The notes beneath the pieces were generated by a model. The model saw only the letters and a program-made list of their open reading frames with translations. It made no database searches and had not been told where the DNA came from. This document shows, one piece after another, positions 1-64,000 of a stretch of 64,000 bases of DNA. Position numbers and translations under genes: made by a program. The DNA lies in the IMG/VR virus record IMGVR_UViG_3300027985_000918, positions 338,384 through 402,383 of that record; one strand, 5' to 3'. Every line of letters starts with the position of its first letter. Positions within the stretch are counted from its first letter, which is position 1.

Positions 1-5
1 CTCCT

Positions 6-419
6 TCAGTAAGCCACAACCCCTTTCTCTCGGGGACGTTTTTCGATGTCGGAGATCCAGAAGACATGCTCGTCGCCCCCAACCTCATCCAAAGGCAAGC
101 AGATGATCTTCTCGTAGTACGGGAAAGGCGGGGCGTTTACGCCCCCGCACTCCCGATCCCACCACTCCTGGAAGTTGCTGCCGCTGCTGTGAACTTGTGC
201 CGATTTGACTTCTTCACAGTCCAAAAAGGCCTTCGCCTTCTCATACCCGGCGAGGGACTTGAACAGGAAATATGCGTTGTACCACCCCGGAGAGGGATAC
301 GGGCCATTGTCGCCGCCGCCACACGCATTGGAGTGGTACTGGGTGATTACCTGAACCTCCACCCCCTGATCCCGTATCCTTTGCGCCCAGCCCACGATCT
401 TTTTCTTCGAGTAATTCAT
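6..419 (-). CDS. Hypothetical protein (137 aa)
   Basis: ORF on the dominant coding strand after the capsid operon terminator, with an AAGGAAG RBS-like sequence upstream; no recognisable motif. Confidence 0.55.
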   Translation of the reverse strand: MNYSKKKIVGWAQRIRDQGVEVQVITQYHSNACGGGDNGPYPSPGWYNAYFLFKSLAGYEKAKAFLDCEEVKSAQVHSSGSNFQEWWDRECGGVNAPPFPYYEKIICLPLDEVGGDEHVFWISDIEKRPREKGVVAY

Positions 420-586
420 GCTAGACTTCCTTAGACGGGAAGGCCGTCGTTGATGATCAATCCCCCCACTCTATTGTTTTCACAGGAGATCCTGTATCAG
501 GGAATGCCCCAGAAGGCAACATCTTTTTTGACCCTTCCGAGCAAGCCTTTCAATCGGAAAAGGACGGGGGGCGGGTCTTGAAAACA

Positions 587-622
587 CAAAAAAGCCTCCC
601 CAGCCATGAGGCCGGGGAGGCT
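587..622 (-). terminator. Rho-independent terminator after major capsid gene
   Basis: 9-bp perfect stem AGCCTCCCC/GGGGAGGCT (593-601 and 614-622) with further pairing, followed by a T6 tract on the minus strand. Confidence 0.85.
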
Positions 623-665
623 CCTTGCAGGCCCCCTTTTCAGGGAACCTTAGTCAGGCCGCCGA

Positions 666-1538
666 TCAGCGGGTGACGGTCAGGCGGGCCAGGCCACGGG
701 GGTTGTAGGCCCCGATGCCGAGGTTCTCAAACACAGAGAACCCGATGGTGCGGGCCTTGGGGTCGTCCGCCGAGAGGACGGTCAGCTCGGTACGGACCGG
801 AATGCGACCGAAGTGCTCGGCTTCGCAGCACAGGTACACGGTCCCGACCGGAACGAGGCGGCTGACGACGATCTGGGCGCCGTAGATGACACCCATGAGA
901 CCCGTCTTCAGCAGGACCGCCTGGGTTTCGATGTCCAGAATGTCCCGACCGAACTTACGGATGTCGGCATAGTCACGGGCATTCATGTACACCCGGGCCA
1001 CACGGAGGTCCCAGCGTTCGATCAGGGCAAAGGCATCGGCCAGCACCGCACCGGAGATCGGAGCGATGACGGGGATGTCCGGGTTAAGCTGACCCGGCAG
1101 GCTGTCGAACCCGGCGGTGGCGATGGAGTCCATGATGGCGAAGACACGCTCGTCCTCGGCAGCCTGGACCTGCGCCCGAGCCAGATCCTGAGCACGCTCG
1201 ATGAGATCGAAACGGCGCTCCTTGATCTGGGTGAGCGGGATCTCCGGGTTCGAGGCGATCTCGAACAGGGGGAAGATCACACGCCTGGGCTTCGTGATCG
1301 CCAGGATGTTCTGACCCTCTTCCCCTAGGACAAAGGCGGTGACATCCGGGTCCTTGTCGTAGATGGGGAGGGCCCCATCCGGAAGCTGTTCCACAAGGAA
1401 CGTCTTGCGCCCGACGGCAGCGTAGTCACGCCGGGTGCGGAGGGGCGACGTCATGCTGGCGGCCAACTTCGCCCGTCCCATCGGGGTCTGGATCAGCTCG
1501 CCAATCAGACGCTGCTTAACTGCGTTGGTGATGGCCAT
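666..1538 (-). CDS. Major capsid protein (probable HK97 fold, 290 aa)
   Basis: Last gene of the head operon, followed by a strong terminator. The sequence pattern (GRAKLAASM..PLR..RDY..VGRKTFLVEQLPDGALPIYDKD; FEIASNPEI; GFSVFENLGIGAYNPRG) resembles phage capsid proteins, recognised from memory. Confidence 0.8.
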   Translation of the reverse strand: MAITNAVKQRLIGELIQTPMGRAKLAASMTSPLRTRRDYAAVGRKTFLVEQLPDGALPIYDKDPDVTAFVLGEEGQNILAITKPRRVIFPLFEIASNPEIPLTQIKERRFDLIERAQDLARAQVQAAEDERVFAIMDSIATAGFDSLPGQLNPDIPVIAPISGAVLADAFALIERWDLRVARVYMNARDYADIRKFGRDILDIETQAVLLKTGLMGVIYGAQIVVSRLVPVGTVYLCCEAEHFGRIPVRTELTVLSADDPKARTIGFSVFENLGIGAYNPRGLARLTVTR

Positions 1539-1564
1539 GGTAGTTCTCTCCTTCTCCCGTCGGG

Positions 1565-2260
1565 TCAGATACGCTGGTCATAGACCAGTTCGTTCTGGGT
1601 GGCGTCCGGGGCCATCTTCAGCAGGCCCACGAGAGTGGCGCTGGCGTTGGCGTTATGGACGAACGACTCGGCGGACATGGCGATCACGTCTGCGTTGTCA
1701 CGGCCCCCATCCGTACCGATCACCTCGGTCGGCATGAGGAAACCGTTGCGGCTGCTCATGAGCCTCATCCCGGCGATGTAGGTGATAGCCGCACCGGCCG
1801 GGCTATTGACAGCGTCGGCAGAGTTGGCGATCAGAGCCGTCTCGAACAGACCGTTCCCGTGTGTTCCGTTGCTGGACACGTAGGTGTTCTTGCCGGAGGC
1901 GGTCCCGGGGGTGTTCTCGAAGGCGTTCCCGTTGGCCGAGTTGATGAACACGCCGAGCGCCCGGAAACCGATGGCCTGGGCGTTGGCGGCTGCAAGGGCG
2001 ACCTGGACGGCGTTAGAGCCGGGGCCACCGATGAAGTTGGAGCCGCCGTCCGGACGGACGAAGGCGACGGAACCGGAGAGGACTCCGGTGAGGGTGGTGT
2101 CCACCTGATCCGAGACGTTGGTCGCCACGGCGGTGGGATTGGCCTGGGTGAACGCATCGGCCGTCAGGACGCCAATTGCGTTCCGCACACCAATGTGCAG
2201 GGGACGCAGCGCCGAAGACGACTCGGTCCAACCACCGCTGGCCTGTCCGAGAAGGGGCAT
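1565..2260 (-). CDS. Probable head decoration / minor capsid protein (231 aa)
   Basis: Ala/Gly/Asn-rich, immediately upstream of and co-transcribed with the MCP; good AGGAG RBS. Function inferred from position. Confidence 0.55.
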   Translation of the reverse strand: MPLLGQASGGWTESSSALRPLHIGVRNAIGVLTADAFTQANPTAVATNVSDQVDTTLTGVLSGSVAFVRPDGGSNFIGGPGSNAVQVALAAANAQAIGFRALGVFINSANGNAFENTPGTASGKNTYVSSNGTHGNGLFETALIANSADAVNSPAGAAITYIAGMRLMSSRNGFLMPTEVIGTDGGRDNADVIAMSAESFVHNANASATLVGLLKMAPDATQNELVYDQRI

Positions 2261-2330
2261 GATTTCCTCCGTTCTCCTTGTTTACAGGAGTTGGGTGATA
2301 CAGAGCCGCCACCCACCTCGGATGGCAGCG

Positions 2331-2366
2331 CCTACTGATATGTGGGGTGCATAGGCACTCTATTGA
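2331..2366 (-). promoter_or_regulatory. Putative phage late promoter for decoration + MCP operon
   Basis: Minus-strand CAATAGAGTGCCTATG..CATATCAGTAGG directly after a terminator; TCAGTAG/TCGGTAG recurs upstream of other structural genes. Confidence 0.45.
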
Positions 2367-2376
2367 GCAACCCCCC

Positions 2377-2415
2377 AGAAAAAAGAAGGCCCGGCCGAGA
2401 AACGGCCGGGCCTTC
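2377..2415 (-). terminator. Rho-independent terminator after scaffold-like gene
   Basis: 13-bp perfect stem GAAGGCCCGGCCG/CGGCCGGGCCTTC (2385-2397 and 2403-2415), 5-nt loop, T-tract on the minus strand. Confidence 0.9.
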
Positions 2416-2451
2416 GAGGATTCCAAAAGGAGGTTGGAACCCCTTGGGAGA

Positions 2452-3978
2452 TCAGTCCTCGATCCCAAACGCCTTGTTCACGTTGGGGGCGGACTTCCAC
2501 AAATCGGACAGGTTATCCACCCTGCTGGAGGCAGTACGAGTCTGGTGACCCAGGCTCGTCACCCCCGTGCTAGCACGGCGGGGCTGCGGGAGCAGATCCA
2601 GATCCTCGCTCGCCTGGTGGCCGGGAAGGCCAGACGAGAAAATCTCGTCCAACAGGGCTTCGTCTGCGGCGGAGAGATGGATGCCCTGACCTTTGCTCAG
2701 ACCCATCGGGTCGTGGCCGGAAACGTCGAAGAGGCTGGCGGTCTTGCCGTCTTCGCCCTCGTCTTCGCCTTCGCCCTCGCCCTCGCCCTCGTCTTCGCCT
2801 TCGCCCTCGCCCTCGTCTTCGCCCTCGTCTTCATCCTCCATGGACTTCTTACCGGCCTTCTTGTCCTTCTCCCAGGGCTTCTCGTCCTTATCGTCGTCGT
2901 CCTTGTCGTCGTCCTTTTTCCAGTTCTTCTTGAAGGCCTCGGGAACCTCGCCCGCCAGGACCATCTCCCCGCAAGCGTTCAGCATCCCGACTTCACCCTC
3001 AGTGAAGTCTTCCGCCATCGCCAACAGGTCCTCCGACGGATCGAACATGGAACCCATCATCTCGTCGCAGGCCACGATGCCGTCACGATCGGTGTCCAGA
3101 GCAGCGAACAGAGCCTTCGAGCCGGTCCAGTCGGCGCCGAGAACGAACCCATCCTCGCCACCGCCGTGCTGGGCGAAGTAGGTGGCGATGCGGTTCTTGA
3201 GACTGGCAAATTTCCGGGAACCCGACTTGGGCTCACCCTTGCCAGGGGCGTCCGCCTCGTCACGCTCCTCCTTCTCCTCCTCCTCGGACTCCGCCGGAGG
3301 GTCGTTCTGGTCGGCGCCCTTGAGCTGAGCCTTCAGGCTGCGAAGCTCCGCCGCCATGTGCTGCAGCATGCCCATGACGTCGTCTCCGGGACCCTCGAAA
3401 TCGTCGGCATACATGCCATCATCAATGTCCATCACACCCAGGTCGTCATCCATCATGCCCATGTCGTCGTCGAACATGTCGTCGTCGTCGTCGAACCCGC
3501 CGAGGAACATGTCATCATCCATCGCCATGAACCCGCCGCCGAGGCGCTTGAGGCTCGACTCGATGAACTTGTCCGGCAAATCCATCATGTCGAGGGCCTG
3601 GGACTCTACCTTGTCCTGGGAGGCCGCCTTGCCGAGCTGGTGCCGGGCGAGGACGAGACACTTAGCCGCCTTACTCGTGATCTGAGCGGACAGAGCAGCA
3701 TCCTTCGGGACCCGGGGGTTCCGCTTGTGGGCGGGATGATCCTGGTCCTCGGAGTCATAGCCCGGAACCGCCGGGGGGTTGCCCTCAGGGTAAGGAGGCC
3801 GGCGAACGTCCTCATTCCAGGATGACGTGTCCCCGTTCTCGTACTGGTGGACGCCCGGATCATCCTGCGAGTGTGCAGGGTGGTCCTGGTCTTCCTTGCC
3901 GTAGCCGGGGACTGCGGGAGGGGCAGACGCCTTGCGGCTCGCCTGACCCCACGTAGTGCGATTGCGCTTGAAGCTCAT
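2452..3978 (-). CDS. Acidic scaffold-like head protein with EF-hand-like loop (508 aa)
   Basis: Between protease and capsid genes; very acidic, low-complexity D/E/G and M/D tracts, duplicated PPAVPGYxxEDQDHPAH, loop DTDRDGIVACDE. Confidence 0.6.
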   Translation of the reverse strand: MSFKRNRTTWGQASRKASAPPAVPGYGKEDQDHPAHSQDDPGVHQYENGDTSSWNEDVRRPPYPEGNPPAVPGYDSEDQDHPAHKRNPRVPKDAALSAQITSKAAKCLVLARHQLGKAASQDKVESQALDMMDLPDKFIESSLKRLGGGFMAMDDDMFLGGFDDDDDMFDDDMGMMDDDLGVMDIDDGMYADDFEGPGDDVMGMLQHMAAELRSLKAQLKGADQNDPPAESEEEEKEERDEADAPGKGEPKSGSRKFASLKNRIATYFAQHGGGEDGFVLGADWTGSKALFAALDTDRDGIVACDEMMGSMFDPSEDLLAMAEDFTEGEVGMLNACGEMVLAGEVPEAFKKNWKKDDDKDDDDKDEKPWEKDKKAGKKSMEDEDEGEDEGEGEGEDEGEGEGEGEDEGEDGKTASLFDVSGHDPMGLSKGQGIHLSAADEALLDEIFSSGLPGHQASEDLDLLPQPRRASTGVTSLGHQTRTASSRVDNLSDLWKSAPNVNKAFGIED

Positions 3979-4010
3979 CGTGGTTCTCCTGTGGCGTACT
4001 GCCAGGGTTC

Positions 4011-5561
4011 TCAGTGCTGTCCCCGGAGGGCCTGGCCCCTCCGAGACATGATGTTGCCGAGCCGCAGGAACACCCTGGCCTCAGCGGTACTGGGCTTGCG
4101 CCCAAGGGCGGAGGCACAAGCCCCCAGGTAATCACGACCCGTACTGTACCCACTGGGGGCTCCCGCCCTCAGAACGGCCCGGTACAAGTTCCTATCGATC
4201 TCGATGCCAGCAGCCTTGTCCAGCGTTGCCACCCCCTCAATGAGAGCGATGTCCGAGCTGGCCGTCCTGGCCAATACCCGGATAGCAGCTTCGTGCTGGA
4301 CGGTATCGTTGGGTGCCGTGGAGTCGTTGACCGCACGGGATGTGTCTTCCTCCCGCATCTGGTCCTTGATCTTCCGCTTCACCCGATCCTGCATGTACTG
4401 GGTGAGCTCTTCCTCGGTCTCCTGGAGGGGAGACCCAGACTGAGCCGGGGCAACAGCGCCACCCTCACCTTCGTCCTCACCCACCTCGTCGCCCTCATCC
4501 TCCCATCCGGCAATGAAACTGTCTCTCCCCACCGCAAGAACATCCGAGTCCGTCAGAGGACCAGATGTGACCCTTCCCACCACACGAGCGTCCTGGTGGA
4601 AACGATCCTCCAAGATGCTAATGTCCGTGGCGGAACGCCCCATTGTGGCAGCACGCTGCATCTGGTTGGCATCCCACTCCGGGGGCGGGGAGTTGAGAAC
4701 CTTGGCAGCCCTGTCGAGCATAACCTGGGTAGGTTCCAACACGTTCCGCAGGACTGCTCCCGTGAACGCTGGAGTTTCCACCCAACTTGCCTCGATGAAC
4801 CGCACACCGCCAGTGGGATCGATGCTATCGTGCCCACACAACTCCGCCACACGGTGCTGGCGGCCCAACTCGTCATAGAACACGGTGCCCTTGGCATACT
4901 TGATATGGGCACACATCTCAGTTTCGTCGGCAGCCCAGTGTCCACACTTGGTACAAATCGTGCCATCCACCGTACAGCCCATGGACATAGTGCCCATCTT
5001 TCCGGACTCAATGGCCTTAACCAGCTCAGTGTGCTTGCGGTCCGTGGCAACGAGGATGTCAATGTAAATGCTATCCCCGATATCACGGGCCACGGCGTCG
5101 ATGATCCGACCCCGGGACTGTGATTCGATCTGAACGTGCTCAACGAAGTTGTGCCCGCCCACAAACGTCTCGAACGCCTTGAGCAAAACCGGGCGGCTCC
5201 AGGCATCGAGGTTGTTGTTGATGAACTTGTCGCAGACCGGCTTTACCCGGTAATCCCCATACCTGCGGTTCACTCGGAACCCATCCTCCATCTGGTGGCC
5301 GAGCTTAACCCCCTGGGGGGACTCGACATCGACCGACGCCACAATGGTGGCATGGGTCAGGAGGAAATTCTTGGGGTTGAACGGCTTACCCAAGAGTTGA
5401 GTGGCCCGTTCCACCAGGTTGCTGGCCATGGCGACCTTGGTGGGCCTGAAATCCTTGGCGATCTTCCCGCTCTGCCTTGCAGCAGCTCGGACATTGCCCC
5501 ACTGCTTCCGCCCAATTGACGGATTGGCGATTGTGGCATAGGCGTACTTCATCATCGGCAT
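4011..5561 (-). CDS. Prohead (maturation) protease with Cys/His-rich insertion (516 aa)
   Basis: NNNLDAW..L..FETF.G.HNFVEH, GRIIDA, SMGC..CTKCG..CAH, FIEASWVETPAFTGA: layout of HK97/herpes-like prohead proteases; head-module position. Confidence 0.7.
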   Translation of the reverse strand: MPMMKYAYATIANPSIGRKQWGNVRAAARQSGKIAKDFRPTKVAMASNLVERATQLLGKPFNPKNFLLTHATIVASVDVESPQGVKLGHQMEDGFRVNRRYGDYRVKPVCDKFINNNLDAWSRPVLLKAFETFVGGHNFVEHVQIESQSRGRIIDAVARDIGDSIYIDILVATDRKHTELVKAIESGKMGTMSMGCTVDGTICTKCGHWAADETEMCAHIKYAKGTVFYDELGRQHRVAELCGHDSIDPTGGVRFIEASWVETPAFTGAVLRNVLEPTQVMLDRAAKVLNSPPPEWDANQMQRAATMGRSATDISILEDRFHQDARVVGRVTSGPLTDSDVLAVGRDSFIAGWEDEGDEVGEDEGEGGAVAPAQSGSPLQETEEELTQYMQDRVKRKIKDQMREEDTSRAVNDSTAPNDTVQHEAAIRVLARTASSDIALIEGVATLDKAAGIEIDRNLYRAVLRAGAPSGYSTGRDYLGACASALGRKPSTAEARVFLRLGNIMSRRGQALRGQH

Positions 5562-5564
5562 GGA

Positions 5565-6200
5565 TCAGCCCTCCATCATGCGCTGGCGGGCCAACCGGAT
5601 ACTGGCGAACGGCTTAGAGGCTGCCTCTGCCTCAGCCACATCGTCGATGTACTCCGGGTGACCGATGATGTCACACTCCTTGACCAAGAACAGGCACTCC
5701 GGGCACCCAAGCAGCCGCTCGCTCACCCCCCCCTGCCTCTTGTAGGAGGCGGGGCGGAGGATGGCTTCCTTGCACTTTGGGCAGTTGAAATTGCCTGCAT
5801 CAATCTCCGTCTGGGTTGCCTTGTAGTGGCGATCCTTGGCGGCCCAGTAGAGGGACTTCTTGACGAACGCCTGGGCAACCCGGGCGGCGCTCTCAGGGGT
5901 GAGACTGGCGGCCTTGGGGCCGCCGGGGACGCTGACCGTCCCGGCACCCCCGGGCACGTTATCATGCTCGGGGTCTGCGGGGATCACGTCCTTCTGCTCA
6001 TACCGCTGAAGCTCTTCGACTGGTTTGCGCTCGGACCCGTGAGGCCACTCCACATCCACCATGCCAATGGCGGGATAGACCGTCGTGACACGGCCGATTA
6101 GGTCATGGTTGCCGCTCAGGAATGGGTATACCCGGTCACCAACCTCAAACTCCAAAGCCCGCTGTTGGTAATCCACATATGCAGAGCGGTCGTTACTCAC
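5565..6200 (-). CDS. Virion-type protein, N-terminal SH3/KOW-like barrel plus C-terminal Zn ribbon (211 aa)
   Basis: FEVGDRVYP..GRVTTVYP..VDVEW pattern; CPKC..CPEC; carries KAAS and RVAQAF motifs between the domains. Confidence 0.6.
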   Translation of the reverse strand: MSNDRSAYVDYQQRALEFEVGDRVYPFLSGNHDLIGRVTTVYPAIGMVDVEWPHGSERKPVEELQRYEQKDVIPADPEHDNVPGGAGTVSVPGGPKAASLTPESAARVAQAFVKKSLYWAAKDRHYKATQTEIDAGNFNCPKCKEAILRPASYKRQGGVSERLLGCPECLFLVKECDIIGHPEYIDDVAEAEAASKPFASIRLARQRMMEG

Positions 6201-6224
6201 GATGACCTCTCCCGGATTCTCTGA

Positions 6225-6860
6225 TCAGGAGAACAGGTTGAACCCGTGGCTGGCCTTCTTGCCGGCGTCCTTCTCGTCGTCCTCGTCCTCGCCGTCAGAA
6301 GCCCAACGGCTACCGGCCTTCTTGCCAGCGTCCTTCTCGTCGTCCTCGTCCTCGTCGTCTGAAGAAGACTTGATGACGCCCGTGGCGAGTTCGAGAGCCT
6401 TGGCAGCCTTGGCAGCCCCTGCGGGGGTCAACTTGGCGCTCTTCAGAGCGGCCAACAGAGCCTTGAAGTTGGCCTGGACACCAGGGTTGGCGGGCTGAGG
6501 ATCGAGGTCCGGTGCGGCGATGTTGCCACTCTCGACCTCCTCTCGAAGCTCCCGGCGCTCCTGCTGGGAAAACTCACCCCTCATGTAGGACTCATCCGAG
6601 TCACCCTCCAGGGGGCCGGCCTTCTCGACACCAATCTCGGAGGGATTGAAATCGGCGTTCTTGAGATTGCCCTTCTGATCTCGCACCAGCCCGGCGGTCC
6701 GCTCGATGCGGTCGGCCAAAAGGTCGCACCGATGAGCGAAATCGGAAGCCACCTTCTCGGGGATGCCGAGAGAAGTGTGCTCCATCTGGATGAGGGTGGC
6801 AATGCGATCCAGAGCGGCGCTAGCCTGGAATGCGCCCTTCTTTGTGATGCTCTTGGGCAT
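6225..6860 (-). CDS. Hypothetical head protein with duplicated acidic C-terminal tail
   Basis: Start moved to ATG at 6860 (MPKSITKKGA) behind a GGAG RBS; tail has DEDEDDEKDAGKKA twice. Confidence 0.6.
   Translation of the reverse strand: MPKSITKKGAFQASAALDRIATLIQMEHTSLGIPEKVASDFAHRCDLLADRIERTAGLVRDQKGNLKNADFNPSEIGVEKAGPLEGDSDESYMRGEFSQQERRELREEVESGNIAAPDLDPQPANPGVQANFKALLAALKSAKLTPAGAAKAAKALELATGVIKSSSDDEDEDDEKDAGKKAGSRWASDGEDEDDEKDAGKKASHGFNLFS
6252..6354. repeat. 40-bp direct repeat (2 copies, 63-bp period), coding
   Basis: ggccttcttgcc(g/a)gcgtccttctcgtcgtcctcgtcctcg at 6252-6291 and 6315-6354, one mismatch. Confidence 0.85.
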
Positions 6861-6979
6861 GTCTTCGTGCTCCTGTTCCATCAAGACCTCAACCAAGTAT
6901 CAGCTCGGGCATTCCAAGCCCTCCGCTGATATGGTCAAGGTATAGACGAAAGATTGAGAATCAGTGGTTCAAAACCCGT

Positions 6980-9900
6980 TCAACTGGGTAGTTCCTTGTC
7001 CTCTGTTACGGCCCTCATATACGCCCGGAACGCATCCGGTCTCATCTCCCGGATGCGCTTCCTCTCCTTGGGGTCGGTGACGTTTTTGAGCCATTCCTGC
7101 TTCTTCTGTTCCGGGGTCTTCTCAGGATTCTGCTTGTCTTCCCGGACCTTCCGACCGTCATCCTTCGGCTCGACCTTCTGATCGAGAACCGAGAGGTCTC
7201 CAGTCTCACTCACATGGCGGACCCGAGCTACGTTCGGATTCATCTTGTCGGGCACCGTTCCCGACAGCTTCTCTGCGGTAGACATCGTCAAACGCAGATC
7301 CTGAACCTGGACTCCCTCCCCTGCCTTTAGGCAGCTCTCCAGATCCTCCTGGGTCACAGCCTTGGCGATGCAGTGTGCCAGCTCATCGGCGGCCCCCTTG
7401 AGGGCCTTGTCGTCTGTCTTGGCCTGGCGTACCCTTTCGGCCAGACTCTCAGGGTCTGTGGTAGGCTTAGAAGTGGGCTTGGTTTTACCCTTCCCCTTCT
7501 CATCGGTCTCCTTCCCCTTGTGGAAAGCGTTCAGGAACCCTTGGGTTACAGTCATGTCGTTTAGGGCCAGCATCTTGAGCACATCTCGGGCGAACGCTCT
7601 CCCCTCTGCCGTGATGTGGTTGTCCTCATCATCATCCGTAAGAACCCTACCGATGGCCTCATAGGGGCTATTATCCCCTGCCACAGTTTCCACCAATTCA
7701 TCGTCCGACATGATGTCCAGAGCATCCCTGACCTTGACCCTCCCCTCAGGGCTGTACAAATCAGAAGCCCCCTTCAACAGTACGTCTTCGTCCCCAAGGA
7801 CAGCCAGAGACTGAGCCATCCTCTGGAAGCTCTTAGACATCTCCTCCGTGCCGGAGAGCTGGCGACCTTGTACAGCAGCGGCCAACATCATCCCCGACTT
7901 GATAGCATCCAGCTCGATGTACTCGTCTGATTCGGGGTCGGCCTTATCCAATTCCTGCTTGAGCTGGTCGGCAGCAGCATCCAGAAGCCCCGGCCCCGCC
8001 TTACGGAACTGGTGGTAAGCCTCAAGAGACCGCCCATGCAGCTCCTCCGCCGTTTTGTTGTTGTTGTTGACCGCCCGGCCACCAACAAGACGAGGGTTAG
8101 CCACCACCTTCGTGGCGAACACATACTCAGCCAGGCGCTTCGCTCGCACCTGGGGGGCAGCCTCCGCCAACCCCTTGGTCCCCCTCTTGAGAGCAGACTG
8201 AGCCCTCTTCAAGACATCCACAGTCAACCCCCCATCCTCCGCACGAGCGCTCAGAAGCTGTCCCATGTGAGAAGCATAAGCCTCTGCCAGCTCCTGCTTA
8301 GCGGAGGCCACATTCTTCTCGTACTCTGCCTTAAGCCTCTGGATATGATCCCGAACCCCCTGAGCACTCTCCTGATCTTCCGGAACCTCTGGGTACTCCG
8401 GCTCTTCCGGCCACAAATCACCCAGGTCCATTCCCTGGACGGCCTTGTCGAAATCAGCAAGCTGTCTCTGCTGCTTGGCCCTCTGCTGTTCCCGTTCCTT
8501 AACCTTTCGCTCTTCCGCTTGCTGGGCAGCGACCTCTGGATCTTCTTCCTCCTCACCTTCCCCGCCCCCTTCAGCCCTCCTCTTAGCGGATTCTTCATCG
8601 GGAGCCGACGTGGGCTGCTTGGACTTGGGAGGCCAAACACCCCAGCCGTTCTCCGTCTGCCAGTAGTCTCCCTCTTTGTGTTCAGCATCCTGTGGGACCT
8701 TCCCAGCAATGCGAATAGGAGGACCTGACAAGACCATCAACATCCGGTCACCGGCATCCGTGATAGCGGCAACCTTCTTGTAGTTCAGGGAGAGATCGGG
8801 ATCCTTCTCAGCCTTCCCCGTGTCGTCCACGTCCGGGTCATACTCGTCCATCCGATTGCGACGAAGGTCCTGCCGGGGAGGCTTCTTCGATGGCTTCGGA
8901 CGATTCATCCGCTCTACTTCCTCGTTCTCCTTCTCCCCCTCATCTTTGGTCGCCTGCCGGTACAGGTAAGCCGAAGCCACTCTCCCGGCTGCCTTCCTGA
9001 TCCACTCTGCAGCCAGGCGGAGGGACGTACTTGCCCCCTTGCCCAGCCGGACCGGATCTTCGTCAGAGCCCTTCTTGTCAAGACGTTTCATGACCTCGCC
9101 GGAGGCGAGGTACTTGTCGGCCAAACCGGGGACCAGGTACTGGCTCTTAAGGGTCGAGGGTTCATGGCCCACCGCCTTGGCGGTCTCTTTTAGAGCCTGC
9201 TCAAATTCCTTCTTGAGCAGCTTCCCCCGCTCCTTCTTATCCTCGGGCAGCTCCCCACCCTTGGAGCGGATATCCTTGAGACGGCTCTGCATCTCGGCAT
9301 TGGCGTGGTACCCCCGCATGTCCTTAGCGGTGATGCCGAAAGGCTCCAGGTACTCGTTCACGTCTTCGGCAGAGATATCCCCCGTTAGGCTGTCATTCTC
9401 CCCCTTTCCCTCTTTGGCGGCCTTGAGAGCCGACACCAAAGCCGGATCACTGACAACCTTCTCGTGACTCACGCCGGACTTGCCGACGTACTTGACGGTG
9501 ACTTTGTTGCCGGAAAAGGTCAGATGCTTGACCTTCCAACCTGTGACCCCATAGTGCCCATCCTCAGCAGACTCCTCATTGCCGACCCGCTCGTATGTCT
9601 CGTCCATGAGGCCAACAATCAGGGCCTTTAGCCGGGTGTCCTCGTCCTTGGACTTCAAATCCTTCGACACCTGCGCCCTCAGCTTGGTGATGGATCCACG
9701 TAGCTTCTCTACCTGCTTAGCCTTCTCTCGGTTCCGGAGTTCAATCTGGCCCTCGCTGTACTCGTAGACGGTCGTGGTCCCTTTGCCATCGGCCTTGGGG
9801 ACCTCCTTCTTCTTCTGATACTTGGCGGACACCCGAAGAACGGCCTCCTTAGAAAGCCCCCCCGCTGTTGCGGCGGCCTCATCGTAGCGGAGCTTGAACA

Positions 9901-12100
9901 GTTTGATCTCCATGTCCTGCTTGCGCCCCTTGGGCACTGGCTCCACGATCACCACAGGTTCCCCAGACTTCTCGTCAGTCTTGAACTCTTTGATAACCCC
10001 CTTCTTATTCTTGTACTTGCCGTACAAGACGGGGTCACCGACATTCAGGGTGAAGGTTTTGGCGATCCGCAGAGCTGCCTCCTTCATCCACTCGTTATCC
10101 TCCGGGGGGTACAGCTCCTGGAGGTGTGGCATCTCATCCTGGAGGCCCGTGTAGACCCCCTTGAGCAAAGTCTTCTTCGCCTGGGTGTTCAGGGCCCTAT
10201 GGACCCTGTTCCATGTGGTGGAATTCTCCAGGGCACGGTCCAGGAGGGACATCGAGGCTCCCGCCCAGAGGTTTCCGGCCCCCCCCTGCTCATGGACGTA
10301 ATCAATCACTTCGTCCACGATCTGCTGCATGAACGCCCGGATCTCAGTCGCTTCGTTGTGGTAGGTGTCCTCGTCAAGGTGACTGATTCCCCCTGGGGCA
10401 AGAAGGTCCCGGAGGTGGGTGATTTCATGAATCAGAACCGAGTACACCTCCTTGGCGACCCGGGCCTCATTGTCCAGAAACGCCTTGGGGGACTTGGCAG
10501 CATCGAGAGTGACCGTCATCTGGTACTTGAACGCATGGCTCCCCTGAACCCTCTGCGTAACTGCCCCCCCTACCACATACTGCCGGGGACCGCTGAAACC
10601 CAAGGCCTTGTTTCTGGACTCAACCTTGACATCCACAGCCACAAGGGCGCCCTTCACATCCTGGACGACGTACTTAGCGACGACAAAACCCCATGTGTCC
10701 GGCCGGAACCCCCGCTGGGAGTACAGAGAGTCAGAAGGGTCATCTCGAAACCGTAGGTGCTGGGGCAGCACCTGCATGATCTTGTCCGTCAGCCCCTTGG
10801 CCTCGACCTTGTTGATCGGAATAGGACGAGCAGCCCTCTTCTTGGTGTACGCCTGTGCCACTCGGAACACTGCCCCAGCGGTACGCTGCCAGCTTTCTGA
10901 GGTCATCCCCATCCGCTTAGCCGGCACCTGTCCTTTGCCCACCGTCCCCTGTCCCCGGGCAAGCCTCATAAGGGGCTTGCCATACAAACCGGACATGCTC
11001 AGCGCCCTCTGCATCCTGAACTTGCCCACATCGGACAGCTTCTCGGGGGCCGACATGAAGGCAACGAAAGACTCTGCAAAGTCCTCCCTCTCGTTGGTCT
11101 TGGCGTACTCAGTGGGCACATGTAGGGCTTCGATAGCCTGGGCCACCGCAGAGTCACCCTGGGCATACTCTGCCACCTGCTCTTCGGTGAGAACAGGGTG
11201 GTGGTAGCTAGAGTACGAGTCCAGCACTCCCATCTTGTCCTGCTTCTGGCGCCATGCCCGGGAAAGAACCTGGTCGAACCTCTCAGTCCCAGGAGTCACC
11301 CCCTGGTTCTCCTCGACGTGCTTCTGGAACCAGGACCGCAGAGCCTTATTCCGGCTGAGCCGCTTAGCGATCTGCTTCAGATGGTAGACGTTAGCATTCC
11401 CCATCCAGAAGGTCAGATCTTCTATGAGCCCCCGAAAATCCTGCTGGGCCTCGGAGCCCATCTCCAGAAAGGGGTCGGAGCTGCTGTACTTCTCCATGCC
11501 TGCACGGAGCTTGTGAACCTGAGGCATCCCCCAGACCTCAATCTCGTCGAAGGACCAGGAACCAGTCGGGATCGGACCCTCCCACTCAGTGTCGAGACCG
11601 TCGAGGTATTCAAGGGTGGTGTGGGGGCGGTAAACCGTCCAGCTATCCGTTACCTCGACCCCAATGTCCTGGATAGCCGACTTGAGACGGTCCCGAAGCT
11701 CTGCCATGCGGTGACTGAATCGAATGGGGAGAATAGCAACCCGCCGCTGCTGGGATTCATGGGTGAAGTAGTCCAACCCCTCCAGTTTGGCCTGTACGGG
11801 CCCCCTCAGTTCTTCGGACACCACCCGCTGGCAGGTCTCGATGAACTCGTCCTCATGACCCTTGACGTTGCCAACGTAGAGCAGAGTGACGTGGGGCGGA
11901 CTCTTGTCGTTACCCGACTTTTTCACCGGAAACTGGCTGGAAATCCCCCGGGGTAGAGGAATGAACAGCCCTGTCCACTCCGTGCTGTCGCCGGTCTTTT
12001 TGCCGTCATCGGGACCGGCGTGCCTTTTAGCCCAATCAGCCTTGACCTGCTGCCGGACGGCCAATCTGCGAGCCTGTGCTTGAAGAATAGGGTGCTCCAC
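6980..12100 (-). CDS. 1706-aa multidomain protein: 2H phosphoesterase, zincin-like, KOW/SH3, DNA topoisomerase IB, helical C-terminus
   Basis: HVT and HTT motifs (about 11890 and 11620); YAKTNEREDFAESF; HEITH at 10416-10430 with downstream NEATEIRA; VGDPVLYGKYKNKKG; TopIB residues in YERVGN, VGKSG, KDMRGY, VGH and SQY. Confidence 0.8.
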   Translation of the reverse strand: MEHPILQAQARRLAVRQQVKADWAKRHAGPDDGKKTGDSTEWTGLFIPLPRGISSQFPVKKSGNDKSPPHVTLLYVGNVKGHEDEFIETCQRVVSEELRGPVQAKLEGLDYFTHESQQRRVAILPIRFSHRMAELRDRLKSAIQDIGVEVTDSWTVYRPHTTLEYLDGLDTEWEGPIPTGSWSFDEIEVWGMPQVHKLRAGMEKYSSSDPFLEMGSEAQQDFRGLIEDLTFWMGNANVYHLKQIAKRLSRNKALRSWFQKHVEENQGVTPGTERFDQVLSRAWRQKQDKMGVLDSYSSYHHPVLTEEQVAEYAQGDSAVAQAIEALHVPTEYAKTNEREDFAESFVAFMSAPEKLSDVGKFRMQRALSMSGLYGKPLMRLARGQGTVGKGQVPAKRMGMTSESWQRTAGAVFRVAQAYTKKRAARPIPINKVEAKGLTDKIMQVLPQHLRFRDDPSDSLYSQRGFRPDTWGFVVAKYVVQDVKGALVAVDVKVESRNKALGFSGPRQYVVGGAVTQRVQGSHAFKYQMTVTLDAAKSPKAFLDNEARVAKEVYSVLIHEITHLRDLLAPGGISHLDEDTYHNEATEIRAFMQQIVDEVIDYVHEQGGAGNLWAGASMSLLDRALENSTTWNRVHRALNTQAKKTLLKGVYTGLQDEMPHLQELYPPEDNEWMKEAALRIAKTFTLNVGDPVLYGKYKNKKGVIKEFKTDEKSGEPVVIVEPVPKGRKQDMEIKLFKLRYDEAAATAGGLSKEAVLRVSAKYQKKKEVPKADGKGTTTVYEYSEGQIELRNREKAKQVEKLRGSITKLRAQVSKDLKSKDEDTRLKALIVGLMDETYERVGNEESAEDGHYGVTGWKVKHLTFSGNKVTVKYVGKSGVSHEKVVSDPALVSALKAAKEGKGENDSLTGDISAEDVNEYLEPFGITAKDMRGYHANAEMQSRLKDIRSKGGELPEDKKERGKLLKKEFEQALKETAKAVGHEPSTLKSQYLVPGLADKYLASGEVMKRLDKKGSDEDPVRLGKGASTSLRLAAEWIRKAAGRVASAYLYRQATKDEGEKENEEVERMNRPKPSKKPPRQDLRRNRMDEYDPDVDDTGKAEKDPDLSLNYKKVAAITDAGDRMLMVLSGPPIRIAGKVPQDAEHKEGDYWQTENGWGVWPPKSKQPTSAPDEESAKRRAEGGGEGEEEEDPEVAAQQAEERKVKEREQQRAKQQRQLADFDKAVQGMDLGDLWPEEPEYPEVPEDQESAQGVRDHIQRLKAEYEKNVASAKQELAEAYASHMGQLLSARAEDGGLTVDVLKRAQSALKRGTKGLAEAAPQVRAKRLAEYVFATKVVANPRLVGGRAVNNNNKTAEELHGRSLEAYHQFRKAGPGLLDAAADQLKQELDKADPESDEYIELDAIKSGMMLAAAVQGRQLSGTEEMSKSFQRMAQSLAVLGDEDVLLKGASDLYSPEGRVKVRDALDIMSDDELVETVAGDNSPYEAIGRVLTDDDEDNHITAEGRAFARDVLKMLALNDMTVTQGFLNAFHKGKETDEKGKGKTKPTSKPTTDPESLAERVRQAKTDDKALKGAADELAHCIAKAVTQEDLESCLKAGEGVQVQDLRLTMSTAEKLSGTVPDKMNPNVARVRHVSETGDLSVLDQKVEPKDDGRKVREDKQNPEKTPEQKKQEWLKNVTDPKERKRIREMRPDAFRAYMRAVTEDKELPS

Positions 12101-12144
12101 CGGGTGTTCCTCCAGTCTCTACCTTCGGCAGAGCTATAAACAAA

Positions 12145-14052
12145 TCACAGCGCCGGTGATGGCCTGTGCCCCTTGAAGCGGGCCTCCTTCCCGGACACTG
12201 GCTTAGTCAGGCCACTCTCCAGCTCACCCTGAAGCTCGGGATCAATGTGGGTGTCGCTCGCCAGAGCTTCCTCAGCGGCCTCTCGGATAGCTCTCTTGAT
12301 GGCTTCCTGGAAAGTATCCTTGAGGAAACGGTGAATCTCGTTCTGCTGTACTGAGCCAAACCGGGACATGCCCTCTTCCTTCGGTTTGGTATACTTCAGA
12401 CCCAGGACATCGGCCACTCGCTGGACAGCGTCGGAGGACTCCGCCAAGGCGTCCCCGACACGGCTGTAGACCGCCCGCAAGACTTCATTGAACGTAGCGT
12501 CCTGGAGTGTAAAAGTGTCCCTCTCCAGCTTCTCTCGGACGGTGTCGGCATCAAGGTTCAGCAAATCCAGAATGGTCTCGATGTCCAAACTCCCCTTCTG
12601 GTAGAGATTGAACAATGTGTCGAATGTCTCCTGGTTATCCCGCAAAGCCAAACGGGTGAACGACAGCCTCGGATGGATGACCACCTCTTCGCCGTCTTCG
12701 TCGTACTCGATGAACCCCATGCGGCGGCACATCGGCTCCAAAAGTTGCCGGTCTACGAAATCCTGAAGCAGCTCACGCAGCAACAGATAGCGGACGTTGA
12801 TCACCTCCAAGTGGATGCGGTCCCCACTGTAGCTCGACTCACCGGACAGCAAAGATTCAGTGACCCCGAGACCGGCATAAAGCTGCCGGTCAGTGAGGTC
12901 GTACTCGGAGGACAGGTCCAGCAAGCGGGAGTCCGCCCCCCCGCCCCGCTCTTCCCAGTTGACCTGGAAGTTCGTGATGACACTATAGTCCGGGTCCTGA
13001 AGAGCCAGATCCACCTGGTCCCGCAGCTCTTCCGTCTGCTCGGCGTTCATGTCCTCCGCCCAGATGATGCGGTAGGGGGTCATGTGCCGGGAGGCGATGG
13101 ATGTCTGGGCCTGGCGGAGTTTATCCCGGAACACCAGGACTCGGAGACACCGCTGAAGGATAGACTTCCCCCGAGCCTCGTACTGACTCTTCTTGCGGGC
13201 CAGGTAGTGGCAGAAGCTGCCCGCCTCAGGGGTGGTGTTCAAGGGGATGTTCTCACCCCGGAGGACGTAGTCCACAACCTCGGTAGGCATGGACTCGACC
13301 ACCTCTCGGGCTCGGAGATCTCCCTGAGTAGCCCTCTCGATGATGGCCTTGGTCTTGCTATCGGGAATCAGCTCAATGAGGCGCTTGTCCGTGAAGGGGA
13401 ACGCCTCCATCTGAATCTGCTCGGGGGGAAGAACTCGGAGAGCCGACCAGCCCTTGTAATTCTTCTTCACCCACTGGACCATCCTCTTTCGGGCATCCGG
13501 GTAAGGCCGCTCTTCCTCTACCAGGGACCCGTCAGCAGCAATCTCACGATATGTCTCATGAGTCACCTCCCGGGGCATATCTGGACTCGTGTCCTCTGCG
13601 AACACGAATACCTCCCCGACGAGGTAATATTCGTGGACCACCTCCAAAAGACGGTGCAGCAGACCAATATAGCGAACCCACCGCTCACAGAACCTCATGG
13701 ACGCCTCAGCCAGCTTCTTGTTCTTGGCCTTAGGCTTGCGGAGGCGTAGCTTGGAAAGGGGGAGTTCCCCGTGCAGATCGATGGCCTGACCCACAAAGGG
13801 GTCGTTGTCGTAAAAGAAGCGGAAATAGTTCCGCATCTCATCTACGGACTGAGGCAGCTCCAGGAAATCTGGGCTCAGCTCGGGACTGTAGAAGTTGCCC
13901 CCCGAGCCAACCATGGCCCCACCCGTAGCAGGGTAGGCCATCTTGAGGCGGGCTGTTCCGGTAACGAGCTTGCCGGGTTTGCCTACCTTGACCTTGTCCC
14001 GCTCGGGAAGGGTAGCCACCTTGACTGTATGCTTGGGATCGTTCTTCTTCAT
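12145..14052 (-). CDS. Portal protein (635 aa)
   Basis: Downstream of terminase; FYDNDPFVGQAIDL, YEARGKSILQRC..RDKLRQAQ pattern; size typical of large-phage portals. Confidence 0.75.
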   Translation of the reverse strand: MKKNDPKHTVKVATLPERDKVKVGKPGKLVTGTARLKMAYPATGGAMVGSGGNFYSPELSPDFLELPQSVDEMRNYFRFFYDNDPFVGQAIDLHGELPLSKLRLRKPKAKNKKLAEASMRFCERWVRYIGLLHRLLEVVHEYYLVGEVFVFAEDTSPDMPREVTHETYREIAADGSLVEEERPYPDARKRMVQWVKKNYKGWSALRVLPPEQIQMEAFPFTDKRLIELIPDSKTKAIIERATQGDLRAREVVESMPTEVVDYVLRGENIPLNTTPEAGSFCHYLARKKSQYEARGKSILQRCLRVLVFRDKLRQAQTSIASRHMTPYRIIWAEDMNAEQTEELRDQVDLALQDPDYSVITNFQVNWEERGGGADSRLLDLSSEYDLTDRQLYAGLGVTESLLSGESSYSGDRIHLEVINVRYLLLRELLQDFVDRQLLEPMCRRMGFIEYDEDGEEVVIHPRLSFTRLALRDNQETFDTLFNLYQKGSLDIETILDLLNLDADTVREKLERDTFTLQDATFNEVLRAVYSRVGDALAESSDAVQRVADVLGLKYTKPKEEGMSRFGSVQQNEIHRFLKDTFQEAIKRAIREAAEEALASDTHIDPELQGELESGLTKPVSGKEARFKGHRPSPAL

Positions 14053-14420
14053 TCAGCCCACCCCAAACGCTCCATCACCTTCTGATCCTCCCTACGCTGC
14101 TCCCGACGTTTCTGCTCAGCAGCTTCACGGCGTGCTCGGGCAGGAGGAACCTTACTGGACTCGGGGGTCAGATCGGGATCTGAGGAAACACCAGAGTCGA
14201 GATAACCCAAAGAGTTGATCTGGGAGAGGACCGCCCGAAGAGAAACCTCCTGAGCCTTAGCCCGGAGTCTGAGCGGGGCGAGTTCAGGATCACGACTGCG
14301 GGCGACACGGCGGCAGACGTCCATTGCCCGATCTAGGCTCTTCCTGGCAGCCGCCAGATGCCCCTGAAGCTCATGGTCGGAGGCGTTCCTCGCCAATGCT
14401 GCTTTTGTCCCACTGGCCAT
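14049..14420 (-). CDS. Hypothetical protein (123 aa)
   Basis: Start refined to ATG 14420 (MASGTKAALARNAS), which overlaps the upstream stop; its stop overlaps the portal start. Confidence 0.55.
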   Translation of the reverse strand: MASGTKAALARNASDHELQGHLAAARKSLDRAMDVCRRVARSRDPELAPLRLRAKAQEVSLRAVLSQINSLGYLDSGVSSDPDLTPESSKVPPARARREAAEQKRREQRREDQKVMERLGWAE

Positions 14421-14674
14421 CAAATCCAGTCCTTCTCCCTCTTGGTCAAAAAGCCGTGCTTTGCTGCCGCCTTGATGATCCTCTTCAGGAGTGCAACGTC
14501 CAGGGGAGAGCCTTTGAAGACCCTCTCCCAAGATCCACCCAGTAGAGAGAATACCCGGGAAATCCGAGCGAGTTCCGACCCACGCACCTCCACCTTGTTT
14601 CCGACTGTCACGTCGATCAGCTTCGTTAGGAACCGCTGGTCAGCTCGGACAGGATGAATGGGTCCAGGAGTCAT
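14420..14674 (-). CDS. Hypothetical protein (84 aa)
   Basis: ATG at 14674, 1 nt after the terminase stop; translationally coupled on both sides. Confidence 0.55.
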   Translation of the reverse strand: MTPGPIHPVRADQRFLTKLIDVTVGNKVEVRGSELARISRVFSLLGGSWERVFKGSPLDVALLKRIIKAAAKHGFLTKREKDWI

Positions 14675-14675
14675 A

Positions 14676-16673
14676 TCACCTTCCTCGGATACTTCCCCGG
14701 TTGGACCGGGAGGGTTGGCGATCCGGGCTCGATCCGCCCCCCTGCATGGCACGGATGCGAGCCTTGCGGGCCTGCTTAGCGGTCAAAGCCCTCTGGGGGA
14801 GCATCCCCGGCGGCAAGTTGTTGTTCCGGCCAGCAATGTGCTTGGGCTTGATGATGTGCTGGCTGGCACACCAGACCATGCGAACAAGTGCATCCGACAT
14901 GTCGTCGTGCTTACCTTTGATGTTTGGAGCCTCCACAGTCACCAGATACTTGGTTTGGTACTCTGCCTGGAGTTCCAGCAGCTCTTCGATGTACGGGCAA
15001 TGCTCAGCGGCTTCGGGGTCCCCCGTCTTTGACGGCTTGGGCCAGTCGTACAACCTCAGCCTCTTGTCCCACATGAAGTCCTTGAAGTTACGGAACATCT
15101 GGGAGCTGAGCTGCTTGGTGAAATGCTCAGACTGGAGCATCTTCAAACCCCGGTTATGGAGGGCCTGCTCAAACACGATCCCCGCCCACTGATCGAAAAT
15201 CCCCTCTGCGAACATGAACCGCTTGGAAAAGCCGGTAACCCAGTCGGCCACATCGTCGAACTCCAGCCTCTCCAAATGGGCGTACTCACCCTCCCCAGCC
15301 CGAATCTGTTCAACGACATCCAGCTCGATCGTACCGTCGTCCCCCAGATGCCCGATGGCAATGGCGCTGCCATCCCCCGCAAGAGCGAAGTCGAGACCAA
15401 TGTAATGGGGCTGGCGAGACCGCCCCCGGAGCTTCGGGCGAAGCTCAGTGTCCACACAGGCCAGGAGGTCGTCCTCGTCCTCAATCCACCCCCGGGTGCG
15501 ATCCGTGAAGTGCCCACCGTATTCGGTGAAAAACACAACGGGGTCGGCCCGGTATGCCTGCTCCAACTCATCCCCATCCACGAAAGGGTTGACCTCCCAA
15601 GTTGGAGCCTGGATGGCGATCATGTTGGGGGCGCCACTCATAGCAAGTTGGAATTGCTTGTAGAACTCCCCCTGCCTTCCCAGAGGAGAGCTGATCCCGA
15701 TCATGCGGCCTTCGACCGGACCGCCCGCAGCGGGAGAAAAAGCAGACATGGACGGTTTTACAGCGTTCCACACCTCGGTGGCCGAGGACTGGCCCGCATC
15801 CGTAAAGTGGGCCATCTCATCAAGGATAATCACAATGTTACCGGCACCCCGGAGACCTTTGGCTCGGCAGGGACGGAACGTCACACGGATGGTAGCATTG
15901 GCCTTTTCATCATCCACATACCGGCCATACCTCTCGATGTCCTTCGGGGTCTGGAACCTGGCATAGGACATGGTATTGTTGGCGGTATACGGGGCAAAGA
16001 AAGCACAGTCTTTGTAATACCCTGCCACCTTGCTATAAAGGATGCCAGCCTGTTCCTTATCGGTCGCTACCGAAATTAGCTGGATGGGTTCACCTGCGGG
16101 CAGTCCATAGTATTCCTGGGGATCGCCTTTGGAAATCAGCTTATATGTCTCGTAAGCACCGATGATTGAAGCCAACTGGGTTTTGCCCGAACGACGGCCC
16201 ACCGACAAGATCATGACCCGCAGCTCCGTTCCCGGAGCCGTCCTTACACTGCATTGTCCCTTCTCAAACAGGTAATTTAGGTACTCAACCTCCGACATGA
16301 ACTTCCACTTGCGGCGCTTCCAGTCAGAGACCATCACCACGTTCTCGTACAGACCCCCCCAATCATCCTGGCTCATGACGTGAGGGAACGTGTTCGCCAG
16401 ACTGAGGGCCTGCCTCGGGCGACGGTTCTTGAGGGTGATCTCATCGTACTGGGGGTGACTCCGGGGAACGGGCTTGGAAAGATCCAGACCGTAGGGGTTG
16501 TCGTCCAGGGGCATCCCATAGTGCAACTTGAGGATGATCCTCTGCACTGGGTACAGCTCCATCCCCAGACCCCATCGGGACTCAGCAAACGTGAGGATGT
16601 CTGCTACAGAGGTAGACCCGGTGCCCTTCTGGGCGGCACCAATGTCAAGGGCTAGGCTGGCGAGATTCGGCAT
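14676..16673 (-). CDS. terL: Terminase large subunit (665 aa)
   Basis: Walker A VGRRSGKT, Walker B IVIILDEMAH, coupling motif ISSP, RNase H-like nuclease YIGLDFA / FDQW / HDDMSDA. Confidence 0.9.
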   Translation of the reverse strand: MPNLASLALDIGAAQKGTGSTSVADILTFAESRWGLGMELYPVQRIILKLHYGMPLDDNPYGLDLSKPVPRSHPQYDEITLKNRRPRQALSLANTFPHVMSQDDWGGLYENVVMVSDWKRRKWKFMSEVEYLNYLFEKGQCSVRTAPGTELRVMILSVGRRSGKTQLASIIGAYETYKLISKGDPQEYYGLPAGEPIQLISVATDKEQAGILYSKVAGYYKDCAFFAPYTANNTMSYARFQTPKDIERYGRYVDDEKANATIRVTFRPCRAKGLRGAGNIVIILDEMAHFTDAGQSSATEVWNAVKPSMSAFSPAAGGPVEGRMIGISSPLGRQGEFYKQFQLAMSGAPNMIAIQAPTWEVNPFVDGDELEQAYRADPVVFFTEYGGHFTDRTRGWIEDEDDLLACVDTELRPKLRGRSRQPHYIGLDFALAGDGSAIAIGHLGDDGTIELDVVEQIRAGEGEYAHLERLEFDDVADWVTGFSKRFMFAEGIFDQWAGIVFEQALHNRGLKMLQSEHFTKQLSSQMFRNFKDFMWDKRLRLYDWPKPSKTGDPEAAEHCPYIEELLELQAEYQTKYLVTVEAPNIKGKHDDMSDALVRMVWCASQHIIKPKHIAGRNNNLPPGMLPQRALTAKQARKARIRAMQGGGSSPDRQPSRSNRGSIRGR

Positions 16674-16680
16674 GGAATCC

Positions 16681-17364
16681 TCACACGGCGCTTCGGATTC
16701 GAGCCTTGGCCTCGGCTTCCCATGTGGGGTCGCTCGTCAGAGCGGCGAACTTGGCGAACACCGTCTCGATCATCTCGGGGCGGGAACCCACTGCCGACAT
16801 AGCCTCTTTGAAAGTGCTCATGACGTGGGAGAAATACGCCTGAACAGCGGGGCTCTCTGGGTTGAACGACCTCTCCCGATTACGGTCAATGCGCCTCTGA
16901 AGGGTGTCTGCCAGAGCCTTTAGACCCTGGACCCTTCGGGTAGAGATGTTGGCCGTCTCAGCAATCTTCCCAGACCGCTCCAGCTCTTTCCGGGCAAAGG
17001 CCAAAGAAGCCTGCTCTTCACCGAGGGCGAGGATGATGGCAGTCATCAAATCTTCCTCGGTGTCCTGACGGGCTGCCCGAAGAACGTTGTCCTCCGAGAG
17101 AGCCTGATCCTTCTTGCTGAGGATGGCGGCTACAGTATCGTTGGCCGGCTCGACCTCAATCTTCTTCTTGCGGCCAGGCCTCCCCATCATGCAAATGGGA
17201 GACCCGTCCGATTTGGTCTGGATCTCATCCGAGGTTGCCAGATCTTCGATGGCCTTGTACTTCAGCTCACCCAGTTCAGTACGGACCTGCACCCGACGGG
17301 CACCCTCGGGAGCCTTAGAAAGCACAACCTCATGGTCTTGACCCTGGTGCGTCTTCCGTGCCAT
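16681..17364 (-). CDS. Probable terminase small subunit (227 aa)
   Basis: Directly upstream of terL, helical and charged; assignment from position only. Confidence 0.45.
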   Translation of the reverse strand: MARKTHQGQDHEVVLSKAPEGARRVQVRTELGELKYKAIEDLATSDEIQTKSDGSPICMMGRPGRKKKIEVEPANDTVAAILSKKDQALSEDNVLRAARQDTEEDLMTAIILALGEEQASLAFARKELERSGKIAETANISTRRVQGLKALADTLQRRIDRNRERSFNPESPAVQAYFSHVMSTFKEAMSAVGSRPEMIETVFAKFAALTSDPTWEAEAKARIRSAV

Positions 17365-17936
17365 TAGGTCAACTCCGGTGCTCCGAATGTGGGAACCCCA
17401 TCGGCCATGAACCCGTTACTGGGGGTGATCGTTCCGAAATTCACCACCGAGCTGGACCCCAGGAACTCGAAACCCACCTGCATCATTGGGTTGCCGTAGG
17501 AGATAGACACTGTAGTCGACGTACCCGAAGAGTTGTCCGCTGTGAACCCCCCTCCTAGGGCATTGATGGCAGCCACCAGGTAATTCGCTGTGACCTGTGC
17601 TGTGGGGCCCGGGAGCCAGTCCACACCCTGGCGTAGGGCATAGTCCCCCAGAACGAGCCTCCAGTCGGCGGCCGAGAAGTCGTTGTTAGCCACTACGAAT
17701 GAGGCCGTAAGATCTGCACGGAGGGTGGTATCCAGGAGGACATTCCCCTTGGGGTCATTGCCCACAAACCCAACATGGCTGCGGACAGTGTCCGTGTACC
17801 GATTGGTTGGGGGTCCTCCCACCTGTGCGGGATCCTCCCCGTGAGTGAGGGTGCCCGCTAGAGTCGTGAACCCCTTCCCCAAGACGAACCGAGGGGTGAT
17901 ACCAGTATTCGGCTGGTACACGGGTTTTGCCATCAC
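17364..17936 (-). CDS. Hypothetical virion structural protein (190 aa)
   Basis: G/T/N-rich beta-type composition, coupled within the structural operon. Confidence 0.55.
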   Translation of the reverse strand: MMAKPVYQPNTGITPRFVLGKGFTTLAGTLTHGEDPAQVGGPPTNRYTDTVRSHVGFVGNDPKGNVLLDTTLRADLTASFVVANNDFSAADWRLVLGDYALRQGVDWLPGPTAQVTANYLVAAINALGGGFTADNSSGTSTTVSISYGNPMMQVGFEFLGSSSVVNFGTITPSNGFMADGVPTFGAPELT

Positions 17937-19915
17937 TTGCCCTCCCCGACATTCAACAAAATGCCATCGAACAGTAGCTCTCCCAGCTTTTCGATGTCGG
18001 GGGTGTTGTCCAGCGTAACGTCCATGTTGGCCACCAACCCGAACTCCGAAACGATACTGGTGTGCTGATTGGTGAACAGAGAGGCGGTGGCCTCAGCATC
18101 CGAAGCGTTGGCCCCCTTGATGGCCTCTTCCTGAAGAGCCCTGAGATCGACCCCCTCCAAAGCGGCGGCCTCGATGAGCGGCTTATTGTAGACGGAGCAG
18201 TGACCACTCCCATCCAACATGGCTTTCTTGTGGACACAGGACCCGCAGCGCCCCATCGCCAACACCCGCTTGACCTGGTTGGTCCGATGCTTGCTGGCAG
18301 CTTCCTTGCAGCCCGTGTACCCCGTCGGAGAGGCATAGGCTGCAGCGTCCACGTAGACGTGTCCCGCCAACCCCTCATGCTGGGCACGAAGCTCTCGGAT
18401 ATCCTGGGCAGCCTTCCGCAAAAGGTCAGTGTTCCAACGGGCCTGGATTAGCTGGTCGAGATCCTTCCCCATCCATCCCTCATTCATCGCCCTCCGAGTC
18501 CAAAGAGCCAGCCGCTCAAACTCCGCCGTCTTCGTGGTCCCGCTGCCCTCCTTCCGGCTCAGCTCAGCACCCTTTTTGACGGCCAGGCCGGCACCCTCAT
18601 AGGTTCCCGTCTTTGGGGCGGAAACCCACTCGGAGGCCCTCTTGAGCATATCGTCGGTACCGAGCTTCCGCAGCTCATACACCTGGCGAGAGGTCAGATC
18701 TCCAGATGCCAGCCACTGAGAGACCTTCGCCAGAGCCTTGGCCCGACGGGCCTGGGACCCATCGTTGACCCGGATCTCCTCCATCACCTCGGGGGTAGAC
18801 GCCTGAAACTGGCGTACCGCCTCGGCCAGGGTGACAGTGTCAGCAGGTCGGACCTCGACCGGCTTGGGCCTCTCGACATGGAAAGCATAGGCGGCCGTGG
18901 GGCCCTTCTTGAACGCCCCCCGCAGAGCCTCCTGAGGACCCTTGGACAAATCCAGCTCGTAGCCCGCTGCCTTGAGGAGAGGGCCATAGTGCCGGAGAGC
19001 CTGCTCCCACGGGACAGCGGGAACGGCCTGCATCCCTAGCTTGGTCCCGATGGAGGGGTCATCGGTGATGACGTACCGGGCTCCCCGAGCCCGCCTCTTG
19101 ATCTCCTGAACCCACTTGCCGTTCTTGATTCCGGGGAAAGCGTTGGCCCGGATGAACACGTTGCCGGCGAGGCCGATGTCCCTGCTCAGGTGAGCCACGA
19201 CACCTCTGGTGTTGGATGCGTCATCACCCAGAGCAGCCACCAAATCCCGCTTGATCTCGTCAAGCGGCTTACCAAAGTGAGCGTCCCGGACAGCCTTCAT
19301 GGCAGCAGCCCGGACCAGGTGCTCATCGGAATCCTGCTTGGGGCCGGGAGTTGCCGGATGTGGACTGTTGTTCATCTGCTGGTGGTAGCGCTCCGCCTCC
19401 AGGTCCTTAGCCGGGATACGAGAAACGCCATCCGTCCTTCGGTTTACCCCCCAGGCTTCCTCCAGCTCTGCGATACCCTTGTCAACGGGGTTATCGGGGA
19501 GTCTGTTCGGGTCCTGACCCTGAGTCGGGTCAAGCCAAAGCAGATCCATGATAGCGGCGTTCTTGTCGTGCCCTTCCTCGACAGTGAACATGGTCCCCAG
19601 GTGGAGGCCTCCCTCGTTGTCCTGCATAAGGGCGGCCTCGTCCAAAGGAGCCTCGACGGAAGCACCCATGATGGAAGCCACCATGTCCTGTGGGCGCTTG
19701 TAGCTACCCCGATGGGCACCACTCCCCGGTGCGGGTCCTGGAGAGGCCCCAGGCAGACCAGGCCGCTCCTTAACTCCCTCACCCATCGTTTGGTCGAAAT
19801 GGTATCCGTCCAAGCCGTAGTTCGAGCCCAGACTCCACTGGAAATCTTCGCTAGGCATGTTGGATTCGGCCAGGATCTCGGCCGCCCAATCGAGGGCCTT
19901 CTTCTTGTTGCTCAT
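17933..19915 (-). CDS. Large hypothetical virion protein with C-terminal Cys cluster (660 aa)
   Basis: Coupled ORF; C..H, CGSCVH and HCSVYNK cluster; several KxA[AE] sites. Confidence 0.6.
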   Translation of the reverse strand: MSNKKKALDWAAEILAESNMPSEDFQWSLGSNYGLDGYHFDQTMGEGVKERPGLPGASPGPAPGSGAHRGSYKRPQDMVASIMGASVEAPLDEAALMQDNEGGLHLGTMFTVEEGHDKNAAIMDLLWLDPTQGQDPNRLPDNPVDKGIAELEEAWGVNRRTDGVSRIPAKDLEAERYHQQMNNSPHPATPGPKQDSDEHLVRAAAMKAVRDAHFGKPLDEIKRDLVAALGDDASNTRGVVAHLSRDIGLAGNVFIRANAFPGIKNGKWVQEIKRRARGARYVITDDPSIGTKLGMQAVPAVPWEQALRHYGPLLKAAGYELDLSKGPQEALRGAFKKGPTAAYAFHVERPKPVEVRPADTVTLAEAVRQFQASTPEVMEEIRVNDGSQARRAKALAKVSQWLASGDLTSRQVYELRKLGTDDMLKRASEWVSAPKTGTYEGAGLAVKKGAELSRKEGSGTTKTAEFERLALWTRRAMNEGWMGKDLDQLIQARWNTDLLRKAAQDIRELRAQHEGLAGHVYVDAAAYASPTGYTGCKEAASKHRTNQVKRVLAMGRCGSCVHKKAMLDGSGHCSVYNKPLIEAAALEGVDLRALQEEAIKGANASDAEATASLFTNQHTSIVSEFGLVANMDVTLDNTPDIEKLGELLFDGILLNVGEGK

Positions 19916-20595
19916 GCCGTCCTCCTTGCCGAGTACCGAGCTGCAAGGCGAGATGCCTGCACATGGATATTACCGTCGGCAGAGGCCAGTCTGGGCTTTC
20001 CGTCGGTCACCTTATCATCGTCCCGATCCGCCTCGGACTCTTCCTGCTCCGCCCACTCCTCCGGGTCCTCCCGAATTTCCTCCACTTCGTCCATGATCTG
20101 CTTGACCTCATCCCGATCACGGGGGTCTCCACCAGAGTCATCGACCCGAGGATTCCAATGGACGGCCTGCATCTCGTCGTACATCGAGTCGGAAACAGCG
20201 CTCAACGCCTCCAGGACGTTCGTGTAGAGCTTACGGATGTCCTTAATTGTCAGAATATAACCCTTCCCACCAATGGACCCGTCGGGGCTGATCCGCTGAC
20301 TCTTGATCTTGTTGAAAATGGTGTAGGCACTCTGGGCATGCCCCAGTGCCATCAAAGTAGCTCTCAGGGACTTGGCCAGGGGCTCCAGGTTCTTGGGGTT
20401 GAACTCGTAATCGGGGTCAATCATCCGCTCAGATGCCCCGGCGGGATTCCACGCCCATTCCTTGGAGTCCCCCCCACGATCCTTGATGAAGCGGACTTCA
20501 CCGGCCGTGCGGTCCATGGCGGCACGTTTCATATGTGCCGAAGCCACCCGGCGGATGGCTTCGGCGTCAAGCTGTGGAGTCCTCGTCGTGGACAT
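19912..20595 (-). CDS. Hypothetical virion protein with RVAxxH and RLAxxY motifs at both termini (227 aa)
   Basis: N-terminal IRRVASAHMKRAA, C-terminal SRLAARY; GGAGG RBS; late-type motif upstream. Confidence 0.65.
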   Translation of the reverse strand: MSTTRTPQLDAEAIRRVASAHMKRAAMDRTAGEVRFIKDRGGDSKEWAWNPAGASERMIDPDYEFNPKNLEPLAKSLRATLMALGHAQSAYTIFNKIKSQRISPDGSIGGKGYILTIKDIRKLYTNVLEALSAVSDSMYDEMQAVHWNPRVDDSGGDPRDRDEVKQIMDEVEEIREDPEEWAEQEESEADRDDDKVTDGKPRLASADGNIHVQASRLAARYSARRTA

Positions 20596-20611
20596 ACTGT
20601 GGAACCTCCAA

Positions 20612-20636
20612 CCCTACTGAGCGAAACCTATAAACC
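20612..20636 (-). promoter_or_regulatory. Putative phage late promoter
   Basis: Minus-strand GTTTATAGGTTTCGCTCAGTAGGG just before the RBS; a near-identical layout GTTTATAG..GGTAGAG lies upstream of the 1706-aa gene (12117-12141). Confidence 0.5.
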
Positions 20637-20651
20637 AAATACCCGCCGGAA

Positions 20652-21071
20652 TCAGTGGGGCATCTGCTTGAACGGAATACGACTACGCAGGCTAAACCCC
20701 TCCATCGCCTGATCTACTTCATCCGACCCGATAGACCGGGTGTTCACCCCGACACGAAAACCGTAGTTAGCCACCATGACTCTCGGATTCGACTTCGGGC
20801 AGAAAAACGTCGTCCCCAGGCCAGTCCCGCCCGCCCAGGCGTCTCCCGACTCCAGATCCTTCTGAAGCTCCATAAACAGGCCGAAGAGTTTCTTGTCCCA
20901 TGTCTGGATGGGTTGGATCAGATGGTTGGCAGTGCCGTAGCCGGAGAAGCTCGTCCACAGCCAGTAGTCCCCCCCACCGGATTGGTGGAGGTACACCTTA
21001 GGGGCTTCTCCTTCTGCTGCCTGCTTACGAGTATGGGCCTCTGCGACCCTTTTGATTGCTGCACGGTTCAT
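20652..21071 (-). CDS. Hypothetical protein with N-terminal RVAEAH motif (139 aa)
   Basis: Starts MNRAAIKRVAEAHTRKQAA; operonic spacing. Confidence 0.6.
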   Translation of the reverse strand: MNRAAIKRVAEAHTRKQAAEGEAPKVYLHQSGGGDYWLWTSFSGYGTANHLIQPIQTWDKKLFGLFMELQKDLESGDAWAGGTGLGTTFFCPKSNPRVMVANYGFRVGVNTRSIGSDEVDQAMEGFSLRSRIPFKQMPH

Positions 21072-21074
21072 CGC

Positions 21075-21668
21075 TCAGATCTCCTTCAGGGGATTCCCGT
21101 CATAGTCGAAAAGGCGCTCGATGACAAAGCCGGCCGAGTCCTGACGAAAAGACCAGAGGTCCTTAGTCGCCATGTGGACCAGCTCATCATCGGCATTGAC
21201 AGCGCCGGCCTGAGCGAAAAATCCCGCCAGGCTGTTCAAATCGGCCGTTCGGATAACCACGTTGTAGGCCATCCTGCGGTTCGACTTTGCCGGTGCCAGG
21301 TGGGAAGCCAAGATGGGACGGAAAACCCCATCGTCCCACTTGACGAAAACCATCCCATCCTCAGAGGCCGTGACCTTGCCCTCAGCCGCCTTGACCTTGA
21401 TCACCGTCCCTTCAATGCCGGGATCGGGAAGGGAGTCGTAGGTCAGCACAGATCCCGTATTGTACTTGAACGACACTCGGGTCCCTGCCTCGACGGGCAG
21501 CCCGATTCCGCCAGCCTGACGACCCCGGTCGGTCAGGCCGACCATGACAGACATCTCGGGGCCCTCCATGTTCTTCGCCTGAAGCAGACGGTCGATGGCC
21601 GAGGGAACACTCGGGTTGGCGTTCAGGTGGCCATTAGCATCGGCCCATTTGTCCCAGAAATCACTCAT
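21075..21668 (-). CDS. Hypothetical protein with SH3-like core (197 aa)
   Basis: AGTRVSF..GTVIKV..VFVKWDDG pattern; operonic. Confidence 0.6.
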   Translation of the reverse strand: MSDFWDKWADANGHLNANPSVPSAIDRLLQAKNMEGPEMSVMVGLTDRGRQAGGIGLPVEAGTRVSFKYNTGSVLTYDSLPDPGIEGTVIKVKAAEGKVTASEDGMVFVKWDDGVFRPILASHLAPAKSNRRMAYNVVIRTADLNSLAGFFAQAGAVNADDELVHMATKDLWSFRQDSAGFVIERLFDYDGNPLKEI

Positions 21669-21671
21669 GAT

Positions 21672-22073
21672 TCACCACCTGCTCTGCTTCACAGAGTCGA
21701 GCCAATACACCATATCCTTCTCCAGGTTGGCGCTCGGCCCAAACTCCTTGTCCTGGTTGTACAGAGAAACCTTGAACTTCCTCGGGGTGCCCTTCACAGT
21801 GATCGTGAAAGGCTCCTTGGTGTCGTGGATCGTGATGATGAGCTGGTAGGGGCCCCGCTTGACAGTATTCTTGCTGAAGCTCCACCACTCCGTGATGACC
21901 TTCTCCACGTCCACCCACCAGTCTCGAACCACCGCCTGCATCCGGGTCTCGAACGGGGTCGTGTTGACCCCAGCGAAATTCGTCCCCCGGGCCTCACGCA
22001 GGAAGGGGACCAGAAGGGAGCGAGTCTCCGGACGCTCCGCAGCCAGCTTCTTCAGATCGTTGTACAAACTCAT
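21672..22073 (-). CDS. Hypothetical protein with N-terminal KLA..P..R..L.P.LR motif
   Basis: Start at 22073 gives an ATGA overlap with the upstream stop; begins MSLYNDLKKLAAERPETRSLLVPFLREA. Confidence 0.65.
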   Translation of the reverse strand: MSLYNDLKKLAAERPETRSLLVPFLREARGTNFAGVNTTPFETRMQAVVRDWWVDVEKVITEWWSFSKNTVKRGPYQLIITIHDTKEPFTITVKGTPRKFKVSLYNQDKEFGPSANLEKDMVYWLDSVKQSRW

Positions 22074-23326
22074 CGTCGGATCCTCCACCTCACGTTCAAA
22101 GTCTGAGCGGTGTTGAACTCGATGTCGAAACCGCTGGCGCCCTTGTTCGTGACCCAGGGGGGCTCATCATTAGCTGGGTGGGAATCCAGCTCCAAGGCCA
22201 CGTCATAGCTGTCGTCCGGCTGGGGGATGCCGAATGTTACCGTCTCGGTAGCAGAGGCGGCGAACCCCTGAGTCCCACCCAGAGAGCCGTTGAACTCGGC
22301 GTTCAGGTTCCCCGCCAGCAGCGAAGAGTAGGTGCTGTTGAGCAGAGCCAATGTGGAAGTCTCCAGCAGGGAGACCACCCCCAGTACCGAGTTGGTAGCC
22401 TGCCCAGACTGGTCCCCGCTGAGCTGGAGCCGCTTGGCAGAACCCATACTCATGCCCAGAAGCAGTAGGCTCCCACCCCCATCCAGGTCCACCGAGACCG
22501 CCGGGGACAATCCCGTCTCCGAAGCCACCTGGTGACTGTTCTCGATGATGTACGCCTCATGGGCCTGAGAGGGGAGATCCTGGGCGGTATCCCACCGGAG
22601 AGACACGGCGGCCTCGCAGACCGCAGAGCGCAAACACAGCCGGGCCGCTTCTTCCCCAACCACCAGGGAGCCAAGGCCCCCTCCGAATCGGCAGAGGTCC
22701 GTCTCGACGAAGTTGCATGCCGTAACCCACAGGGGGCGTCCGCCCCCCAGAGAATCGTCCCAGAGGGTGCAGCTCTTGATGTAGATCCCCACCTCCCCCA
22801 CCGTCGAGGCAGCCCCGCCGACGATGCGGAGAGCGGCCTTGTTGTCGTGGGCGTTGTGGATCTCGAACCCCTCAATGAGACAAAACTCCGGGGTGGTCCC
22901 AAGCTGGGAGGACAGGATGACCGTATGGTCATTCCCCGGGGCATTCGGGGTGGCGTTCAGAGGGTCCTTGAGGGTGGGTCGTCCGAGACCCACCAGACTC
23001 ACCCCGTTCCGCACAATGTTGATCGTCTCTTCGTACACCCCAGGCATCACCAGGATGATGTACGGGTTGGTCGGGCTGGCGAGACTTGGGACTGCGTCGA
23101 TAGCCGACTGGATAGTCGTGTACGCAGCCCCCGTCCCCGACTTACCAACAACCAGCACATTTCCGATAGACCGAAGACCAGCGAGCTGATTCAGCAAAAT
23201 GCCCCCCGTCACGACAGCGTCGGTGAACTTGAGGGCACCCGTGACAGCGTCCCGCTCGATGAGCAGGGTGTCGCCGGAGCCGGGCTCCACCTGTAGGGAA
23301 TCTGCCTTGAAGGGAGGCTGTGCCAT
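22070..23326 (-). CDS. Pectin-lyase-like beta-helix virion protein (spike or fibre) with C-terminal small beta domain (418 aa)
   Basis: VVGKSG..YTTIQSAIDA..IILVMPGVYEETI is typical of pectinesterase-like beta-helix N-termini; C-terminal SYDVALE..VTNKGASGFDI. Confidence 0.6.
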   Translation of the reverse strand: MAQPPFKADSLQVEPGSGDTLLIERDAVTGALKFTDAVVTGGILLNQLAGLRSIGNVLVVGKSGTGAAYTTIQSAIDAVPSLASPTNPYIILVMPGVYEETINIVRNGVSLVGLGRPTLKDPLNATPNAPGNDHTVILSSQLGTTPEFCLIEGFEIHNAHDNKAALRIVGGAASTVGEVGIYIKSCTLWDDSLGGGRPLWVTACNFVETDLCRFGGGLGSLVVGEEAARLCLRSAVCEAAVSLRWDTAQDLPSQAHEAYIIENSHQVASETGLSPAVSVDLDGGGSLLLLGMSMGSAKRLQLSGDQSGQATNSVLGVVSLLETSTLALLNSTYSSLLAGNLNAEFNGSLGGTQGFAASATETVTFGIPQPDDSYDVALELDSHPANDEPPWVTNKGASGFDIEFNTAQTLNVRWRIRR

Positions 23327-23334
23327 CGTCTACC

Positions 23335-23973
23335 TCACTCCCCATCCCGCAGGAGTGGGGCCAGGTGCTGCCGGAGTTCGGGAACCTCGGCTGCGAGCTT
23401 CTTTAGGTCGGCCTCCAAAGAAGCTCGGTGCCCGCTCCGATGTGCCGCATTGACGATGTCGTCAATCTGGTCCACCACCTGCTGGGCACGGTCAGCCAGG
23501 GCCACCGCCACGGGGCGGATCTTCTTTTCAAGCAGGGTAGGGGCCTCGATGTAGTGGCTCCCGAACCTCTCCAGACCCTTGAGCTGGCTCTGAACACTCT
23601 TGATGGCGTCCACTACGGACTTCACGTCAATGAACTGGGAGAAGCTCTTGTCGTTCTGGATCAGCTCGTATGCCTGGACGTAGGGGTCATCCCCAATATT
23701 TGCCGCCTTGTCCCTCATTGCGAATCTCCGCTCGTTCAGCTTAACCTTGGCCCAAACCGCACCTGCGTGTCGGATGAACTTCTCTGCCGTGGATTTGTCC
23801 GGAAACCTCAGAGGGTCCCTCTGATTGTTGGTCGGAGACAACCAGGCCCCTTGGGCATCCCGGATGTACCAGCTCCGGGGGGTACTGATACCAACGGGAA
23901 CCGCCTCGTAAGGTCCCGGGAAAGTGTACTTTTTGATCAGGTCGTAAACCCGCTGGATCTCAGGAGTAGCCAT
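23335..23973 (-). CDS. Hypothetical protein with C-terminal KLA..PELRQHL.PLLR motif
   Basis: Start refined to 23973 (MATPEIQ), 1 nt after the upstream stop; ends HRASLEADLKKLAAEVPELRQHLAPLLRDGE. Confidence 0.65.
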   Translation of the reverse strand: MATPEIQRVYDLIKKYTFPGPYEAVPVGISTPRSWYIRDAQGAWLSPTNNQRDPLRFPDKSTAEKFIRHAGAVWAKVKLNERRFAMRDKAANIGDDPYVQAYELIQNDKSFSQFIDVKSVVDAIKSVQSQLKGLERFGSHYIEAPTLLEKKIRPVAVALADRAQQVVDQIDDIVNAAHRSGHRASLEADLKKLAAEVPELRQHLAPLLRDGE

Positions 23974-23974
23974 A

Positions 23975-24658
23975 TCACACCACCACGTCGTAGCCAACAT
24001 CAACGGTTTCGGCTGGCTGCAGCTCGATGCCGAGGGCAACCGTGAACCCGGTCTTGGTCTTACTGGTGACCCTAACGGGAAAAAACCCTGAAGGCTCCAG
24101 AAGAACCCGGTAAGTCGCCGTCGGGAGAGCCGACGTGAATGTCACCGTTTTTGAGCTATTGTCCGCCTGAGCGAACGTCAGAGTTCCCCCCAGAGCGCTC
24201 GCTGCAGATGTCGAGACCAGAATCGCCCAGTCCACATCCTTCTCATCCCCGACAGCCCCGTAAGTTGAAGGGGCCACCAAGAGGAAGGACGTGATGGTCT
24301 TGTTCTCGACCCGCATGGGGGTTCCGTCGGGGGTTGTTACCTGAACCCGGTAATCGGTGTTGTTCAGAAGCCCGGGGGCCACCGCTACCGTGCGGGAGGC
24401 CTGCCCGTTGAACGTCTCAGTGCCGCTGGTCACGGACGACTCGGTGGTCAGGAGCTGGGCCAGATCCACCGAGTCGTACATGTCCTGGAGGACCTCTTCG
24501 GGCACCCCCGTCATCGAGTCTGTAATCAGCCCCCGAGGCCCACGAATATTGCGAACCGACGATGCGGACTGCTCATTGATGACGATGTCCCACACGTACT
24601 CCTGTCCCCCTCGGGAGGACTTGTATGTGAGGACTGTCTGGACTCGGGAGAGGGCCAC
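23975..24658 (-). CDS. Virion structural protein with two repeated small beta domains (227 aa)
   Basis: Two repeats, TDYRVQVT..VENKTITSF and TYRVLLE..VTSKTKTGF, similar to the C-terminus of 22070-23326. Confidence 0.6.
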   Translation of the reverse strand: MALSRVQTVLTYKSSRGGQEYVWDIVINEQSASSVRNIRGPRGLITDSMTGVPEEVLQDMYDSVDLAQLLTTESSVTSGTETFNGQASRTVAVAPGLLNNTDYRVQVTTPDGTPMRVENKTITSFLLVAPSTYGAVGDEKDVDWAILVSTSAASALGGTLTFAQADNSSKTVTFTSALPTATYRVLLEPSGFFPVRVTSKTKTGFTVALGIELQPAETVDVGYDVVV

Positions 24659-24672
24659 AGATCACCTCCGGC

Positions 24673-25758
24673 TCAGCTCCAGACCGAGAACTGGTACTTG
24701 TACTTGATGCCGCCCTGGTCCATCTTCGCCTGGAGCTGCTTCCCCGTCATGCGCTTGATGTCGTCCTGGTTGGCCTTGGCCCACAGGAACATCTTGCGGG
24801 CGCCCGCAGGACTGGTACTCACCAACTTGGTGTAGTGGGGGTCTCCACCGAAGGCGTACTCATCAAGCTGCTTGTCGGTGTAGCCATTGTTGAGGGTGAC
24901 GTCGAACGAGGTCCACTCAGCCTTGATATAGAACTCATCCTTCGCCTTGATCTCGACGGGGGCATAGTCCACCGGCTCAACCTGGAGGTAGTTGACATCC
25001 TCTTCTTTAGGCATCCAACGACCCGTGAGGGACTGGGAAACCCAATCGGGGTACTCCAAACCCTCTTTATCCAGATCCTTGAACGCCTTCTCGATGGCCT
25101 TCTTGAGGCCAGCAGCAGAGGCTTCGGCGGTCTGGGAGGCGTTGGGCTTCCAGTCCCGCTCCAGGTTCTCGATCATGAAGTAGTCGTAGATCTTCCCCAA
25201 CGGTCCCGTCCCGTTGAGACTCTGGATCTGACCACCAATGCCAAACGTGAACCGCTTGAGGCTCCGCTTACCCTTCTGGGGCAGTTCCTCGATGACGACG
25301 TAGTGCCGGGGGTGCCCGGAGATACGGATACGGGTCTTGTCGCCGACGAGAATCTTGTCCCACTTCTCACGGGCGATTCGAGCAGCGGCCCACCGCCCCA
25401 TGAAGTCCTCATCGGCCCTGGCTCCCTCAAACTCCCGCCATGCCTGCTCGGCAGCCTTGCCGGTCAGAATGCTCTTGGTCTGGGGGTAGTAGAGGACCCG
25501 GTCACCCGCCCGGAAAGGGATTCCCTTCTCATCCACGCCGGGGCGCCGGGCGTTGATCCAGCGGGGGTCTCCCCCCTGACCACGGCTCCGGCCGGACCAG
25601 CCGGCCGACTTATCGTCGTTGCCCTCAACATACCCGAGCCCCGGGTCCTCCGCTGACTCCACGTTGAGGTGGGCGTGCTTCCGAAGGAGAGGAACCAGGT
25701 GCTTGCGGATGGACGGCACGTCCACTGCCAACTTGCTCAGCTTGCTGTAGAGATTCAT
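24673..25758 (-). CDS. Hypothetical protein with N-terminal KLA..P.IRKHLVPLLR motif (361 aa)
   Basis: Begins MNLYSKLSKLAVDVPSIRKHLVPLLRKHA; includes FRAGDRVLYYP (SH3-like). Confidence 0.65.
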   Translation of the reverse strand: MNLYSKLSKLAVDVPSIRKHLVPLLRKHAHLNVESAEDPGLGYVEGNDDKSAGWSGRSRGQGGDPRWINARRPGVDEKGIPFRAGDRVLYYPQTKSILTGKAAEQAWREFEGARADEDFMGRWAAARIAREKWDKILVGDKTRIRISGHPRHYVVIEELPQKGKRSLKRFTFGIGGQIQSLNGTGPLGKIYDYFMIENLERDWKPNASQTAEASAAGLKKAIEKAFKDLDKEGLEYPDWVSQSLTGRWMPKEEDVNYLQVEPVDYAPVEIKAKDEFYIKAEWTSFDVTLNNGYTDKQLDEYAFGGDPHYTKLVSTSPAGARKMFLWAKANQDDIKRMTGKQLQAKMDQGGIKYKYQFSVWS

Positions 25759-25789
25759 GTTGTTACCTGCCTGGAACTACTGGGTTAGG

Positions 25790-26098
25790 TTACCAAACCC
25801 CTGTTGTCTCAAAACCCCGCCTCTCGAACCAGCTCTGAAGAGACAGCATAGCTTCCCGATTCGAGGACCACAGAGTCACACAGTCGAAACTCTCTCGGAT
25901 GCCGAGGTCTGGGATGGTAGGCACCCCCGCCATCGCCACCTTGCCATCTCTCTGGGATCGGAGCAGCCCGGGGATGTAGCGGTAATCCTTCGCCCCGTAC
26001 AAGACCGAGAATCGAAACTCAGCGGTGGCGATGCGGCTGACCCACCTCCGGGCCACTCGCCTTGCCATGACGATCCTCTTCTCGTTATCCTGGGACAT
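25790..26098 (-). CDS. Hypothetical protein with RVARRW motif (102 aa)
   Basis: AGGAG RBS; late-type ATCGGTAGAG upstream at 26128-26137. Confidence 0.6.
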   Translation of the reverse strand: MSQDNEKRIVMARRVARRWVSRIATAEFRFSVLYGAKDYRYIPGLLRSQRDGKVAMAGVPTIPDLGIRESFDCVTLWSSNREAMLSLQSWFERRGFETTGVW

Positions 26099-26170
26099 GC
26101 TGCTCCTACGGTAAAACCGGGGCTTTGCTCTACCGATAGCCTCACATAGGCGATCTACCGGGGAGCCGCT

Positions 26171-26797
26171 TCAGTCCAGAATAAGCGGAAGGGGAAACAG
26201 CCGCTCGCCGGATCGGCGGACTTCTCGGAGGATGTTCAGGTTGGCGGCGATGAACTCAAACAACCGGATGTACAGGTCGTAAGTGTCGGTCTTGGGACCA
26301 CCCAGCTTGACGGCCTCCTGAAGGTGCTTGATGGTCCGCAGGAACCGATGTCGGACCAAACCCTGGGTAACCCCAAGCTGTTTGGCGACTTCCGACTGGC
26401 AGGTGGTCTTCCACATGCCAAGCATAATCTGGACATCCAGATCATTGCCCAGGAACCCCTGGAGATCTGCCAGAAGGGTTTCCTCTTCGACACGGGGGAG
26501 CTGGAATAGAAACTGGATGCGGGCGGTCGCCCTCTGGAGACGATAGTGAACTGTGGGCTGGGAGCACTCAAACAGCCCGGCGATCTCCGTTTGCTTGAGC
26601 TTTTTGAAGAAGTACAGATCCACGAAGTCTGCTTCCAATGGAGGCAGGAACTCCATGTACTCCTTGACCACCTCAATCTGAGCCAGATCCTCGTCGGAGG
26701 GTTCGGTGAAGATGGAGTCCAGGAACCCCATCCCATCTTCGATAGAGAACCTGGTCTCGATGTCGCTAGGATCGATCATGTGTCCTGTCCAAGCCAT
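26171..26797 (-). CDS. Tandem sigma-70 region-4-like HTH protein
   Basis: Two HTH segments, KLKQTEIAGLFECSQPTVHYRLQRA and TCQSEVAKQLGVTQGLVRHRFLR; start refined to ATG 26797 behind GGGGAG. Confidence 0.65.
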   Translation of the reverse strand: MAWTGHMIDPSDIETRFSIEDGMGFLDSIFTEPSDEDLAQIEVVKEYMEFLPPLEADFVDLYFFKKLKQTEIAGLFECSQPTVHYRLQRATARIQFLFQLPRVEEETLLADLQGFLGNDLDVQIMLGMWKTTCQSEVAKQLGVTQGLVRHRFLRTIKHLQEAVKLGGPKTDTYDLYIRLFEFIAANLNILREVRRSGERLFPLPLILD

Positions 26798-26892
26798 GCG
26801 TGCTCCCCGGCTAAACCCCCAAGAAGGGCTTTCTGCACAGCTCAAACAGACCAACCGACCTTCCAACCATACCCGACAACCGGGCACTGGCC

Positions 26893-27438
26893 CTATGCCG
26901 GGGCGGGCTCCAGTTGCTCCAGGAAGATTCGAGGGATGGAGGCAATACGTCGCCAGGACCTCAGCTCAAACTCAATGTACGCATTGTCTCCGTCGAGACC
27001 GATGACTTTCCCACTCATACTGCGGAACTTCCCCTCCATGACCGTCACCACCGAACCGATCTCCACCTCTGCGGCGATCATCTGTTGGAGCTGACGTCGT
27101 AGGGATTCGATTTCCGAATCGGGGAGGACGGAGAGGGTTCTCATACGGTGAGGGCCGGATGTGGTAGACATCACGGAGGAGACATAGGGACGTCTCTCCA
27201 GGGCAAAGTACGTGGCCTCAGGGAGCCCCGAGGCCACGAACACATAGCCCTCCATCAAGTGGATGGTGATGACCTTGGACTGCTTCCGGTAGATAGCCGT
27301 GGGGATGAAGATGGGGAAGTCCGCATCGACGCCGAGGTCCATCCTCAAACAGGTACTGAGGATTCCTTCCTCAACCTTCTGCTCACCAAGCCGACTCAGC
27401 TCAATGGCGATCCAAGTTGTCCCATCCCGTGTGTCCAC
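26893..27438 (-). CDS. nusG: NusG-family transcription elongation/antitermination factor
   Basis: NGN domain (IFIPT..LMEGYVFV) plus KOW (IGSVVTVMEGKFRSMSGKV..IEFEL). Confidence 0.8.
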   Translation of the reverse strand: MDTRDGTTWIAIELSRLGEQKVEEGILSTCLRMDLGVDADFPIFIPTAIYRKQSKVITIHLMEGYVFVASGLPEATYFALERRPYVSSVMSTTSGPHRMRTLSVLPDSEIESLRRQLQQMIAAEVEIGSVVTVMEGKFRSMSGKVIGLDGDNAYIEFELRSWRRIASIPRIFLEQLEPAPA

Positions 27439-28873
27439 CTGCGGCTACCCCGTCAAGTTCGACGATTCGCAGTGCAAGAAGCCGGGCGAACAGCATTGCA
27501 TCAAAGGACGAAAGTTTCCCCGATGGCGAAGTTTGGCCTTGGGTTCCCTTGCTCTTCTTTGCGACAGCACGGTAGTCTACGTGAACTCCGTTCCCGGTCA
27601 ACTCCGAAAGTTTACCGGGCCGTTCAGAACTTTTAGCAGATTTGTGGTGAGTTTGGGAAGTTTCTTCTTCCCGCACAGGAGCCGGGGCTTGGGCTGAAGG
27701 CTGCGGAACCCCAGTAATCATGGCCTGGGGGATTCCCACGGGAACCTGCTGGACGATCACCGTAGGAACCCCAGAACCAACCACCCCGTGATGCAATGAA
27801 GCCAGATCGCACTTGAGCATCGCCCCCGAAGGTCTCCCGGGTCGGGAAGCCAGTCGGCTGGCATACCCCATGAGGACCTCGCCCCTCTTCGCCACCTCAG
27901 CGATCTTCTCAGGCTTCCAGTACACCACCGGACGGGGACCTCCCAGGTACACCTGATAGGCCAGCATGCTGGCCTCGGCCAGACGCTGGTAGATGGTGGA
28001 AGGGCTGACCCTCTCCAGCAGAAGGTCTACCGCTTGGTAGGCCATCGAGAGCCCCCAGTTGGGAGAGGGTTCCCCCTGGGGGTTCACCTTGATCCCCAGA
28101 GAGTTGATGACCGTCAGATACAACCCAATCTGGTCCAAGCGGAGGTACTGGCTGACGTTATCCTCGTTGATGACCCCCAGCATCGAGACCCCCTCGACAG
28201 CCTTGAGGGCATCTCGGATGTGGCACTCGGTGACAGTGGCGATAGTCGTGAGGGCGTCAAAATCTGCCTCGATCCCCTCCTGCTCGCAGATCTCCTGGAG
28301 ACGCCTGGAGATCACATCGGGGGTCAGAGCCTCTATGACAAAGGCCGGGGCGCACCGGGACAGCACCGTGTCCCGCATCTTCTCCGGCTCAGTGGTGCAG
28401 AAGATGCAAACAAGCTGTTTGTCGTCGCTCCCCGAGACCTTGTCCTCCAACGGCTTCAGGAGGGCATCCAGAGCCTCCTTGCTGAGCTGGTGGGCCTCAT
28501 CAAACAGGTACACCCTTCTCTTGCCCGAGAAAGTATCGTACTTGATCTCTTCCTTCAGCCGGTTGATGTCGTCCTTGCCGCTGTTCGTAGCGGCGTCGAC
28601 CTCGGAGAAGCAGTCCGAAGAGCCATTATCCAGGATGGACCGGCAGGAGGGGCACTCGTTGCAGGGCCCCCCTTCCTGAGGGTTGTCACACAGCAGAGCC
28701 CGAGCCAGGATACGCCCCAAGGTGGTCTTCCCGGAGCCGAAACCCCCAGCAAAAAGGTACGACTGCTGGAACCCCCTACCAGACGCCACGAAGCGGCGGA
28801 GGATGGTCTTGGTCGCCTCTTGACCCAGAACTTCGTCATAGGATGTGGGGCGGTATTTGAGGTCGAGGCTCAC
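27401..28873 (-). CDS. dnaX: DNA polymerase III gamma/tau clamp-loader ATPase
   Basis: LKYRP..EVLGQE, Walker A GSGKTT, Zn module C..PCNECPSC, EVDAA, LFDEAHQL, TTE, SRC, IRDAL. Confidence 0.92.
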   Translation of the reverse strand: MSLDLKYRPTSYDEVLGQEATKTILRRFVASGRGFQQSYLFAGGFGSGKTTLGRILARALLCDNPQEGGPCNECPSCRSILDNGSSDCFSEVDAATNSGKDDINRLKEEIKYDTFSGKRRVYLFDEAHQLSKEALDALLKPLEDKVSGSDDKQLVCIFCTTEPEKMRDTVLSRCAPAFVIEALTPDVISRRLQEICEQEGIEADFDALTTIATVTECHIRDALKAVEGVSMLGVINEDNVSQYLRLDQIGLYLTVINSLGIKVNPQGEPSPNWGLSMAYQAVDLLLERVSPSTIYQRLAEASMLAYQVYLGGPRPVVYWKPEKIAEVAKRGEVLMGYASRLASRPGRPSGAMLKCDLASLHHGVVGSGVPTVIVQQVPVGIPQAMITGVPQPSAQAPAPVREEETSQTHHKSAKSSERPGKLSELTGNGVHVDYRAVAKKSKGTQGQTSPSGKLSSFDAMLFARLLALRIVELDGVAAGGHTGWDNLDRH

Positions 28874-28880
28874 GGTGCTC

Positions 28881-29159
28881 CTACCTGCGGATCTCCCAGA
28901 GGATCAAGGTACCGTCGTCTTCCCGAGCAGCCAGGAAAGGGCCGTTCTCCCGGAAGAACACCTTCAAGGTCTCCGGAGTCCACTCCTTCAGGGTTGCCAA
29001 CCTCTTGTGGCTCTGGTCGACCTTGCCAGGTCCCTCAGACAGATAGGGGACCGGAGCACAATCCTCCCCGTTGCTGTAGGCATACGGCAAATCCCGGGTC
29101 AGGGACTTACGGATCTGCTCTTCCGAGTTCAGATGGTGGATGACTTCCAAAGGCCACAT
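28881..29159 (-). CDS. Hypothetical protein (92 aa)
   Basis: Fills the operon gap with tight spacing on both sides. Confidence 0.5.
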   Translation of the reverse strand: MWPLEVIHHLNSEEQIRKSLTRDLPYAYSNGEDCAPVPYLSEGPGKVDQSHKRLATLKEWTPETLKVFFRENGPFLAAREDDGTLILWEIRR

Positions 29160-29162
29160 GGC

Positions 29163-29645
29163 TCAGTCCCCTTCGGGATCGTCGTCCCCGAACAGCTCCG
29201 TGATGATGTCATCATCGGGCTTGGCCCCGGAGGTACGCCAGAACCCGTGGCGCTCGACCTCGTCCTTGTAGAAGGCCACGTCGGGAGGTTGAACAAAGAA
29301 CCTGCACTCACCGCCGGGCTCCTTCTCCACAGCCCGGCACCCGCAGAGATGATGATCCAGGAGGGCGATCTGCTGCTCTGTGCTGTACTCCTGCCACACG
29401 TCGTGACCGAGGGTGATGATGAACTTGTAGTCCACCTCTCCCAGAATGCCGAACAGCTTGTTGGCCTTGGAAGTCTTGCCGCTGATCACGGCATCTCCGC
29501 TCTTGCTGGCCTTCTCCTTGAAGATCACGGCGATCTCATCCACGCACACAATCAGGTCAGGGTGGTAGTTTGCCACCAGGTCCTTCAGGGTCTGGTAGAC
29601 CTCAGGCGGGGCATTCCAGGTGGTCTGGGTGTTCTCTTCGGACAT
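29163..29645 (-). CDS. Putative phage metallopeptidase-like protein
   Basis: FIITL..DVW....EQQIALLDHHL..PPDV.FY..EVERHG pattern; start refined to 29645. Confidence 0.6.
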   Translation of the reverse strand: MSEENTQTTWNAPPEVYQTLKDLVANYHPDLIVCVDEIAVIFKEKASKSGDAVISGKTSKANKLFGILGEVDYKFIITLGHDVWQEYSTEQQIALLDHHLCGCRAVEKEPGGECRFFVQPPDVAFYKDEVERHGFWRTSGAKPDDDIITELFGDDDPEGD

Positions 29646-29659
29646 AGCAATCCCTCTCG

Positions 29660-30439
29660 TCAGTAGGTGATCTCGAAGGCTCTCCTGAGCCCTTCCGGTC
29701 CTTGTCGGTCCCACAACTCCCCCGGGTCTTTCACCCCGTGGTATGGGACCTGGCGGTTATCAATACCCGCATATGTCAGTTTTCGGAGCGCCCCCCAGCG
29801 CTCCTTCCCCGTCTTCTCGTCCAGGTACCCAAACGTACCCTTCTTCCCATCCTCATCATTGTCGTAGACAACGTGGACGGTAGCCCCCACCCCCATCTGG
29901 GTGAGGCGTGCCCCCTGACGAGACTTCGTGACAGCGCAGAACCTCTTGAGGAACGCCAGATGGCGGGGGCCCAGGAAGCTCCTTCCGGTCGCCAGGGACA
30001 CGTCCGAAGAGGGGATGGCCCACTCCAGAGGGGACGAATCGAAGAACCCCTTGGAGACCCAGACGTCCCCACCGGCCCAGATCTTCTCCATCACCGATGG
30101 CCGCATCCCCAACCAGATGGGGTTCCAGGCGGCCTCGGGCAAATAGAACTGGCTGGACTTGTACTCCTTGCTCGGGTTGGGGTTCCGGGCCTCGAACCCA
30201 ATCAAATGACCCCGGGGGCTATAGAGGGGGATGACGGCCCAGCCGTCAATCCACTCGCCTCGGCCCTCAGGGCCATAGCGGTGCTTCCACGCTGGATCGT
30301 CGTGGGGAGTCTTGAGGGGGCTCCAGGTTTTGATGCCCAGCTCTGCGATGGTGGTTTCCCGAGCCCCCCGCCCAAGGAGATAGCCCTCGATGTCCTCGGA
30401 CAGCTCTAGCCTACTTAGGGCGGTCTCCAGAAACGACAC
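29660..30439 (-). CDS. dnaG: DnaG-like TOPRIM primase core (no Zn finger; atypical K at the catalytic E position)
   Basis: PLYSPRGHLIGFEAR, VWVSKGFFD, VVYDNDEDG, KDPGELW; GTG start at 30439 behind GGAGG. Confidence 0.7.
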   Translation of the reverse strand: MSFLETALSRLELSEDIEGYLLGRGARETTIAELGIKTWSPLKTPHDDPAWKHRYGPEGRGEWIDGWAVIPLYSPRGHLIGFEARNPNPSKEYKSSQFYLPEAAWNPIWLGMRPSVMEKIWAGGDVWVSKGFFDSSPLEWAIPSSDVSLATGRSFLGPRHLAFLKRFCAVTKSRQGARLTQMGVGATVHVVYDNDEDGKKGTFGYLDEKTGKERWGALRKLTYAGIDNRQVPYHGVKDPGELWDRQGPEGLRRAFEITY

Positions 30440-30977
30440 TTGGTCCTCCCGTGGCGATGGCAATTCCTCGGGCGGGGTTGTGGACCACCGCCACCAGGTC
30501 CCCTCGGGATACCCTTCCCCAGCCTCCGACGAACTCCCTATCCCGGGGAACAACCACTACGGTCCCCTGGGGGACCCAAGGGGCCTTGGAGACGGGGGTA
30601 CCATCACTGAGAGTGATGTCCAGCTCCATGGACGTGATCGCTTCAACCTCCCCCAGCTCATACAGGCGGACGTGCTGAAGAGCAGCCTTGATGCCCTCAC
30701 TGGACAAGGGGTGGATGTTCCCCCAGTCGTACTCCCTACCCGCCCCCACAACAGCCAGCACCACCTCATGGAAAAGCTGATCTGCCGATGTGTCCAGGCG
30801 GAAGGCGGCATTCACCGTGTTGTCCTGGGAGCACTGAGGAATCCAAACCAGGCTCCGGCTGGCGGTTACCAGGTAGGGTCCAGTCTCCGGGTTGACATGA
30901 AAAGTCAAGATCCCCACCCGCCCCTCAGGCGGGAGGTCCTTCTTGGCGAATCGAATGCGGTGTAGAAGGTTGCTCAT
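30411..30977 (-). CDS. Hypothetical protein
   Basis: ATGA overlap with the upstream stop at 30974-30977. Confidence 0.55.
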   Translation of the reverse strand: MSNLLHRIRFAKKDLPPEGRVGILTFHVNPETGPYLVTASRSLVWIPQCSQDNTVNAAFRLDTSADQLFHEVVLAVVGAGREYDWGNIHPLSSEGIKAALQHVRLYELGEVEAITSMELDITLSDGTPVSKAPWVPQGTVVVVPRDREFVGGWGRVSRGDLVAVVHNPARGIAIATGGPSVVSGDRPK

Positions 30978-31528
30978 CGAAACCAGTTCCATGGCCAGGC
31001 GGGGTGATCCCAGGAAGACCTCACAATCGGGTCTGCTGGAGGTTCCCCTTCCTCGTCATCCTCATCCCCAGTGCTGCTCTTAGAACCCCCTTCAGAGGGG
31101 GTCTCCGACTCCATTGGAGGAGGCTCAGGGAGGTCATCCCCCAGAACCCACATCAATGCCGAAGCCACTGGGAACTCGGGGTGTTTTTCTCCCCTCCGAG
31201 ACCCGATCACCAGATCTCGGTAGTCCTCTGCGAACTGAGCCCTGATCTCGTCCTTGGTCTGGCGGGAAATCCAGAAAGGGCATTCCCTTGCCAAATCGAC
31301 ACCCCCGTGCATCTCGTCACAAATCCACCCACCTCGGTCATGGTGAATACACACCGCTGGCGACGCTGCGGGCCTGCTCCGTCCCGGGTCGTCGGGCTCG
31401 ATGTGGTAGGGCTTCCGGTTGAAACCACAGGTATCCGGCTTCTGCTTGAAGTTGTCCTTCATCCGCCGCTGGAGCTTACGGTAGAGGACCTGCTTGAGCT
31501 TCTGACGGATCTGTCCTTCGGTCTTCAT
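30974..31528 (-). CDS. Hypothetical Cys/His-containing protein with acidic tail
   Basis: Start refined to 31528 behind GGAGG; C..C.HH..C..C spacing. Confidence 0.55.
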   Translation of the reverse strand: MKTEGQIRQKLKQVLYRKLQRRMKDNFKQKPDTCGFNRKPYHIEPDDPGRSRPAASPAVCIHHDRGGWICDEMHGGVDLARECPFWISRQTKDEIRAQFAEDYRDLVIGSRRGEKHPEFPVASALMWVLGDDLPEPPPMESETPSEGGSKSSTGDEDDEEGEPPADPIVRSSWDHPAWPWNWFR

Positions 31529-31559
31529 AGGTGTCCTCCCCGGCTCTCGGGCCGTCTTG

Positions 31560-32201
31560 TCACCGTACCCGCTGGAAAGTGGCTTCTCCACCCTTCTTGA
31601 CGATCCGATAGGAGCGGTCCGCCGCCTCGAACAGTGCCGGGTTGTGGGTCACCATGAGGATGTCGATGTCGAGCCTCTTGCACAGCTCAGACAGGAAAGA
31701 CCCCATGTTGGAGATGTAGTTGGAGTCAAACGCAGGGAGTGCTTCGTCCAGCAGGATGAACCGCCGAAGATCCCGCCGCATCATCACGATGATGCGTAGG
31801 AGAATGCTCTGGACGGTAAGCACGGATCCCCCAAAGGCATCCGTGGGGAGCCCTTCAATGGTGGTCCCGTCGGGGAGCTTCTGGACAGTCAGAAGGTCCA
31901 CCGACACCTTCCCCCGCTGGATGTCGATGCTGGCTTTGACGGAAAGATCCTGGTCATCGAACACGGCCTGGAGGCCTTCGGTCTGAAGATCTTCGACAGC
32001 CTTGACCCCCGCCTCCACCTCCTTGTCGATGAGGGTGCGGAGAAGGGAGCTGGTCATCTCCAGCAGCTCTTCCTCATCCTCCAGAGCACGGATCTTGCCC
32101 TGGAGCAACTGGAGGGCTCGCCGCAGGCCGTCCCTCAGTCCCTTGGCCTCAGAGGCTTGGGACTGAAGACGACTCAAATCTGGGAGAGGTTGCAACATCA
32201 C
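31560..32201 (-). CDS. sbcC: SbcC/Rad50-like ATPase, C-terminal half (213 aa)
   Basis: Short coiled coil, then signature FGGS, Walker B ILLDEA, H-loop VTHN; no Walker A. Confidence 0.8.
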   Translation of the reverse strand: MMLQPLPDLSRLQSQASEAKGLRDGLRRALQLLQGKIRALEDEEELLEMTSSLLRTLIDKEVEAGVKAVEDLQTEGLQAVFDDQDLSVKASIDIQRGKVSVDLLTVQKLPDGTTIEGLPTDAFGGSVLTVQSILLRIIVMMRRDLRRFILLDEALPAFDSNYISNMGSFLSELCKRLDIDILMVTHNPALFEAADRSYRIVKKGGEATFQRVR

Positions 32202-33364
32202 TTCCGCAGCCAGGCCATGACCACCAGGTACTTATCATCTCCCCGGTCCTCACGGAAACGAACGAACCCACTGGTCTTCCGAGTGTTGACACCGAATCGG
32301 AGAGTCGCACCGCTCGAACCGGAAAGGACCTTCTGGAGACAAGTCACCGAGAGCTGGAACTCAGGGATGACAGCGTCGGGCTTGGTCTTAGACCCCCGCC
32401 CCTCTTCGGCCGGGGTGATGTCGAGGGTCTTGAGATTTCCCGTCGTGGCAATCATCCCGAGTTGGATCGGGCTGTCGTTGTCCACCCGAGAGAAGAACAG
32501 CCGGTTGTCATCCTTGTCCGACCCGGACTCCAGGAACATGATGGCCGACTTCAGCTCGTCTCGGGGCAGCTCCCACCACCACTCGTCGTCCCAGTGCATC
32601 GGGAGAGACATCGTGGGGAACTGAGCCTGGTACTTGCTCTCCCCGAACACGGCACCATCCTTGCGCCGCAACAGGAACCCCCTGGGATGCTCCAAAATCT
32701 CCACCACTTCATCCGAAGGGAAAGACGCCAGGAACTTCAGAATGGGGCCAATGTCCTTGACGAACACCCGCAGGGTGCAGTTCTCCAACCCCTTGACAGA
32801 AATCTCACACCCCGCCTTCTTGTCGTTGGCGAGAAAAGACCCCTGGCGAATCTCCGTCACGCAGTGCTGGGGGCTGGAAGATTCCATCTTCAGGTCTCCC
32901 ACGAACTGCCGGGAGAAGCTCAGGGCGTCTGCCAGGCGGCCCGCCTCGATGGTTGACGTAACCGTGACTTCCTCCATGAGGCCATCCCAGTAAGGAAACG
33001 CCTTGGGGTCCAAGGAGCGGAACTCCTGAGACCCCCTGGGAGCCTTGGCGGTGACCACCTTCTCATCGGAGTCGTAGATGAACTCCAATGTGGCATCCGA
33101 CACCGACCTGAGCCACTGCTTCAGCCGCTCCCCCTCGATAGTGAACGCCTTGTCGGAGTCATCATCCAAATCCCCAACGGTGGCGACAAACGGGCAAGAG
33201 CTGGACAAGCGCCCCGAGAAGGTCAACACTTCGGCCTTCCCGTCCGTCCCCGCCAGAGGGCGGAAGACAAACTGAGAGGACAGCTCAGTGTCTGTCCCGG
33301 ACATAGAGCTGGACACCACAGTGAGGGCAGCATCCAGGTCCCTCTTGGCTACGCTGATCTTCAT
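32198..33364 (-). CDS. dnaN: DNA polymerase III beta sliding clamp
   Basis: MKISVAKRDLDAAL.., LTFSG..S, FTIEGERL, FPYW, IEAGRL..ALSF, F.ESKYQAQFP, LPRDELKSAI; about 388 aa three-domain size. Confidence 0.75.
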   Translation of the reverse strand: MKISVAKRDLDAALTVVSSSMSGTDTELSSQFVFRPLAGTDGKAEVLTFSGRLSSSCPFVATVGDLDDDSDKAFTIEGERLKQWLRSVSDATLEFIYDSDEKVVTAKAPRGSQEFRSLDPKAFPYWDGLMEEVTVTSTIEAGRLADALSFSRQFVGDLKMESSSPQHCVTEIRQGSFLANDKKAGCEISVKGLENCTLRVFVKDIGPILKFLASFPSDEVVEILEHPRGFLLRRKDGAVFGESKYQAQFPTMSLPMHWDDEWWWELPRDELKSAIMFLESGSDKDDNRLFFSRVDNDSPIQLGMIATTGNLKTLDITPAEEGRGSKTKPDAVIPEFQLSVTCLQKVLSGSSGATLRFGVNTRKTSGFVRFREDRGDDKYLVVMAWLRK

Positions 33365-33639
33365 CACCCATCCTCCCGAAGGAATGGCGCCAGGTCCTTC
33401 TCTGCCTGAGACACCTTGTTTTCCAACTCTTCTACAGCGGTGTCGTATCGCTTCTGGAGCTTCGTAATGCTGTCGTCCAGATTGTCGGGCTCCAGGCCCT
33501 TGGAGCGGCACTCCTCCTCGATACGGGCCACTTCCTCCCGAGCTGCTTCAAGGCGGCCCTGGAGACGCTGGGTTTCCTTTGCCACGGCATCCCGCCTGGC
33601 AATTGCCTGGCTTAGACGCTTCTTCCGGTCGTCACTCAT
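33364..33639 (-). CDS. Small coiled-coil protein (91 aa), possible middle piece of split SbcC
   Basis: Almost entirely heptad-like helix; coupled start and stop overlaps. Confidence 0.55.
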   Translation of the reverse strand: MSDDRKKRLSQAIARRDAVAKETQRLQGRLEAAREEVARIEEECRSKGLEPDNLDDSITKLQKRYDTAVEELENKVSQAEKDLAPFLREDG

Positions 33640-33857
33640 TCCGCCCCCTGAAACCTTGGCACCCCGTACTTGTCGCACAGGGCGTCATCTTCTTCCTGGT
33701 TGAATGGGACCCCCATCGCAGAACGAATCTTCCTCATCTCGGACACCTTGTGACACCCCAGGCCGCAGAACTCTCCCCCATAGGGAGTGCTCGGGGCCGG
33801 AGTCACTAGCTGAGGCTTGCCGCACGCCATGCAGAATCTAGGTTGCCTACCCCACAT
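33636..33857 (-). CDS. Small Zn-finger-like protein (73 aa)
   Basis: CMAC..FCGLGC; ATG 33857 behind GAGGG. Confidence 0.5.
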   Translation of the reverse strand: MWGRQPRFCMACGKPQLVTPAPSTPYGGEFCGLGCHKVSEMRKIRSAMGVPFNQEEDDALCDKYGVPRFQGAE

Positions 33858-33864
33858 GGTCCCT

Positions 33865-34974
33865 CTACCCCTCGACCGCCTTGGTACGACCCCCCGAACC
33901 GAAGGTGAAACGCTTGACCCCATCCTTGGAAGGAAGGCTATCCAGGAGACCCGGGGCCTTGACCCTACGGTTGTCCTCCTTCTGGGCCTGACGAGCGGGA
34001 CAGACTGACTCATAGTCACACAGGTGGCAGTTGTCCGGCGACGGGCGGGCCTCAAACAGTTCCTTGTCCATACTCGTCCGAGCCTCCTTGGCTCGGTGGG
34101 CCAAACCCTTGAGGTCTTCCTTCGTGAAGGGAACCCAGATGACCCCCGGAGCGGGGTCCCGGCCCTCGTAATGGGCCAAGGCAATCCGCTTGCTCTTTCG
34201 GGTGTCCTCGGTGACGGTCATGTCCCCCGCCTCAGCCTTGTAGCGCTCGATCTCTTCCGCCCAGTCGTACCCCTCAGGGTAACGGAAATAGATGAACCCT
34301 AGCTTGTCGGGCATGACCTTGTGGAACAGGTAGAAGCATAGGGCATACCAACGGAGCTGGTCGGGGTTCGTGTATGTGATGGGGACCTTCTTAGTGCGGT
34401 CCCAGTATTCCCGTCCGTTCTTGCCGTCGAGGATGATGATCCCCTTGTTCGGTTCGGAGTCTCGCCGGATGAGGAAGTCCATGCGCCCACCGACAGGGAT
34501 AGAGTAGGGATTCCCCGCCTTATTCCTGGTCTTAAGTGTCCCCAGGTAGTTGACCTCGGACTGAGCGTAGGGTCCGATCAGCTTGTGGGCCTTGAACGTC
34601 CGCAGAAACCCCTTCACCCCGTCGTTCACGATACGGAACATCTCCTCCCGGGTCATGTTGGCAACCCGCCAATCTACAAACCTCTGGGAGAGAGCCAGCT
34701 TGAACTGCTTCTCGATCTCCAGGTCCAGCCAATTCTTCAACTCAGCGGGGTACTGCCACCTCTTCTCGTTGTAGAACAGCTCCAGCACACCCTGGATAGC
34801 ATCCCCCATCAAAGCGTGGTGTTCCGATTTCTTGACAGGGACCGGCTTCTTACGGCCCGGACCCCCACCCACGTCGATGTTGCCCCAGCCACGTCCCCAG
34901 AGGAAGCTCTGGGGGCACTTCTCGTAGGTGTCGAGGCTGGACCAGTACAGAGTGAAAGGGCGCCGATCCATCAC
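33865..34974 (-). CDS. PD-(D/E)xK RecB/AddB/Cas4-like exonuclease (369 aa)
   Basis: SSLDTYEKCP, GRMDFL, IILDGK, QLRWYAL, C-terminal CHLCDY..VCP (split Fe-S cysteines). Confidence 0.85.
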   Translation of the reverse strand: MMDRRPFTLYWSSLDTYEKCPQSFLWGRGWGNIDVGGGPGRKKPVPVKKSEHHALMGDAIQGVLELFYNEKRWQYPAELKNWLDLEIEKQFKLALSQRFVDWRVANMTREEMFRIVNDGVKGFLRTFKAHKLIGPYAQSEVNYLGTLKTRNKAGNPYSIPVGGRMDFLIRRDSEPNKGIIILDGKNGREYWDRTKKVPITYTNPDQLRWYALCFYLFHKVMPDKLGFIYFRYPEGYDWAEEIERYKAEAGDMTVTEDTRKSKRIALAHYEGRDPAPGVIWVPFTKEDLKGLAHRAKEARTSMDKELFEARPSPDNCHLCDYESVCPARQAQKEDNRRVKAPGLLDSLPSKDGVKRFTFGSGGRTKAVEG

Positions 34975-35825
34975 TTATCCTCCGACACGTCCAGGAGGAC
35001 TGGGCCGGTCCTTCTGGTCTTAGCCACCGGGATGACATGCCTTCCCTGATCATCACGGAAAGGGTTGTGCAGCTTGATCTCGGAGGCTTCCTTCATGAGG
35101 GTCATAAGAACCATGCGGTTGGGGATCTCGGTGGGGTACTCCCCTCTCTCCGAGACCACCTCGTACCCGTCAATGTCCCTGGCCGTAAGGGTACCCAGAC
35201 GAGTTACCTGCCGGAACTCCATCGACACCTGGAAGCCGGCACGCCCGCTTGGGAGCGGCTCTGCCATGAGCTTCCGGTATACGTAGGTGATGAGGGATGT
35301 GTCCTGACCGGCAGCGTGGGCCTGGTTGTCTGAGAGAGACCGGAACTCCTTTTGGAGGGAGTCACAGGTGTCCATGAACGCCTGCTCGGCGTCCTCCACA
35401 GACTGGCCCTCCTGCCAGGAGGAACGGCGGACCAAGACCCGGGGGGTCGAAGGGGCCTTCCCCAACACAAGATGGTCCTTGAACTCATCTGCATCGAAAG
35501 CGGGGCGGACTCGCCCGACAATGACGGCATCGGGGATCAGCATGTCCTCGGGGAGGGCGATCTCCCCAGACTCCATCTGCTTGACCATGCTGTCCCCGTA
35601 CACCGAGCGCAGGGTCTTGAAACTGACGGCCTGGGTGAGATACCGGCGAAGTTCCTCAGGGATATCCGAAACCTTCGGAGAAACCCCGTCCCGGGAAGGA
35701 TCATTCCAGAGTTGCCGAAGCAGCCCCCTCAACTCCCTCAGCTTCTCGACAGGGTTGTGCTGAACCAAGGTCCAGAGTGCCACAATGTGGGGATATGTAA
35801 GAGGTTCGGCGAGATTGTTGGACAA
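34971..35825 (-). CDS. Hypothetical protein (about 284 aa)
   Basis: TTG start at 35825 behind GGAGGAG; the upstream part of the listed ORF overlaps the neighbouring gene. Confidence 0.55.
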   Translation of the reverse strand: MSNNLAEPLTYPHIVALWTLVQHNPVEKLRELRGLLRQLWNDPSRDGVSPKVSDIPEELRRYLTQAVSFKTLRSVYGDSMVKQMESGEIALPEDMLIPDAVIVGRVRPAFDADEFKDHLVLGKAPSTPRVLVRRSSWQEGQSVEDAEQAFMDTCDSLQKEFRSLSDNQAHAAGQDTSLITYVYRKLMAEPLPSGRAGFQVSMEFRQVTRLGTLTARDIDGYEVVSERGEYPTEIPNRMVLMTLMKEASEIKLHNPFRDDQGRHVIPVAKTRRTGPVLLDVSEDK

Positions 35826-35907
35826 AGTAGCTCCTCCATTTCTGGGGGACTCTACTCCGGAAGGGAAACAAAGGGGGCCCCTGTTGATCAAAAAACAGGG
35901 GTTCTGG

Positions 35908-37026
35908 TCACCCCACCATCTCGGTGAGCTGCTGACATAGGTCATCCAGCTTCTTGCGGTTGGGCTGACGGGGCAGATCCGACTTGAGGGCAACCCTCTT
36001 CAGATCCTCATCCTCTCCCATCGCCCACTCCATCAACCGCTCGTAGCTCCAGGCCCCGTCCCGGATAGCGTTCAACTCGGCGGCATCTGGACGGCGGACG
36101 TGGACCACGCCTTCCTCCAAGATCTCACGACACATCCGCATGAGACGAACCAGGTGCATCCCGTGCTTCGTGTCGTAGCCGAACTGGGCCTCCAGCTTGG
36201 CTCGCTTCTCGTTCCGGCTTCTCTTCCACTCCAGGTAGGAGTTGTAGTGGGCGAGAGCGGACTCATACCTACGCTCTCGGCTCAGAATGTCGATGAAGTT
36301 CTCTTCGAGGCCACAGAGGCGGCCTGCTGCCCGGAACTGCTTGCTCTCGATCTCTTCAACGGACCCTTCCCAAATCTTGGGATCGTTGCCCACCAGCATC
36401 TGAGCAAGGGTGTCCTCGATCTGCTCTCGGATCTTCAGCCGCTCGGGGTACTCCAGGTCCCCGAAGTCGATGGACCAGGATTCCATCTTCTTGCGAATTT
36501 CCGAGGTGGCCGCCGTGATCTGGTTCGTCGGCAAATCTGCCTTCGGGAGCAGGTGGAAGTCCGCCCGCTCCGGCTTCTGCTTTGGCGGGTTCAGCAGCCA
36601 ATTCCGGTGGCGTCCGATCCGACGGAGCTGCTGCATGGCGTAGCCCCGGAAGGTGTGGAGCGCCTTGACCGACAGAAACTCCGACCGATGCTGCCGGAGA
36701 ATCTGACCCGGCTCCGTGGCGAAGTACACCCCGTCATCATCGATCCACAGGATCTCGATGAGGGTCGGGTTACAGTCCGCCGCCAATCTCATGAACTTCG
36801 GCAGATTGTAGATCACGGCATCGGCCGTGTCCTTGATCTCCGCCTGATCGAAGTGGTTCAGGAACCCGTTGCGAAAGCTCCGGGGTGCCACCGCCACGCC
36901 CTTGTAGTCGTAGTCCGAATCAGGGCGATGAGTGCCGTAGGCCCGGGAACCGTGGTCCACCAGAAGAATAGTGCGATCCTTGAGCCAAGCAAGATTGCCG
37001 GTGTACTCAAAAGGCCATTTGTGCAT
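35908..37026 (-). CDS. Pol-beta-superfamily nucleotidyltransferase (RlaP / T4 NrdC.11-like)
   Basis: HGSRAYGT..DSDYDYKG, NPTLIEILW, YDTKHGMHLVRLMRM, AIRDG; start refined to 37026. Confidence 0.8.
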   Translation of the reverse strand: MHKWPFEYTGNLAWLKDRTILLVDHGSRAYGTHRPDSDYDYKGVAVAPRSFRNGFLNHFDQAEIKDTADAVIYNLPKFMRLAADCNPTLIEILWIDDDGVYFATEPGQILRQHRSEFLSVKALHTFRGYAMQQLRRIGRHRNWLLNPPKQKPERADFHLLPKADLPTNQITAATSEIRKKMESWSIDFGDLEYPERLKIREQIEDTLAQMLVGNDPKIWEGSVEEIESKQFRAAGRLCGLEENFIDILSRERRYESALAHYNSYLEWKRSRNEKRAKLEAQFGYDTKHGMHLVRLMRMCREILEEGVVHVRRPDAAELNAIRDGAWSYERLMEWAMGEDEDLKRVALKSDLPRQPNRKKLDDLCQQLTEMVG

Positions 37027-37117
37027 AGACCTCTCCTCGGGGTAGGCTTCTCCCCTCCAGGAAAAACACTCGAAGGTCTCCCAAGGGAGACCGCCATGCC
37101 GGACAGGAGGTTGGGGC

Positions 37118-38167
37118 CTACTGAGCGGCCAATTCAAGGAAATGGATGGCCCGTTCCTTCACCTCGACAGGAACATCCCTCATTTCGGACACCACCTCAA
37201 TAAGGGACTTCTTGTCGGTGCGGAGAAGAGCCTCCTCGATGTTCTTGACGAAGGCCTCCATCGTAGACTCCCGGGCTTCCTGACGGACCCGACCCTCGAC
37301 GTTGAACACCTCCTTGGCAGACTGAACGGTGAGGGGGATCTCGGTAAGTGTGATACCGGACCCGTTGACCCCGAACTCCATGAGGACCACTTCGGGGACC
37401 CTCGTCATTTCATCCTGGGTCAAAGCCCCCCTAGAAAGGCTTCCGACATTGACGACATACCTGGAAGAATTGCGAGACACCCTGTTGGCCTTGCTCAGCT
37501 CATAGATCCCCTGGTTCTTGTGCCAATGCCCGAAACAGAACACGTCCACATCGGATAGGCTGTCCAGGAACTCATACTTGAGGATGTCCTCAGCCCCGAA
37601 CATCTCCCCACCATCCTTGGAAGCCAGGCAGTGGGCGACGACCACCAGGTAGTCCTCTCCCCCCCTCTTGATGTTCCGGAACCTGTCCAAGTCGTAGGAT
37701 GTGCCGTGGTAGGGGACACCCACCACACGGACCTTGTTGGAGGTCCCGCCGCTCTCCCTGATCGCTGGGCTGTCAAACACAGCTTCGTGCTTGTCGTACA
37801 GCCGACGGAACACCCCCGACTCGAACAGAACCCCTAGGGGTTGCTCAGGGAGGTTCTCGATGTCCCCATACTTGCAGTCGTGGTTTCCCACGTTAGCCCA
37901 GACCTGGACCCCCTTGTGGACCTCGGCCACCTGACGGACCAGCCGGTGGCTATTCCGGGAAGGGGACTTGATGTGGAAAAAGTCACCACCGTCGAGGATG
38001 TGAGCGTTATGTTTCTTGGCAAGGTCCACCGTCTGGCGGACCTTGCCGAGGATGGTTTCCGTCCAGTCATCAACACGAGTCTTGGGGGGATGATCGGACA
38101 AATGGGCGTCCGTCCTCCACAGCAAACGGATGGTGTAGTCTTGAGGTTCAGGATCGTCCCAGCTCAT
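37118..38167 (-). CDS. sbcD: SbcD/Mre11-like metallophosphoesterase nuclease
   Basis: TDAH, GGDFFH, GNHD, VAHC, FGHWH, NVGSL motifs. Confidence 0.9.
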   Translation of the reverse strand: MSWDDPEPQDYTIRLLWRTDAHLSDHPPKTRVDDWTETILGKVRQTVDLAKKHNAHILDGGDFFHIKSPSRNSHRLVRQVAEVHKGVQVWANVGNHDCKYGDIENLPEQPLGVLFESGVFRRLYDKHEAVFDSPAIRESGGTSNKVRVVGVPYHGTSYDLDRFRNIKRGGEDYLVVVAHCLASKDGGEMFGAEDILKYEFLDSLSDVDVFCFGHWHKNQGIYELSKANRVSRNSSRYVVNVGSLSRGALTQDEMTRVPEVVLMEFGVNGSGITLTEIPLTVQSAKEVFNVEGRVRQEARESTMEAFVKNIEEALLRTDKKSLIEVVSEMRDVPVEVKERAIHFLELAAQ

Positions 38168-39354
38168 GCCCCTTGCTCCTTGCCACAGGTAGGGCAGGCT
38201 CCCAGTTCGTCCAGGAACTGGTGAGCTTCCGCAGCGGCTGCTGCGTACTCCAACTCGGATACTGCCAGCTTCTGTGCGGCATCCTGGGCATCTTGGTTCG
38301 CCTTCCCGATGCGGTAAGAGTACCCCTCCACCTTGTCGATAGCCTTGAGGAGCTTGTCCGCCAGAGACACATCGAGAGAAATATCGGGAACCTCACCCAG
38401 GAGGCGCAACCGGGAGGCCACGTCTGCAGCCTTGTGGTAGCGCCCCCTCAACTTCTCCGCCCCCTCCAACTCGTCGAGGATGCCAGAAGCATCTGTGGTG
38501 GGGACCACCACAGACTCGACCCCCACCAGGGCTCTGAGAGCCTCTCTGGCGGCCTCAAGCCGGTCCCGCAAGCCCTCAGCCATCACCAGCTCTGCCAGCC
38601 GCTCCTGGGCCCCCAGAACCCCGGGGATGACCACCTGGCCCACGGGGGCCAACGCCTGCTCTACCTCCCTGGCATCATGCAGGCGGCCCCTCATCTCGGA
38701 CAGCTTCTGGTGGGTCTTACCGATCTTCTCAGCGTACTGGCGGGTCTCCCCGAGCCCCTCGATGTCGGACAAGACCCCATCGAGACCAGCGTAAGCAGCC
38801 AGACCTTCCTCAGCTTTTTGGAGATCAGAGCGCCGGACCTTCAGCTCCGTGGAGGCCGCCCTCTTCTCTTTGTCGGACTGCCTGAGGGCAGCGTTGAGCT
38901 GGGAAACCCGCTCGATGTCGGCCACGGCTTCTGCCAGGTGAGACCCGGGACGATCGAGAAGGAACACCTGGCCAGTGAACTGGGGTGCCAGCGTCGGCCA
39001 GGTGTCCTTGCCTCCAGCCTCGATGGGGGTGACCCCGAGGGCTTTCACCTCATCGGGAACCTCCCTACCTGGGTTGATGGGGTCTCCTCCGTTGACGATG
39101 TAGGTCGGCTTAGAGCGGTTTCCCGTCCCCTTCGACCAGGAGACGGAGGCGTCCTCGAACTTGACGACGACCTCCAGCTCCTTTTCGCCATGGCGGACGA
39201 ACGATGTCCCCGGAGAGTTCTCGAACACCCCCCGGATCGCCCGCATCAAAGCCGACTTGCCAGAGTTGTTCGGTCCGGTGAGAGCCGTGAAGCCCTTCAC
39301 CTCGATACTGGCGTCCTTGATGGATTGGAAGTTCTTGACGTGAATGCTGGGCAT
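38164..39354 (-). CDS. sbcC: SbcC/Rad50-like ATPase, N-terminal half ending in zinc hook (396 aa)
   Basis: VKNFQSI, Walker A GPNNSGKS, Q-loop PQFTGQ, coiled coil, C-terminal CPTCG. Confidence 0.85.
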   Translation of the reverse strand: MPSIHVKNFQSIKDASIEVKGFTALTGPNNSGKSALMRAIRGVFENSPGTSFVRHGEKELEVVVKFEDASVSWSKGTGNRSKPTYIVNGGDPINPGREVPDEVKALGVTPIEAGGKDTWPTLAPQFTGQVFLLDRPGSHLAEAVADIERVSQLNAALRQSDKEKRAASTELKVRRSDLQKAEEGLAAYAGLDGVLSDIEGLGETRQYAEKIGKTHQKLSEMRGRLHDAREVEQALAPVGQVVIPGVLGAQERLAELVMAEGLRDRLEAAREALRALVGVESVVVPTTDASGILDELEGAEKLRGRYHKAADVASRLRLLGEVPDISLDVSLADKLLKAIDKVEGYSYRIGKANQDAQDAAQKLAVSELEYAAAAAEAHQFLDELGACPTCGKEQGA

Positions 39355-39379
39355 GAGGCCCCTCCTTCAGGGCCTACCC

Positions 39380-40702
39380 TTATTCGCCGCCCTCGTCCCC
39401 ATCCTCGCCCCCATCCTTCAGGGCGTCCGGGTGGGGTTCTTCCCGCATGGCGTCCAAATCGAAGTCCGGGGATGCGTTGTTCATGAGGGTGTCGAGGTCC
39501 ATGTCTTCATCCTCATCCACCTCATGGCCCACCAGGGTGGACCCCTTAGCCTGAGCCTCCTGCACCTTCTGCATGGCGAGCTGGTACAGCTCGTCAAGGG
39601 CATTGGCGGCTGTCAAGTCAGACCGGAACGCTGCCAGCCCCTGGCTCTTGATCTGTTCCCCATTGTCCCTCTGCCAGGCGTACCAAGCCCCACCTTTGTC
39701 CACGATCTTGTGGTTGATGGCGACTTCGATGATAGACCGCAGGTTGTCGATGCCCTCCCCGAAAACCACCCAGAAATCCATCTTGTTGTGGGCGGACTGG
39801 GACACCTTCGACTTGTCGACCGTGGCCTGAACCTTCCGGGCCACCACCTGCTCTTCGACCTTGTTGGTCAGAGCGTTATAGATCTTGCCCTTCTCAGACT
39901 GGATGGGGACGAAGTTCATACGAATCGAGCTATAGAACTTCCAAGCCCGACCACCCTGCTCGGTGGTGGTCTTCCCGTACCCGGAGGTGTTGATCTTCTC
40001 ACGGATCTGAGAGATGCCCATGACATGAGTTCCGCTCTTGCTGCACTCCTTGACCATCGTGGGCAGATACTCAGACCATGCCTTGGCAAGCCAACCGACC
40101 TGCTGCTGCTTGCCTTGATCATCAACCTTTCGTTCTGCGATGGCCTCCGAAATGGGGGCCCCGACCGAGTCAAGGATGACCAGATCGATGCCATGCCGGA
40201 TCATGATGTACATGATCTTCAGGCCGTCCTCGAACGTATCCGGCTGGGTGACGAAGAACACCTCGTCGTCCTCAACAGGGATGCCGAGGGACTTGGCATA
40301 GCTCAAGTCGATGGCATGTTCCCAGTCGATGAAACACACTGAGCCCCCTCTGGCAATCACCGAAGCGGCGGCCATCAAGGCCACCGTGGTCTTGCCCGAG
40401 GACTCCGGACCATACACGTTGGAAATGGCCCCCTTGGGCCACCCCGGGCAGGGAGCCACACCGAAACGGTTGGGCCGACCACCGATCAGGTAATCCAGGA
40501 CAATGGAACCCGTCGGGATATAGGGGCGGGACTTCTTACTGAGATGGGGGTCGATTTCCATCTCGGGCTTGGTCTGCTTGAACACCTTGACCACGGTGGC
40601 CCGAGCCAGGAGCATCCGCTTACGGCTCAGAGCCTCCTGACTGCTCTTGGAGGGGGCCTTGGCGGGAGCCTTGACCCCCTTTGTCGTCTTCGCTGCTACC
40701 AT
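39380..40702 (-). CDS. recA: RecA recombinase
   Basis: IPTGSIVLD, YGPESSGKTT, FIDWEHAID, VILDSV, QIREKI, GGRAWKFYSSIR, GGAWY. Confidence 0.95.
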   Translation of the reverse strand: MVAAKTTKGVKAPAKAPSKSSQEALSRKRMLLARATVVKVFKQTKPEMEIDPHLSKKSRPYIPTGSIVLDYLIGGRPNRFGVAPCPGWPKGAISNVYGPESSGKTTVALMAAASVIARGGSVCFIDWEHAIDLSYAKSLGIPVEDDEVFFVTQPDTFEDGLKIMYIMIRHGIDLVILDSVGAPISEAIAERKVDDQGKQQQVGWLAKAWSEYLPTMVKECSKSGTHVMGISQIREKINTSGYGKTTTEQGGRAWKFYSSIRMNFVPIQSEKGKIYNALTNKVEEQVVARKVQATVDKSKVSQSAHNKMDFWVVFGEGIDNLRSIIEVAINHKIVDKGGAWYAWQRDNGEQIKSQGLAAFRSDLTAANALDELYQLAMQKVQEAQAKGSTLVGHEVDEDEDMDLDTLMNNASPDFDLDAMREEPHPDALKDGGEDGDEGGE

Positions 40703-40705
40703 CGA

Positions 40706-41410
40706 TCAGTTCTCCGAGTGCCGGAAAAACCTGGAGTCCTCCCGGAACAGCAACCCCTTCCTCTCGGACTTACCCGCTTTGGTGCCTCTCTGGAAGGTGT
40801 GGATCTTGAGGAATTGGGATTTCTCGGTGTCCGTCAAGTCGTCGATAGTGATGTCACCCTCGAACAACCTCCAGAACCGGGCCCCGGTTCGTGCAGCCCA
40901 ATAAGCGTCGGCCTCGTTGTGGTTCCAACGGCCCCCGCCAGCATCCACCTGAGCAGCCAGGACCATGTCGGCCTTCATCATCTTCCACGTCTCTGGGCGG
41001 TTGATGGCAATCCGGGCATGGGCCTTGAGTTGGCCAGGGGAGAAGAACACCACATCCTTCTTCTCGGACCAGATGGCCTCCCATGTGAAGAGAAACAGAC
41101 CGTACATGCCCTCCGAATACAGGGAGTTGAAGACGGGGTACTCGATGGAAATACGGTCAGGCTGGTGCTCTTGGATCAGGGCACGAAGCGCCGCCCTAAT
41201 GGTCCGATAACGGACGATCTCCAGCACCTGGGAGGGGGTCTGGATTCGCCCTCGGGATACGCACCTCTCTGGGCCCACGGCCTCGTCGTCATGGACGGCC
41301 CAGCCGAAGTTAGTCAGAGAGGGGTCGCATCCCAGGACCTTCAAGGCGGCGCTCCGTGAAACGGGGAGGGTGGGGGTTGGGCACTTCTTCCGCCCTCCCC
41401 CCACCCTCAT
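40706..41410 (-). CDS. ruvC: RuvC-like Holliday junction resolvase
   Basis: VLGCDPSLTNFGWAV, ISIEYP, K.DMV, NHNEADAYWAA. Confidence 0.75.
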   Translation of the reverse strand: MRVGGGRKKCPTPTLPVSRSAALKVLGCDPSLTNFGWAVHDDEAVGPERCVSRGRIQTPSQVLEIVRYRTIRAALRALIQEHQPDRISIEYPVFNSLYSEGMYGLFLFTWEAIWSEKKDVVFFSPGQLKAHARIAINRPETWKMMKADMVLAAQVDAGGGRWNHNEADAYWAARTGARFWRLFEGDITIDDLTDTEKSQFLKIHTFQRGTKAGKSERKGLLFREDSRFFRHSEN

Positions 41411-41415
41411 GCGTC

Positions 41416-42132
41416 TCAGTCGTCCAGGATGTTGTCCACAAGGTCATCGATCTCGGCGCCGGCCGTGGCATCCCCGACGGCGGTGGCGGCGTTGTCGCCT
41501 CCGGCAATCTTCTGCTTGACCTGCTCGACGGTCATCGTCCGGGCGATGTCGTTCTCGATGCCGGCGACAATGGCCTTCACCTCGGCCATGATGCGGTCGA
41601 CGTGCTCCTTGCCCCTGTCACCCTGCTCGATGAGCTTGCGGAGCAGATTCTCCTTGCAGGAGATGAAGGTCATCTTCTGGTACTGGGTGTCCGTACACTG
41701 AGCCTTGATGTCATGCTCTCCGAAGGGGAACTCTTCGACGATCCCCTTGAAGGTCTCGTACTTGTCTTCCCCGAAGATCCACTCCTGGACCTCGTAGTCG
41801 CCGTCCTTGAAACGCTGAGCATCGAGCGATCCATTCGGCTTGGTCGGCCACTTCACCACGACAGTGGCAATGCTCGTGCGAGGGGGCTTCCCGTCCTTGC
41901 TGAACTTGACGATGTCCGGATGCGTAGCCTCAACGTAGCCGCAGCCCTCAATGAACACCCGGTCCTTGCCGGTGAAAATCGGGTTGGCGTCCAGGTTGAA
42001 CTTGCCCTTGTCAAGGCCCGGCCACCAGGCGAAGCTGAGGCGGTAAGTTCGGCCGCCCTCTCCCTTGAAGCGGGAGCCTTTCTTGCCGAGGTTGTCATCG
42101 CCTTCGTTGAATGTGAAAGTCTTCATTGCCAT
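41416..42132 (-). CDS. Probable single-stranded DNA-binding protein (238 aa)
   Basis: Aromatic-rich beta core, flexible linker and acidic C-terminus (EIDDLVDNILDD), next to RuvC and RecA; inferred. Confidence 0.55.
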   Translation of the reverse strand: MAMKTFTFNEGDDNLGKKGSRFKGEGGRTYRLSFAWWPGLDKGKFNLDANPIFTGKDRVFIEGCGYVEATHPDIVKFSKDGKPPRTSIATVVVKWPTKPNGSLDAQRFKDGDYEVQEWIFGEDKYETFKGIVEEFPFGEHDIKAQCTDTQYQKMTFISCKENLLRKLIEQGDRGKEHVDRIMAEVKAIVAGIENDIARTMTVEQVKQKIAGGDNAATAVGDATAGAEIDDLVDNILDD

Positions 42133-42268
42133 GCTGTTTTTTCTCCATGGGGGCAGTCATTGGCCCCCGGCTATGTTCAGGATGGCAAGAGTCGTGTCGG
42201 TAAACGAGACGGATGACTGCCATCCAAAAGAGTCTACTCGGGTTGGTCAGTGTACCAACCCCCTCCCC

Positions 42269-43345
42269 CTAACCCTCCCCAAAAAGCTCCAGAAGCTCGT
42301 CCACTTCAGAGTCTTCGACCATCCCCTGAACACCCACCATCTTGGACCGGGTGGCTCTGGGAACCTCCACCATATCGATCACCCTGTCGAAATCGGCGGA
42401 GACTTCCTGGTCAAAAACGAAAGGCTTACCTGAGGCCTCGGGGAGAATCACAGTGCTCCCGGGGTCTTCCTGGGGGTCTTCCTGGTGGTCCTCCTGGGGG
42501 TCCTCAGAAGGACCACCAATGTCCCCATTGTCCATTGCGTCCAGCTCTTCCAGGAGATCCCCGATGTCAGAGTCCTGGATGACCAGGCGGGACAGGATGT
42601 CGTCGCTTGACTTCAAGAGAGGAAGCACCTTGGGAGGCTGCGGATCAGGAAGAACCTCTTCGACCTCTTTGACCTCTTCGAGATCGTCTTCCTCCTCCTC
42701 CTGGAGGGAGACCTGGATCTCGCCCTCAACCTGGGCGATGAGGTTGTGGACATCCACGTCCTCAGCAATCACCCTCCCGGGGGTGATCTTCATGGCCCCC
42801 TTCACCGCAGAACCCCATGTCTCCCCCCCGTCGATGCGGGCGTAGCAGAGCCGCATCTGCTCACGGATGGACGACTGGGTGTTCTTGATGTCCGACCTCT
42901 TGGCCTTGATGACCAAGAGAATGGCCTCCAGCTCCTGAAGGATGGCCTCAGCCAGGTGGAGTTCGGTGACCTCTTCTCGTAGCTTGATACTAGCGAGGGC
43001 ATCCCGGTCGGACTGAGACCTCCCCGCCCTCACATCGGTGTCAGTGGCGAACAGGTACTTCTTCGACAGCTCAAAGGCAACCGTCTTGGCCCGGAAGTCC
43101 TGAGCAGCGGCAAAATGCCTCTTGGAGGCCCCAAGGAAGATCTGCTCCACGATATCCAGACCCTTACGTGCCTGGTACACCTTGTCCTGGAGTGACTTGG
43201 GCCCGAAGACCAGGGGGTCTTCGTCCAGCTCCACCTGGATGTCCGCCAGGCGCTCGTAGATCTCGTCTTCCCGGTGCTCTTCCAGAGCCTTCACGGTTTC
43301 ATTGAATAGGCTCTTGGCGTCCTGAAGGGTCTGAGTCGCCATCAA
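42269..43345 (-). CDS. Hypothetical coiled-coil protein with acidic tail (358 aa)
   Basis: Long ORF on the coding strand, GGGAGG RBS, coupled to the upstream gene. Confidence 0.6.
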   Translation of the reverse strand: MMATQTLQDAKSLFNETVKALEEHREDEIYERLADIQVELDEDPLVFGPKSLQDKVYQARKGLDIVEQIFLGASKRHFAAAQDFRAKTVAFELSKKYLFATDTDVRAGRSQSDRDALASIKLREEVTELHLAEAILQELEAILLVIKAKRSDIKNTQSSIREQMRLCYARIDGGETWGSAVKGAMKITPGRVIAEDVDVHNLIAQVEGEIQVSLQEEEEDDLEEVKEVEEVLPDPQPPKVLPLLKSSDDILSRLVIQDSDIGDLLEELDAMDNGDIGGPSEDPQEDHQEDPQEDPGSTVILPEASGKPFVFDQEVSADFDRVIDMVEVPRATRSKMVGVQGMVEDSEVDELLELFGEG

Positions 43346-43656
43346 TCCTCCCTGGCGGCCTCCCCAATCATACGGGAGAAGTTGTGCCGGAGGACTTTGA
43401 GGGCGTTCTCCAGCTCGTCATCGTTGATGAGGGACGAAGCCCGTGCCGACCGGAACACAGTCTCGTTGCACTCCAGGAAAGCCAGCATATAGGCCACCCT
43501 AGCCTCCGCTGCCGTAGTATCCTCGTCCATCTCAATGGCAACGGACAGGAAAGTGTCTCCCCCTCGACCAGTGACCTTCCTACTGACGGTGAAGGATTTC
43601 CGGTGCATCTTGCGAAGGGCGGACTTTCCAAGGGCCTTCAAGTCTTCTTTGCTCAT
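43342..43656 (-). CDS. Hypothetical protein (104 aa)
   Basis: ATGA overlaps on both sides. Confidence 0.55.
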   Translation of the reverse strand: MSKEDLKALGKSALRKMHRKSFTVSRKVTGRGGDTFLSVAIEMDEDTTAAEARVAYMLAFLECNETVFRSARASSLINDDELENALKVLRHNFSRMIGEAARED

Positions 43657-46073
43657 GGCGTCTCTCCTGTCGTCAAAGAGGGATACTCCCCCGACGGCAC
43701 CATGAGCCCCCTCAGCCGGTCGAGGAACAGAGTGTTCCGGGAGTCCTCCTTAGCGTTGAACACCGCTTTTGCAAATGCGGTGCGGGTCCCCACGAGAATC
43801 ACCTTCTTGCGGGCTCGGGTCACCGCAGTGTAGTACAGGTTCCTCTGGAGCTGCTGGTGGAAACTCTCGACCACAGGGATGATGATGTGGTCGTACTCCA
43901 GACCCTGGGCCTTATGGACTGTGCAAGCGTAAGCCAGCCGCAACAGCTTGGGGACCTTCCGAAAGTCGATGCGAACCAACATGGGAGGCTCGCCGAAGAT
44001 CTTAACCTCAATCTCCTTATTGACCCGGTCGATGTGGTTGACCTTGCCGACGTCTCCGTTGAACACCCCGAGCCGATAGTCGTTCTTGACCACCATAATT
44101 CGGTCATCCTGACGGATCACGTCCTTGCCCATACGGTACTCGGCCAACCCGCCCTGCTTGGGGTTCAGCCTCTCCCGCAGCAACTCGTTTAGAGCCGTGA
44201 CCCCCACAACCCCCCCGTGACGAGGGCTTAGAATCTGGAACTCCTTCCGCTTCTGGTACATGAGACGGGCCAGCTTGATGACCAGGTCCTTGACCTCATC
44301 GTCGTTGGACTTCTCCAGGAGGACAAAGTCCCCCGACGTGGAGACCTTGGGAACTTTCCCCCGGACTATGTCGTGAGCCGCCCCCACGATGCCGCTAGTG
44401 TCCTCCTGGCGGAAGATGGTGACCAGCTTGATCACCGGAAAGCACTCCGAGTTGATCATATCCCGGAGCACGTTCCCTGGGCCGACGGACGGAAGCTGGG
44501 CATGGTCCCCAACGAACACCAGCCGAGTGTCCTCCCCCGTGCATGTCAGGAGACGGTACAGGAGGTGCTGATCGATCATCGAGGACTCATCCACAATGAC
44601 CACCTTGGCAGGGTGAGGGTTCTCCTTATGAAACTGCCACTGTTCCCCCTGCCCGCTAAGAGTAGCCCCCCCATCCGAATCCCCGACGATGCCGGCGTAG
44701 GTGAACTCCCGCTGCTCATCGGAAGCCCCCTGGGCGCCGAATGCCCGGTGAATGGTGTACGCCTTGGAACCCGTAACCGCCTCCAACCGCTTGGCAGCAA
44801 TGCCGGTGGGTGCGCACAGCAGGAAAGGGACTTCAGCATCCTGAAGGATGCGAACAGCAGCCCGAAGGCTAGTGGTCTTACCCGTACCAGGAAGCCCGGT
44901 AAGGACGCTAACCGGGTACTTGAGGGCGTTCAAAACGCCCTCCTTCTGGTCAACGGACAGAGCCATTCTGGTCTGGGAAGACCATTCCTCAACAGCAGCT
45001 CGGCACACATCCGTCAGATCCCCACCATCCGTCTTGACCTTCTCCGTCTGGGGCCCAACTTGGGTCAGGGCCGTGAGGTAGGCCGAGTGGTCCTGGTCCT
45101 CCAGGGAAGCTGTCTTGGCCCGCTCCGCCAAAAGCTGGGCGGACTCCGTCTCCAGCTCGTAAGGCCATGGCTCATAGATTGCCATCATCCCCGGGCGGGT
45201 CTTACGGTCGAGAACCAACAGACCCTGCTTGTGGAGAACCACCAGGGCCTTGCCCACCTCCTTCTGGTCCACCTCCTTGAGCAGATCAGTCAAGGCTCGG
45301 AAAAGCGGGGCAGACGTAAGGAACATGTGCCCCATCGTCAGCTCGTTCTTCATCACGTACATGATGGCCCCCTCGATGCGACGGGGGTCCTTCATGTCGA
45401 GACTCAGCTTACGGGCGATCTCGTCGGCCTGAGAGAACTTGAACCCCTCCACCTGGCACAAAGCCCAGGGGTTCTTCGTGAGGACTCCCTCGGCTTCGTC
45501 CCCGAACGTCCTCCAGATCTCTTTGACTCGGGCAGCAGGAAGACCCATCTCCCCTAGGAAGTTCAGGGTCTGGAAGTACGCCTGAGTTGACTCCCACCTC
45601 TGGACCACCTGGGCGGCGGAGAACTTGGACAACCCCGGGACCTCCCGGATCATGTCCTCCTTCCCCAGGACCTCGATGAACCGGGCATCCCCCCAATGCT
45701 CCCGGATCTGCTCGACCACGTACTCGGACACCCCGTTGGATGCCAGCATCTTGGCGGCGTTATCAGGGTCCCAGCCCCCCTTGAGGACGGGGGCCTTCGT
45801 GATCTGAAGTTGCTGCCCGTACTTGTTGGTGTTGACCCAGTGGGCCTCGAACCCAAACCAAGTCCCCACCCCGACACTCAGGCCCGGGATGTTCCCTTTC
45901 ACGGTGACGGACCCGGAAGGGTCGTCATAGCCGACAGCAGCGCTTCCTCCCGATCCGAACAGCTTGTCGATGTGATCGGTTTCCCCGTCGAGAACCATCT
46001 TGAGGATGTAGAATCCTTTAGAGGGGTCATCATAGATGACGGTATGAACCCGCCCCTCGTAGTAGTCAGCCAT
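43653..46073 (-). CDS. recD2: RecD2-like SF1B helicase
   Basis: N-terminal OB/HhH region, GLPGTGKTT, APTGIAAKRL, TIHR, IVDESSM, VGDHAQLPSVGPG, FRQ, NGDVG, LAYACTVHKAQGLEY, YTAVTRA; start refined to 46073. Confidence 0.92.
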   Translation of the reverse strand: MADYYEGRVHTVIYDDPSKGFYILKMVLDGETDHIDKLFGSGGSAAVGYDDPSGSVTVKGNIPGLSVGVGTWFGFEAHWVNTNKYGQQLQITKAPVLKGGWDPDNAAKMLASNGVSEYVVEQIREHWGDARFIEVLGKEDMIREVPGLSKFSAAQVVQRWESTQAYFQTLNFLGEMGLPAARVKEIWRTFGDEAEGVLTKNPWALCQVEGFKFSQADEIARKLSLDMKDPRRIEGAIMYVMKNELTMGHMFLTSAPLFRALTDLLKEVDQKEVGKALVVLHKQGLLVLDRKTRPGMMAIYEPWPYELETESAQLLAERAKTASLEDQDHSAYLTALTQVGPQTEKVKTDGGDLTDVCRAAVEEWSSQTRMALSVDQKEGVLNALKYPVSVLTGLPGTGKTTSLRAAVRILQDAEVPFLLCAPTGIAAKRLEAVTGSKAYTIHRAFGAQGASDEQREFTYAGIVGDSDGGATLSGQGEQWQFHKENPHPAKVVIVDESSMIDQHLLYRLLTCTGEDTRLVFVGDHAQLPSVGPGNVLRDMINSECFPVIKLVTIFRQEDTSGIVGAAHDIVRGKVPKVSTSGDFVLLEKSNDDEVKDLVIKLARLMYQKRKEFQILSPRHGGVVGVTALNELLRERLNPKQGGLAEYRMGKDVIRQDDRIMVVKNDYRLGVFNGDVGKVNHIDRVNKEIEVKIFGEPPMLVRIDFRKVPKLLRLAYACTVHKAQGLEYDHIIIPVVESFHQQLQRNLYYTAVTRARKKVILVGTRTAFAKAVFNAKEDSRNTLFLDRLRGLMVPSGEYPSLTTGETP

Positions 46074-46611
46074 TGTTACCCCGGGTCTTGATCTTGGCCG
46101 CATCCGCAGCCTGCTTGATGCCTTCCAGTACCCCCCGGAGCTGTTCGGCCTGCTGGCCCAGCACCTCGATCTGAGAGAGGTCAGCGTTGGCAACAGACTC
46201 CCGCATCTTCGCCACGTCCACCACAGGAGCAGCGGCGAGCCGGGCATGATGCCCCTCCAAAAGAGGGAGGGGCAGCTTCTTCAACACTCCATCGAATTGG
46301 CGCACCGACCAGATCCCCTGGTCGGTAACCAGCACCCCCTCCGCCTTGACGGAAAGCATCCGGAGGCGGTGCTCCGGGATGTGGTGCTCTACAGGGCAAT
46401 CCCCCCGGCCCTGCCAAAGGCAGCTCCCGTACCCCCACTTGGAATCGTCCAAACCCCCCGGAGGAACGTAATGGAAGGCGATGTTGATGTGCTGTCCCAG
46501 CAATGGACGCAGGAGGTCCACGATGGGGGTGGGTTCCCCCTCAGAACCCTGGATACTGAGGGTTCCGTTGTGCTGTAGGACGATGCCCTCGGCGAGAACG
46601 ATATTGAGCAT
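46066..46611 (-). CDS. Hypothetical protein (181 aa)
   Basis: GAGGTG RBS; small overlap with the recD2 start. Confidence 0.55.
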   Translation of the reverse strand: MLNIVLAEGIVLQHNGTLSIQGSEGEPTPIVDLLRPLLGQHINIAFHYVPPGGLDDSKWGYGSCLWQGRGDCPVEHHIPEHRLRMLSVKAEGVLVTDQGIWSVRQFDGVLKKLPLPLLEGHHARLAAAPVVDVAKMRESVANADLSQIEVLGQQAEQLRGVLEGIKQAADAAKIKTRGNNG

Positions 46612-46669
46612 GGATCACCTCTTCAGTCGAGGACTACTACCCTTCTGAAGAGGTGTTTAGGCGGGTAGG

Positions 46670-49600
46670 CTACTTCTTCAACGCCCAGGGAAGCTGGCAG
46701 GACTCCCCGGAGCAGAACTTATCCTCGGACTCCACATCGTGGGTCCCTTCGTCAAAGTTCAGCGGCTTGATCCCCGACATCATACGGTGGTAGGTAGCCT
46801 CGTTGATGGTCTCGTAGGGAGCCTGCACATACCCGTGAGTCTTGAGGGGCAGCATCGAAATGGACTTAAGCTGATCCTCGAACGCCTCCAAGCAACGGGG
46901 GATTTCGGACACCTCTTCCGAACTGAAGGTCACCGTCACTGAGACCTGGTTGTCAGCCCAGTGCTTCTGGAGAGCAGCGGCCAGAGAGAACTGCTCCCAG
47001 ATGCTAACCTCGTCTTTGGCTCGGTCGAAGTTCTTCTCATGGACCGGGAACTCAATGACGCTGGTGTCGTCGGCGTAGTGGTCCGCCTCGACCGTGTACC
47101 CCGCCTCACGAGCCGCCTTGATGAGGGTGCTCGTGTTGGAGAGCCGGATGCGGCGGATGTAGAACTCGGAGTGAGGGAAGTGGATGCCTGGAGTCGCCCC
47201 CGCCAACAGACTGACGGTCCCCGACGGCTTGATCGAGGTAGTCTTCTTCGACAGGGGAACCCCCAGCCACTCACTGTAGATGCGATCGAGATCCCGAATG
47301 TACTCGTACCCGTCGTCACACCAGTTCAGGAACTCCCGGTGGCCGAGCTTCTGCCGAGCCTGGGCGATCCCGCTCATGGAGCACCCGATGCGGCGGTTCC
47401 GCTGCATCACCAGGTTGGCACGAGGGTCATGAGTAGGGACCAAGGTGACCGTCTTGGCGTACAGGTACGCCATCTTCAATGTCCGCTTGTAGTCGTCCAT
47501 GTCCGCATGGTGAGCGGGGTAGGTCTCCACAAGATTGCATTGGTATGTCAGCACGTTGCCGAACACACCCATATGGTTCTCGGGCTCATCGAAGCAGTAG
47601 GTCGTATGCAAACCATCCAGCTTTTCGACCTTGACCACCTTCTGTTCCCGAGCCCGGTCGAGGGGCTGTCCTTTCGGGTGTGCATTGTTCATGGTGTAAC
47701 GGTCCCCCAGGGAGGTCAGCACCTTCAGCCGGGTCGGGATCTCGGCACACTCGTAGCTGGGGATCGTAAGATAGTAGAGGTCATAGTTCCGGGTGCCGTA
47801 GTTGGTCTCGGCCCCCGCCTCAGCGAACATCCGAAGGCTGGCATGATTGACACCCACTCGCCGGAGAAGAAGCTGGGCGTCACGCAGCTTGGCCTCGGAA
47901 CCATACAGTCGGAACCCTTCCGCCACCGAACCGGCATTGGTGATGCTGCCATCGGCCTCGATCCACCCTGCCATGAATTCCAGAATGGAGCCCCTGTCCA
48001 TGCGGAGAATGTCCGGTGCCAGACCGGAGGTCTTGGACCGGAGGGACTCCGCAACATTCACCGGGAGGATGCCCTTCAGATTGAGGCGGTTGACCGGGTC
48101 CGTGTACCCCTCGACGATCTGCGGCTTGTGCCATGTGCCGTGGACGTCGAGATCCATGAGCTTGGCCTTTTCCCCGCAGATGGCGACCATCGGGTAGGTG
48201 TAGCCCCCCTCCCGATCCAGGTAGCCACCCCCTGCAAAAAGCCCCCACTCAAAAGCCGCCACGTTGTGCTCGCCGTCGATGGGGGCGTCGATGTCGAAGG
48301 AAATGACCTGACTGCCCTTGGTAAGCTCTGCCGTCTCAACTCGGCGGAATACACGCTTTCCGACCGGCTTGACGTGCCACCCGTGGTTCCCCGTGCAGTC
48401 CAGGTATGAACCGTCGGACAAATGGACCCGGAACAACTCCCGGCCCTCCCCCGTCACCCGAGGGGTCACCGTAGACCAGCCATCGCCATTCCAAATGTCC
48501 ACAGACTCTCCGGCCAGCTCGGAGATGGCCTGAATCCCTCGGCGGTGCTGGATGTAAGTGTCCGAACTCACACACAATTCAAAGGATTCGAGCGATTGCT
48601 CGCCGCAGGGATTCGTGCCCAGAATGCGGTGGTCTCGCCCATCCGGAGGGTCCCCCATGCGTCCGTACTGGCGGGCGTTGTCCAGCCAGAAGATGCCGGG
48701 CTCACCGTTGGCAGCGATTCGGGAGGCAACCGAGGTGTAGTCCATGCCGGGGTAGCCAAACACGCTGTTGTTCGACGCCCATCGGCGATCATTCAGGGGG
48801 TGAGCCTGGATGGCCTGCTCAACCTCACCCAGCTCCTCCTCCCACTGACCAATCTGGAAGTCCCCAGGGTTCTTCTCGATCAGGTTCCGCAACTCACTCT
48901 CTCGGGCGTACAGGGGAAGCAAGTCCGCATTGGACTTGAGGTTGATGAACTTCTCGTCGGAAGCCTGGCCGAACATAATCTCGGCGGTGTTGTGGACGAG
49001 ATAACCCCCCTGAACCACGAACTCACCGGCCTCCACCGAGATATCGTAAGTCTCATCCTCCCGCACCCGATGTTCGACGTAAATGACCTCTACGGGCACC
49101 AGCACCACATCCTGCCCCGTCAGGTCTTCCAGTCGGGCAATAGTGATCTGCCGGGAGGACCGGGACCACCGCATTTGACCGTCCTTCCACCCGCTAACCC
49201 CACCATCCAGCGCCATCTGCGAGGGGAACCCGTAATCGTACTGAGAACGGGAGGACTCCCGAGTCTCAGTGAACTTCAACGAGTGCGAGGCGACCTTTCG
49301 CTGAAACCCCGCCAACGCCTTCTCACCGACGACCGTGAGGTGAAAAAGAGGCTGCCAACCGTTCGTCTCACGGCTCTTGTCCTTGTGAAGCTGAAACCGG
49401 CTCGGAACACCCAACGAGGCCAACACCGCTTGGACCCCCTCCAAAAAAGAGGGGTACACGCTGGCAGCCACCACCAGAGGACGGTTCTTGATGGACCCGT
49501 CCGCATCCATCAAACCGGCCACGAACGCAGCCCGAACTTCGGGCAAACCCCGAAGGACGATGTCGGGAACCTCCAAGGTCGTCTTGGGCTGCTTGAACTG

Positions 49601-51148
49601 ACCCAGGAACTCCGCCAACTGCTTCGACTTGACCCGCACTTTAAAGCACTGGTCCCCATCACGGGGATCTTGGACGGTGACGTTCACCCCGAACCGCTGA
49701 AGACAGGACATCGCCCGTGCGGCGATGTCGCCCTGATCCCCGGCCACGGCGATGGACACCTCCTTGTCGTTGACGTACCCGTCCCCCTGGAACAACCCCA
49801 ACAGCCACGCCATCTCGGCATCCAGCTTTGGGATGGTGATGTTCGTACAAGTTGTGGAGCCCAAGGGCGAGGCGTAGTTATACGACGGAAACTCGGTGGC
49901 GACCCCCTCAATGAGCCGGTCCACGAAAACCATCCGGTCCCCCGGCTCCAACTCGTGCAGCTTTTTCCACGAATACCCGCCACTCACGTCAGAGATCACG
50001 GCGATCTTGTGCTTATCCGTCGCCTCGAAGACCCCCATCTGGGTAACGACCTGACTGATTGGCTGAACCCCCTGCTCCACCCAATCGGTGACCCGGCTCA
50101 ACCCCTGGGATGTCATCACCTGAGAACCCACCTTCACCTTCTCAATAGGCACCAACCCCTCTGCCGTATGAACAAGGGTGCCCGCCGGAAGGCAACGACG
50201 AACCCCCCCGGCCACCACACACTTCCCGATGAAGTTGAACACGTCTACGATCTGATCGGACTGGATGCGGTAGGGCTTACCCTGGCCCTCGAACAGCACC
50301 TTGATCTCGTCGATGTCCGTGGGGTTGCCATCCCACCCCTCCCGCTGGGCCCCGTTGGGCTCGACCGTCCGGAACTTGACGGTAACCCCCTCGGGCAGCA
50401 GAAGACGGGTAACCCCCTCGACCAACCGCTTCAGGGGGGCGGCGCCGGAAGCGATCCCACCAAAGCCGAGGATGGCAGTTCCCCGAGGACGAACCTTCGT
50501 GTAGTCGATGGTGAGGGGGAACTGACCACGACCCACGAAGCTGTTCAGGACGGTGCGAGCCAGCTCGACCCAGCCCTCACGGCTGTCCTCCACGAGAAAC
50601 GGGGTGTCCGTCGTCTTGGGGGTCTGGATTCGGGCCTTCCCCTCACCACGGGTGTCCCCGCCTACCCCGACCCCCAGCATAGACATGTCCATGAGGAACG
50701 TGAAAGGGGCGGCGAACTCCTGGTCAATGTCCTTCGTGCTGACGAAAGCGCAGTTTTGCAGAGCGGCAGCCCCCTTGTCGTAGATGAGGTCAGTCCCCAT
50801 CATCCAGAGCCCACGGCCCGGGGGCGTCCATTTGAAGTCCCAGAGCCGCTGGAACATGTCCTGGGCGCTCTTCTGGGCCTTGGGTTCGTTCCACATCAAC
50901 CCCATCGTCAGGCAGTGGTCCTTCTGGATGTTGAAACACCCTTCGACCACCCGCTGGCATGTCTGCCAGAACTCTTCGGTTGTCCCGTCCGAGAGTGTCC
51001 GGGCATATGTGCGCTTGTACGTGAAGTACCCGAGGCCTCCGAAGCCCCACTCCGGCTGCTTCCCCTGGAATTGCTCCAAGAAACCTTGGCTCAGCTTGAA
51101 CGCTCGCACCTTTCTGTCGGTCACGGGGGGGTTGGGATTGAAAATCAT
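46670..51148 (-). CDS. nrdJ: Class II (adenosylcobalamin-dependent, monomeric-type) ribonucleotide reductase with two inteins
   Basis: YKRTYAR, PPGRGLW, NCAFVS, GGVRR|TAEI, ASNNSV, GEPG, NPCGEQ..EL|CNLVE, RRIGCS, KPSGTVS, C-terminal CSGESC; start refined to 51148. Confidence 0.93.
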   Translation of the reverse strand: MIFNPNPPVTDRKVRAFKLSQGFLEQFQGKQPEWGFGGLGYFTYKRTYARTLSDGTTEEFWQTCQRVVEGCFNIQKDHCLTMGLMWNEPKAQKSAQDMFQRLWDFKWTPPGRGLWMMGTDLIYDKGAAALQNCAFVSTKDIDQEFAAPFTFLMDMSMLGVGVGGDTRGEGKARIQTPKTTDTPFLVEDSREGWVELARTVLNSFVGRGQFPLTIDYTKVRPRGTAILGFGGIASGAAPLKRLVEGVTRLLLPEGVTVKFRTVEPNGAQREGWDGNPTDIDEIKVLFEGQGKPYRIQSDQIVDVFNFIGKCVVAGGVRRCLPAGTLVHTAEGLVPIEKVKVGSQVMTSQGLSRVTDWVEQGVQPISQVVTQMGVFEATDKHKIAVISDVSGGYSWKKLHELEPGDRMVFVDRLIEGVATEFPSYNYASPLGSTTCTNITIPKLDAEMAWLLGLFQGDGYVNDKEVSIAVAGDQGDIAARAMSCLQRFGVNVTVQDPRDGDQCFKVRVKSKQLAEFLGQFKQPKTTLEVPDIVLRGLPEVRAAFVAGLMDADGSIKNRPLVVAASVYPSFLEGVQAVLASLGVPSRFQLHKDKSRETNGWQPLFHLTVVGEKALAGFQRKVASHSLKFTETRESSRSQYDYGFPSQMALDGGVSGWKDGQMRWSRSSRQITIARLEDLTGQDVVLVPVEVIYVEHRVREDETYDISVEAGEFVVQGGYLVHNTAEIMFGQASDEKFINLKSNADLLPLYARESELRNLIEKNPGDFQIGQWEEELGEVEQAIQAHPLNDRRWASNNSVFGYPGMDYTSVASRIAANGEPGIFWLDNARQYGRMGDPPDGRDHRILGTNPCGEQSLESFELCVSSDTYIQHRRGIQAISELAGESVDIWNGDGWSTVTPRVTGEGRELFRVHLSDGSYLDCTGNHGWHVKPVGKRVFRRVETAELTKGSQVISFDIDAPIDGEHNVAAFEWGLFAGGGYLDREGGYTYPMVAICGEKAKLMDLDVHGTWHKPQIVEGYTDPVNRLNLKGILPVNVAESLRSKTSGLAPDILRMDRGSILEFMAGWIEADGSITNAGSVAEGFRLYGSEAKLRDAQLLLRRVGVNHASLRMFAEAGAETNYGTRNYDLYYLTIPSYECAEIPTRLKVLTSLGDRYTMNNAHPKGQPLDRAREQKVVKVEKLDGLHTTYCFDEPENHMGVFGNVLTYQCNLVETYPAHHADMDDYKRTLKMAYLYAKTVTLVPTHDPRANLVMQRNRRIGCSMSGIAQARQKLGHREFLNWCDDGYEYIRDLDRIYSEWLGVPLSKKTTSIKPSGTVSLLAGATPGIHFPHSEFYIRRIRLSNTSTLIKAAREAGYTVEADHYADDTSVIEFPVHEKNFDRAKDEVSIWEQFSLAAALQKHWADNQVSVTVTFSSEEVSEIPRCLEAFEDQLKSISMLPLKTHGYVQAPYETINEATYHRMMSGIKPLNFDEGTHDVESEDKFCSGESCQLPWALKK
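47540..48574 (-). mobile_element. Intein 2 in nrdJ (345 aa), Gln-terminal, LAGLIDADG-type endonuclease
   Basis: Starts CVSSDT, ends VLTYQ before extein Cys (CNL); endonuclease motifs GLFAGGG (degenerate) and AGWIEADG. Confidence 0.88.
48989..50194 (-). mobile_element. Intein 1 in nrdJ (402 aa) with LAGLIDADG homing endonuclease
   Basis: Starts CLPAGT, block B TDKH, ends LVHN before extein Thr; LGLFQGDG and AGLMDADG motifs. Confidence 0.93.
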
Positions 51149-51216
51149 GTTGTCTCCATCTGGCGAACAGTACACCGCCAGGTCAAACGGGTGTCATGTG
51201 GTGACCCTGAGGCAAC

Positions 51217-51245
51217 AAAAGCCCGAGGGTCTAGCCGACGGGCTT
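51217..51245 (-). terminator. Possible terminator between holA and nrdJ
   Basis: GCCCG/CGGGC stem with imperfect extension, followed by TTTTG on the minus strand. Confidence 0.45.
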
Positions 51246-51312
51246 CGTGGGGATGACCTGCGTCCCATCTTGCTCGGGGCTATCAGTTCTCTACCGGGCA
51301 GCGAGGATTCCC

Positions 51313-52272
51313 TCAGCACACCTCCAACAATCGGGCGGTGAGGCCAACCCAGGGTGAGATATGTCCGCTCAGCACGGCTCTTTCCGAAACGGCCAGGGCC
51401 TTGATGAGCTTGATGAGGTCCCTCTGCCCCCAGTGCTTGGCTACAGGGAGGATGTTGGTTTTGAAATGCCAGGGGTTGATCCCCAGTTCTTCTGCCGCCG
51501 CTGCCGGAGGAAGCTCCGATAGGTTGGCCGCCTGGAACCACTGCATGGCCCGGCCCCCCAGAATACGACAAAGCCCCATCGTGGGGTCTGTCCTGCTGGT
51601 GGACTTGATGCGGGAAAGGGCTCGGACCAACTTCTTGCGATTCCGGGCGGCCAGGGCGTTTGCCACAGGATCAAATGAGGCTTCGGAAAGCTCTGCCAAG
51701 GCCCCCTTAACATGGCCGACAGTGATCACGTCTCCTTCCGCTAGGACTGCCATCTTCAGCAGCTCGTAGTGGAGGGTACCCAAATCTGAACCCACCCGTT
51801 CCACGATGGCACCAGGAAGGCTGGGGTTCTCGAACCGTTTTCCGAACTCCTGCACCTCCTCAGCCACGAACTTCGTGGCGTAAGCGGGGAGGTCCCAGTC
51901 TTTGGGGCGCTCAAAGGAACGATGGGCTTTGTTCAACCCTTTGGTGAACTTGCCCCACTTCGTGTTCCCCTTCGGCTTCCCTTCGTAGTACAGAACCAGA
52001 ACCGTTTCTGGCTTCTTCTCCTTGGAGTGAGCCGTGTACATGTCCAGATCCCCTTTGTCGGGGTTCGAGACCACCACCAGGGTCTGGGACTCATTCATGA
52101 ACATGCCCCCATCCATCGCCTGCCCCACCTGACCAGGCACCCCTGCGTCGGCGTACTCCACGGAGTACCCTTGCTCTTGCATAGCCCCAAGATACCCCTC
52201 CAGGAACCGACGTCGCAAAAAGGGCTCGTTTCCCGAGATAATGCACACAGGGAGGACTTGGGCTCGGCTCAT
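51313..52272 (-). CDS. holA: DNA polymerase III delta subunit-like
   Basis: IISGNEPFLRRRF.., IVERVGSDLGTLHYELLKMAV..ITVGHV, FDPVANAL..RN, LGINPW, SERAVLSG. Confidence 0.8.
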   Translation of the reverse strand: MSRAQVLPVCIISGNEPFLRRRFLEGYLGAMQEQGYSVEYADAGVPGQVGQAMDGGMFMNESQTLVVVSNPDKGDLDMYTAHSKEKKPETVLVLYYEGKPKGNTKWGKFTKGLNKAHRSFERPKDWDLPAYATKFVAEEVQEFGKRFENPSLPGAIVERVGSDLGTLHYELLKMAVLAEGDVITVGHVKGALAELSEASFDPVANALAARNRKKLVRALSRIKSTSRTDPTMGLCRILGGRAMQWFQAANLSELPPAAAAEELGINPWHFKTNILPVAKHWGQRDLIKLIKALAVSERAVLSGHISPWVGLTARLLEVC

Positions 52273-52607
52273 CGAATCTCGTCCATGAACTCGAACCGGA
52301 GCTGCTGGGGGTTCTCTCCCACATACTGCGGCTCAACGAACATCTCCCAGAGGGTTAGCAGATCCTCCGGAGCGTGTGCGATGACATCCCGGAGGTCGAA
52401 AGGCACTGACGTCAGTTCCCCGATGACAGGAAACTGTCGAGACTGGGGGACCATAAGCCAGGTGCGGGCACCGAATTCGGGAAACTGCTGGATCCTCCAC
52501 GGGAACGGATGCCTCGCCTCCAGGTAGTCCTGGTAGTAGAAATGCCCGTCACGGCACTCTTCTCGGATGACAGCGATGCGTTTTTGGATCTCGCTCAGCT
52601 CGGACAT
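52269..52607 (-). CDS. Hypothetical protein (112 aa)
   Basis: Start refined to 52607, 1 nt after the holB stop. Confidence 0.5.
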   Translation of the reverse strand: MSELSEIQKRIAVIREECRDGHFYYQDYLEARHPFPWRIQQFPEFGARTWLMVPQSRQFPVIGELTSVPFDLRDVIAHAPEDLLTLWEMFVEPQYVGENPQQLRFEFMDEIR

Positions 52608-52608
52608 G

Positions 52609-53238
52609 TCACACCTCAGGCAGCAGGGCAGCAACCAGCTCAATGGCCGTAGGGTTTAGGAACTCAGCTACCCTTCGTAGCCGCTCCCACAAAAAGCTGG
52701 CCTCCGGTGTGGGGTTCCCGTGGATGGCCTCAGCCATCACCGCCAGCAACTCATGCTCCCTTCCAGGGAACTGCTTCACCAGTTTCGGGATCTCATAGTA
52801 TCTGTCAGGGGTGAGTGCGGCTCTCACCAAATCTCGGCCCCCCGCCTCCAGCTCATCGTCCATTTCATCGGGGTTGAAGTCGGGGCACCACCGTGGGAGG
52901 CAACGGCTACGGATCGTGGGCCGGACCCCTTCCAGGTCATGTGCCCACAGGACCGCTTTTGTCCACTCGGCGGGTTCCTCGATGATCTTGAGGAAAGCGT
53001 CGTTGACCTTTTCCACCTGGGCGGCCTGCCTGGAGGTCTGGTCCAGGGGACCAACGACAACTACCCCCACGGCCGAGCCGACGGGAGTCGATTTCAGGAG
53101 GGAGACGATCTCTCGGGCTTGATCCATCTTGAGCCCTTCATCTCCGAAGGGAGGAGCCAGAAGACGGCCTTGCTTATGAGCCTCCGCAAGAGCGGCTTGT
53201 CGGGCACCCGGCCCATACATCAACACAGTGGAACCCAT
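52609..53238 (-). CDS. holB: DNA polymerase III delta-prime subunit-like (209 aa)
   Basis: LKMDQAREIV, NDAFLKIIEEPA, VRPTIRSRC; no functional Walker A, as expected for delta-prime. Confidence 0.8.
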   Translation of the reverse strand: MGSTVLMYGPGARQAALAEAHKQGRLLAPPFGDEGLKMDQAREIVSLLKSTPVGSAVGVVVVGPLDQTSRQAAQVEKVNDAFLKIIEEPAEWTKAVLWAHDLEGVRPTIRSRCLPRWCPDFNPDEMDDELEAGGRDLVRAALTPDRYYEIPKLVKQFPGREHELLAVMAEAIHGNPTPEASFLWERLRRVAEFLNPTAIELVAALLPEV

Positions 53239-53322
53239 GCTCGTTTCCTCCCCCCAGGTCTACCCGAGGGGGACAGAAACATACCTACTGGCGGTGGGGG
53301 ATGGTACTACCCTGCGAAATCC

Positions 53323-53541
53323 TCAGTGGGTGAACGACCAGACTCCCCCACAAGTTTCGCATTGGTAGCGGCGCCAGGTTCCCCCTCCCGCTACCAGCGG
53401 GTTGGTCTTGATCAGGGTCATCCGGGCGTATTTGCCCTCGCACCCCTCACGGGCACGGCAAGCCATCCAGACGACGTTCTGATCTTTTCCGGGGGCCGAA
53501 GGCTGGGGTACGAGATTGGGAACTTGAGGTCCATTGCTCAT
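53323..53541 (-). CDS. Small Zn-ribbon protein (72 aa)
   Basis: CRAREGC..CETC; GGGAG RBS. Confidence 0.55.
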   Translation of the reverse strand: MSNGPQVPNLVPQPSAPGKDQNVVWMACRAREGCEGKYARMTLIKTNPLVAGGGTWRRYQCETCGGVWSFTH

Positions 53542-53553
53542 GGTGGGTCTCCC

Positions 53554-54090
53554 TCAGCAGTCGAACTGCGTGTATGTCAAAGGATCGGGAAGATCCGAAC
53601 GGATCACAGGTTCTCCGGGGGCTCCGTGGTCTGAGGTGACGATCACTGCCGGGGAGCCCATCTGCTCATCGGTGGGAAGATACCCGGCGTCCTGGCATCC
53701 CTGGATCAAAGCCTCCGCATAGAAGTCCATCAACGAATCCCACTGGCCTCCCTGGAAGAACGACCGCAGGACGTGGTTCTCGGTGACCGTGATCTTGGTG
53801 GTAGGGACCCCTGTTCTGGTGGGGACCTCTTCGGAGGTCTGAATCTTGAACCGAGCATCTTCCAGAATGGGGACCACCACTTGATGCCAAAGCCCCGACT
53901 CCACCTGCATGGGAAAGTAGGCTTGAAACCTGTTGGCCAAGGAACCTCGGAATTCCAAACTGACCTGCACGAATCTGGAAGGGCCGGCCATCGTGGATTC
54001 GGGAAAATCCAGCACGGCCCGTCCTACCGCCAGGTGCATACAGGCCACCGCCAGCCCCTCGACGAATTTCTTGTGGGTGTCAATCGACAT
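53554..54090 (-). CDS. Hypothetical protein
   Basis: ATG 54090 behind GGAGG. Confidence 0.55.
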   Translation of the reverse strand: MSIDTHKKFVEGLAVACMHLAVGRAVLDFPESTMAGPSRFVQVSLEFRGSLANRFQAYFPMQVESGLWHQVVVPILEDARFKIQTSEEVPTRTGVPTTKITVTENHVLRSFFQGGQWDSLMDFYAEALIQGCQDAGYLPTDEQMGSPAVIVTSDHGAPGEPVIRSDLPDPLTYTQFDC

Positions 54091-54102
54091 CACGGCCTCC
54101 AC

Positions 54103-54256
54103 CCTCAGAAGTTCCAGAGGAAGACTACCGAAAAGTTTCAGAACGCAACAGTGAGGGCGGAAGTTTGCTCTGGACTGAAACTTTCGCCCCCTGAAAGTTC
54201 CTCAAGGGCAAAGTTTTGCCCCTGAAAGTTTGGTGTGCCCAAACTTCGGGCACACC
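54103..54256. repeat. Intergenic array of eight AASTT boxes with GC-rich inverted repeats
   Basis: AAGTT or AACTT at 54109, 54133, 54161, 54179, 54195, 54211, 54226, 54242; perfect 9-bp stem ggtgtgccc/gggcacacc (54232-54256). Confidence 0.65.
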
Positions 54257-54428
54257 CCACCTATACCATAGCTGGGTTGACGGCTACCGTAAGGGCTGCC
54301 TACGTATGGGGAGCATCCTCAGTAGGATCTGTAGGAGGCTCAGTTGTTGGGGCTCTACGAGTTTTCGTATCGCTTTCGGGATCTGGTGTAGTTACGGTCG
54401 TCCTTCGGACTCCCTGGGAGCATTGATC

Positions 54429-54731
54429 CTACTGATCCATCCTAATGCTCTCCCGGAAGGTTTCCCCGAAGGACGAAGAGGGCTGCCTGAACCCCAGGCA
54501 TCCGAACCGCCTGGGAGACTCCCTCTCGGGGCCATACCTCCTGTCGGAGGGGTAGGCCACGCCGAGGCTGACCTTCCCACCCGAGGGGTCGTTCGGGACC
54601 CGCAGGGTGGGAACTAGTGGTTCAAAGACCATGCGACCTGGCGGCGTCCTGCACAGCTCAACGGCTTCCGCTCTGGTTTCCCAGTTGCCCAGGGGGATGA
54701 CCCAGGCACACCCCCAGTAGGGGGAGGTCAC
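54429..54731 (-). CDS. Possible hypothetical protein (100 aa)
   Basis: GTG-start ORF in a gap; no motif or clear RBS. Confidence 0.25.
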   Translation of the reverse strand: MTSPYWGCAWVIPLGNWETRAEAVELCRTPPGRMVFEPLVPTLRVPNDPSGGKVSLGVAYPSDRRYGPERESPRRFGCLGFRQPSSSFGETFRESIRMDQ

Positions 54732-54787
54732 GGCGACTATACCCGAAAAGTGAAGGGTGGGGAACGGGGAAGATCGAAACCGGGGGA

Positions 54788-55978
54788 TTAGCCTCGCAGG
54801 AGGGGAACCAGGTGCTGGCGGAGTTCGGGGTGTCCGGAGGCCAGCTTACACACGTCCTGGCGGAGGATAGCCTCCATCTGGAACCCGTACTTGCGGAACC
54901 GACCGAACGTGCTCTCGTCCTCCATGATGTCGGACCAGGAGATGTCCTGGGTCTCCACACCCAACGTATCCAGCCTGTTCCGCACCGCCCGCTGAAGAGA
55001 CTGGTTTCCTTCCATGGCCTGGAAAATGACAGGCATGGCGGCCATCCAGTGCTTTTTGACTTTGACTTTTGCCGCAGCCTCTCCTTTGCTGTCCATCCCC
55101 GGAACGATGTATCCGGCAGCTTCCGCAAGCTCCTTCCCCGAGATGAACTCTCCACGATTCAGAGCCTCCCACCAAGCCTGCATGGTGGGGATGGCGGCAG
55201 TGGGAATCTTCGTGTCGATGATCTTTTTGATAGCCTGCCGGACGGCCTTCCCCAGCGGGTCGTTGGAGAAGAAAACCATGTCGAACACGTCCCTCGACAC
55301 CTGAGAGGGATCAGCCACGCCACCATGGCCGCCTTCCTCGGTCTGCCCGTGCGGTCCGGTGTCCAGAGTAATCCCCTGGATCCTCTGGTGGCGACGGAGC
55401 TTGTTGATCACGTTAAGAGCGGCCTTCTTGAGGCTCTTGCCAAGGGCCCCAGCGGCAACTTTGCCCGGGGATTCAGTACCGTCCAGGATGCCCGCCGAGA
55501 GGAATTTGCCGGCTTCCCAGAATTTGTTCTTGATCTTGCGGCGGACGACCTCCCCTTCTTCATCGACGTCGGCTCCCAGGCCAGCAACGCCGTCCTGGAC
55601 GACATCCTCCCCGGTCATGTCGGGGACCCCCGAGCGGCTGAGCCAACCGTCGAGTTGCCGGGTGAGCATCCGCACCATCCCCGTAGAGTTCGGGAGGAAC
55701 CAGTCGGGGTCCATGTCAGGGACGTACTCGGCCAGGTGGGCCTGGGCTTTCTTCAGCCCTCTCATGGGGTTCTGAGCCCAGGTGAACTCCCGGACCCCCG
55801 CTGCCCCCTCAAGGATGACCAGGCGGGCCATCACGTCGTAAAGGCCGTCCTCCGTCAGGGCCTTCTTCAGGTGGCGGTACGCCAGCCGGATGGCGGCCTG
55901 TTTCCCTCGGCTGGCAAAACGCTTATGAGAGGTTTCCCGGAGCGTAATCAGAGCCAAGAGCTTCTGGTACATGTTCAT
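54788..55978 (-). CDS. Sigma-factor-like protein carrying the C-terminal KLA..PELRQHLVPLLR motif (396 aa)
   Basis: Region-2-like EDVVQD..LKKAALNVINKLRR; HTH-like ISGKELAEAAG; tag motif at the extreme C-terminus. Confidence 0.55.
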   Translation of the reverse strand: MNMYQKLLALITLRETSHKRFASRGKQAAIRLAYRHLKKALTEDGLYDVMARLVILEGAAGVREFTWAQNPMRGLKKAQAHLAEYVPDMDPDWFLPNSTGMVRMLTRQLDGWLSRSGVPDMTGEDVVQDGVAGLGADVDEEGEVVRRKIKNKFWEAGKFLSAGILDGTESPGKVAAGALGKSLKKAALNVINKLRRHQRIQGITLDTGPHGQTEEGGHGGVADPSQVSRDVFDMVFFSNDPLGKAVRQAIKKIIDTKIPTAAIPTMQAWWEALNRGEFISGKELAEAAGYIVPGMDSKGEAAAKVKVKKHWMAAMPVIFQAMEGNQSLQRAVRNRLDTLGVETQDISWSDIMEDESTFGRFRKYGFQMEAILRQDVCKLASGHPELRQHLVPLLRG

Positions 55979-56081
55979 GCTATGATCCTCATTGGAGCCG
56001 GGAACCCCCCGGGCCTGTTCCTGTTGAAGGTGGGGTATAGGAACCCTACCGATCTCATCCCCATGTCGGACCTTCTGGTGC

Positions 56082-56109
56082 TTGACTTCCTAAGCCAACT
56101 TGGTATGGT
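56082..56109 (+). promoter_or_regulatory. Host sigma70-type promoter for the only plus-strand gene
   Basis: TTGACT (56082-87), 16-nt spacer containing extended -10 TG (56101-02), TATGGT (56104-09). Confidence 0.6.
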
Positions 56110-56208
56110 TGTCCAGTCGGGGAGCGACCCAGACCCACTCGGAACGAGATTTCGTCTACCGTCGCTGCCCGGAATTTTTCCAAGGCCACAGGCCAAGGAG
56201 GATGCCGC

Positions 56209-57732
56209 ATGTCGGTTCCGCAGCAGCCCGGGAATTTCGCCCGGGGGGAGCTTCACCAAGCTCTCTTCGCCCACTTCGCCAAGTCCCCCATTAACACGCC
56301 GCACGATGCCAGACAGGTTCTCGACCAGGTGATGATCGATCTGGGAAGGGACGATGACCGTAGTCGCAAAGCCATCCGGAAAAGTTTCTACAAGATGGTG
56401 GATGGCGGCTACATGCGTCAGACTGGCCGGGGTTCCTGGGCGTTGACCGAGTCGGGGATGGAGGTGTTCATCTCCAAGTCCAATGGACAGAAACCAGCCC
56501 CCAAAAAGAACATCGACGCTTCACCTCTCCCCAAGCCGAAGCCCCCGACCCCCGAGCAGAGTTACGCCGCCCAGCTCGCCAACAACGTAGGTACGTTGGC
56601 GATGAGGGATGATTTGTCTTTCACGATGCGGACTCGTACCCTCGACGAGCTGAACCGGGACATCATCGACACGTCGATGCAGGTGGACAAGGTGGAGAAA
56701 GCCACAGAGGCCGCACTGGAGCAGATTCGGGAGACCCGCCGAATGGTCGAAAAGCTGAAGATGGACCGGGCCATCTCTGAAGCTCGGGCCACAAAGGAGA
56801 GAGTCCAGAAGCGCCTCGCCCAGGTGTTGGACACCCAACAGAAGGTGTACGCTGAGCTGGCTTCTCTCCGGGCCGAGGTCAACGCTTTCCAGACTGAGAC
56901 TCCTAGCATGGATAATGCTGTCGTTGTCCCTGAGAGCAACGACGGGGACGACGGGGACGAGGGGGACGAGGGGGACGAGGGGGACGACGACCCGGACCTA
57001 TCGGGGCCGGACGATCACCGTCGTTCGGCCCCTGACAAGAACTACACCTCTGAGTGGTTGAGCACTCACCTTCGCCCCACGGGGCGAAGCGGCGAATCAA
57101 AATTGATGCGGGCCATGAAGGCTGCCGTCCGCTCGAAATGTCCGATCTCCGCTCAGTCTGATAAAGTGGAGGACCACATCCAGGAGTTCCTGTTGAAGCT
57201 GGTTCGTCGGGACGGCCTCCGTAAGAAGATCTTGGCAGGCGACAAGATCACCTACAGCCATCTGGCCTCCTACGCCGTCCGTAGCGCCTGGACGGACGCC
57301 CGGAACGCCGGCACAGAGCCGGTGGAGCGGGAGATGTACGGTGCCCGGACGGAGAGGGAGCGGAGAGAATGGGGGGACACCCCCCTCCCAGAACTCCCTC
57401 AGACAAAGCCAGACTCCCGACTCATTTGGGGAGGGGAGGAAGATGGAAACTCCGCCATCGTCGGCGTCGTCGACGCCGCCAACCCTCCTGACGTTTTGTT
57501 CCAGCAGCGGAAAGACTTCGAGGTTATGTGGTCTCGTATCGAGACCGTCATGCGGTCTCAGAAACCCCAAGCGTGGGAGCGGTACTCCGGAATCTTGCGG
57601 ATGAAGTACCAAGGGCTTTCGACAGACGACATTGCCGAGAAAGAGAACGTCTCTACCCACCGGGCGGCATCCCTGATCCAGGAAGCCAAGTCTGCCATTC
57701 GTGCGGTGGGGTTCGAGAGTCTTATGGCTTAG
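56209..57732 (+). CDS. ECF-like sigma factor fused to N-terminal winged-HTH, coiled coil and acidic linker (507 aa)
   Basis: AAGGAGG RBS; wHTH-like FYKMVDGGY..TGRGSWALTESG; sigma2 VEDHIQEFLLKL..LASYAVRSAWTDAR; sigma4 ILRMKYQGLSTDDIAEKENVS..SLIQEAKSAIR. Confidence 0.75.
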   Translation: MSVPQQPGNFARGELHQALFAHFAKSPINTPHDARQVLDQVMIDLGRDDDRSRKAIRKSFYKMVDGGYMRQTGRGSWALTESGMEVFISKSNGQKPAPKKNIDASPLPKPKPPTPEQSYAAQLANNVGTLAMRDDLSFTMRTRTLDELNRDIIDTSMQVDKVEKATEAALEQIRETRRMVEKLKMDRAISEARATKERVQKRLAQVLDTQQKVYAELASLRAEVNAFQTETPSMDNAVVVPESNDGDDGDEGDEGDEGDDDPDLSGPDDHRRSAPDKNYTSEWLSTHLRPTGRSGESKLMRAMKAAVRSKCPISAQSDKVEDHIQEFLLKLVRRDGLRKKILAGDKITYSHLASYAVRSAWTDARNAGTEPVEREMYGARTERERREWGDTPLPELPQTKPDSRLIWGGEEDGNSAIVGVVDAANPPDVLFQQRKDFEVMWSRIETVMRSQKPQAWERYSGILRMKYQGLSTDDIAEKENVSTHRAASLIQEAKSAIRAVGFESLMA

Positions 57733-57787
57733 GTTGGACGTCTGGCTCCCAGGGGGTTCTAGGGCACATTCTCGTGCCACCGCCTGC

Positions 57788-58309
57788 TTAGAAAAAATCT
57801 CCGGGGGCAGTACGGTAGAACCAGTCGAGGATAACCCTCGACTCGTTAGGGGTCAGTCGGCGGCGGGTATTGACTAGCTTGTTGATCTCCCGAGGAAAAT
57901 TCCCCCCGTCTACCTCCCAGTCCATGACGAACATGTTGGCCCTGGCGAGGTCCTTCTGCTCATTGGGGGTTAGGGGTTTCTCCGTTGCCTGCCGCAACGG
58001 TTCCCGAGAGAAAGTTCGAGCAACGGGGTCTTCTTCGTAGAGGGCCATGAGGTCGAAGGATCCTCCTTCGGGAAGTTTCATCTCCAGAGCGGCCATCCGG
58101 CGGACGAACGCCCGCATGATGTCCTCGATCTCCGCCAGCTCGTACCCCTCGGTGAGTAGCAGGTTGACGAACCTCTGTTTGTTGGCGTTGATGACATTGG
58201 ATCTGAGTCCCTGACCACTTAGGGAGTGGATGTATGCTTCCCACTCTCCCAATGTCTTGGGGGGCGCCAGCTCTGCGTACATGGATTCGAGTTCGGCCAT
58301 CTTGCCCAT
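57788..58309 (-). CDS. Hypothetical protein (173 aa)
   Basis: GGAGTG RBS, operonic. Confidence 0.55.
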   Translation of the reverse strand: MGKMAELESMYAELAPPKTLGEWEAYIHSLSGQGLRSNVINANKQRFVNLLLTEGYELAEIEDIMRAFVRRMAALEMKLPEGGSFDLMALYEEDPVARTFSREPLRQATEKPLTPNEQKDLARANMFVMDWEVDGGNFPREINKLVNTRRRLTPNESRVILDWFYRTAPGDFF

Positions 58310-58312
58310 AGG

Positions 58313-58654
58313 TCACTCCGTAGCCAGCATGGCTCCCAGCACGTCGAGGGGGCCTTTCCCTACCCAGGTACCTGGTTCGAGCCGGAGGGCCCCCAGGATG
58401 TAGTTCCCGCCCCCAAACAGGATGTCACAGTTTTCCCGGGAGTCGGCCTCGTCAGTCTCTCGGAACCAACACCACAGCTCCATCCCACGACTGCCCCGGC
58501 GGAAGGCGATGGCCGACTTCTTGGATCCGCTGTAGCGTTGGACTAGGTCCTCCATGATGCTGTAGTACTGATCCATCGACTCAGAGAGTCTCTTCTGGGC
58601 AAGACCTCCCCGAGCTACCTTCCAGATAGCCTTCATCCTCTCGACGTTGCTCAT
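58313..58654 (-). CDS. Hypothetical protein (113 aa)
   Basis: Start refined to 58654, 1 nt after the helicase stop, GAGG RBS. Confidence 0.55.
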   Translation of the reverse strand: MSNVERMKAIWKVARGGLAQKRLSESMDQYYSIMEDLVQRYSGSKKSAIAFRRGSRGMELWCWFRETDEADSRENCDILFGGGNYILGALRLEPGTWVGKGPLDVLGAMLATE

Positions 58655-58655
58655 G

Positions 58656-61600
58656 TCAAGTCCTCGGCGGTTTGCTACGTCCAACGTAGGGGCTTGCCAT
58701 CAACTCCATCACCTCACGGTCCAACCGCACGTTTCCGGCGTCCCTCTTGGTGATCTCGTCCCACTCCAGCCCCAGGTTCTTGGCCTGTGCGTCTTTGATG
58801 ATACGGTCGAACAGGTCTGACTCCATCGACTGGAACCAGCGGCGGATTTCATCGAGGGTGGCATCGAATTCGTCCAGGTTCTCCGGGTCGTGGGAGAACG
58901 TGGCGTCGATGGTCACCTCATCCACGGGTTGCTCCTGCCCCTGACGCCAGGACCGGGCGGTCCTTTGCTTCATGTTCTCCGAGCTGAACGTGTCCCGGTC
59001 GAGGTGGATGACCGTGTCGAACGACTGGAGATTGTGCCCGAATTGGTATGTCTGCCCCAGCAGAGTACATGTCTTGATCCTGCTGTTGGGACTCACGACC
59101 TCCTTGAGCACGAACTGCTGCCAGCGGTCCGCTTTGTAGTGTACGTTGTAGAGACGGTGCGCCGGCAGTTCAGGCCAGCGCCGATATGCCTTGGCCTTGA
59201 ACGGTAGCGGGATGCGGGCCTTGCCCCCTTGGAGATTAGACAGGGCCGCACGGGCTTTGTCCTCGTCCCCCCGGAAGATGCGGACCACCTCTCGGGGGTC
59301 CACGTCAAAGGCGACCTCGTGGACCTCCCCGCCAGAGCTGTAGATGTTGATGGAGTCGTTTAGGGCGACGACATGCCAACCCGGGATAGTCTTCGCCAGA
59401 TGCTCTCCCGCCATCCGGCAGAGCTTCTTGTCATCTGCGAACACCAGCGCCCGGCTCGCCCCCTCGGCAGCTTCCAGCTTATCCGAGATGGTTTTGGTCA
59501 TGGCCTCCAGCTTAGGGTTCCCCAGGCGGTCCCCGATGCCCCGCAGGTCCTCCGGGGTGTACTTCTCCCCCCACGCCTTCAGCACCCTCCAGAGAGCCCT
59601 TGGGACAGGTTTTCCGTCAGGGGTCTCCCGAGTCTCCAACATGTGGGCCACGTCCTGCATAGCGTCTCGGGGATAGTTGGACAGGCCGTTCAGGAGCTTC
59701 AAAATCGGCCGGAACTGAAGCCCAAAGGCCCGTTCGATCTCCGGGTCTCTTGCCTCAGGGATGACTTTGCCGTCCGGGGCAAAGCCTCGGTCACGGAACT
59801 TCGCTACCAGTCCCCTCATGAGACGGGGCATCGTGGAGGTCACGTCCCGGTAGATGGACTCTACAGCGGAATCCATCTCCACAGCCAGGGTTTCCGGGCG
59901 CAGTGCGGGCAGCTCGAACTCTTCGACGTCGGTTTTGTCAGCGTAGAAGACGTTGCTCTTCACCCAGGTGTCCAGGTCATTTTTGACCAGGGGGTCCTCT
60001 TTGACGCCGACCACCCGGCCGCCCACCCGATCGGTAAATCGCTCCATGAACCGTCGCATCTCTACCCGGTTCCGCTTGGCTCCCTCGGACTTGGACGACA
60101 GGTCGATGTTGTTAGCGATGGCTGCCAACAGATACGCCTGCTCGGGCTCCCGCTCCATCGGAGAAGCGGAGAGCAGGATCTTTCTTGGGTGGAAGATGCC
60201 GTTGGCAGATTTGAACTTGGAAGAACTGGGGCTCGCCAGCTCCTGGGCCTCATCGAAAAAGATGGCGGTGTAGAGTTGGATGTCCCAGACCTTGCCCTCA
60301 GCACCCTGCTTCGGGCTCATTCCCCGCTCACGGCTCTTCCAGTACCCCACAGCTTTGAGAGACCGTGGGATGGTCCCTGAGGCTGCGGACCGACTGAACT
60401 CACTGTACGAGATGATGTCCACGACATCCAGGAGACTGGTCGAGGCGTCCCTCTCCAGAAACCCTCGGATCTCCTTGGGCAAGTTTCCCTTGAGGGAACC
60501 GGGGGACACGAACAGAAACCGTCCGTTGGTCTGGATGTTTTTGCCAGTGCTGGGGTCTCTATATGTAGCACCAATTTCCCCGAGTCCGTCCCGGGTGAGT
60601 TTTTGCATCATGCCGATAGCAGTGAGGGTGTTGTGATTAATCACCCCGTTGCCCACGAAACAGTGAGAGGGGTGATCTACTTCGATGTCCATCACGACTG
60701 CCACGGAGTCCTCGCAGACCTCGATGGGGTCGTAGAAGAACCGGCGGTCCACCACATGTGAGATGGCCTTGAAGCTGGGGTGGTCATGGCAACAGAGCGC
60801 CGCTGCTTTGCCGAGCATGCCGGACAGGAATGAGTAGGTGGGGTTCCGGCGGCCCCGTCGTACATGGTTCACCGTGTTGTAGAACGCTGGTCCATGCTGT
60901 CGCCGGAACCCGCTGACGTTAGTGTCCCCTTGGATCAGCATCTCATCGAAAAGCCGGCCAACCTCCACGGCAAGGTGGGGCACTGTGTCGAGATTGGAGT
61001 TCCGGCTCGAAGGTGTATTAACGAAAGCTGCCTGTTTCCGCTCGGACACGAACCCGATCTCCTGCCAGTACCGGACGGCATCCTCCCCTGTGATAGTCAC
61101 TCGCCAGTACGTGTGATCGAAACCTTTCACCTTCTTGGGGTGACGACTGCACAGGACGTTGAATCGGAGCAGGAGAACCTGAAGCTCCCGACCCAACTGC
61201 TCAGAAGCGGTCGTGAACTCGATGTTGGCACGAGATCCCTGAACATGGCCCTCAGCATCCACCAGCCCACGAATGAACTGGCGCATCGTCTCTTTGGTGG
61301 AACGTAGGATGATTTCTGGTACAGCCTTGTCCTTGGCGACCCCCATGCCGACCCCCATGCGAAGCAGGTACTCCCGCAGGAATCGACTCATCACCACGAT
61401 GTCCTTGTCGGGCTGGGTTTCCAAGCCCAGCAGGCGATGCAGCAGAGCTTCGATGTCTGCTCGGACCTCGGGGTTTTTCTCCGGGCACTGGCTGATTGAG
61501 AACAGCTTGTGATGGTTCGTCCATCCCTCGGCCACGATGTACCCGAGAAGCCGCCCCATCTCAGGAGACATCCGGTCAGGTACCGGGAAAATGTTCACGT

Positions 61601-63728
61601 TGCCGTTCTGGAACGTGATGTCAGGGTTCCGGCTTGGCTGCTGGAAGTCTTCCGCTACGGGAACCGAGAGAGCCGGGTCTTCCAACGGGAACGGGACGGG
61701 ATTGCGTTCGACACACAGGTAGTCCCCGGCCTCAAGTTCCGGGGTTTTCACCCACGTCTCGTTGCCATCCGGGGTACGAACCAGTAGCGGGTGGATGAGA
61801 GAGCCTTCCACCTCGTATCCACGACGAGTCCGCACCTTCAATGTGGGCTTGGGGCCACCATAGTAGAAGTTCTTGACGGGGAGCGCTTCGCCATTGACCA
61901 GCACGGACCAGCCCTCAACGGGAGCCACGCTGTTGGGTTCGGTCAGGCCGGGGTTCATGTCACGGATGGGTGTGAGGCCCTTGTCAGTAACGATGAGGGT
62001 GTCCTCCCGAACGCATTTGCCCACACCAGTGTCTAGGGCACACACCCCATTGTTCCCTCGGGCATCCATCCAAGCTAGAGCCTGCTTCTGCTTGGTCAAC
62101 AGGTCGAATTTTTTGGTCTCGTCGGTGTCCCGGTTCTTCCAGGTTGTCTTGAACCCACCCAGGTTCTCGGCGGCGTAGAACCTCAGGTTCTCTTCAGCCG
62201 TGGCCTGTTCTGCTCTGGCGAGATCCTTGAAGTACGTCTTCACCACATCCAGGGCACCCTTCGAGAGGGACATCCCCTTCAGGCTCTCCTTGATGACGGA
62301 GAAGTCCTTGGGATCGAAGTAGAAGGCGGCAGCCTTGGAACCTTCGACTTTGTGGTAGGTGATGGAGGGAATGCAGCCCCGCTTCGCCCCTGTGTTGCAG
62401 GCCATCGCTTTGATGGCGTTCCTTAGCTCAGCGTACTGGCGGGTTCCCGGGATTTTGAGGAAGAGCTTCTGCTCCTTCTCCACGAATTTCCGGTTGCCGA
62501 TTTTCTTCTCCACGTCCACTTCGGCCGTGGTCACATAGGGTTCCCGGTCTCCAGGATCGATGCGGACGGGGACTTTGCGCTCTCGGCCGTTCTTGGCTTC
62601 GTAGGCATAGGCTGTACCCTCGATGAGCCTCCCCTGGCTATTGACCATGTCGTCGAGGAACACGCCCTTGTAACGCCCAGACACGATGACCTTGACGTGA
62701 TCGATTCGGATCTGTCCCGTCTCCGGGTCCGAGATCATCATCGGATACTTCTTCGTGGCGAAGATCTTGGTAAGGCGACCCTGCTTGGCCTTGTCATCGG
62801 TGAGGGAGTCCCACTCGATGTTGCCTTCAAGTCGGTCCAGCTTCTCGTCGGGGACAGATCGCAAATCTTCGGGAGGGACCTCCGTGCGTGTCGGGACCCT
62901 CCCCAACCTCTCCCGAAACTGCTCCTGTTCCCGCCGTTTGTCCTTATACTCGTCGAATGTGAGGATCTGGCCATCACGGTCGAAGATGACCTTTTCCCCC
63001 GTTTTCGGGTCCTCGCCGATGCTGACGGGCCGCCCCATGACAAAGGACCGACCGGGGATCATCCCCGAAGAAGCGATCTGCTCCTGGATGCCCGCATCGA
63101 TCTCCTGGAGAGCCTGCCCTTTCTGGAGCATGAGCGCATAGCTCTCGGGGTCATCGTCTTTAAGCTGCTCGATGGCCTCCTGCTTGGGAGACATCTTGCG
63201 GAACAGAACCCAACGCTCCTGCCCCCGCTGCTGCGGGCGCATGTAGATACCCTTGTCCCTCGTGATGGCTTCGATGAGGGGAATCATCACGTTGTTGATT
63301 TGGGCCCATGTCGTTGGGTTGTCGGTCCGACCTTGCTCCAGACGCCCCAAGAGAGAGTTGAGCATAGAGCGAGCTTCGGCGATCTGATTGACTACAGCCG
63401 GGCTGAGGAGTCGTTGGTCCACGGGGGACTTCACCCGAATCAGGAGATTTGCCGCCCGCTTGAACTGTTGCCGGAGGTCATCCGGCACCGGCTCCCCCAG
63501 GGAGATCCGCTTGAGCAAGATGTAGAAACGGAAGAACTCCAATCCCCTGACCGTGAATGCCCGTCGAAGTTGAGTCCAGATCGCAGGCGGCAGGTAGTTT
63601 TCCGCCTGCGCTAGCTCTTTCTTGCGGGCCTTCGCCTCGGTGGGGGTCAGCTTGACGGTATCGGGCAAACCCCCACTCCAGGACTCAGCAACCCGTCGAA
63701 TAGCCCCCTCGGTGATCATGCCGGTCAT
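58656..63728 (-). CDS. SF2 (SNF2-like) helicase/translocase with long N-terminal extension and an intein (1690 aa precursor)
   Basis: Walker A LDTGVGK|T (split by intein), IFFDEAQ, LSASPM, VFADD, GHNLQ, QRTARSWRQGQ. Confidence 0.85.
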   Translation of the reverse strand: MTGMITEGAIRRVAESWSGGLPDTVKLTPTEAKARKKELAQAENYLPPAIWTQLRRAFTVRGLEFFRFYILLKRISLGEPVPDDLRQQFKRAANLLIRVKSPVDQRLLSPAVVNQIAEARSMLNSLLGRLEQGRTDNPTTWAQINNVMIPLIEAITRDKGIYMRPQQRGQERWVLFRKMSPKQEAIEQLKDDDPESYALMLQKGQALQEIDAGIQEQIASSGMIPGRSFVMGRPVSIGEDPKTGEKVIFDRDGQILTFDEYKDKRREQEQFRERLGRVPTRTEVPPEDLRSVPDEKLDRLEGNIEWDSLTDDKAKQGRLTKIFATKKYPMMISDPETGQIRIDHVKVIVSGRYKGVFLDDMVNSQGRLIEGTAYAYEAKNGRERKVPVRIDPGDREPYVTTAEVDVEKKIGNRKFVEKEQKLFLKIPGTRQYAELRNAIKAMACNTGAKRGCIPSITYHKVEGSKAAAFYFDPKDFSVIKESLKGMSLSKGALDVVKTYFKDLARAEQATAEENLRFYAAENLGGFKTTWKNRDTDETKKFDLLTKQKQALAWMDARGNNGVCALDTGVGKCVREDTLIVTDKGLTPIRDMNPGLTEPNSVAPVEGWSVLVNGEALPVKNFYYGGPKPTLKVRTRRGYEVEGSLIHPLLVRTPDGNETWVKTPELEAGDYLCVERNPVPFPLEDPALSVPVAEDFQQPSRNPDITFQNGNVNIFPVPDRMSPEMGRLLGYIVAEGWTNHHKLFSISQCPEKNPEVRADIEALLHRLLGLETQPDKDIVVMSRFLREYLLRMGVGMGVAKDKAVPEIILRSTKETMRQFIRGLVDAEGHVQGSRANIEFTTASEQLGRELQVLLLRFNVLCSRHPKKVKGFDHTYWRVTITGEDAVRYWQEIGFVSERKQAAFVNTPSSRNSNLDTVPHLAVEVGRLFDEMLIQGDTNVSGFRRQHGPAFYNTVNHVRRGRRNPTYSFLSGMLGKAAALCCHDHPSFKAISHVVDRRFFYDPIEVCEDSVAVVMDIEVDHPSHCFVGNGVINHNTLTAIGMMQKLTRDGLGEIGATYRDPSTGKNIQTNGRFLFVSPGSLKGNLPKEIRGFLERDASTSLLDVVDIISYSEFSRSAASGTIPRSLKAVGYWKSRERGMSPKQGAEGKVWDIQLYTAIFFDEAQELASPSSSKFKSANGIFHPRKILLSASPMEREPEQAYLLAAIANNIDLSSKSEGAKRNRVEMRRFMERFTDRVGGRVVGVKEDPLVKNDLDTWVKSNVFYADKTDVEEFELPALRPETLAVEMDSAVESIYRDVTSTMPRLMRGLVAKFRDRGFAPDGKVIPEARDPEIERAFGLQFRPILKLLNGLSNYPRDAMQDVAHMLETRETPDGKPVPRALWRVLKAWGEKYTPEDLRGIGDRLGNPKLEAMTKTISDKLEAAEGASRALVFADDKKLCRMAGEHLAKTIPGWHVVALNDSINIYSSGGEVHEVAFDVDPREVVRIFRGDEDKARAALSNLQGGKARIPLPFKAKAYRRWPELPAHRLYNVHYKADRWQQFVLKEVVSPNSRIKTCTLLGQTYQFGHNLQSFDTVIHLDRDTFSSENMKQRTARSWRQGQEQPVDEVTIDATFSHDPENLDEFDATLDEIRRWFQSMESDLFDRIIKDAQAKNLGLEWDEITKRDAGNVRLDREVMELMASPYVGRSKPPRT
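60630..62015 (-). mobile_element. Intein in helicase P-loop (462 aa) with LAGLIDADG homing endonuclease
   Basis: Starts CVREDT after GVGK, block B IH, ends VINHN before Thr; LGYIVAEG and RGLVDAEG motifs. Confidence 0.93.
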
Positions 63729-63738
63729 CTCACCCCCC

Positions 63739-64000
63739 TTACCTGAGGCTTCGAGCTTTTGCCCAGGTCATCCTCATCTGGGCGATCCGATCCGTGTATG
63801 CCTTTTTCTTGCTCCTACGGGCGTCATTGGCATCCTGGATAGCTCGAAACGCTGTTGTGAGCTGGTTCAGAAGGGGATCGCCTCCGGACTGAAGGGGCTT
63901 TCCCGACTGTTCTCCCAAAACCTCGTGCTTGGCTTTGGACACTGCGTTGAAGACGGCATTGAACTCATCGTCAGGCAGCCCCTCCAGATGGTCCTGGAGC
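63739..64000 (-). CDS. Hypothetical protein, 5-prime truncated by the window edge
   Basis: Frame stays open to the end of the window (..DHLEGLPDDEFNAVFNAVSKAKH..). Confidence 0.5.
   Translation of the reverse strand, partial: LQDHLEGLPDDEFNAVFNAVSKAKHEVLGEQSGKPLQSGGDPLLNQLTTAFRAIQDANDARRSKKKAYTDRIAQMRMTWAKARSLR

What the first reader, a model, noticed from the sequence alone, without database searches (positions are those of the whole stretch)
5865..63695. Second recurrent motif R[VIL]Axx[YFWH] marking protein termini and domain junctions
Seen: RVAQAF (5865-5882), RLAAEW and RVASAY (9002-9019, 8966-8983), RVSAKY (9818-9835), RIAKTF (10052-10069), RVAQAY (10847-10864), RLAARY (19933-19950), RVASAH (20533-20550), RVAEAH (21033-21050), RVARRW (26042-26059), RLAYRH (55871-55888) and RVAESW (63678-63695). 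Copies sit within about 20 residues of termini or at boundaries between recognisable domains, often followed by K[KRQ]xA. I saw no clean match in the core replication enzymes (DnaX, DnaN, RecA, RecD2, NrdJ). Inference: a short amphipathic docking helix, a second cargo or protease-recruiting signal.
Basis: partly seen in the sequence, partly recalled or inferred. Interest (0 to 1): 0.8.

Follow-up and report, generated by a model that had tools for sequence, protein, structure and literature searches.

The report
Terminal docking tag on huge-phage head proteins
A short basic helix, R-[V/I/L]-A-x-x-aromatic, really is attached to the ends and domain junctions of head-assembly proteins in this 402-kb uncultivated phage and its relatives, most likely as a capsid-loading tag that sits beside protease cutting sites.

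Summary
All 12 peptides are on the minus strand at the stated coordinates. R[VIL]Axx[YFWH] occurs 14 times in the window's 57 proteins, against 2.1 in shuffles. The extended form A[AIVL]xR[VIL][AS]xx[YFWH] occurs 8 times against 0.10. Enrichment is confined to the head and packaging block (11 vs 0.95). The transcription and replication block is at chance (3 vs 1.3). Codons differ between copies, so the signal is in the protein.

It replicates in relatives. In 78 loci the count is 123 vs 35, and 63% of hits lie in the first 35 or last 25 residues. About 16 families carry terminal copies.

In the top 120 homologs of the 227-aa carrier, most members with a terminal extension have the motif there, at the N end, the C end or both.

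A companion element, [KR]-x-A-[S/G], lies 4-14 residues from 7 of 12 copies. It is enriched in scaffold-like, protease and polyvalent head proteins (29 vs 6.7) and not elsewhere (28 vs 24.8).

Best reading, inferred only: a prohead-docking helix beside Ala|Ser/Gly maturation cleavage sites, like the T4 capsid-targeting sequence and the herpesvirus scaffold tail with its M-site. The partner and the cleavage are untested. I file it as a new variant of a known kind.

The parts
5865..5882 (-). RVAQAF, residue 107 of the 211-aa protein (5565-6200), between the SH3-like N-half and the Zn-ribbon C-half. KAAS lies 11 residues upstream (5904-5915).
   Evidence: The LR745208.1 ortholog keeps it as RVASAY. 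Relatives keep 'K[ST]AS..RVA..'.
10847..10864 (-). RVAQAY, residue 413 of the 1706-aa polyvalent-type protein (6980-12100), before the HEITH metallopeptidase-like region. RTAG starts 7 residues upstream (10874-10885).
   Evidence: Leave-one-out score 11.4 bits.
10052..10069 (-). RIAKTF, residue 678 of the 1706-aa protein, just before an SH3-like segment (GDPVLYGKYKNKKGVI).
   Evidence: The L005 giant protein has the orthologous RIAKKF with TRSAG 17 residues upstream.
9818..9835 (-). RVSAKY (Ser variant), residue 756, about 30 residues before the Topo IB core (Pfam match 788-986).
   Evidence: Orthologous copies are RVAARY in L005 and NVAAKY in LR745208.1.
8966..9019 (-). Tandem pair RLAAEW (9002-9019, residue 1028) and RVASAY (8966-8983, residue 1040), after the Topo IB core. 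KGAS (9029-9040) and KAAG (8984-8995) flank them.
20533..20550 (-). RVASAH, residue 16 of the 227-aa protein (19912-20595): the N-terminal tag. RTAG lies 13 residues downstream (20500-20511), at the start of the conserved core GEVRFIKD.
19933..19950 (-). RLAARY, residue 216 of 227: the C-terminal tag. RLAS lies 14 residues upstream (19981-19992).
21033..21050 (-). RVAEAH, residue 8 of the 139-aa protein (20652-21071).
   Evidence: leave-one-out 11.6 bits. Scores 9.8 bits with a model trained on relatives only.
26042..26059 (-). RVARRW, residue 14 of the 102-aa protein (25790-26098).
   Evidence: 15.7 bits. Relatives conserve x[VL]AxRW[LVI], but position 0 varies.
55871..55888 (-). RLAYRH, residue 31 of the 396-aa protein (54788-55978). 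RFAS lies 11 residues upstream (55910-55921).
   Evidence: The only homolog (49% identity) keeps RYAS...KLAYAY.
63678..63695 (-). RVAESW, residue 12 of the intein-containing SNF2 helicase (58656-63728). This is a weak or variant copy.
   Evidence: Leave-one-out score is only 2.8 bits. Homologs keep an N-terminal hxR[VL]A[DE]A helix, but only 6 of 120 keep the aromatic.
3175..3213 (-).
   Evidence: Conserved in L089 as RFASLQG-RVASYF.
4011..5561 (-). Head maturation protease, the candidate enzyme for the [KR]xA|[S/G] sites.
   Evidence: phrog_18299 at 5.6e-13 and phrog_2774 at 3e-22. No sequence match in the PDB.

Best explanation
The motif is the core of a basic, moderately amphipathic helical tag of about 15-20 residues. 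The window consensus is roughly (E)-A-[AIV]-x-R-[VIL]-A-x-[A/R]-[YFWH]-x-[KR]-[KR]. The consensus across the wider clade is RVAxR[WYHF]L.

A lineage of uncultivated huge phages attaches this tag to the N-terminus, the C-terminus or the inter-domain linkers of proteins encoded in the head-morphogenesis region.

The most likely function is to dock these proteins to the inside of the assembling prohead (scaffold core or shell). The carriers are scaffold-like proteins, small proteins of unknown function and a multi-enzyme polyvalent protein encoded next to the portal.

A nearby [KR]-x-A|[S/G] site in a flexible linker would then be cut by the head maturation protease. That cut would separate cargo from tag and divide the polyvalent protein between its enzyme domains.

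Shown here: the motif exists, is enriched, sits at termini and junctions, is conserved in relatives, is predicted helical, and is associated with the second element.

Inferred only: docking to the prohead, cleavage at Ala|Ser/Gly, and the identity of the protease.
For: Enrichment and specificity:
- 14 vs 2.1 overall; 11 vs 0.95 in the head and packaging block, 3 vs 1.3 in the rest.
- Codons differ between copies.
- Opposite-strand ORFs in relatives are at chance, 39 vs 30.4.

Replication in relatives:
- 123 vs 35.0 in 78 loci; 96 vs 34.5 without the 227-aa family.
- 35% of hits in the first 35 residues and 28% in the last 25, against 12.5% and 8.9% expected. 16 families carry terminal hits.
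- 78 vs 15.6 in MCP-centred loci, with whole families carrying C-terminal '...RVAxRYLxxx-COOH'.

The 227-aa family:
- 426 homologs were found; the top 120 were examined.
- Of 116 members with an N-terminal extension of at least 12 residues, 62 have the strict motif there and 78 a loose form.
- Of 59 members with a long C-terminal tail, 40 have the strict motif in the last 25 residues and 45 a loose form.
- [KR]xAG lies directly before the conserved core in 120 of 121 sequences (the 120 homologs plus the query).
- [KR]xA[GS] lies upstream of the C-terminal motif in 37 members, 4-17 residues away in 35 of them.
- AF2 makes both tags helices. Residues 27-36 and 205-209 have pLDDT below 50 and hold or adjoin the two sites.

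The [KR]xA[GS] element:
- 57 vs 31.7 in the whole window.
- 29 vs 6.7 in six head-module proteins, 28 vs 24.8 in the other 51.
- 7 of 12 motif copies have one within 4-14 residues, against 2.1 for random placement (P about 0.0009).
- In relatives: scaffold-like family 229 vs 40.9 and protease 72 vs 24.5; TerL 66 vs 62 and portal 24 vs 24.
- Three scaffold sites keep their position in LR745208.1 although the surrounding sequence is poorly conserved.
- All 8 sites in the 1706-aa protein lie outside its three recognisable enzyme domains.

Gene context: MCP, scaffold-like protein, protease, portal and TerL are all present, and the multi-enzyme protein sits directly after the portal.

Precedents:
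- The herpesvirus scaffold C-terminus binds the major capsid protein and is released by cleavage at the M-site, predicted as VQA-S in PrV (PMC4498786).
Against: - There is no experimental or structural evidence for any binding partner or any cleavage.
- The position of site and tag varies. In the 396-aa, 211-aa and giant proteins the site lies upstream of the tag, so the tag would stay on the downstream fragment. In the N-terminal tag of the 227-aa family the tag would be removed.
- Five of 12 copies have no nearby [KR]xA[GS].
- The two candidate sites in the window protease's C-terminal region are not conserved in LR745208.1.
- In the 102-aa and 211-aa families the motif merges with family-conserved sequence, and position 0 varies. 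There it could be an ordinary structural helix.
- In LR745208.1 the tags are degenerate.
- Two carriers (396-aa, SNF2) lie outside the head block.
- Counts across homologs are not phylogenetically independent.
- The [KR]xA[GS] pattern and the 'six head-module proteins' grouping were chosen after looking at the data.
Confidence: 0.5

Rival explanations
1. Protease-recruiting exosite. The helix binds the head maturation protease itself and positions the nearby [KR]xA|[S/G] bond for cutting. It does not bind the shell or the scaffold.
For: The motif is close to the putative site, 4-14 residues away in 7 of 12 copies. It occurs on either side of the site, as expected for a flexible tether. The protease is long (516 aa) beyond its catalytic region.
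Against: Scaffold-like proteins carry many sites with almost no tags: 229 sites but 1 motif across 40 homologs. Five tags have no site nearby. Many C-terminal tags in relatives have no site within 30 residues (11 of 17).
Confidence: 0.15
2. Docking to some other hub or surface: a chaperonin, the portal, packaged DNA or the membrane. The tag would be a general basic amphipathic helix.
For: Net charge is +1 to +5 and amphipathicity is moderate. T4 propeptides are also reported to recruit chaperonins (PMC10052503).
Against: Conservation of specific residues (R, V/L, A and the aromatic at fixed spacing) across about 16 families argues for a defined protein pocket. The hydrophobic face is small (V, A, one aromatic), which is weak for membrane insertion. 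No candidate hub was identified.
Confidence: 0.15
3. No shared function. Unrelated families happen to share a favoured helix pattern (Arg N-cap, Ala-rich, aromatic), and each copy is a structural part of its own protein.
For: In the 102-aa, 211-aa, 223-aa and MCP families the match lies within family-conserved sequence. The motif carries little information: models give noise hits up to about 7 bits.
Against: A structural helix does not explain the strong terminal bias (63% of hits in terminal segments against 21% expected). It does not explain the modular presence or absence at either end of the 227-aa family. It does not explain the low-confidence linkers flanking the tags, the restriction to the head block, or the association with [KR]xA[GS].
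Confidence: 0.12
4. Replisome or clamp docking motif (PIP-box or beta-clamp-binding type) shared by DNA-metabolism proteins.
For: Carriers include a Topo IB domain and an SNF2 helicase. The aromatic residue followed by basic residues loosely recalls PIP boxes (from my own knowledge).
Against: There is no enrichment in the replication block (3 vs 1.30) and no match in DnaX, RecA, RecD2 or NrdJ. The SNF2 copy is the weakest, and the aromatic is not conserved in its family. The Gln and Leu positions that define clamp-binding motifs are absent.
Confidence: 0.03
5. A chance or compositional artefact of an Ala/Arg-rich proteome, or a DNA-level repeat read through in frame.
For: The proteome is rich in A, R, V and L. 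About 2-4 regex hits are expected by chance, and three listed or unlisted hits look like chance.
Against: No shuffle in 1000 reaches the observed count. The extended pattern occurs 8 times against 0.10. Codons differ between copies. Opposite-strand ORFs are not enriched. The result replicates in two independent sets of 78 related loci.
Confidence: 0.01

Closest known systems
T4 capsid targeting sequence (CTS) of internal proteins, removed by the gp21 prohead protease
   Same: A short terminal peptide on proteins destined for the head interior, sitting next to a maturation-protease site. Carriers include enzymes delivered with the DNA. The concept is cited in PMC10052503; the T4 details are from my own knowledge.
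   Different: The T4 CTS is strictly N-terminal, about 10 residues long, and cut after Glu (L/I-x-E). Here the tag can be N-terminal, C-terminal or internal, and its sequence is unrelated. The putative cut is Ala|Ser/Gly after a basic residue at P3. Targeting is not demonstrated.
Herpesvirus scaffold (assembly protein) C-terminal MCP-binding tail with the assemblin M-site
   Same: A C-terminal segment binds the major capsid protein, and an Ala|Ser site a few tens of residues upstream is cut to free the scaffold (PMC4498786). The C-terminal arrangement '[KR]xA S ... helix-COOH' seen here has the same layout.
   Different: There is no sequence similarity. Here many different proteins carry the tag, not just the scaffold, and some carry it at the N-terminus. 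The protease fold was not established here (no PDB sequence match).
phiKZ/SPN3US-type propeptides cut by gp175/gp245
   Same: Giant phages with many head-internal ejection proteins. Short (20-24 residue) or long N-terminal propeptides. Multiple cuts within scaffold-like propeptides. A C-terminal propeptide on the protease.
   Different: Their cleavage motif is A/S/G-x-E|. No shared helical tag has been described for them.
Encapsulin cargo-loading peptides
   Same: A short terminal peptide, N- or C-terminal, sufficient to load diverse cargo into an HK97-fold shell (from my own knowledge).
   Different: The encapsulin consensus is different and Gly-rich. Those peptides are not cleaved, and the shell is not a virus.
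Polyvalent proteins of phages (Iyer et al. 2017, PMC5512222)
   Same: The 1706-aa carrier combines a 2H phosphoesterase, an HExxH peptidase-like region and Topo IB, and is encoded next to the portal. The paper predicts packaging and proteolytic processing for such proteins.
   Different: The passages of that paper I searched mention no conserved junction or terminal tag and no Ala|Ser-type junction site. No MuF domain was detected here.

Membership tests
T4-type capsid targeting sequence | Located at the extreme N-terminus of the precursor | tested here: inconclusive
   Five of 12 window copies lie within 31 residues of the N-terminus. Others are C-terminal or internal. In relatives 35% of hits are N-terminal and 28% C-terminal.
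T4-type capsid targeting sequence | Immediately followed by a prohead-protease cleavage site | tested here: inconclusive
   A candidate site [KR]xA[GS] lies within 4-14 residues of 7 of 12 copies, but on either side of the tag. Cleavage was not shown.
T4-type capsid targeting sequence | Necessary and sufficient to load a protein into proheads | not testable with these tools
   Needs expression and particle purification.
Herpesvirus-type scaffold tail with M-site | Ala|Ser scissile bond upstream of a C-terminal MCP-binding segment | tested here: inconclusive
   The layout is present in the 227-aa family (37 members with a site upstream of the C-terminal motif) and in some C-tagged families. The bond and the binding were not tested.
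Herpesvirus-type scaffold tail with M-site | Protease with the assemblin fold (Ser-His-His) | not tested
   The only evidence is PHROG matches to 'head maturation protease'. There is no PDB sequence match, and no structure prediction was run.
Polyvalent protein (for the 1706-aa carrier) | Several unrelated effector or enzyme domains in one polypeptide, encoded among virion and packaging genes | tested here: met
   2H phosphoesterase at 65-168, Topo IB at 788-986, HEITH motif near residue 570. The gene lies directly downstream of the portal.
Polyvalent protein (for the 1706-aa carrier) | Anchor domain such as MuF, or an embedded processing peptidase | tested here: inconclusive
   No MuF match in Pfam. 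An HExxH motif is present but no peptidase family scored.
Clamp-binding / PIP-box motif | Q-x-x-[LIM]-x-x-[FY][FY] or QL[SD]LF consensus on replisome proteins | tested here: not met
   No Gln or Leu at the defining positions. No enrichment in replication proteins.

The most novel reading that the evidence does not exclude
A large clade of uncultivated huge phages uses one portable helical tag, at either terminus or at domain junctions, as a general cargo-loading signal for the capsid. The clade's MCP is at least 84% identical to the window's in the 80 best of 533 IMG/VR stretches. A herpesvirus-like Ala|Ser/Gly maturation cleavage would release the cargo. If so, the packaged and injected proteome could be read directly from sequence. 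That proteome includes a Topo IB / 2H phosphoesterase / metallopeptidase polyvalent protein.
Probability: 0.4. Interest if true: 0.75.

Novelty: new variant of a known kind. Interest (0 to 1): 0.62.

Why it matters
If the tag is a capsid-loading signal, the packaged and injected proteins of uncultivated huge phages could be predicted from sequence alone.

It would be a second, sequence-unrelated example of the T4 capsid-targeting principle. Unlike T4, it would work from either terminus.

It would also point to a phage maturation protease with herpesvirus-like Ala|Ser specificity. That bears on the shared ancestry of tailed-phage and herpesvirus assembly.

The polyvalent-protein hypothesis of packaging, processing and injection would become testable at defined junctions.

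A short portable tag would also be a practical handle for loading foreign proteins into large capsids.

Tried and rejected
- DNA-level repeat: rejected, because codons differ among copies.
- Nucleotide similarity to known phages: none. The putative 361-aa protein had no tblastn hit. The only GenBank phage with the 227-aa family is the unannotated LR745208.1.
- Pfam and PHROGs on the small carriers: no families.
- Fold search of the AF2 model of the 227-aa protein against the PDB: nothing below E = 0.4, only generic coiled-coil or prefoldin-like matches.
- ESM Atlas search: uninformative.
- Protease against PDB sequences: no match.
- The 396-aa carrier has only one detectable homolog.
- An HMM built from the 12 window copies found no extra copy in six frames above 7.1 bits. 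The motif is too short for database-wide profile searches, so none was attempted.
- Apparent depletion of [KR]xA[GS] in the MCP (1 vs 24.9) and in the 231-aa protein (1 vs 11.2): not used as evidence. The MCPs are about 85% or more identical to the window's, so they are effectively one observation.
- The second structure-prediction job and the representative-protein search were not used. Without a multimer option they could not address the binding partner.


Full report
**What the window is.** Almost all genes are on the minus strand and GC is about 60%. The window is part of a 402,383-bp IMG/VR viral contig, IMGVR_UViG_3300028422_000919. It has no nucleotide match in GenBank phages. The closest GenBank relative, found by protein search, is the unannotated 485-kb uncultured phage LR745208.1.

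The head and packaging region contains:
- major head protein, 666-1538 (phrog_2522, 4e-48)
- an acidic scaffold-like 508-aa protein, 2452-3978
- head maturation protease, 4011-5561
- a 1706-aa multi-enzyme protein, 6980-12100
- portal, 12145-14052
- large terminase, 14676-16673
- a run of proteins of unknown function up to about 26.1 kb

The remainder of the window encodes:
- a sigma-like protein and a NusG-like protein
- DnaX and a DnaN-like protein
- a PD-(D/E)XK nuclease and RlaP
- SbcCD-like proteins, RecA, RuvC and RecD2
- an intein-containing NrdJ
- an intein-containing SNF2 helicase

**Checking the observation.** All 12 peptides translate as stated from the minus strand. Against a curated set of 57 proteins (20,532 aa), the strict regex R[VIL]Axx[YFWH] has 14 matches. 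Within-protein shuffles give 2.14 +/- 1.46, and none of 1000 reaches 14.

Three strict matches were not listed: RVARVY in the MCP, RIATYF in the scaffold-like protein and RIALAH in the nuclease.

Aligning the copies shows a longer shared pattern, roughly (E)A[AIV]xR[VIL]Ax[A/R][YFWH]x[KR][KR]. Its sub-patterns are far above chance: A[AIVL]xR[VIL][AS]xx[YFWH] occurs 8 times against 0.10, and RVAxA[YFWH] 5 times against 0.07.

Because the pattern was chosen after reading the sequence, I scanned 8598 comparable class patterns. This one ranks 4th by ratio. Of the three above it, one is an acidic low-complexity run and the other two rest on only 7 matches.

Leave-one-protein-out HMMs score every left-out carrier above every non-carrier. 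Codons for the conserved residues differ among copies, so selection acts on the peptide.

**Where the motif sits.** Five copies are within 31 residues of an N-terminus, in the 227-aa, 139-aa, 102-aa, 396-aa and SNF2 proteins. One is in the last 12 residues of the 227-aa protein. One lies between the SH3-like and zinc-ribbon halves of the 211-aa protein.

Five lie between recognisable parts of the 1706-aa protein. That protein has a 2H phosphoesterase at 65-168, an HEITH motif near residue 570, an SH3-like segment near 690-740 and a Topo IB core at 788-986.

The head and packaging block (6-26098) holds 11 matches against 0.95 expected. The transcription, replication and recombination block holds 3 against 1.30. 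None is in DnaX, the DnaN-like protein, RecA, RecD2 or NrdJ.

**Replication in relatives.** I collected 78 loci around homologs of the 227-aa protein. Same-strand ORFs in these loci carry 123 strict matches against 35.0 +/- 5.2 expected. Opposite-strand shadow ORFs carry 39 against 30.4 +/- 4.9.

Without the 227-aa family the count is 96 against 34.5 +/- 6.1. Of all hits, 35% lie in the first 35 residues (12.5% expected) and 28% in the last 25 (8.9% expected). Sixteen families have terminal hits.

Many small families end in '...[KR]xAS RVAxR[YFWH]LxRxx-COOH' or begin with the same tag. In a second set of 78 loci centred on the MCP, with the MCP family excluded, the count is 78 against 15.6 +/- 3.9. 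Further families there carry C-terminal tags.

In the 227-aa family 426 homologs were found and the top 120 were examined:
- Of 116 members with an N-terminal extension, 62 carry the strict motif there and 78 a loose form.
- Of 59 members with a long C-terminal tail, 40 carry the strict motif in the last 25 residues and 45 a loose form.
- Linker lengths vary between members.

The motif is partly degenerate in the more distant LR745208.1. In the SNF2 family an N-terminal hxR[VL]A[DE]A helix is conserved, but the aromatic residue is not (6 of 120 homologs). The SNF2 copy is therefore a weak member.

**A companion element.** In the 227-aa family a [KR]-x-A-G tetrapeptide directly precedes the conserved core GEVRFIKD in 120 of 121 sequences (the 120 homologs plus the query). 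It lies 11-17 residues after the N-terminal motif in most. A [KR]-x-A-[S/G] lies upstream of the C-terminal motif in 37 members, 4-17 residues away in 35 of them.

In the window, 7 of 12 motif copies have such a tetrapeptide 4-14 residues away. Random placement within the same proteins gives 2.1 (P about 0.0009). A thirteenth composite copy, KFAS-LKN-RIATYF, sits in the scaffold-like protein.

The tetrapeptide is itself enriched in the window, 57 against 31.7 +/- 5.3. The excess lies entirely in six head-module proteins:

| Protein | Sites |
|---|---|
| scaffold-like (2452-3978) | 7 |
| protease (4011-5561) | 2 |
| 211-aa (5565-6200) | 2 |
| acidic 223-aa (6225-6896) | 7 |
| 1706-aa (6980-12100) | 8 |
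| 227-aa (19912-20595) | 3 |
| six together | 29 observed, 6.7 expected |
| other 51 proteins | 28 observed, 24.8 expected |

The seven sites in the 223-aa protein partly come from tandem repeats, so they are not independent.

In relatives the same contrast holds:

| Family | Observed | Expected |
|---|---|---|
| scaffold-like | 229 | 40.9 |
| protease | 72 | 24.5 |
| 660-aa neighbour (17933-19915) | 354 | 96.5 |
| TerL | 66 | 62 |
| portal | 24 | 24 |
| DnaX | 25 | 30 |

Three scaffold sites keep their position between the window and LR745208.1, although the surrounding sequence is poorly conserved. The two sites in the protease's C-terminal region do not. All eight sites of the 1706-aa protein fall outside its three recognisable enzyme domains.

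An AF2 model of the 227-aa protein was built from 99 sequences (mean pLDDT 75.7). It makes both tags helices (11-25 and 210-226). Confidence drops below 50 at residues 27-36 and 205-209, which hold or adjoin the two tetrapeptides.

**Interpretation.** Three patterns point the same way:
- a conserved helix at either end of a protein or at domain junctions
- separation from the body by a flexible linker carrying a short motif
- enrichment of that short motif only in scaffold-like, protease and portal-adjacent multi-enzyme proteins

This is what one expects of a prohead-docking tag working with maturation-protease sites.

The layout resembles two known systems. [quoted passage not shown] The herpesvirus scaffold has a C-terminus that binds the major capsid protein and is freed by cleavage at the M-site, predicted as VQA-S in PrV (PMC4498786).

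The 1706-aa carrier fits the 'polyvalent protein' class, for which packaging and proteolytic processing have been proposed (PMC5512222).

None of this is shown directly. The binding partner, the cleavage and the responsible protease are all inferred. The [KR]xA[GS] pattern and the grouping of head proteins were defined after looking at the data. Counts across homologs are not independent.

Several facts weaken the model:
- The order of site and tag is not uniform.
- Five copies have no site nearby.
- In some families (102-aa, 211-aa, 223-aa, MCP) the match merges with family-conserved sequence.

**Rivals.** A protease exosite fits the proximity of site and tag. It fits poorly with scaffold-like proteins that have many sites and almost no tags. 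Docking to another hub (chaperonin, portal, DNA or membrane) cannot be excluded. The tag is basic and only moderately amphipathic, with a mean hydrophobic moment of 0.47 against 0.31 in shuffles. A purely structural or convergent helix does not explain the terminal bias, the modular presence and absence, or the link to the second element. Clamp docking, chance and a DNA repeat are rejected.

**Verdict.** I found no description of this tag in the annotation libraries or the papers searched. I file it as a new variant of a known kind: a capsid-targeting peptide next to a maturation cleavage site. My confidence in the mechanism is about 0.5.

Noticed in passing
window 23347-23403, 25684-25734, 54794-54847 (all minus strand; coordinates approximate): A different recurrent terminal motif, [KR]LAxxxPx[LI]RxHLxPLLR. 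It is at the C-terminus of the 234-aa (23335-24039) and 396-aa (54788-55978) proteins and at the N-terminus of the 361-aa protein (24673-25758). It is conserved in P0121 and in the LR745208.1 ortholog. The 396-aa protein carries both motifs.
   Followed up: partly
window 6980-12100 (-): A 1706-aa protein encoded directly after the portal. It combines a 2H phosphoesterase (65-168), an HEITH zincin-like motif (near residue 570), an SH3-like segment, a Topo IB catalytic core (788-986) and a long acidic or coiled tail. In LR745208.1 the Topo IB part lies in a separate 528-residue open reading frame. In L005 the protein has 2806 aa.
   Followed up: partly
window 2452-3978 (-) and 6225-6896 (-): Two very acidic proteins with low-complexity Asp/Glu/Gly runs. 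The 223-aa protein has tandem 'DEDDEKDAGKKA[GS]' repeats. Each holds 7 [KR]xA[GS] tetrapeptides. They look like degradable scaffold or core proteins.
   Followed up: partly
window 46670-51175 (-) and 58656-63728 (-): Both the class II ribonucleotide reductase (NrdJ) and the SNF2 helicase carry LAGLIDADG-type inteins. Many SNF2 homologs of about 1200 aa lack the intein.
   Followed up: no
window 666-1538 (-); loci L087-L166: The 290-aa major head protein is unusually conserved. 533 IMG/VR stretches encode a relative, and the 80 kept are 84-100% identical (82% in LR745208.1). Neighbouring scaffold-like and internal proteins diverge much faster.
   Followed up: no
L001 20001-21593: The DnaX ortholog of LR745208.1 matches in two pieces (query residues 1-126 and 123-387) separated by about 490 nt. 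This suggests an intervening element (intron, intein or frameshift) that the window gene lacks.
   Followed up: no
window 26171-27438 (-): A sigma-70 region-4 protein and a NusG-like protein sit side by side just upstream of DnaX. Together they look like a phage-encoded transcription module.
   Followed up: no
window 19912-20595 (-): The core of the 227-aa family (invariant GEVRFIKDRGGD...SPDG..GGKGY) is predicted as a helical hairpin with a small beta hairpin. It has only weak, non-significant prefoldin-like fold matches. 426 homologs were found, all unnamed or called hypothetical. It may be a scaffold or core component.
   Followed up: partly

What the first reader, a model, noticed from the sequence alone, without database searches (positions are those of the whole stretch)
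9060..9800. Type IB DNA topoisomerase embedded in a head-module protein
Seen: residues matching the vaccinia/bacterial TopIB catalytic set, R in YERVGN (9587-9589), K in VGKSG, R in KDMRGY, H in VGH and Y in SQY (9137-9139). Established: TopIB relaxes supercoils without ATP and is packaged in poxvirus cores to support early transcription. Inference: a phage analogue delivered with the DNA to relax or help circularise it, or acting during packaging.
Basis: partly seen in the sequence, partly recalled or inferred. Interest (0 to 1): 0.65.

Follow-up and report, generated by a model that had tools for sequence, protein, structure and literature searches.

The report
Topoisomerase inside a huge-phage head protein
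A 402-kb phage encodes its only recognisable DNA-untwisting enzyme, a small poxvirus-like type IB topoisomerase, as one domain of a giant multi-enzyme protein placed right after the portal gene; the arrangement recurs in many huge phages and suggests, without proving, that the enzyme travels in the capsid with the DNA.

Summary
Window 6980-12100 (-) is one 1706-aa ORF. Residues about 759-1010 are a type IB topoisomerase (Pfam PF01028, E 3e-30). Its residues R838, K874, R929, H979 and Y988 align with variola R130, K167, R223, H265 and Y274. The predicted fold matches variola TopIB best. All five residues are invariant in 120 of 120 large relatives.

The gene lies between the portal gene and the prohead protease-to-capsid block of a 402-kb phage. 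It has the architecture of a polyvalent protein: a variable N-terminal part (here a 2H phosphoesterase and an HExxH region), then TopIB, a conserved charged motif, and an all-alpha C-terminal module with no known fold.

Of 80 related viral loci:
- 54 have this arrangement.
- 8 have a stand-alone TopIB of about 350 aa between terminase and portal.
- 18 have it among nucleic-acid metabolism genes.

Six genomes of 402-536 kb each carry exactly one TopIB and no recognisable type IA or IIA topoisomerase.

Best reading: an active, ATP-independent swivel that is the clade's core topoisomerase. In this lineage it is probably loaded into the capsid and delivered with the DNA. Packaging and injection are inferred, not shown. 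I found no paper describing this arrangement, so I rate it a new variant of known kinds.

The parts
6980..12100 (-). Whole gene: a 1706-aa polyvalent protein encoded just after the portal gene (P0001)
   Evidence: ORF list and translation. GGAGG lies 8 nt before the GTG start. An identical 1706-aa protein is on record.
11597..11908 (-). N-terminal 2H (LigT-like) phosphoesterase domain, aa 65-168. Both H-x-T motifs are present (H70 at 11891-11893, H160 at 11621-11623).
   Evidence: PF13563 E 9e-11; PF02834, PF10469 and TIGR02258 weaker. Motif positions.
10415..10429 (-). HEITH (HExxH) motif, aa 558-562, inside an uncharacterised region (aa about 200-660). It may be a zincin-type metallopeptidase.
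   Evidence: The motif is seen directly in the sequence. There is no Pfam or PHROG match. The Atlas leads are at chance level. This is a lead only.
9071..9826 (-). Type IB topoisomerase unit, aa about 759-1010: one beta-hairpin plus the catalytic domain, with R838, K874, R929, H979 and Y988.
   Evidence: PF01028 E 3e-30. PDB alignments. AF2 model with pLDDT above 90 over this span. Foldseek best hit is variola TopIB, E 1e-13. The five catalytic residues are invariant in 120/120.
8771..8953 (-). Conserved charged linear motif, aa 1050-1110 (ATK...KPPRxDL...DxDLSxNYK). It marks the start of the ancestral post-portal protein.
   Evidence: At least 80% identical at many columns across 75 C-terminal tails. 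At least one of the two sub-motifs is present in 96 of 119 fused proteins; both are absent from 118 of 120 stand-alone TopIBs. It forms residues 6-65 of the separate post-portal ORF in phages where TopIB is a separate gene.
6983..8233 (-). C-terminal all-alpha module, aa 1290-1706, shared with relatives at about 28% identity. No known fold.
   Evidence: AF2 mean pLDDT 91.4, pTM 0.79. BFVD best E 0.16. PDB-wide Z at most 7.4, which is within helical noise.
12145..14052 (-). Portal protein gene, immediately upstream
   Evidence: phrog_16240 E 1.4e-25; weak PF06074.
14676..16673 (-). Large terminase subunit gene
   Evidence: phrog_2 E 5.5e-28.
4011..5561 (-). Prohead (head maturation) protease gene, downstream
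   Evidence: phrog_18299 E 5.6e-13; phrog_2774 E 3e-22.
666..1538 (-). Major head protein gene, followed by a strong terminator at 626-589
   Evidence: phrog_2522 E 4.3e-48. Terminator scan.

Best explanation
Residues about 759-1010 of the 1706-aa protein are a catalytically competent, minimal type IB topoisomerase: one beta-hairpin plus the catalytic domain. Such an enzyme nicks one strand through Tyr988, lets the duplex swivel, and reseals it, without ATP or metal. It is the single-copy, sole recognisable topoisomerase of a clade of 400-540 kb phages. In this lineage it is fused, together with changeable effector domains (here a 2H phosphoesterase and an HExxH region), onto the N-terminus of the conserved protein encoded just after the portal gene. 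The most likely consequence is that the polyprotein is made late with the head proteins, is built into the procapsid, and leaves with the genome. The incoming 402-kb DNA would then have its own swivel to relax the positive and negative supercoils created by ejection, early transcription and the start of replication. The effector domains would act on host RNA or nucleotide targets. Shown here: the TopIB identity, intact active-site residues under strong purifying selection, the head-module position, and the fusion boundary. Inferred: packaging into virions, injection, and the time and substrate of action.
For: Identity. PF01028 matches at E 3e-30. The five catalytic residues align to variola R130, K167, R223, H265 and Y274. 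The AF2 model has pLDDT above 90 over this span. Its best fold matches are variola TopIB (E 1e-13, TM 0.62), then D. radiodurans TopIB and human Top1. Tyrosine recombinases score only E 3e-3 or weaker.

Selection. The five residues are invariant in 120/120 relatives. The domain is as conserved as portal (59% against 66% identity; 1.11 bits per residue for both) and more conserved than terminase or protease. The rest of the protein is variable.

Context. The order terminase, portal, this gene, protease, capsid holds in the window and in a 418-kb relative. Of 80 IMG/VR loci, 54 have the large TopIB ORF (median 1665 aa) ending within about 200 bp of the block that leads to the protease gene, and 8 have a stand-alone TopIB between terminase and portal.

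Fusion boundary. In those 8 loci the separate post-portal ORF begins with the same charged motif that follows TopIB here.

Polyvalent character. Relatives combine TopIB with PolyA_pol, RNA ligase, cREC, 2H, NUDIX, GNAT, PAP2, ART-PolyVal, LPD1 and InPase domains in varying order. This matches the class described as head-packaged and co-injected (PMC5512222).

Sole topoisomerase. There is one PF01028 match and no PF00521 or PF01131 match in this genome and in five genomes that are 94-100% complete.

Timing. No strong terminator lies between terminase and the 508-aa ORF. The gene is therefore probably late. An enzyme made late can only act early in the next infection if the virion carries it.

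Precedent. Vaccinia H6R TopIB is listed among the known virion enzymes (PMC1540416).
Against: There are no proteomic, expression or biochemical data for any member, and every member is metagenomic. No MuF/gp7 domain is present (PF04233), and the C-terminal module has no fold relative that would mark it as a virion protein. In 18 of 80 loci the same TopIB lies among RNase T, DHH, HD, GIY-YIG and similar genes. Cultured jumbo phages carry a different, stand-alone TopIB among nucleotide-metabolism genes, so a link to the capsid is not intrinsic to phage TopIBs. A sole topoisomerase is also what a purely replicative enzyme would look like. Only the last hairpin of the poxviral N-terminal clamp domain is recognisable, so DNA binding may need other parts of the protein.
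Confidence: 0.5

Rival explanations
1. Packaging-time swivel. The TopIB acts late, at or near the portal-terminase motor. It releases the twist that builds up while a 400-kb unit is reeled out of a branched, topologically constrained concatemer. It may or may not be injected afterwards.
For: The gene always sits with packaging genes when it is in the head module, including as a stand-alone gene exactly between terminase and portal in 8 loci. Its conservation equals that of portal. The enzyme is ATP-independent, so it could work at or inside a capsid (established TopIB chemistry; my own knowledge). It appears to be restricted to very large genomes: 28 of the 80 contigs exceed 200 kb and they reach 536 kb.
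Against: To my knowledge no phage packaging system is known to need a topoisomerase. 18 of 80 loci are not in the head module. The fusion to effector domains aimed at RNA and nucleotides fits delivery into the host better than motor assistance.
Confidence: 0.2
2. Ordinary intracellular replication and transcription topoisomerase. The domain serves the phage genome in the cytoplasm. The fusion to the post-portal protein is gene-order happenstance, and the protein (or the TopIB part, after cleavage) is not a virion component.
For: It is the single-copy, sole recognisable topoisomerase in six genomes. Stand-alone versions lie among DNA and RNA metabolism genes in 18 of 80 loci. The TopIBs of cultured jumbo phages are annotated and positioned as DNA-metabolism genes.
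Against: The fusion is stable and widespread: 54 of 80 loci, and 292 large protein clusters. Fused and short forms separate into few clades, with 13 parsimony changes among 240 tips. The position inside the terminase-to-capsid gene run would make a replication enzyme appear too late.
Confidence: 0.2
3. Covalent tether or pilot. The 3'-phosphotyrosyl intermediate is used to attach the polyvalent protein covalently to the phage DNA, at a nick or near an end. The DNA would then drag the protein into the cell, or its end would be capped against exonucleases, as a relaxase pilots conjugative DNA.
For: TopIB chemistry forms such an adduct, and poxviral TopIB is trapped on sites close to a duplex end (established; my own knowledge). 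Relaxase-bearing transfer proteins are the conjugative counterpart of phage polyvalent proteins (PMC5512222). Tyr988 is invariant.
Against: There is no evidence of trapped complexes. The stand-alone 250-350 aa forms have nothing to tether. The assembly ends are only a 107-bp overlap, so the physical termini are unknown. The pox residues that read CCCTT (K133, Y136) are not conserved.
Confidence: 0.07
4. Processing of RNA or embedded ribonucleotides. The TopIB domain cleaves at ribonucleotides to give 2',3'-cyclic phosphate ends and works with the RNA-repair-type partner domains.
For: Partner domains in this protein and its relatives handle cyclic-phosphate and RNA ends: 2H, cREC_REC, RNA ligase and PolyA_pol/CCA-type nucleotidyltransferase. 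Site-specific ribonuclease activity of TopIB is documented for the vaccinia and eukaryotic enzymes (my own knowledge).
Against: TopIB is the constant part while the RNA domains come and go. Stand-alone forms are common. The residues conserved are those of a DNA swivel.
Confidence: 0.03

Closest known systems
Poxvirus type IB topoisomerase (vaccinia H6R, variola; PDB 2h7f, 3igc, 1a41)
   Same: Same fold and the same R-K-R-H-Y catalytic residues. It is small and ATP-independent. It is a known virion enzyme (PMC1540416), which is the functional analogy proposed here. The equivalents of Y70, Y72 and R80 in the last N-domain hairpin are kept.
   Different: Only about 21% identical. The first 60 or so residues of the pox N-terminal domain have no confident counterpart. 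The CCCTT-reading residues K133 and Y136 are N and S here. This TopIB is embedded in a 1706-aa multidomain protein instead of being a free 314-aa enzyme. The profile search places it no closer to pox (E 2e-16) than to the bacterial enzyme (E 7e-16) or to entry 6z01 (E 1e-21, partial coverage).
Bacterial TopIB (Deinococcus radiodurans; PDB 2f4q, 3m4a)
   Same: Same family and fold and similar size class.
   Different: About 22% identical. The bacterial enzyme is a stand-alone cellular protein. The phage clade was found in only 4 contigs, all from MAGs, of 185,579 species genomes when scanned with its own motifs.
Phage-specific TopIB of cultured jumbo phages (PaBG gp084, phiRSL1 ORF108, Lu11, Motura, NCTB, Xanthomonas PhiXhv; noted in PMC7824862)
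   Same: A phage-encoded TopIB in genomes above 190 kb.
   Different: A separate clade, about 30% identical over part of the domain. These are stand-alone proteins of 560-670 aa set among nucleotide-metabolism and repair genes. They are not fused into a post-portal polyprotein. TopIB is not among the virion proteins named in the text of the PaBG study (Table 1 itself was not read).
Polyvalent proteins of phages (Iyer et al. 2017, PMC5512222); examples by function: SPP1 gp7 and Mu F fusions, T4 Alt, P1 DarB, N4 virion RNA polymerase
   Same: Many unrelated enzymatic domains in one giant polypeptide. They are encoded next to portal and terminase, their domains are shuffled between relatives, and they share the ART-PolyVal, LPD1, InPase and 2H domains.
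   Different: That paper does not list a topoisomerase or any tyrosine-recombinase-fold domain among its polyvalent-protein domains. No MuF anchor is present here. Instead the constant part is TopIB, a charged motif and a new all-alpha module.

Membership tests
Type IB topoisomerase (Pfam PF01028) | Profile match above the curated threshold | tested here: met
   105.7 bits against a cut-off of 23.7, E 3.1e-30, aa 788-986. Confirmed on the genome at 110.6 bits.
Type IB topoisomerase (Pfam PF01028) | Catalytic Arg-Lys-Arg-His residues plus the nucleophilic Tyr at the aligned positions | tested here: met
   R838, K874, R929, H979 and Y988 align with variola R130, K167, R223, H265 and Y274. They are invariant in 120/120 relatives.
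Type IB topoisomerase (Pfam PF01028) | TopIB catalytic-domain fold, distinct from tyrosine recombinases | tested here: met
   AF2 model with pLDDT above 90. Foldseek gives variola E 1e-13, D. radiodurans E 3e-12 and human Top1 E 7e-11. The best recombinase hit is XerH at E 3e-3.
Type IB topoisomerase (Pfam PF01028) | N-terminal domain that completes the C-shaped clamp around DNA | tested here: inconclusive
   Only the last beta-hairpin aligns (variola residues about 63-80). The 100 residues upstream are modelled at pLDDT below 66. Stand-alone relatives of 247-290 aa show that the minimal unit is the hairpin plus the catalytic domain.
Type IB topoisomerase (Pfam PF01028) | ATP-independent relaxation through a covalent 3'-phosphotyrosyl intermediate | not testable with these tools
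   This needs a plasmid relaxation assay and covalent-complex trapping with a Y988F control.
Poxvirus-type TopIB (CCCTT-specific) | Residues that read the pentamer (K133 and Y136 of the specificity helix) | tested here: not met
   The aligned residues are N and S. That these pox residues confer specificity is from my own knowledge.
Phage polyvalent proteins (PMC5512222) | Two or more domains of unrelated biochemistry in one polypeptide, shuffled among relatives | tested here: met
   2H plus TopIB here. More than 20 different partner families occur in relatives, in variable order.
Phage polyvalent proteins (PMC5512222) | Encoded in the portal-terminase late-gene context | tested here: met
Phage polyvalent proteins (PMC5512222) | Packaged in the virion and injected with the DNA | not testable with these tools
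   This needs virion proteomics and infection assays. No cultured member is known.
MuF / SPP1 gp7 minor head proteins (PF04233) | MuF domain | tested here: not met
   No PF04233 match in the protein (E up to 1) or anywhere in the genome (E up to 1). Only the position after the portal gene is shared.
Tyrosine recombinases / integrases | Integrase-type catalytic domain as the best sequence or fold match | tested here: not met
   No integrase family appears in Pfam at E up to 1. Fold matches are at least 10 orders of magnitude weaker than to TopIB.

The most novel reading that the evidence does not exclude
The TopIB is a working part of the capsid and genome-delivery machine itself. It is held next to the portal by the post-portal protein. 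It acts on the DNA inside or at the mouth of the capsid, either as a swivel during packaging and ejection of a 400-kb genome or as a covalent 3'-phosphotyrosyl tether or end-cap that pilots the polyprotein into the cell. That would be the first topoisomerase known to be an integral component of a phage packaging and ejection apparatus, and a possible solution to the torsional problem of very long genomes.
Probability: 0.2. Interest if true: 0.85.

Novelty: new variant of a known kind. Interest (0 to 1): 0.6.

Why it matters
Phages are not known to carry a topoisomerase in the virion; poxviruses do. If this enzyme is packaged, huge phages have converged on the poxviral solution of bringing their own swivel with a very long genome. 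It would also give the polyvalent, co-injected protein class a DNA-topology function that its original catalogue does not contain.

Even without packaging, the data define a large, tightly conserved, phage-specific TopIB clade. It comprises at least 169 viral contigs and more than 500 protein clusters. It is the only recognisable topoisomerase of 400-540 kb genomes, and its minimal unit of about 250 aa is smaller than the 314-aa variola enzyme (2h7f). That makes it an attractive minimal enzyme for biochemistry.

The fusion boundary mapped here, and the conserved motif that follows TopIB, give concrete constructs for testing how cargo is recruited into these capsids.

Tried and rejected
1. Tyrosine recombinase or integrase instead of TopIB: rejected.

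2. MuF/gp7 homology of the post-portal protein: no PF04233 match in the protein or the genome.

3. Naming the C-terminal module by fold: BFVD best E 0.16, and PDB-wide Z at most 7.4 on helical bundles, so nothing usable. The Atlas feature search gave no hit. The word-based protein search of this region found only 3 close relatives, so it was too insensitive to ask whether the module occurs without TopIB. A local BLAST answered that question instead.

4. Naming aa 200-660: nothing in Pfam, PHROGs or NCBIfam. The Atlas leads (0.82-0.85, zincin/ATLF-like) are at chance level. Only the HExxH motif stands.

5. Complex prediction of portal with the charged motif (aa 1040-1125): no verdict, score 0.00, controls not run. 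This is evidence neither for nor against binding.

6. Special kinship to poxvirus TopIB: the single-sequence search and Foldseek rank variola first, but the profile search puts pox, bacterial and 6z01 chains at comparable distance. No claim is made. A tree including pox sequences was not built because no tool supplied those sequences.

7. Physical genome ends, to test the end-tether idea: the record's direct terminal repeat is only a 107-bp assembly overlap. CCCTT is not unusual in a way that can be interpreted (1153 occurrences against a median pentamer count of 710 at 60% GC).

8. Literature: no paper describing TopIB in phage head modules or polyvalent proteins turned up in eight full-text searches.

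9. Virion proteomics of cultured phages: the text of the PaBG study (14 proteins identified) names other gene products and not gp084; Table 1 was not read.

10. Not used: the large representative protein search (not needed), and the read-laying tools.
Full report
SOURCE AND OBSERVATION. The window is the last 64 kb (338384-402383) of a 402,383-bp IMG/VR virus record (IMGVR_UViG_3300028422_000919). The record's ends overlap by 107 bp, which indicates a circular assembly and not mapped termini. The finding lies in a single 1706-aa ORF on the minus strand, 6980-12100. It starts at GTG with a GGAGG 8 nt upstream. Pfam PF01028 (Topoisom_I) matches aa 788-986 at E 3.1e-30. In the HMMER alignment to variola TopIB, residues R838, K874, R929, H979 and Y988 fall on R130, K167, R223, H265 and Y274.

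STRUCTURE. An AlphaFold2 model of aa 660-1015, built with 52 relatives, is confident (pLDDT above 90) from about aa 759 to 1009. Foldseek ranks variola TopIB first (E 1e-13, TM 0.62 on the target). D. radiodurans TopIB and human Top1 follow. Tyrosine recombinases appear only at E 3e-3 or weaker. A profile of the phage clade scores pox, bacterial and 6z01 chains at comparable levels, so I claim no special kinship to poxviruses.

Only the last beta-hairpin of the poxviral N-terminal domain is recognisable, and the equivalents of Y70, Y72 and R80 are kept. The preceding 100 or so residues are modelled poorly. By eye they contain a KOW/SH3-like stretch, and about 40% of relatives share them. The pox residues K133 and Y136 are N and S here, so CCCTT specificity should not be assumed.

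SELECTION AND SPREAD. A word-indexed search anchored on the domain found 292 large proteins (940-2970 aa) carrying it at 55-79% identity. The same search found 225 short ones (247-473 aa) at 52-64% identity. At least 169 IMG/VR contigs encode it, many of them 200-536 kb long. Only 4 contigs, all from MAGs, turned up in 185,579 species genomes. This is a phage-specific clade. It is distinct from the TopIB of about 560-670 aa in cultured jumbo phages such as PaBG, phiRSL1, Lu11, Motura, NCTB and PhiXhv, which is about 30% identical and sits among nucleotide-metabolism genes (noted in PMC7824862).

The five catalytic residues are invariant in 120/120 aligned large relatives. In 15 loci that contain all the markers, the domain is as conserved as portal (59% against 66% identity; 1.11 bits per residue each). 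It is more conserved than terminase (52%) or protease (50%). This pattern fits a core enzyme better than an arms-race effector.

ANATOMY OF THE PROTEIN. BLAST coverage against 119 relatives shows a variable N-terminal half and a constant second half.
- The 2H phosphoesterase, aa 65-168, has both HxT motifs and is shared by about 21 relatives.
- Residues 200-660, which hold an HEITH motif, are shared by only a few relatives.
- The TopIB unit is the constant centre of the protein.
- A strongly conserved charged linear motif lies at aa 1050-1110.
- After a low-complexity acidic linker comes an all-alpha module, aa 1290-1706. It folds confidently (pLDDT 91) but has no relative in BFVD or the PDB.

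Relatives replace the N-terminal part with other domains, in changing order: PolyA_pol/CCA-type nucleotidyltransferase (about 39 of 120), DUF5661, cREC_REC, RNA ligase, NUDIX, PAP2, GNAT, HAD, ParB, inteins, and the polyvalent-protein domains ART-PolyVal, LPD1 and InPase. This is the architecture of the polyvalent proteins of Iyer et al. 2017, which those authors infer to be head-packaged and co-injected (PMC5512222). That paper mentions no topoisomerase or recombinase-fold domain. No MuF domain exists in this protein or genome.

CONTEXT. In the window the minus-strand order is as follows:
- large terminase (14676-16673)
- a 160-aa ORF
- portal (12145-14052)
- this gene
- 223-aa and 211-aa ORFs
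- prohead protease (4011-5561)
- 508-aa and 231-aa ORFs
- major head protein (666-1538)

Strong terminators occur only after the 508-aa ORF and after the capsid gene. The same order holds in a 418-kb relative. The 80 IMG/VR loci fall into three groups:
- 54 loci carry TopIB in a large ORF. In 53 of them (median ORF 1665 aa, up to 2837) the ORF ends within about 200 bp of the block leading to the protease gene. In one truncated locus only the upstream portal is visible.
- 8 loci have a stand-alone TopIB of 346-393 aa exactly between terminase and portal.
- 18 loci show no recognisable head gene within 10 kb. Where I examined these, TopIB sits among RNase T, DHH, HD, GIY-YIG, RNase HII and methyltransferase genes.

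In the 8 terminase-TopIB-portal loci the separate post-portal ORF (875-1210 aa in the full-length cases) begins at residues 6-65 with the same charged motif that follows TopIB in the window protein, at 43-59% identity. The window protein is therefore a fusion of effectors plus TopIB onto the N-terminus of an ancestral post-portal protein. On a FastTree tree of 240 domains rooted with PhiXhv and PaBG TopIB, fused and short forms change state only 13 times.

SOLE TOPOISOMERASE. This genome and five relatives of 437-536 kb (94-100% complete by CheckV) each have exactly one PF01028 match. None has a PF00521 (GyrA/ParC) or PF01131 (type IA) match. There are caveats. Only these two profiles were tried, divergent enzymes could be missed, and CheckV rates this genome as 76% complete despite the terminal overlap. 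PF00562 (RNA polymerase beta) is also absent from this genome.

INTERPRETATION. Several points are shown: an intact TopIB under strong purifying selection, a single copy, no other recognisable topoisomerase in the genome, and a stable fusion into the post-portal polyprotein of the head module. From this I infer the following (confidence about 0.5). The polyprotein is made late with the head proteins, is incorporated into the procapsid, and is delivered with the DNA. The incoming 402-kb genome then has an ATP-independent swivel for the supercoils generated by ejection, early transcription and the start of replication. The N-terminal domains act on host RNA or nucleotide targets.

The timing argument is that an enzyme encoded inside the terminase-to-capsid gene run can only serve the early phase if the particle carries it. 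The precedent is the virion TopIB of vaccinia. That its loss lowers early transcription is my own recollection of the literature.

There are four rivals:
- a swivel that acts during packaging at the motor (0.2)
- a purely cytoplasmic replicative enzyme whose fusion is incidental (0.2), supported by the 18 non-head loci and by its being the only topoisomerase
- a covalent tether or end-cap that uses the phosphotyrosyl adduct (0.07)
- a ribonucleotide- or RNA-directed role alongside the RNA-repair-type partner domains (0.03)

The window encodes a RecA.

NOVELTY. Both components are known kinds: TopIB and polyvalent head-module proteins. A TopIB as the constant core of such proteins, and as the only recognisable topoisomerase of a large clade of huge phages, was not found in the polyvalent-protein paper, in the jumbo-phage survey and review, or in eight full-text searches. 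Automatic JGI annotations do label some members as DNA topoisomerase IB. I rate it a new variant of a known kind, with interest 0.6.

LIMITS. All members are metagenomic, and no expression, proteomic or biochemical data exist. The complex prediction of portal with the charged motif gave no verdict and counts neither way. The large representative search and the read tools were not used.

Noticed in passing
window 11597-11908 (-), aa 65-168 of the same protein: The N-terminal 2H (LigT-like) phosphoesterase has both H-x-T motifs intact (H70, H160). It probably acts on 2',3'-cyclic phosphate RNA ends or on 2'-5' or cyclic nucleotide signals, as proposed for 2H domains of polyvalent proteins.
   Followed up: partly
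relatives P0003-P0121; P0011 and P0045: The partner domains fused to this TopIB are dominated by an RNA-end toolkit: PolyA_pol/CCA-type nucleotidyltransferase in about 39 of 120, plus RNA ligase, cREC_REC, 2H and tRNA_lig_CPD. This looks like a deliverable tRNA or RNA repair kit, possibly against host anticodon nucleases.
   Followed up: partly
window 8771-8953 (-), aa 1050-1110: A highly conserved charged linear motif (ATK...KPPRxDL...DxDLSxNYK). It is internal here but forms the extreme N-terminus of the separate post-portal protein in phages with a stand-alone TopIB. It is a candidate capsid-targeting or protease-processing signal. Its partner is unknown.
   Followed up: partly
window 6983-8233 (-), aa 1290-1706: A confidently predicted all-alpha module (pLDDT 91) with no detectable relative in BFVD or the PDB.
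   Followed up: yes
window 10415-10429 (-), aa 558-562, within aa about 200-660: An HEITH (HExxH) motif in a region with no family match. It may be a zincin-type peptidase, which polyvalent proteins often carry for self-processing. The only other support is chance-level Atlas leads.
   Followed up: partly
P0122-P0241: Stand-alone members of this TopIB clade are as short as 247-290 aa, shorter than the 314-aa variola enzyme (2h7f). Some of the shortest come from short contigs and may be truncated.
   Followed up: no
window 46670-51175 (-): A 1501-aa B12-dependent (class II) ribonucleotide reductase interrupted by an intein with a LAGLIDADG homing endonuclease.
   Followed up: no
window 58656-63728 (-): A 1690-aa SNF2-related helicase that also carries an intein with a LAGLIDADG domain. 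Inteins also interrupt several TopIB polyproteins in relatives (PF14528 and PF14890).
   Followed up: no
window 27401-28873, 39380-40702 and 43653-46247 (all -): Clamp-loader subunit, RecA and RecD2-type helicase genes lie upstream of the head module on the same strand. Most long ORFs of the window run on the minus strand.
   Followed up: no
whole genome G000, and G001-G005: There is no PF00562 (RNA polymerase beta) match in this 402-kb genome. No type IA or IIA topoisomerase profile matches in six genomes of 402-536 kb.
   Followed up: partly
window 2385-2415 and 589-626 (-): Two strong intrinsic terminators (13 and 17 bp stems) follow the 508-aa ORF and the major head protein gene. None of comparable strength lies between terminase and the 508-aa ORF.
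   Followed up: no

What the first reader, a model, noticed from the sequence alone, without database searches (positions are those of the whole stretch)
21996..25740. A 20-aa peptide module (KLAxxxPELRxHLxPLLR) reused at the termini of unrelated proteins: candidate capsid-targeting tag
Seen: three otherwise unrelated ORFs in the head module carry it: LKKLAAERPETRSLLVPFLR (N-terminus, 21996-22055), LKKLAAEVPELRQHLAPLLR (C-terminus, 23347-23406) and LSKLAVDVPSIRKHLVPLLR (N-terminus, 25681-25740). A fourth copy is 30 kb away (54794-54853). The module is always terminal, at either end, and is usually separated from the body by an Ala-ending site (..REA, ..KHA, HRA-S). Established analogy: T4 internal proteins use a short capsid-targeting sequence removed by the gp21 protease, and encapsulin cargos use terminal loading peptides. 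Inference: a portable packaging tag that loads diverse cargo into the procapsid.
Basis: partly seen in the sequence, partly recalled or inferred. Interest (0 to 1): 0.9.

Follow-up and report, generated by a model that had tools for sequence, protein, structure and literature searches.

The report
Portable docking peptide of huge phages
A 25-28 residue helix-kink-helix peptide is attached to the ends of many unrelated proteins of an uncultured 402-kb phage and its relatives; it most likely acts as an address tag for one shared phage structure, possibly the inside of the capsid, but no experiment yet shows which.

Summary
Four copies lie on the minus strand at the stated coordinates: N-terminal in two ORFs and C-terminal in two. 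The bodies share nothing else. Conservation is at the protein level, because synonymous sites are near saturation and the flanking DNA is unrelated.

The window is the end of a 402-kb IMG/VR phage contig. Its relatives include the uncultured phage LR745208.1, and more distantly Tunturi_5 and phage G.

The motif is longer than reported: xLRxxhh[KR]LAHxxPELRxxLhPhL[KR]xA[AG]. A profile of it finds 3,361 protein clusters in metagenomes. No true copy appeared among 80 pattern matches read from 596 Gb of cellular genomes. Among GenBank phages only LR745208.1 matched, and it carries at least 13 copies. Pfam and PHROGs have no model for it.

"Always terminal" does not hold outside the window. Many proteins carry 2-5 copies separated by charged linkers.

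Tagged genes fill variable slots in a conserved block upstream of terminase, portal, protease and capsid genes. They also occur beside a phage GroEL, a portal and replication genes. Tags within one genome resemble each other more than tags of other genomes.

Best reading: a docking tag for a shared partner (about 0.8). A capsid or scaffold-core target is plausible but unproven (about 0.4). The cleavage-site idea is unsupported.

The parts
21996..22070 (-). Tag copy A (25 aa), N-terminal
   Evidence: HMM 43 bits. It starts at residue 2 after the likely ATG at 22073, which overlaps the stop of the upstream gene as ATGA.
21672..22073 (-). Tagged protein A (about 133 aa from ATG 22073; pI 9.2), body of unknown function
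   Evidence: No Pfam or PHROGs hit. The body is unrelated to B-E.
23347..23421 (-). Tag copy B (25 aa), C-terminal, followed by 3 residues and the stop
   Evidence: HMM 41 bits; translation.
23335..23973 (-). Tagged protein B (about 212 aa from ATG 23973; pI 8.8)
   Evidence: No family hit. The likely start lies 1 nt after the stop of the upstream gene.
25681..25755 (-). Tag copy C (25 aa), N-terminal
   Evidence: HMM 42 bits. The AF2 secondary structure has helices at 3-13 and 15-27 followed by about 35 residues of coil; the model as a whole is low-confidence.
24673..25758 (-). Tagged protein C (361 aa; pI 9.1). Its body has tagged homologues in four other phage contigs.
   Evidence: Cluster with L015, L026, L028 and L047.
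54794..54868 (-). Tag copy D (25 aa), C-terminal, followed by 1 residue and the stop
   Evidence: HMM 49.5 bits.
54788..55978 (-). Tagged protein D (396 aa; pI 9.3), in a replication-type neighbourhood beside a divergent sigma-like gene
   Evidence: In LR745208.1 one ORF holds a D-like body, one tag and a C-like body.
6225..6896 (-). Acidic 223-aa head-cluster protein, homologous to multi-tag proteins of other phages. The shared module FNPSEIG...SYMRGEFS lies at about 6525-6650.
   Evidence: phmmer E 2.5e-8, 1.9e-11 and 1.4e-10 to tagged proteins. jackhmmer finds 45 hits; regex.
2452..3978 (-). Acidic, low-complexity 508-aa protein between protease and capsid genes; scaffold candidate by position and composition. 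It carries the short module GEVPEAFKKNWKK (about 2914-2952), which also occurs in multi-tag proteins.
   Evidence: pI 4.3; sequence; module match. The scaffold role is an inference.
666..1538 (-). Major capsid protein (candidate partner)
   Evidence: phrog_2522 E 4e-48.
4011..5561 (-). Head maturation protease (candidate processing enzyme)
   Evidence: phrog_18299 E 6e-13. No match among PDB sequences.
12145..14052 (-). Portal protein (candidate partner)
   Evidence: phrog_16240 E 1e-25. 64% identity to LR745208.1.
16681..26098 (-). Conserved framework block (p227a, p190, p660, p227b, p139, p197, beta-helix 418 aa, p227c, p102) with variable slots that hold the tagged genes. It lies between the sigma/NusG pair and the terminase gene.
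   Evidence: The same order occurs in L009, L013, L028, L047, L052 and L054, while the tagged genes in the slots are non-homologous, 138-1780 aa long and carry 1-5 tags. The block is absent from the tag-less Tunturi_5.

Best explanation
The module is an autonomous docking peptide. It consists of two short amphipathic helices broken at an invariant Pro, with an invariant Arg in the second helix, and it is joined to its carrier by a flexible linker.

It gives otherwise unrelated phage proteins a common address, namely one shared phage-encoded partner or assembly. Single-tag proteins would be the clients; in this genome they are mostly basic and of unknown function. Proteins with 2-5 tags separated by Lys/Glu/Asp-rich linkers would be multivalent scaffolds that cross-link the same partner.

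The most likely destination is the procapsid interior or scaffolding core. The clients would then be encapsidated, and perhaps ejected with the DNA, as T4 internal proteins are.

Shown here: the portability of the module, its protein-level conservation, its restriction to viral sequence, its multivalency, its genome-specific co-variation, and its linkage to a conserved block next to the head genes.

Inferred, not shown: that it binds one partner, what that partner is, that the proteins are packaged, and whether the tag is ever cut off.

Confidence is about 0.8 for 'docking tag for a shared partner'. The 0.4 given in the confidence field is for the capsid or scaffold-core destination specifically.
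For: - There are four significant copies in the window, against 0 pattern matches in shuffles.
- The bodies are unrelated, and synonymous sites are near saturation.
- A profile of 33 tags finds 3,361 clusters at E<=1e-3.
- 0 of 80 pattern matches read from cellular genomes (87 found) are true tags, against about 27 of 33 in viral contigs.
- Tags within a genome are 72% identical and tags of different genomes 53% (none of 5,000 label permutations reached the observed difference), with genome-specific residues shared across non-homologous bodies.
- AF2 of a natural two-tag protein gives both tags as helix-break-helix at pLDDT about 80-89, a linker at 58-67 and pTM 0.26. The tags therefore look like independent units on a flexible string.
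- Variable tagged genes fill slots in a block that runs into the terminase, portal, protease and capsid genes in 7 contigs.
- The head-cluster protein 6225-6896 is homologous to multi-tag proteins.
- Elsewhere a tagged gene lies directly after a portal gene and near an ART-PolyVal protein (L010), between the capsid-adjacent gene and the scaffold candidate in LR745208.1 (L047), and 3.5 kb from the capsid gene (L026).
- All 5 tagged proteins of this genome have pI 8.8-9.7, against a window median of 5.8.
- Bodies fused to tags elsewhere are accessory or effector-like: pentapeptide repeats, GNAT, RelA/SpoT, WGR, LRV/HEAT.
- No core replication enzyme of the window is tagged.
- T4 precedent: diverse internal proteins share only a capsid targeting sequence that loads them into the scaffolding core (PMC3012670).
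Against: - There are no virion or expression data for any tag-bearing phage, because none is cultured.
- Tunturi_5 has related capsid (E 2e-81), protease, portal and terminase proteins but no tag. The partner is therefore not simply these proteins.
- Tagged genes also occur among replication genes (UDG, WGR, SNF2, DnaB), beside GroEL, and scattered over LR745208.1.
- The function of the framework block is unknown. Pfam, PHROGs, NCBIfam and PDB sequence searches found nothing, and one member is a beta-helix protein that could be a tail spike.
- No clear protease site follows the tag.
Confidence: 0.4

Rival explanations
1. The tag recruits clients to a different assembly than the capsid. This could be a multivalent scaffold-client condensate or 'viral factory', or the unknown structure encoded by the conserved framework block (for example p660, p227b or p197), which could be tail-associated or cytoplasmic.
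For: - Proteins with 2-5 tags on disordered charged linkers are typical of scaffold-client systems.
- The tags co-occur with the framework block but not with the capsid, portal, protease and terminase set alone, since Tunturi_5 lacks both tags and block.
- Some tagged genes lie in replication neighbourhoods or carry WGR domains.
Against: - No core replication or transcription enzyme in the window is tagged.
- The block is contiguous with the head genes.
- A head-cluster protein is homologous to multi-tag proteins.
- There is no evidence for any compartment in these phages.
Confidence: 0.25
2. The tag is a homotypic association motif. Tags bind each other as helical bundles, so tagged proteins co-assemble without a separate receptor. 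This does not exclude the capsid-core reading.
For: - The tag is an amphipathic helix-kink-helix.
- Tags are multivalent.
- The greater similarity of tags within a genome would also follow from self-recognition.
Against: AF2 of a two-tag protein predicts no confident tag-tag packing (pTM 0.26). This was a single-sequence run and is weak evidence.
Confidence: 0.15
3. The tag is a recognition signal for a chaperonin, unfoldase or protease (a degron or GroEL-targeting signal), or a minimal DNA-binding helix pair that tethers basic proteins to phage DNA.
For: - A phage GroEL lies next to tagged genes in 4 contigs, including the fifth copy of this genome.
- Tags sit at either terminus and are followed by a linker.
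- Tagged proteins are basic and the tag holds 4-6 basic residues.
- Some tagged proteins carry WGR domains.
Against: - Internal, repeated copies in long linker proteins do not fit a degron.
- A 25-aa motif with 8 near-invariant positions is far more specific than known degrons.
- GroEL adjacency holds for a minority of loci.
- The tag matches no known DNA-binding family.
Confidence: 0.1
4. The copies are a chance similarity, a low-complexity artefact, or a DNA-level repeat such as a recombination or regulatory site that happens to be translated.
For: None found.
Against: - The pattern matches 0 times in 100 shuffles.
- HMM scores are 41-50 bits.
- 3,361 clusters match the profile.
- Synonymous sites are near saturation and the flanks are unrelated.
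Confidence: 0.01

Closest known systems
T4 capsid targeting sequence (CTS) of internal proteins IPI-III and Alt
   Same: Both are short conserved peptides and are the only feature shared by diverse, variable and often basic accessory proteins. In T4 the peptide loads these proteins into the scaffolding core of the prohead (PMC3012670). Here, as for the T4 internal-protein genes, the tagged genes are variable; they fill slots in a conserved framework.
   Different: From my own knowledge, the T4 CTS is about 10 aa, strictly N-terminal, and cut off after Glu by gp21. The present module is 25-28 aa, sits at the N-terminus, the C-terminus or internally, is often repeated, and shows no evident cleavage site. 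There is no sequence similarity. Packaging has not been shown here.
C-terminal coat-binding helix-turn-helix of scaffolding proteins (P22 gp8; also the C-terminal tail of herpesvirus scaffold)
   Same: Both are terminal helix-turn-helix or amphipathic-helix elements with essential basic residues that dock onto the inside of an HK97-fold shell (from my own knowledge). Here there is a helix-Pro-helix with an invariant Arg, and multi-tag proteins related to a head-cluster acidic protein.
   Different: Those scaffolds carry one such element, and it is not shared with cargo proteins. Here dozens of unrelated proteins carry it. Binding to the capsid protein has not been tested.
Encapsulin cargo-loading peptides and bacterial microcompartment encapsulation peptides
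   Same: These are terminal tags at either end, separated from the cargo by a flexible linker, that load unrelated cargo into a protein shell (from my own knowledge).
   Different: They are found in cellular systems, and their sequences and lengths differ. Encapsulin peptides are short and extended rather than two helices. No true tag was found in cellular genomes.
Multivalent linker plus shared-motif systems (pyrenoid Rubisco-binding motif with EPYC1; carboxysome CsoS2)
   Same: In these systems one short motif occurs once in clients and several times, on disordered linkers, in a scaffold protein (from my own knowledge). The same architecture is seen.
   Different: They are unrelated in sequence and biology. 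Condensate formation is not shown here.
Pfam LRV (PF01816) and HEAT-like helical repeats
   Same: The residue pattern L..LA.[DE].P..[VL]R..[VL] resembles one LRV unit, and some tagged proteins carry true LRV arrays after the tag.
   Different: The tags occur singly or separated by long linkers, not as a solenoid. The window proteins do not hit LRV, and the profile-profile comparison is not significant (probability 0.4%, E 0.14).

Membership tests
T4-type capsid targeting sequence | Short peptide at the extreme N-terminus of otherwise unrelated proteins of one phage | tested here: inconclusive
   In this genome 3 of 5 copies are N-terminal and 2 are C-terminal. Elsewhere many copies are internal or repeated.
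T4-type capsid targeting sequence | Removal by the prohead protease at a consensus site directly after the tag | tested here: inconclusive
   A prohead protease gene is present. No clear site follows the tag: [AGS]-x-E occurs within 12 aa after 36% of tags against 17% of background windows. N-terminomics would be needed.
T4-type capsid targeting sequence | Tagged proteins are present in proheads or virions, and the tag suffices to encapsidate a foreign protein | not testable with these tools
   No cultured phage carries the tag.
Scaffolding-protein coat-binding helix-turn-helix | Terminal helix-turn-helix with conserved basic residues | tested here: met
   AF2 gives helices 3-15/17-28 and 90-100/102-112, broken at the invariant Pro, at pLDDT 80-89. 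Arg17 is invariant.
Scaffolding-protein coat-binding helix-turn-helix | Direct binding to the inner face of the major capsid protein | not testable with these tools
   No multimer prediction is available here. Tunturi_5 has a related capsid protein but no tags, which argues for caution.
Pfam LRV / HEAT repeats | Significant match to the family profile, with tandem arrays forming a solenoid | tested here: not met
   The four window proteins have no Pfam hit at E<=0.1. hhalign of the tag profile against LRV units gives probability 0.4%. Copies are single or separated by long linkers.
Encapsulin / microcompartment targeting peptides | Occurrence in cellular shell-protein operons | tested here: not met
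   None of the 80 pattern matches read from 596 Gb of bacterial and archaeal genomes is a true tag. The tag is viral.

The most novel reading that the evidence does not exclude
Huge phages of this clade use a sequence-readable address code. A 25-28 aa helix-kink-helix tag marks the proteins that are loaded into the procapsid, and probably delivered to the host. Multi-tag, linker-rich proteins built from this and several other short portable modules form the scaffolding core itself as a multivalent, possibly condensate-like, network. If this is right, the packaged and injected proteome of thousands of uncultured phages could be read directly from sequence.
Probability: 0.3. Interest if true: 0.85.

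Novelty: new variant of a known kind. Interest (0 to 1): 0.7.

Why it matters
Internal and ejected proteins of large phages are hard to identify, and outside T4 there is almost no sequence rule for what gets packaged. This module is absent from Pfam and PHROGs and from the 8.4 million papers searched, yet it occurs in more than 3,000 protein clusters.

If it is a capsid or assembly address, it would:
- predict the cargo of uncultured huge phages;
- point to their host-takeover and anti-defence arsenal, which sits in variable slots;
- explain how very large capsids organise a scaffolding core;
- give a natural handle for loading foreign proteins into phage particles.

Even if the destination is not the capsid, it is a clear case of a viral scaffold-client system based on a short linear module.

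Tried and rejected
- **Family libraries.** Pfam, PHROGs and NCBIfam on the tagged proteins and the framework block gave nothing useful beyond a weak pectinesterase-like stretch in the 418-aa protein. PHROGs on 99 tagged proteins gave only families of unknown function.
- **Solved structures.** PDB sequence searches with the protease and with profiles of p660, p231 and p197 found nothing.
- **GenBank phages.** tblastn of protein C found no match. tblastn of tag queries matched only LR745208.1.
- **Protein databases.** The region-restricted search of the 5.8-billion-protein set gave only 7 hits and no annotation. Cluster look-up gave no names.
- **Structure prediction.** AF2 of protein C from a single sequence was poor (pLDDT 38), so no fold search was run.
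- **Cleavage site.** The idea was examined (Ala at +2 and -1, [AGS]-x-E) and set aside as unsupported.
- **LRV homology.** Examined and not supported.
- **DNA repeat.** Rejected.
- **Possible fifth window copy.** 'LAPFLREDG' at 33376 is not a tag by the HMM.
- **Genomic contexts.** Those of P0006 and P0009 were uninformative.
- **Tunturi_5.** The whole genome was fetched and scanned, and no tag was found. It cannot serve as an experimental model.
- **Not done.** Phage G was not scanned with the HMM; tblastn alone found nothing there. The rest of the 402-kb contig could not be fetched whole, so its copy number (at least 5) is a lower bound.

Full report
**1. Observation**

The four peptides exist at the stated coordinates, on the minus strand. 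Their positions in the ORFs are as follows.
- A begins two residues after the likely ATG (22073) of ORF 21672-22088. That ATG overlaps the stop of the upstream gene.
- C begins at residue 2 of ORF 24673-25758.
- B ends 3 residues before the stop of ORF 23335-24039.
- D ends 1 residue before the stop of ORF 54788-55978.

A DNA pattern made of the invariant codon positions hits 4 times in the window and never in 100 shuffles. A profile HMM finds exactly these four in the six-frame translation, at 41-50 bits. BLASTP among these proteins and a fifth tagged protein of the same genome aligns only the tag.

At identical amino acids, 38-65% of codons differ. Third positions differ in 52-64% of codons, and the flanking DNA is random-like. 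Selection therefore acts on the peptide, and the copies are old.

**2. Source and gene context**

The window is the last 64 kb of a 402,383-bp IMG/VR viral contig. Its portal protein is 64% identical to that of the 485-kb uncultured phage LR745208.1, 38% to Tunturiibacter phage Tunturi_5 and 27% to Bacillus phage G. Nearly all genes are on the minus strand.

In the direction of transcription the genes are a DnaX-like clamp loader, a NusG-like protein, a sigma-70 region 4 protein, p102, tagged C, p227c, tagged B, a 418-aa beta-helix protein, tagged A, p197, p139, p227b, p660, p190, p227a, large terminase, portal, a 1706-aa protein with 2H-phosphoesterase and topoisomerase IB domains, an acidic 223-aa protein, p211, the head maturation protease, an acidic 508-aa protein, p231 and the major capsid protein.

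Copy D lies 30 kb away among replication genes, beside a divergent sigma-like gene.

**3. The module is widespread and viral**

The same pattern scanned over IMG/VR gave 33 stretches. About 27 are true tags, from about 15 different contigs of 12-435 kb, and they include a fifth copy in this genome.

The extended consensus is x-L-R-x-x-h-h-[KR]-L-A-H-x-x-P-E-L-R-x-x-L-h-P-h-L-[KR]-x-A-[AG]. L2, A10, P14, R17 and L24 are invariant in 33 copies. Ala at +2 occurs in 47% of instances and Ala or Ser at -1 in 48%.

LR745208.1, fetched whole, has at least 13 copies, nearly all directly after the start Met. A profile of 33 tags searched against 1.84 billion representative proteins found 3,361 proteins at E<=1e-3 and 189 at E<=1e-10.

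The same DNA pattern in 596 Gb of bacterial and archaeal genomes gave 87 matches. None of the 80 read is a true tag. Among 50,697 GenBank phages only LR745208.1 matches. Pfam and PHROGs have no model for the tag, and motif strings occur in none of the papers searched.

**4. Architecture**

In the loci most copies start 2-10 residues after a plausible start codon with a ribosome-binding site. A few are C-terminal.

Among the 150 best database proteins, which are biased towards multi-copy proteins, 143 carry 2-5 copies. Of the 150, 119 have an N-terminal copy, 55 have a C-terminal copy and 40 have both. There are 163 internal copies, separated by Lys/Glu/Asp-rich linkers. 'Always terminal' therefore does not hold.

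AF2 of a natural two-tag protein predicts each tag as helix-break-helix at pLDDT about 80-89. The linker is low-confidence and there is no confident overall fold. Protein C shows the same two helices followed by coil, in a poor model.

Tagged proteins are mosaics that also reuse other short modules. Two of these occur in the window's head cluster:
- GEVPEAFKK(N/Q)WK, in the acidic 508-aa protein between protease and capsid genes;
- the FNPSEIG...YM.G.F module, in the acidic 223-aa protein.

The 223-aa protein is significantly similar to multi-tag proteins (phmmer E 2.5e-8 to 1.9e-11).

**5. Evidence for a shared partner**

Tags within a genome are 72% identical and tags of different genomes are 53% identical; none of 5,000 label permutations reached this difference. 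Lineage-specific residues are shared by non-homologous bodies. For example, position 11 is Ala in this phage, His in LR745208.1, Ser, Asn or Tyr in others, and position 8 is Lys here and Arg in LR745208.1.

In LR745208.1 a D-like body, one tag and a C-like body form a single ORF.

**6. Evidence bearing on the destination**

For the capsid or core:
- The block NusG, sigma, p102, slot, p227c, beta-helix, slot, p197, slot, p227b, slot, p660, p190, p227a, terminase, portal recurs in seven contigs. The framework is conserved, but the tagged genes in the slots are non-homologous, 138-1780 aa long and carry 1-5 tags. This recalls the variable internal-protein genes of T-even phages, which share only the capsid targeting sequence (PMC3012670).
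- Tagged genes lie directly after a portal gene and near an ART-PolyVal protein (L010). They also lie between the capsid-adjacent gene and the scaffold candidate in LR745208.1, and 3.5 kb from the capsid gene in L026.
- All five tagged proteins of this genome are basic (pI 8.8-9.7, against a window median of 5.8).
- Bodies fused to tags elsewhere are accessory-like: pentapeptide repeats, GNAT, RelA/SpoT, WGR, LRV/HEAT.
- No core replication enzyme of the window is tagged.

Against, or neutral:
- Tagged genes also lie between UDG, WGR, SNF2 and DnaB genes, beside a phage GroEL in four contigs, and scattered over LR745208.1.
- The function of the framework block is unknown.
- Tunturi_5 has related capsid, protease, portal and terminase proteins but neither tags nor the block. 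The partner may therefore be encoded in the block rather than being the capsid protein.
- No cleavage consensus follows the tag.

**7. Verdict**

The module is a portable, virus-restricted docking peptide, which I consider about 0.8 likely to address proteins to one shared partner. The capsid or scaffold-core destination is the best single guess (about 0.4). It rests on synteny, homology of a head-cluster protein to multi-tag proteins, and analogy with T4; it does not rest on any direct evidence.

The rivals are another assembly or condensate (0.25), homotypic association (0.15, not exclusive of the capsid reading), and a chaperonin, degron or DNA-binding signal (0.1). Chance or a DNA-level repeat is excluded.

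The concept of a targeting peptide is known. This module, its size, its use at either end and in multivalent arrays, and its breadth are not described in the libraries searched.

Noticed in passing
window 19912-20595 (-) and 20652-21071 (-): The two adjacent proteins share a second kind of N-terminal peptide (AI[RK]RVA.AH.[RK]..A ... AGE). In homologues of the first protein the conserved body starts right after '..TAGE'. One homologue (L028:5437-6585) carries a full tag instead. This may be a shortened or degenerate tag, or a second propeptide type.
   Followed up: partly
window 6980-12100 (-): A 1706-aa protein next to the portal has 2H-phosphoesterase (2'-5' RNA ligase-like) and eukaryotic-type topoisomerase IB domains. 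Parts of it are homologous to an ART-PolyVal protein (L010) and to proteins next to tagged genes in LR745208.1. It looks like a 'polyvalent' protein, a class thought to be packaged in capsids.
   Followed up: partly
P0002, P0004, P0006, P0015, P0016; L006, L016, L017, L019; window about 2914-2952 and 6525-6650: Tagged proteins reuse at least six other short portable modules: GEVPEAFKKQW; FDPSEIG..EPYM.G.F; CEKLPEGPMRDNC; RFEEG..ADPT.NM; PETKERMKG; and a Cys-containing GKGYG...CYYETGDE.DRCYVT module. This suggests a wider vocabulary of short motifs.
   Followed up: partly
L008:1662-3269 (same 402-kb genome, outside the window); also L015, L018, L048: A phage-encoded GroEL-type chaperonin (Cpn60; phrog_5725 E 1e-115) lies next to tagged genes in four contigs.
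   Followed up: partly
L047:39502-41268 (LR745208.1): One ORF combines a body like that of window protein D, a single tag, and a body like that of window protein C. This Rosetta-stone type fusion links the two window proteins.
   Followed up: partly
window 46670-51175 (-) and 58656-63728 (-): A class II ribonucleotide reductase and an SNF2-type helicase are each interrupted by an intein with a LAGLIDADG homing endonuclease.
   Followed up: no
window 26171-27438 (-) and 56209-57732 (+): A sigma-70 region 4 protein and a NusG/KOW protein head the conserved block. The only clear plus-strand gene of the window has what looks by eye like a C-terminal sigma region-4 helix-turn-helix (no Pfam hit) and diverges from tagged gene D.
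   Followed up: no
L019 (435-kb contig), L052:10001-15343, L054:2212-5019: Very long tagged proteins carry 3-5 tags: 741 aa with 3, 1780 aa with 5 and 935 aa with 4. Internal copies are typically preceded by K-x-A/S.
   Followed up: partly
window 22070-23326 (-) and 23975-24658 (-): The 418-aa beta-helix (pectinesterase-like) protein and the 227-aa protein share a C-terminal beta-rich domain. Either could be a virion surface or tail protein, which leaves the nature of the framework block open.
   Followed up: no
L143-L148 (Tunturi_5): Tunturi_5 shares capsid, protease, portal and terminase homologues with this phage. It lacks the tags, the framework block and the acidic 223-aa and 508-aa proteins.
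   Followed up: yes
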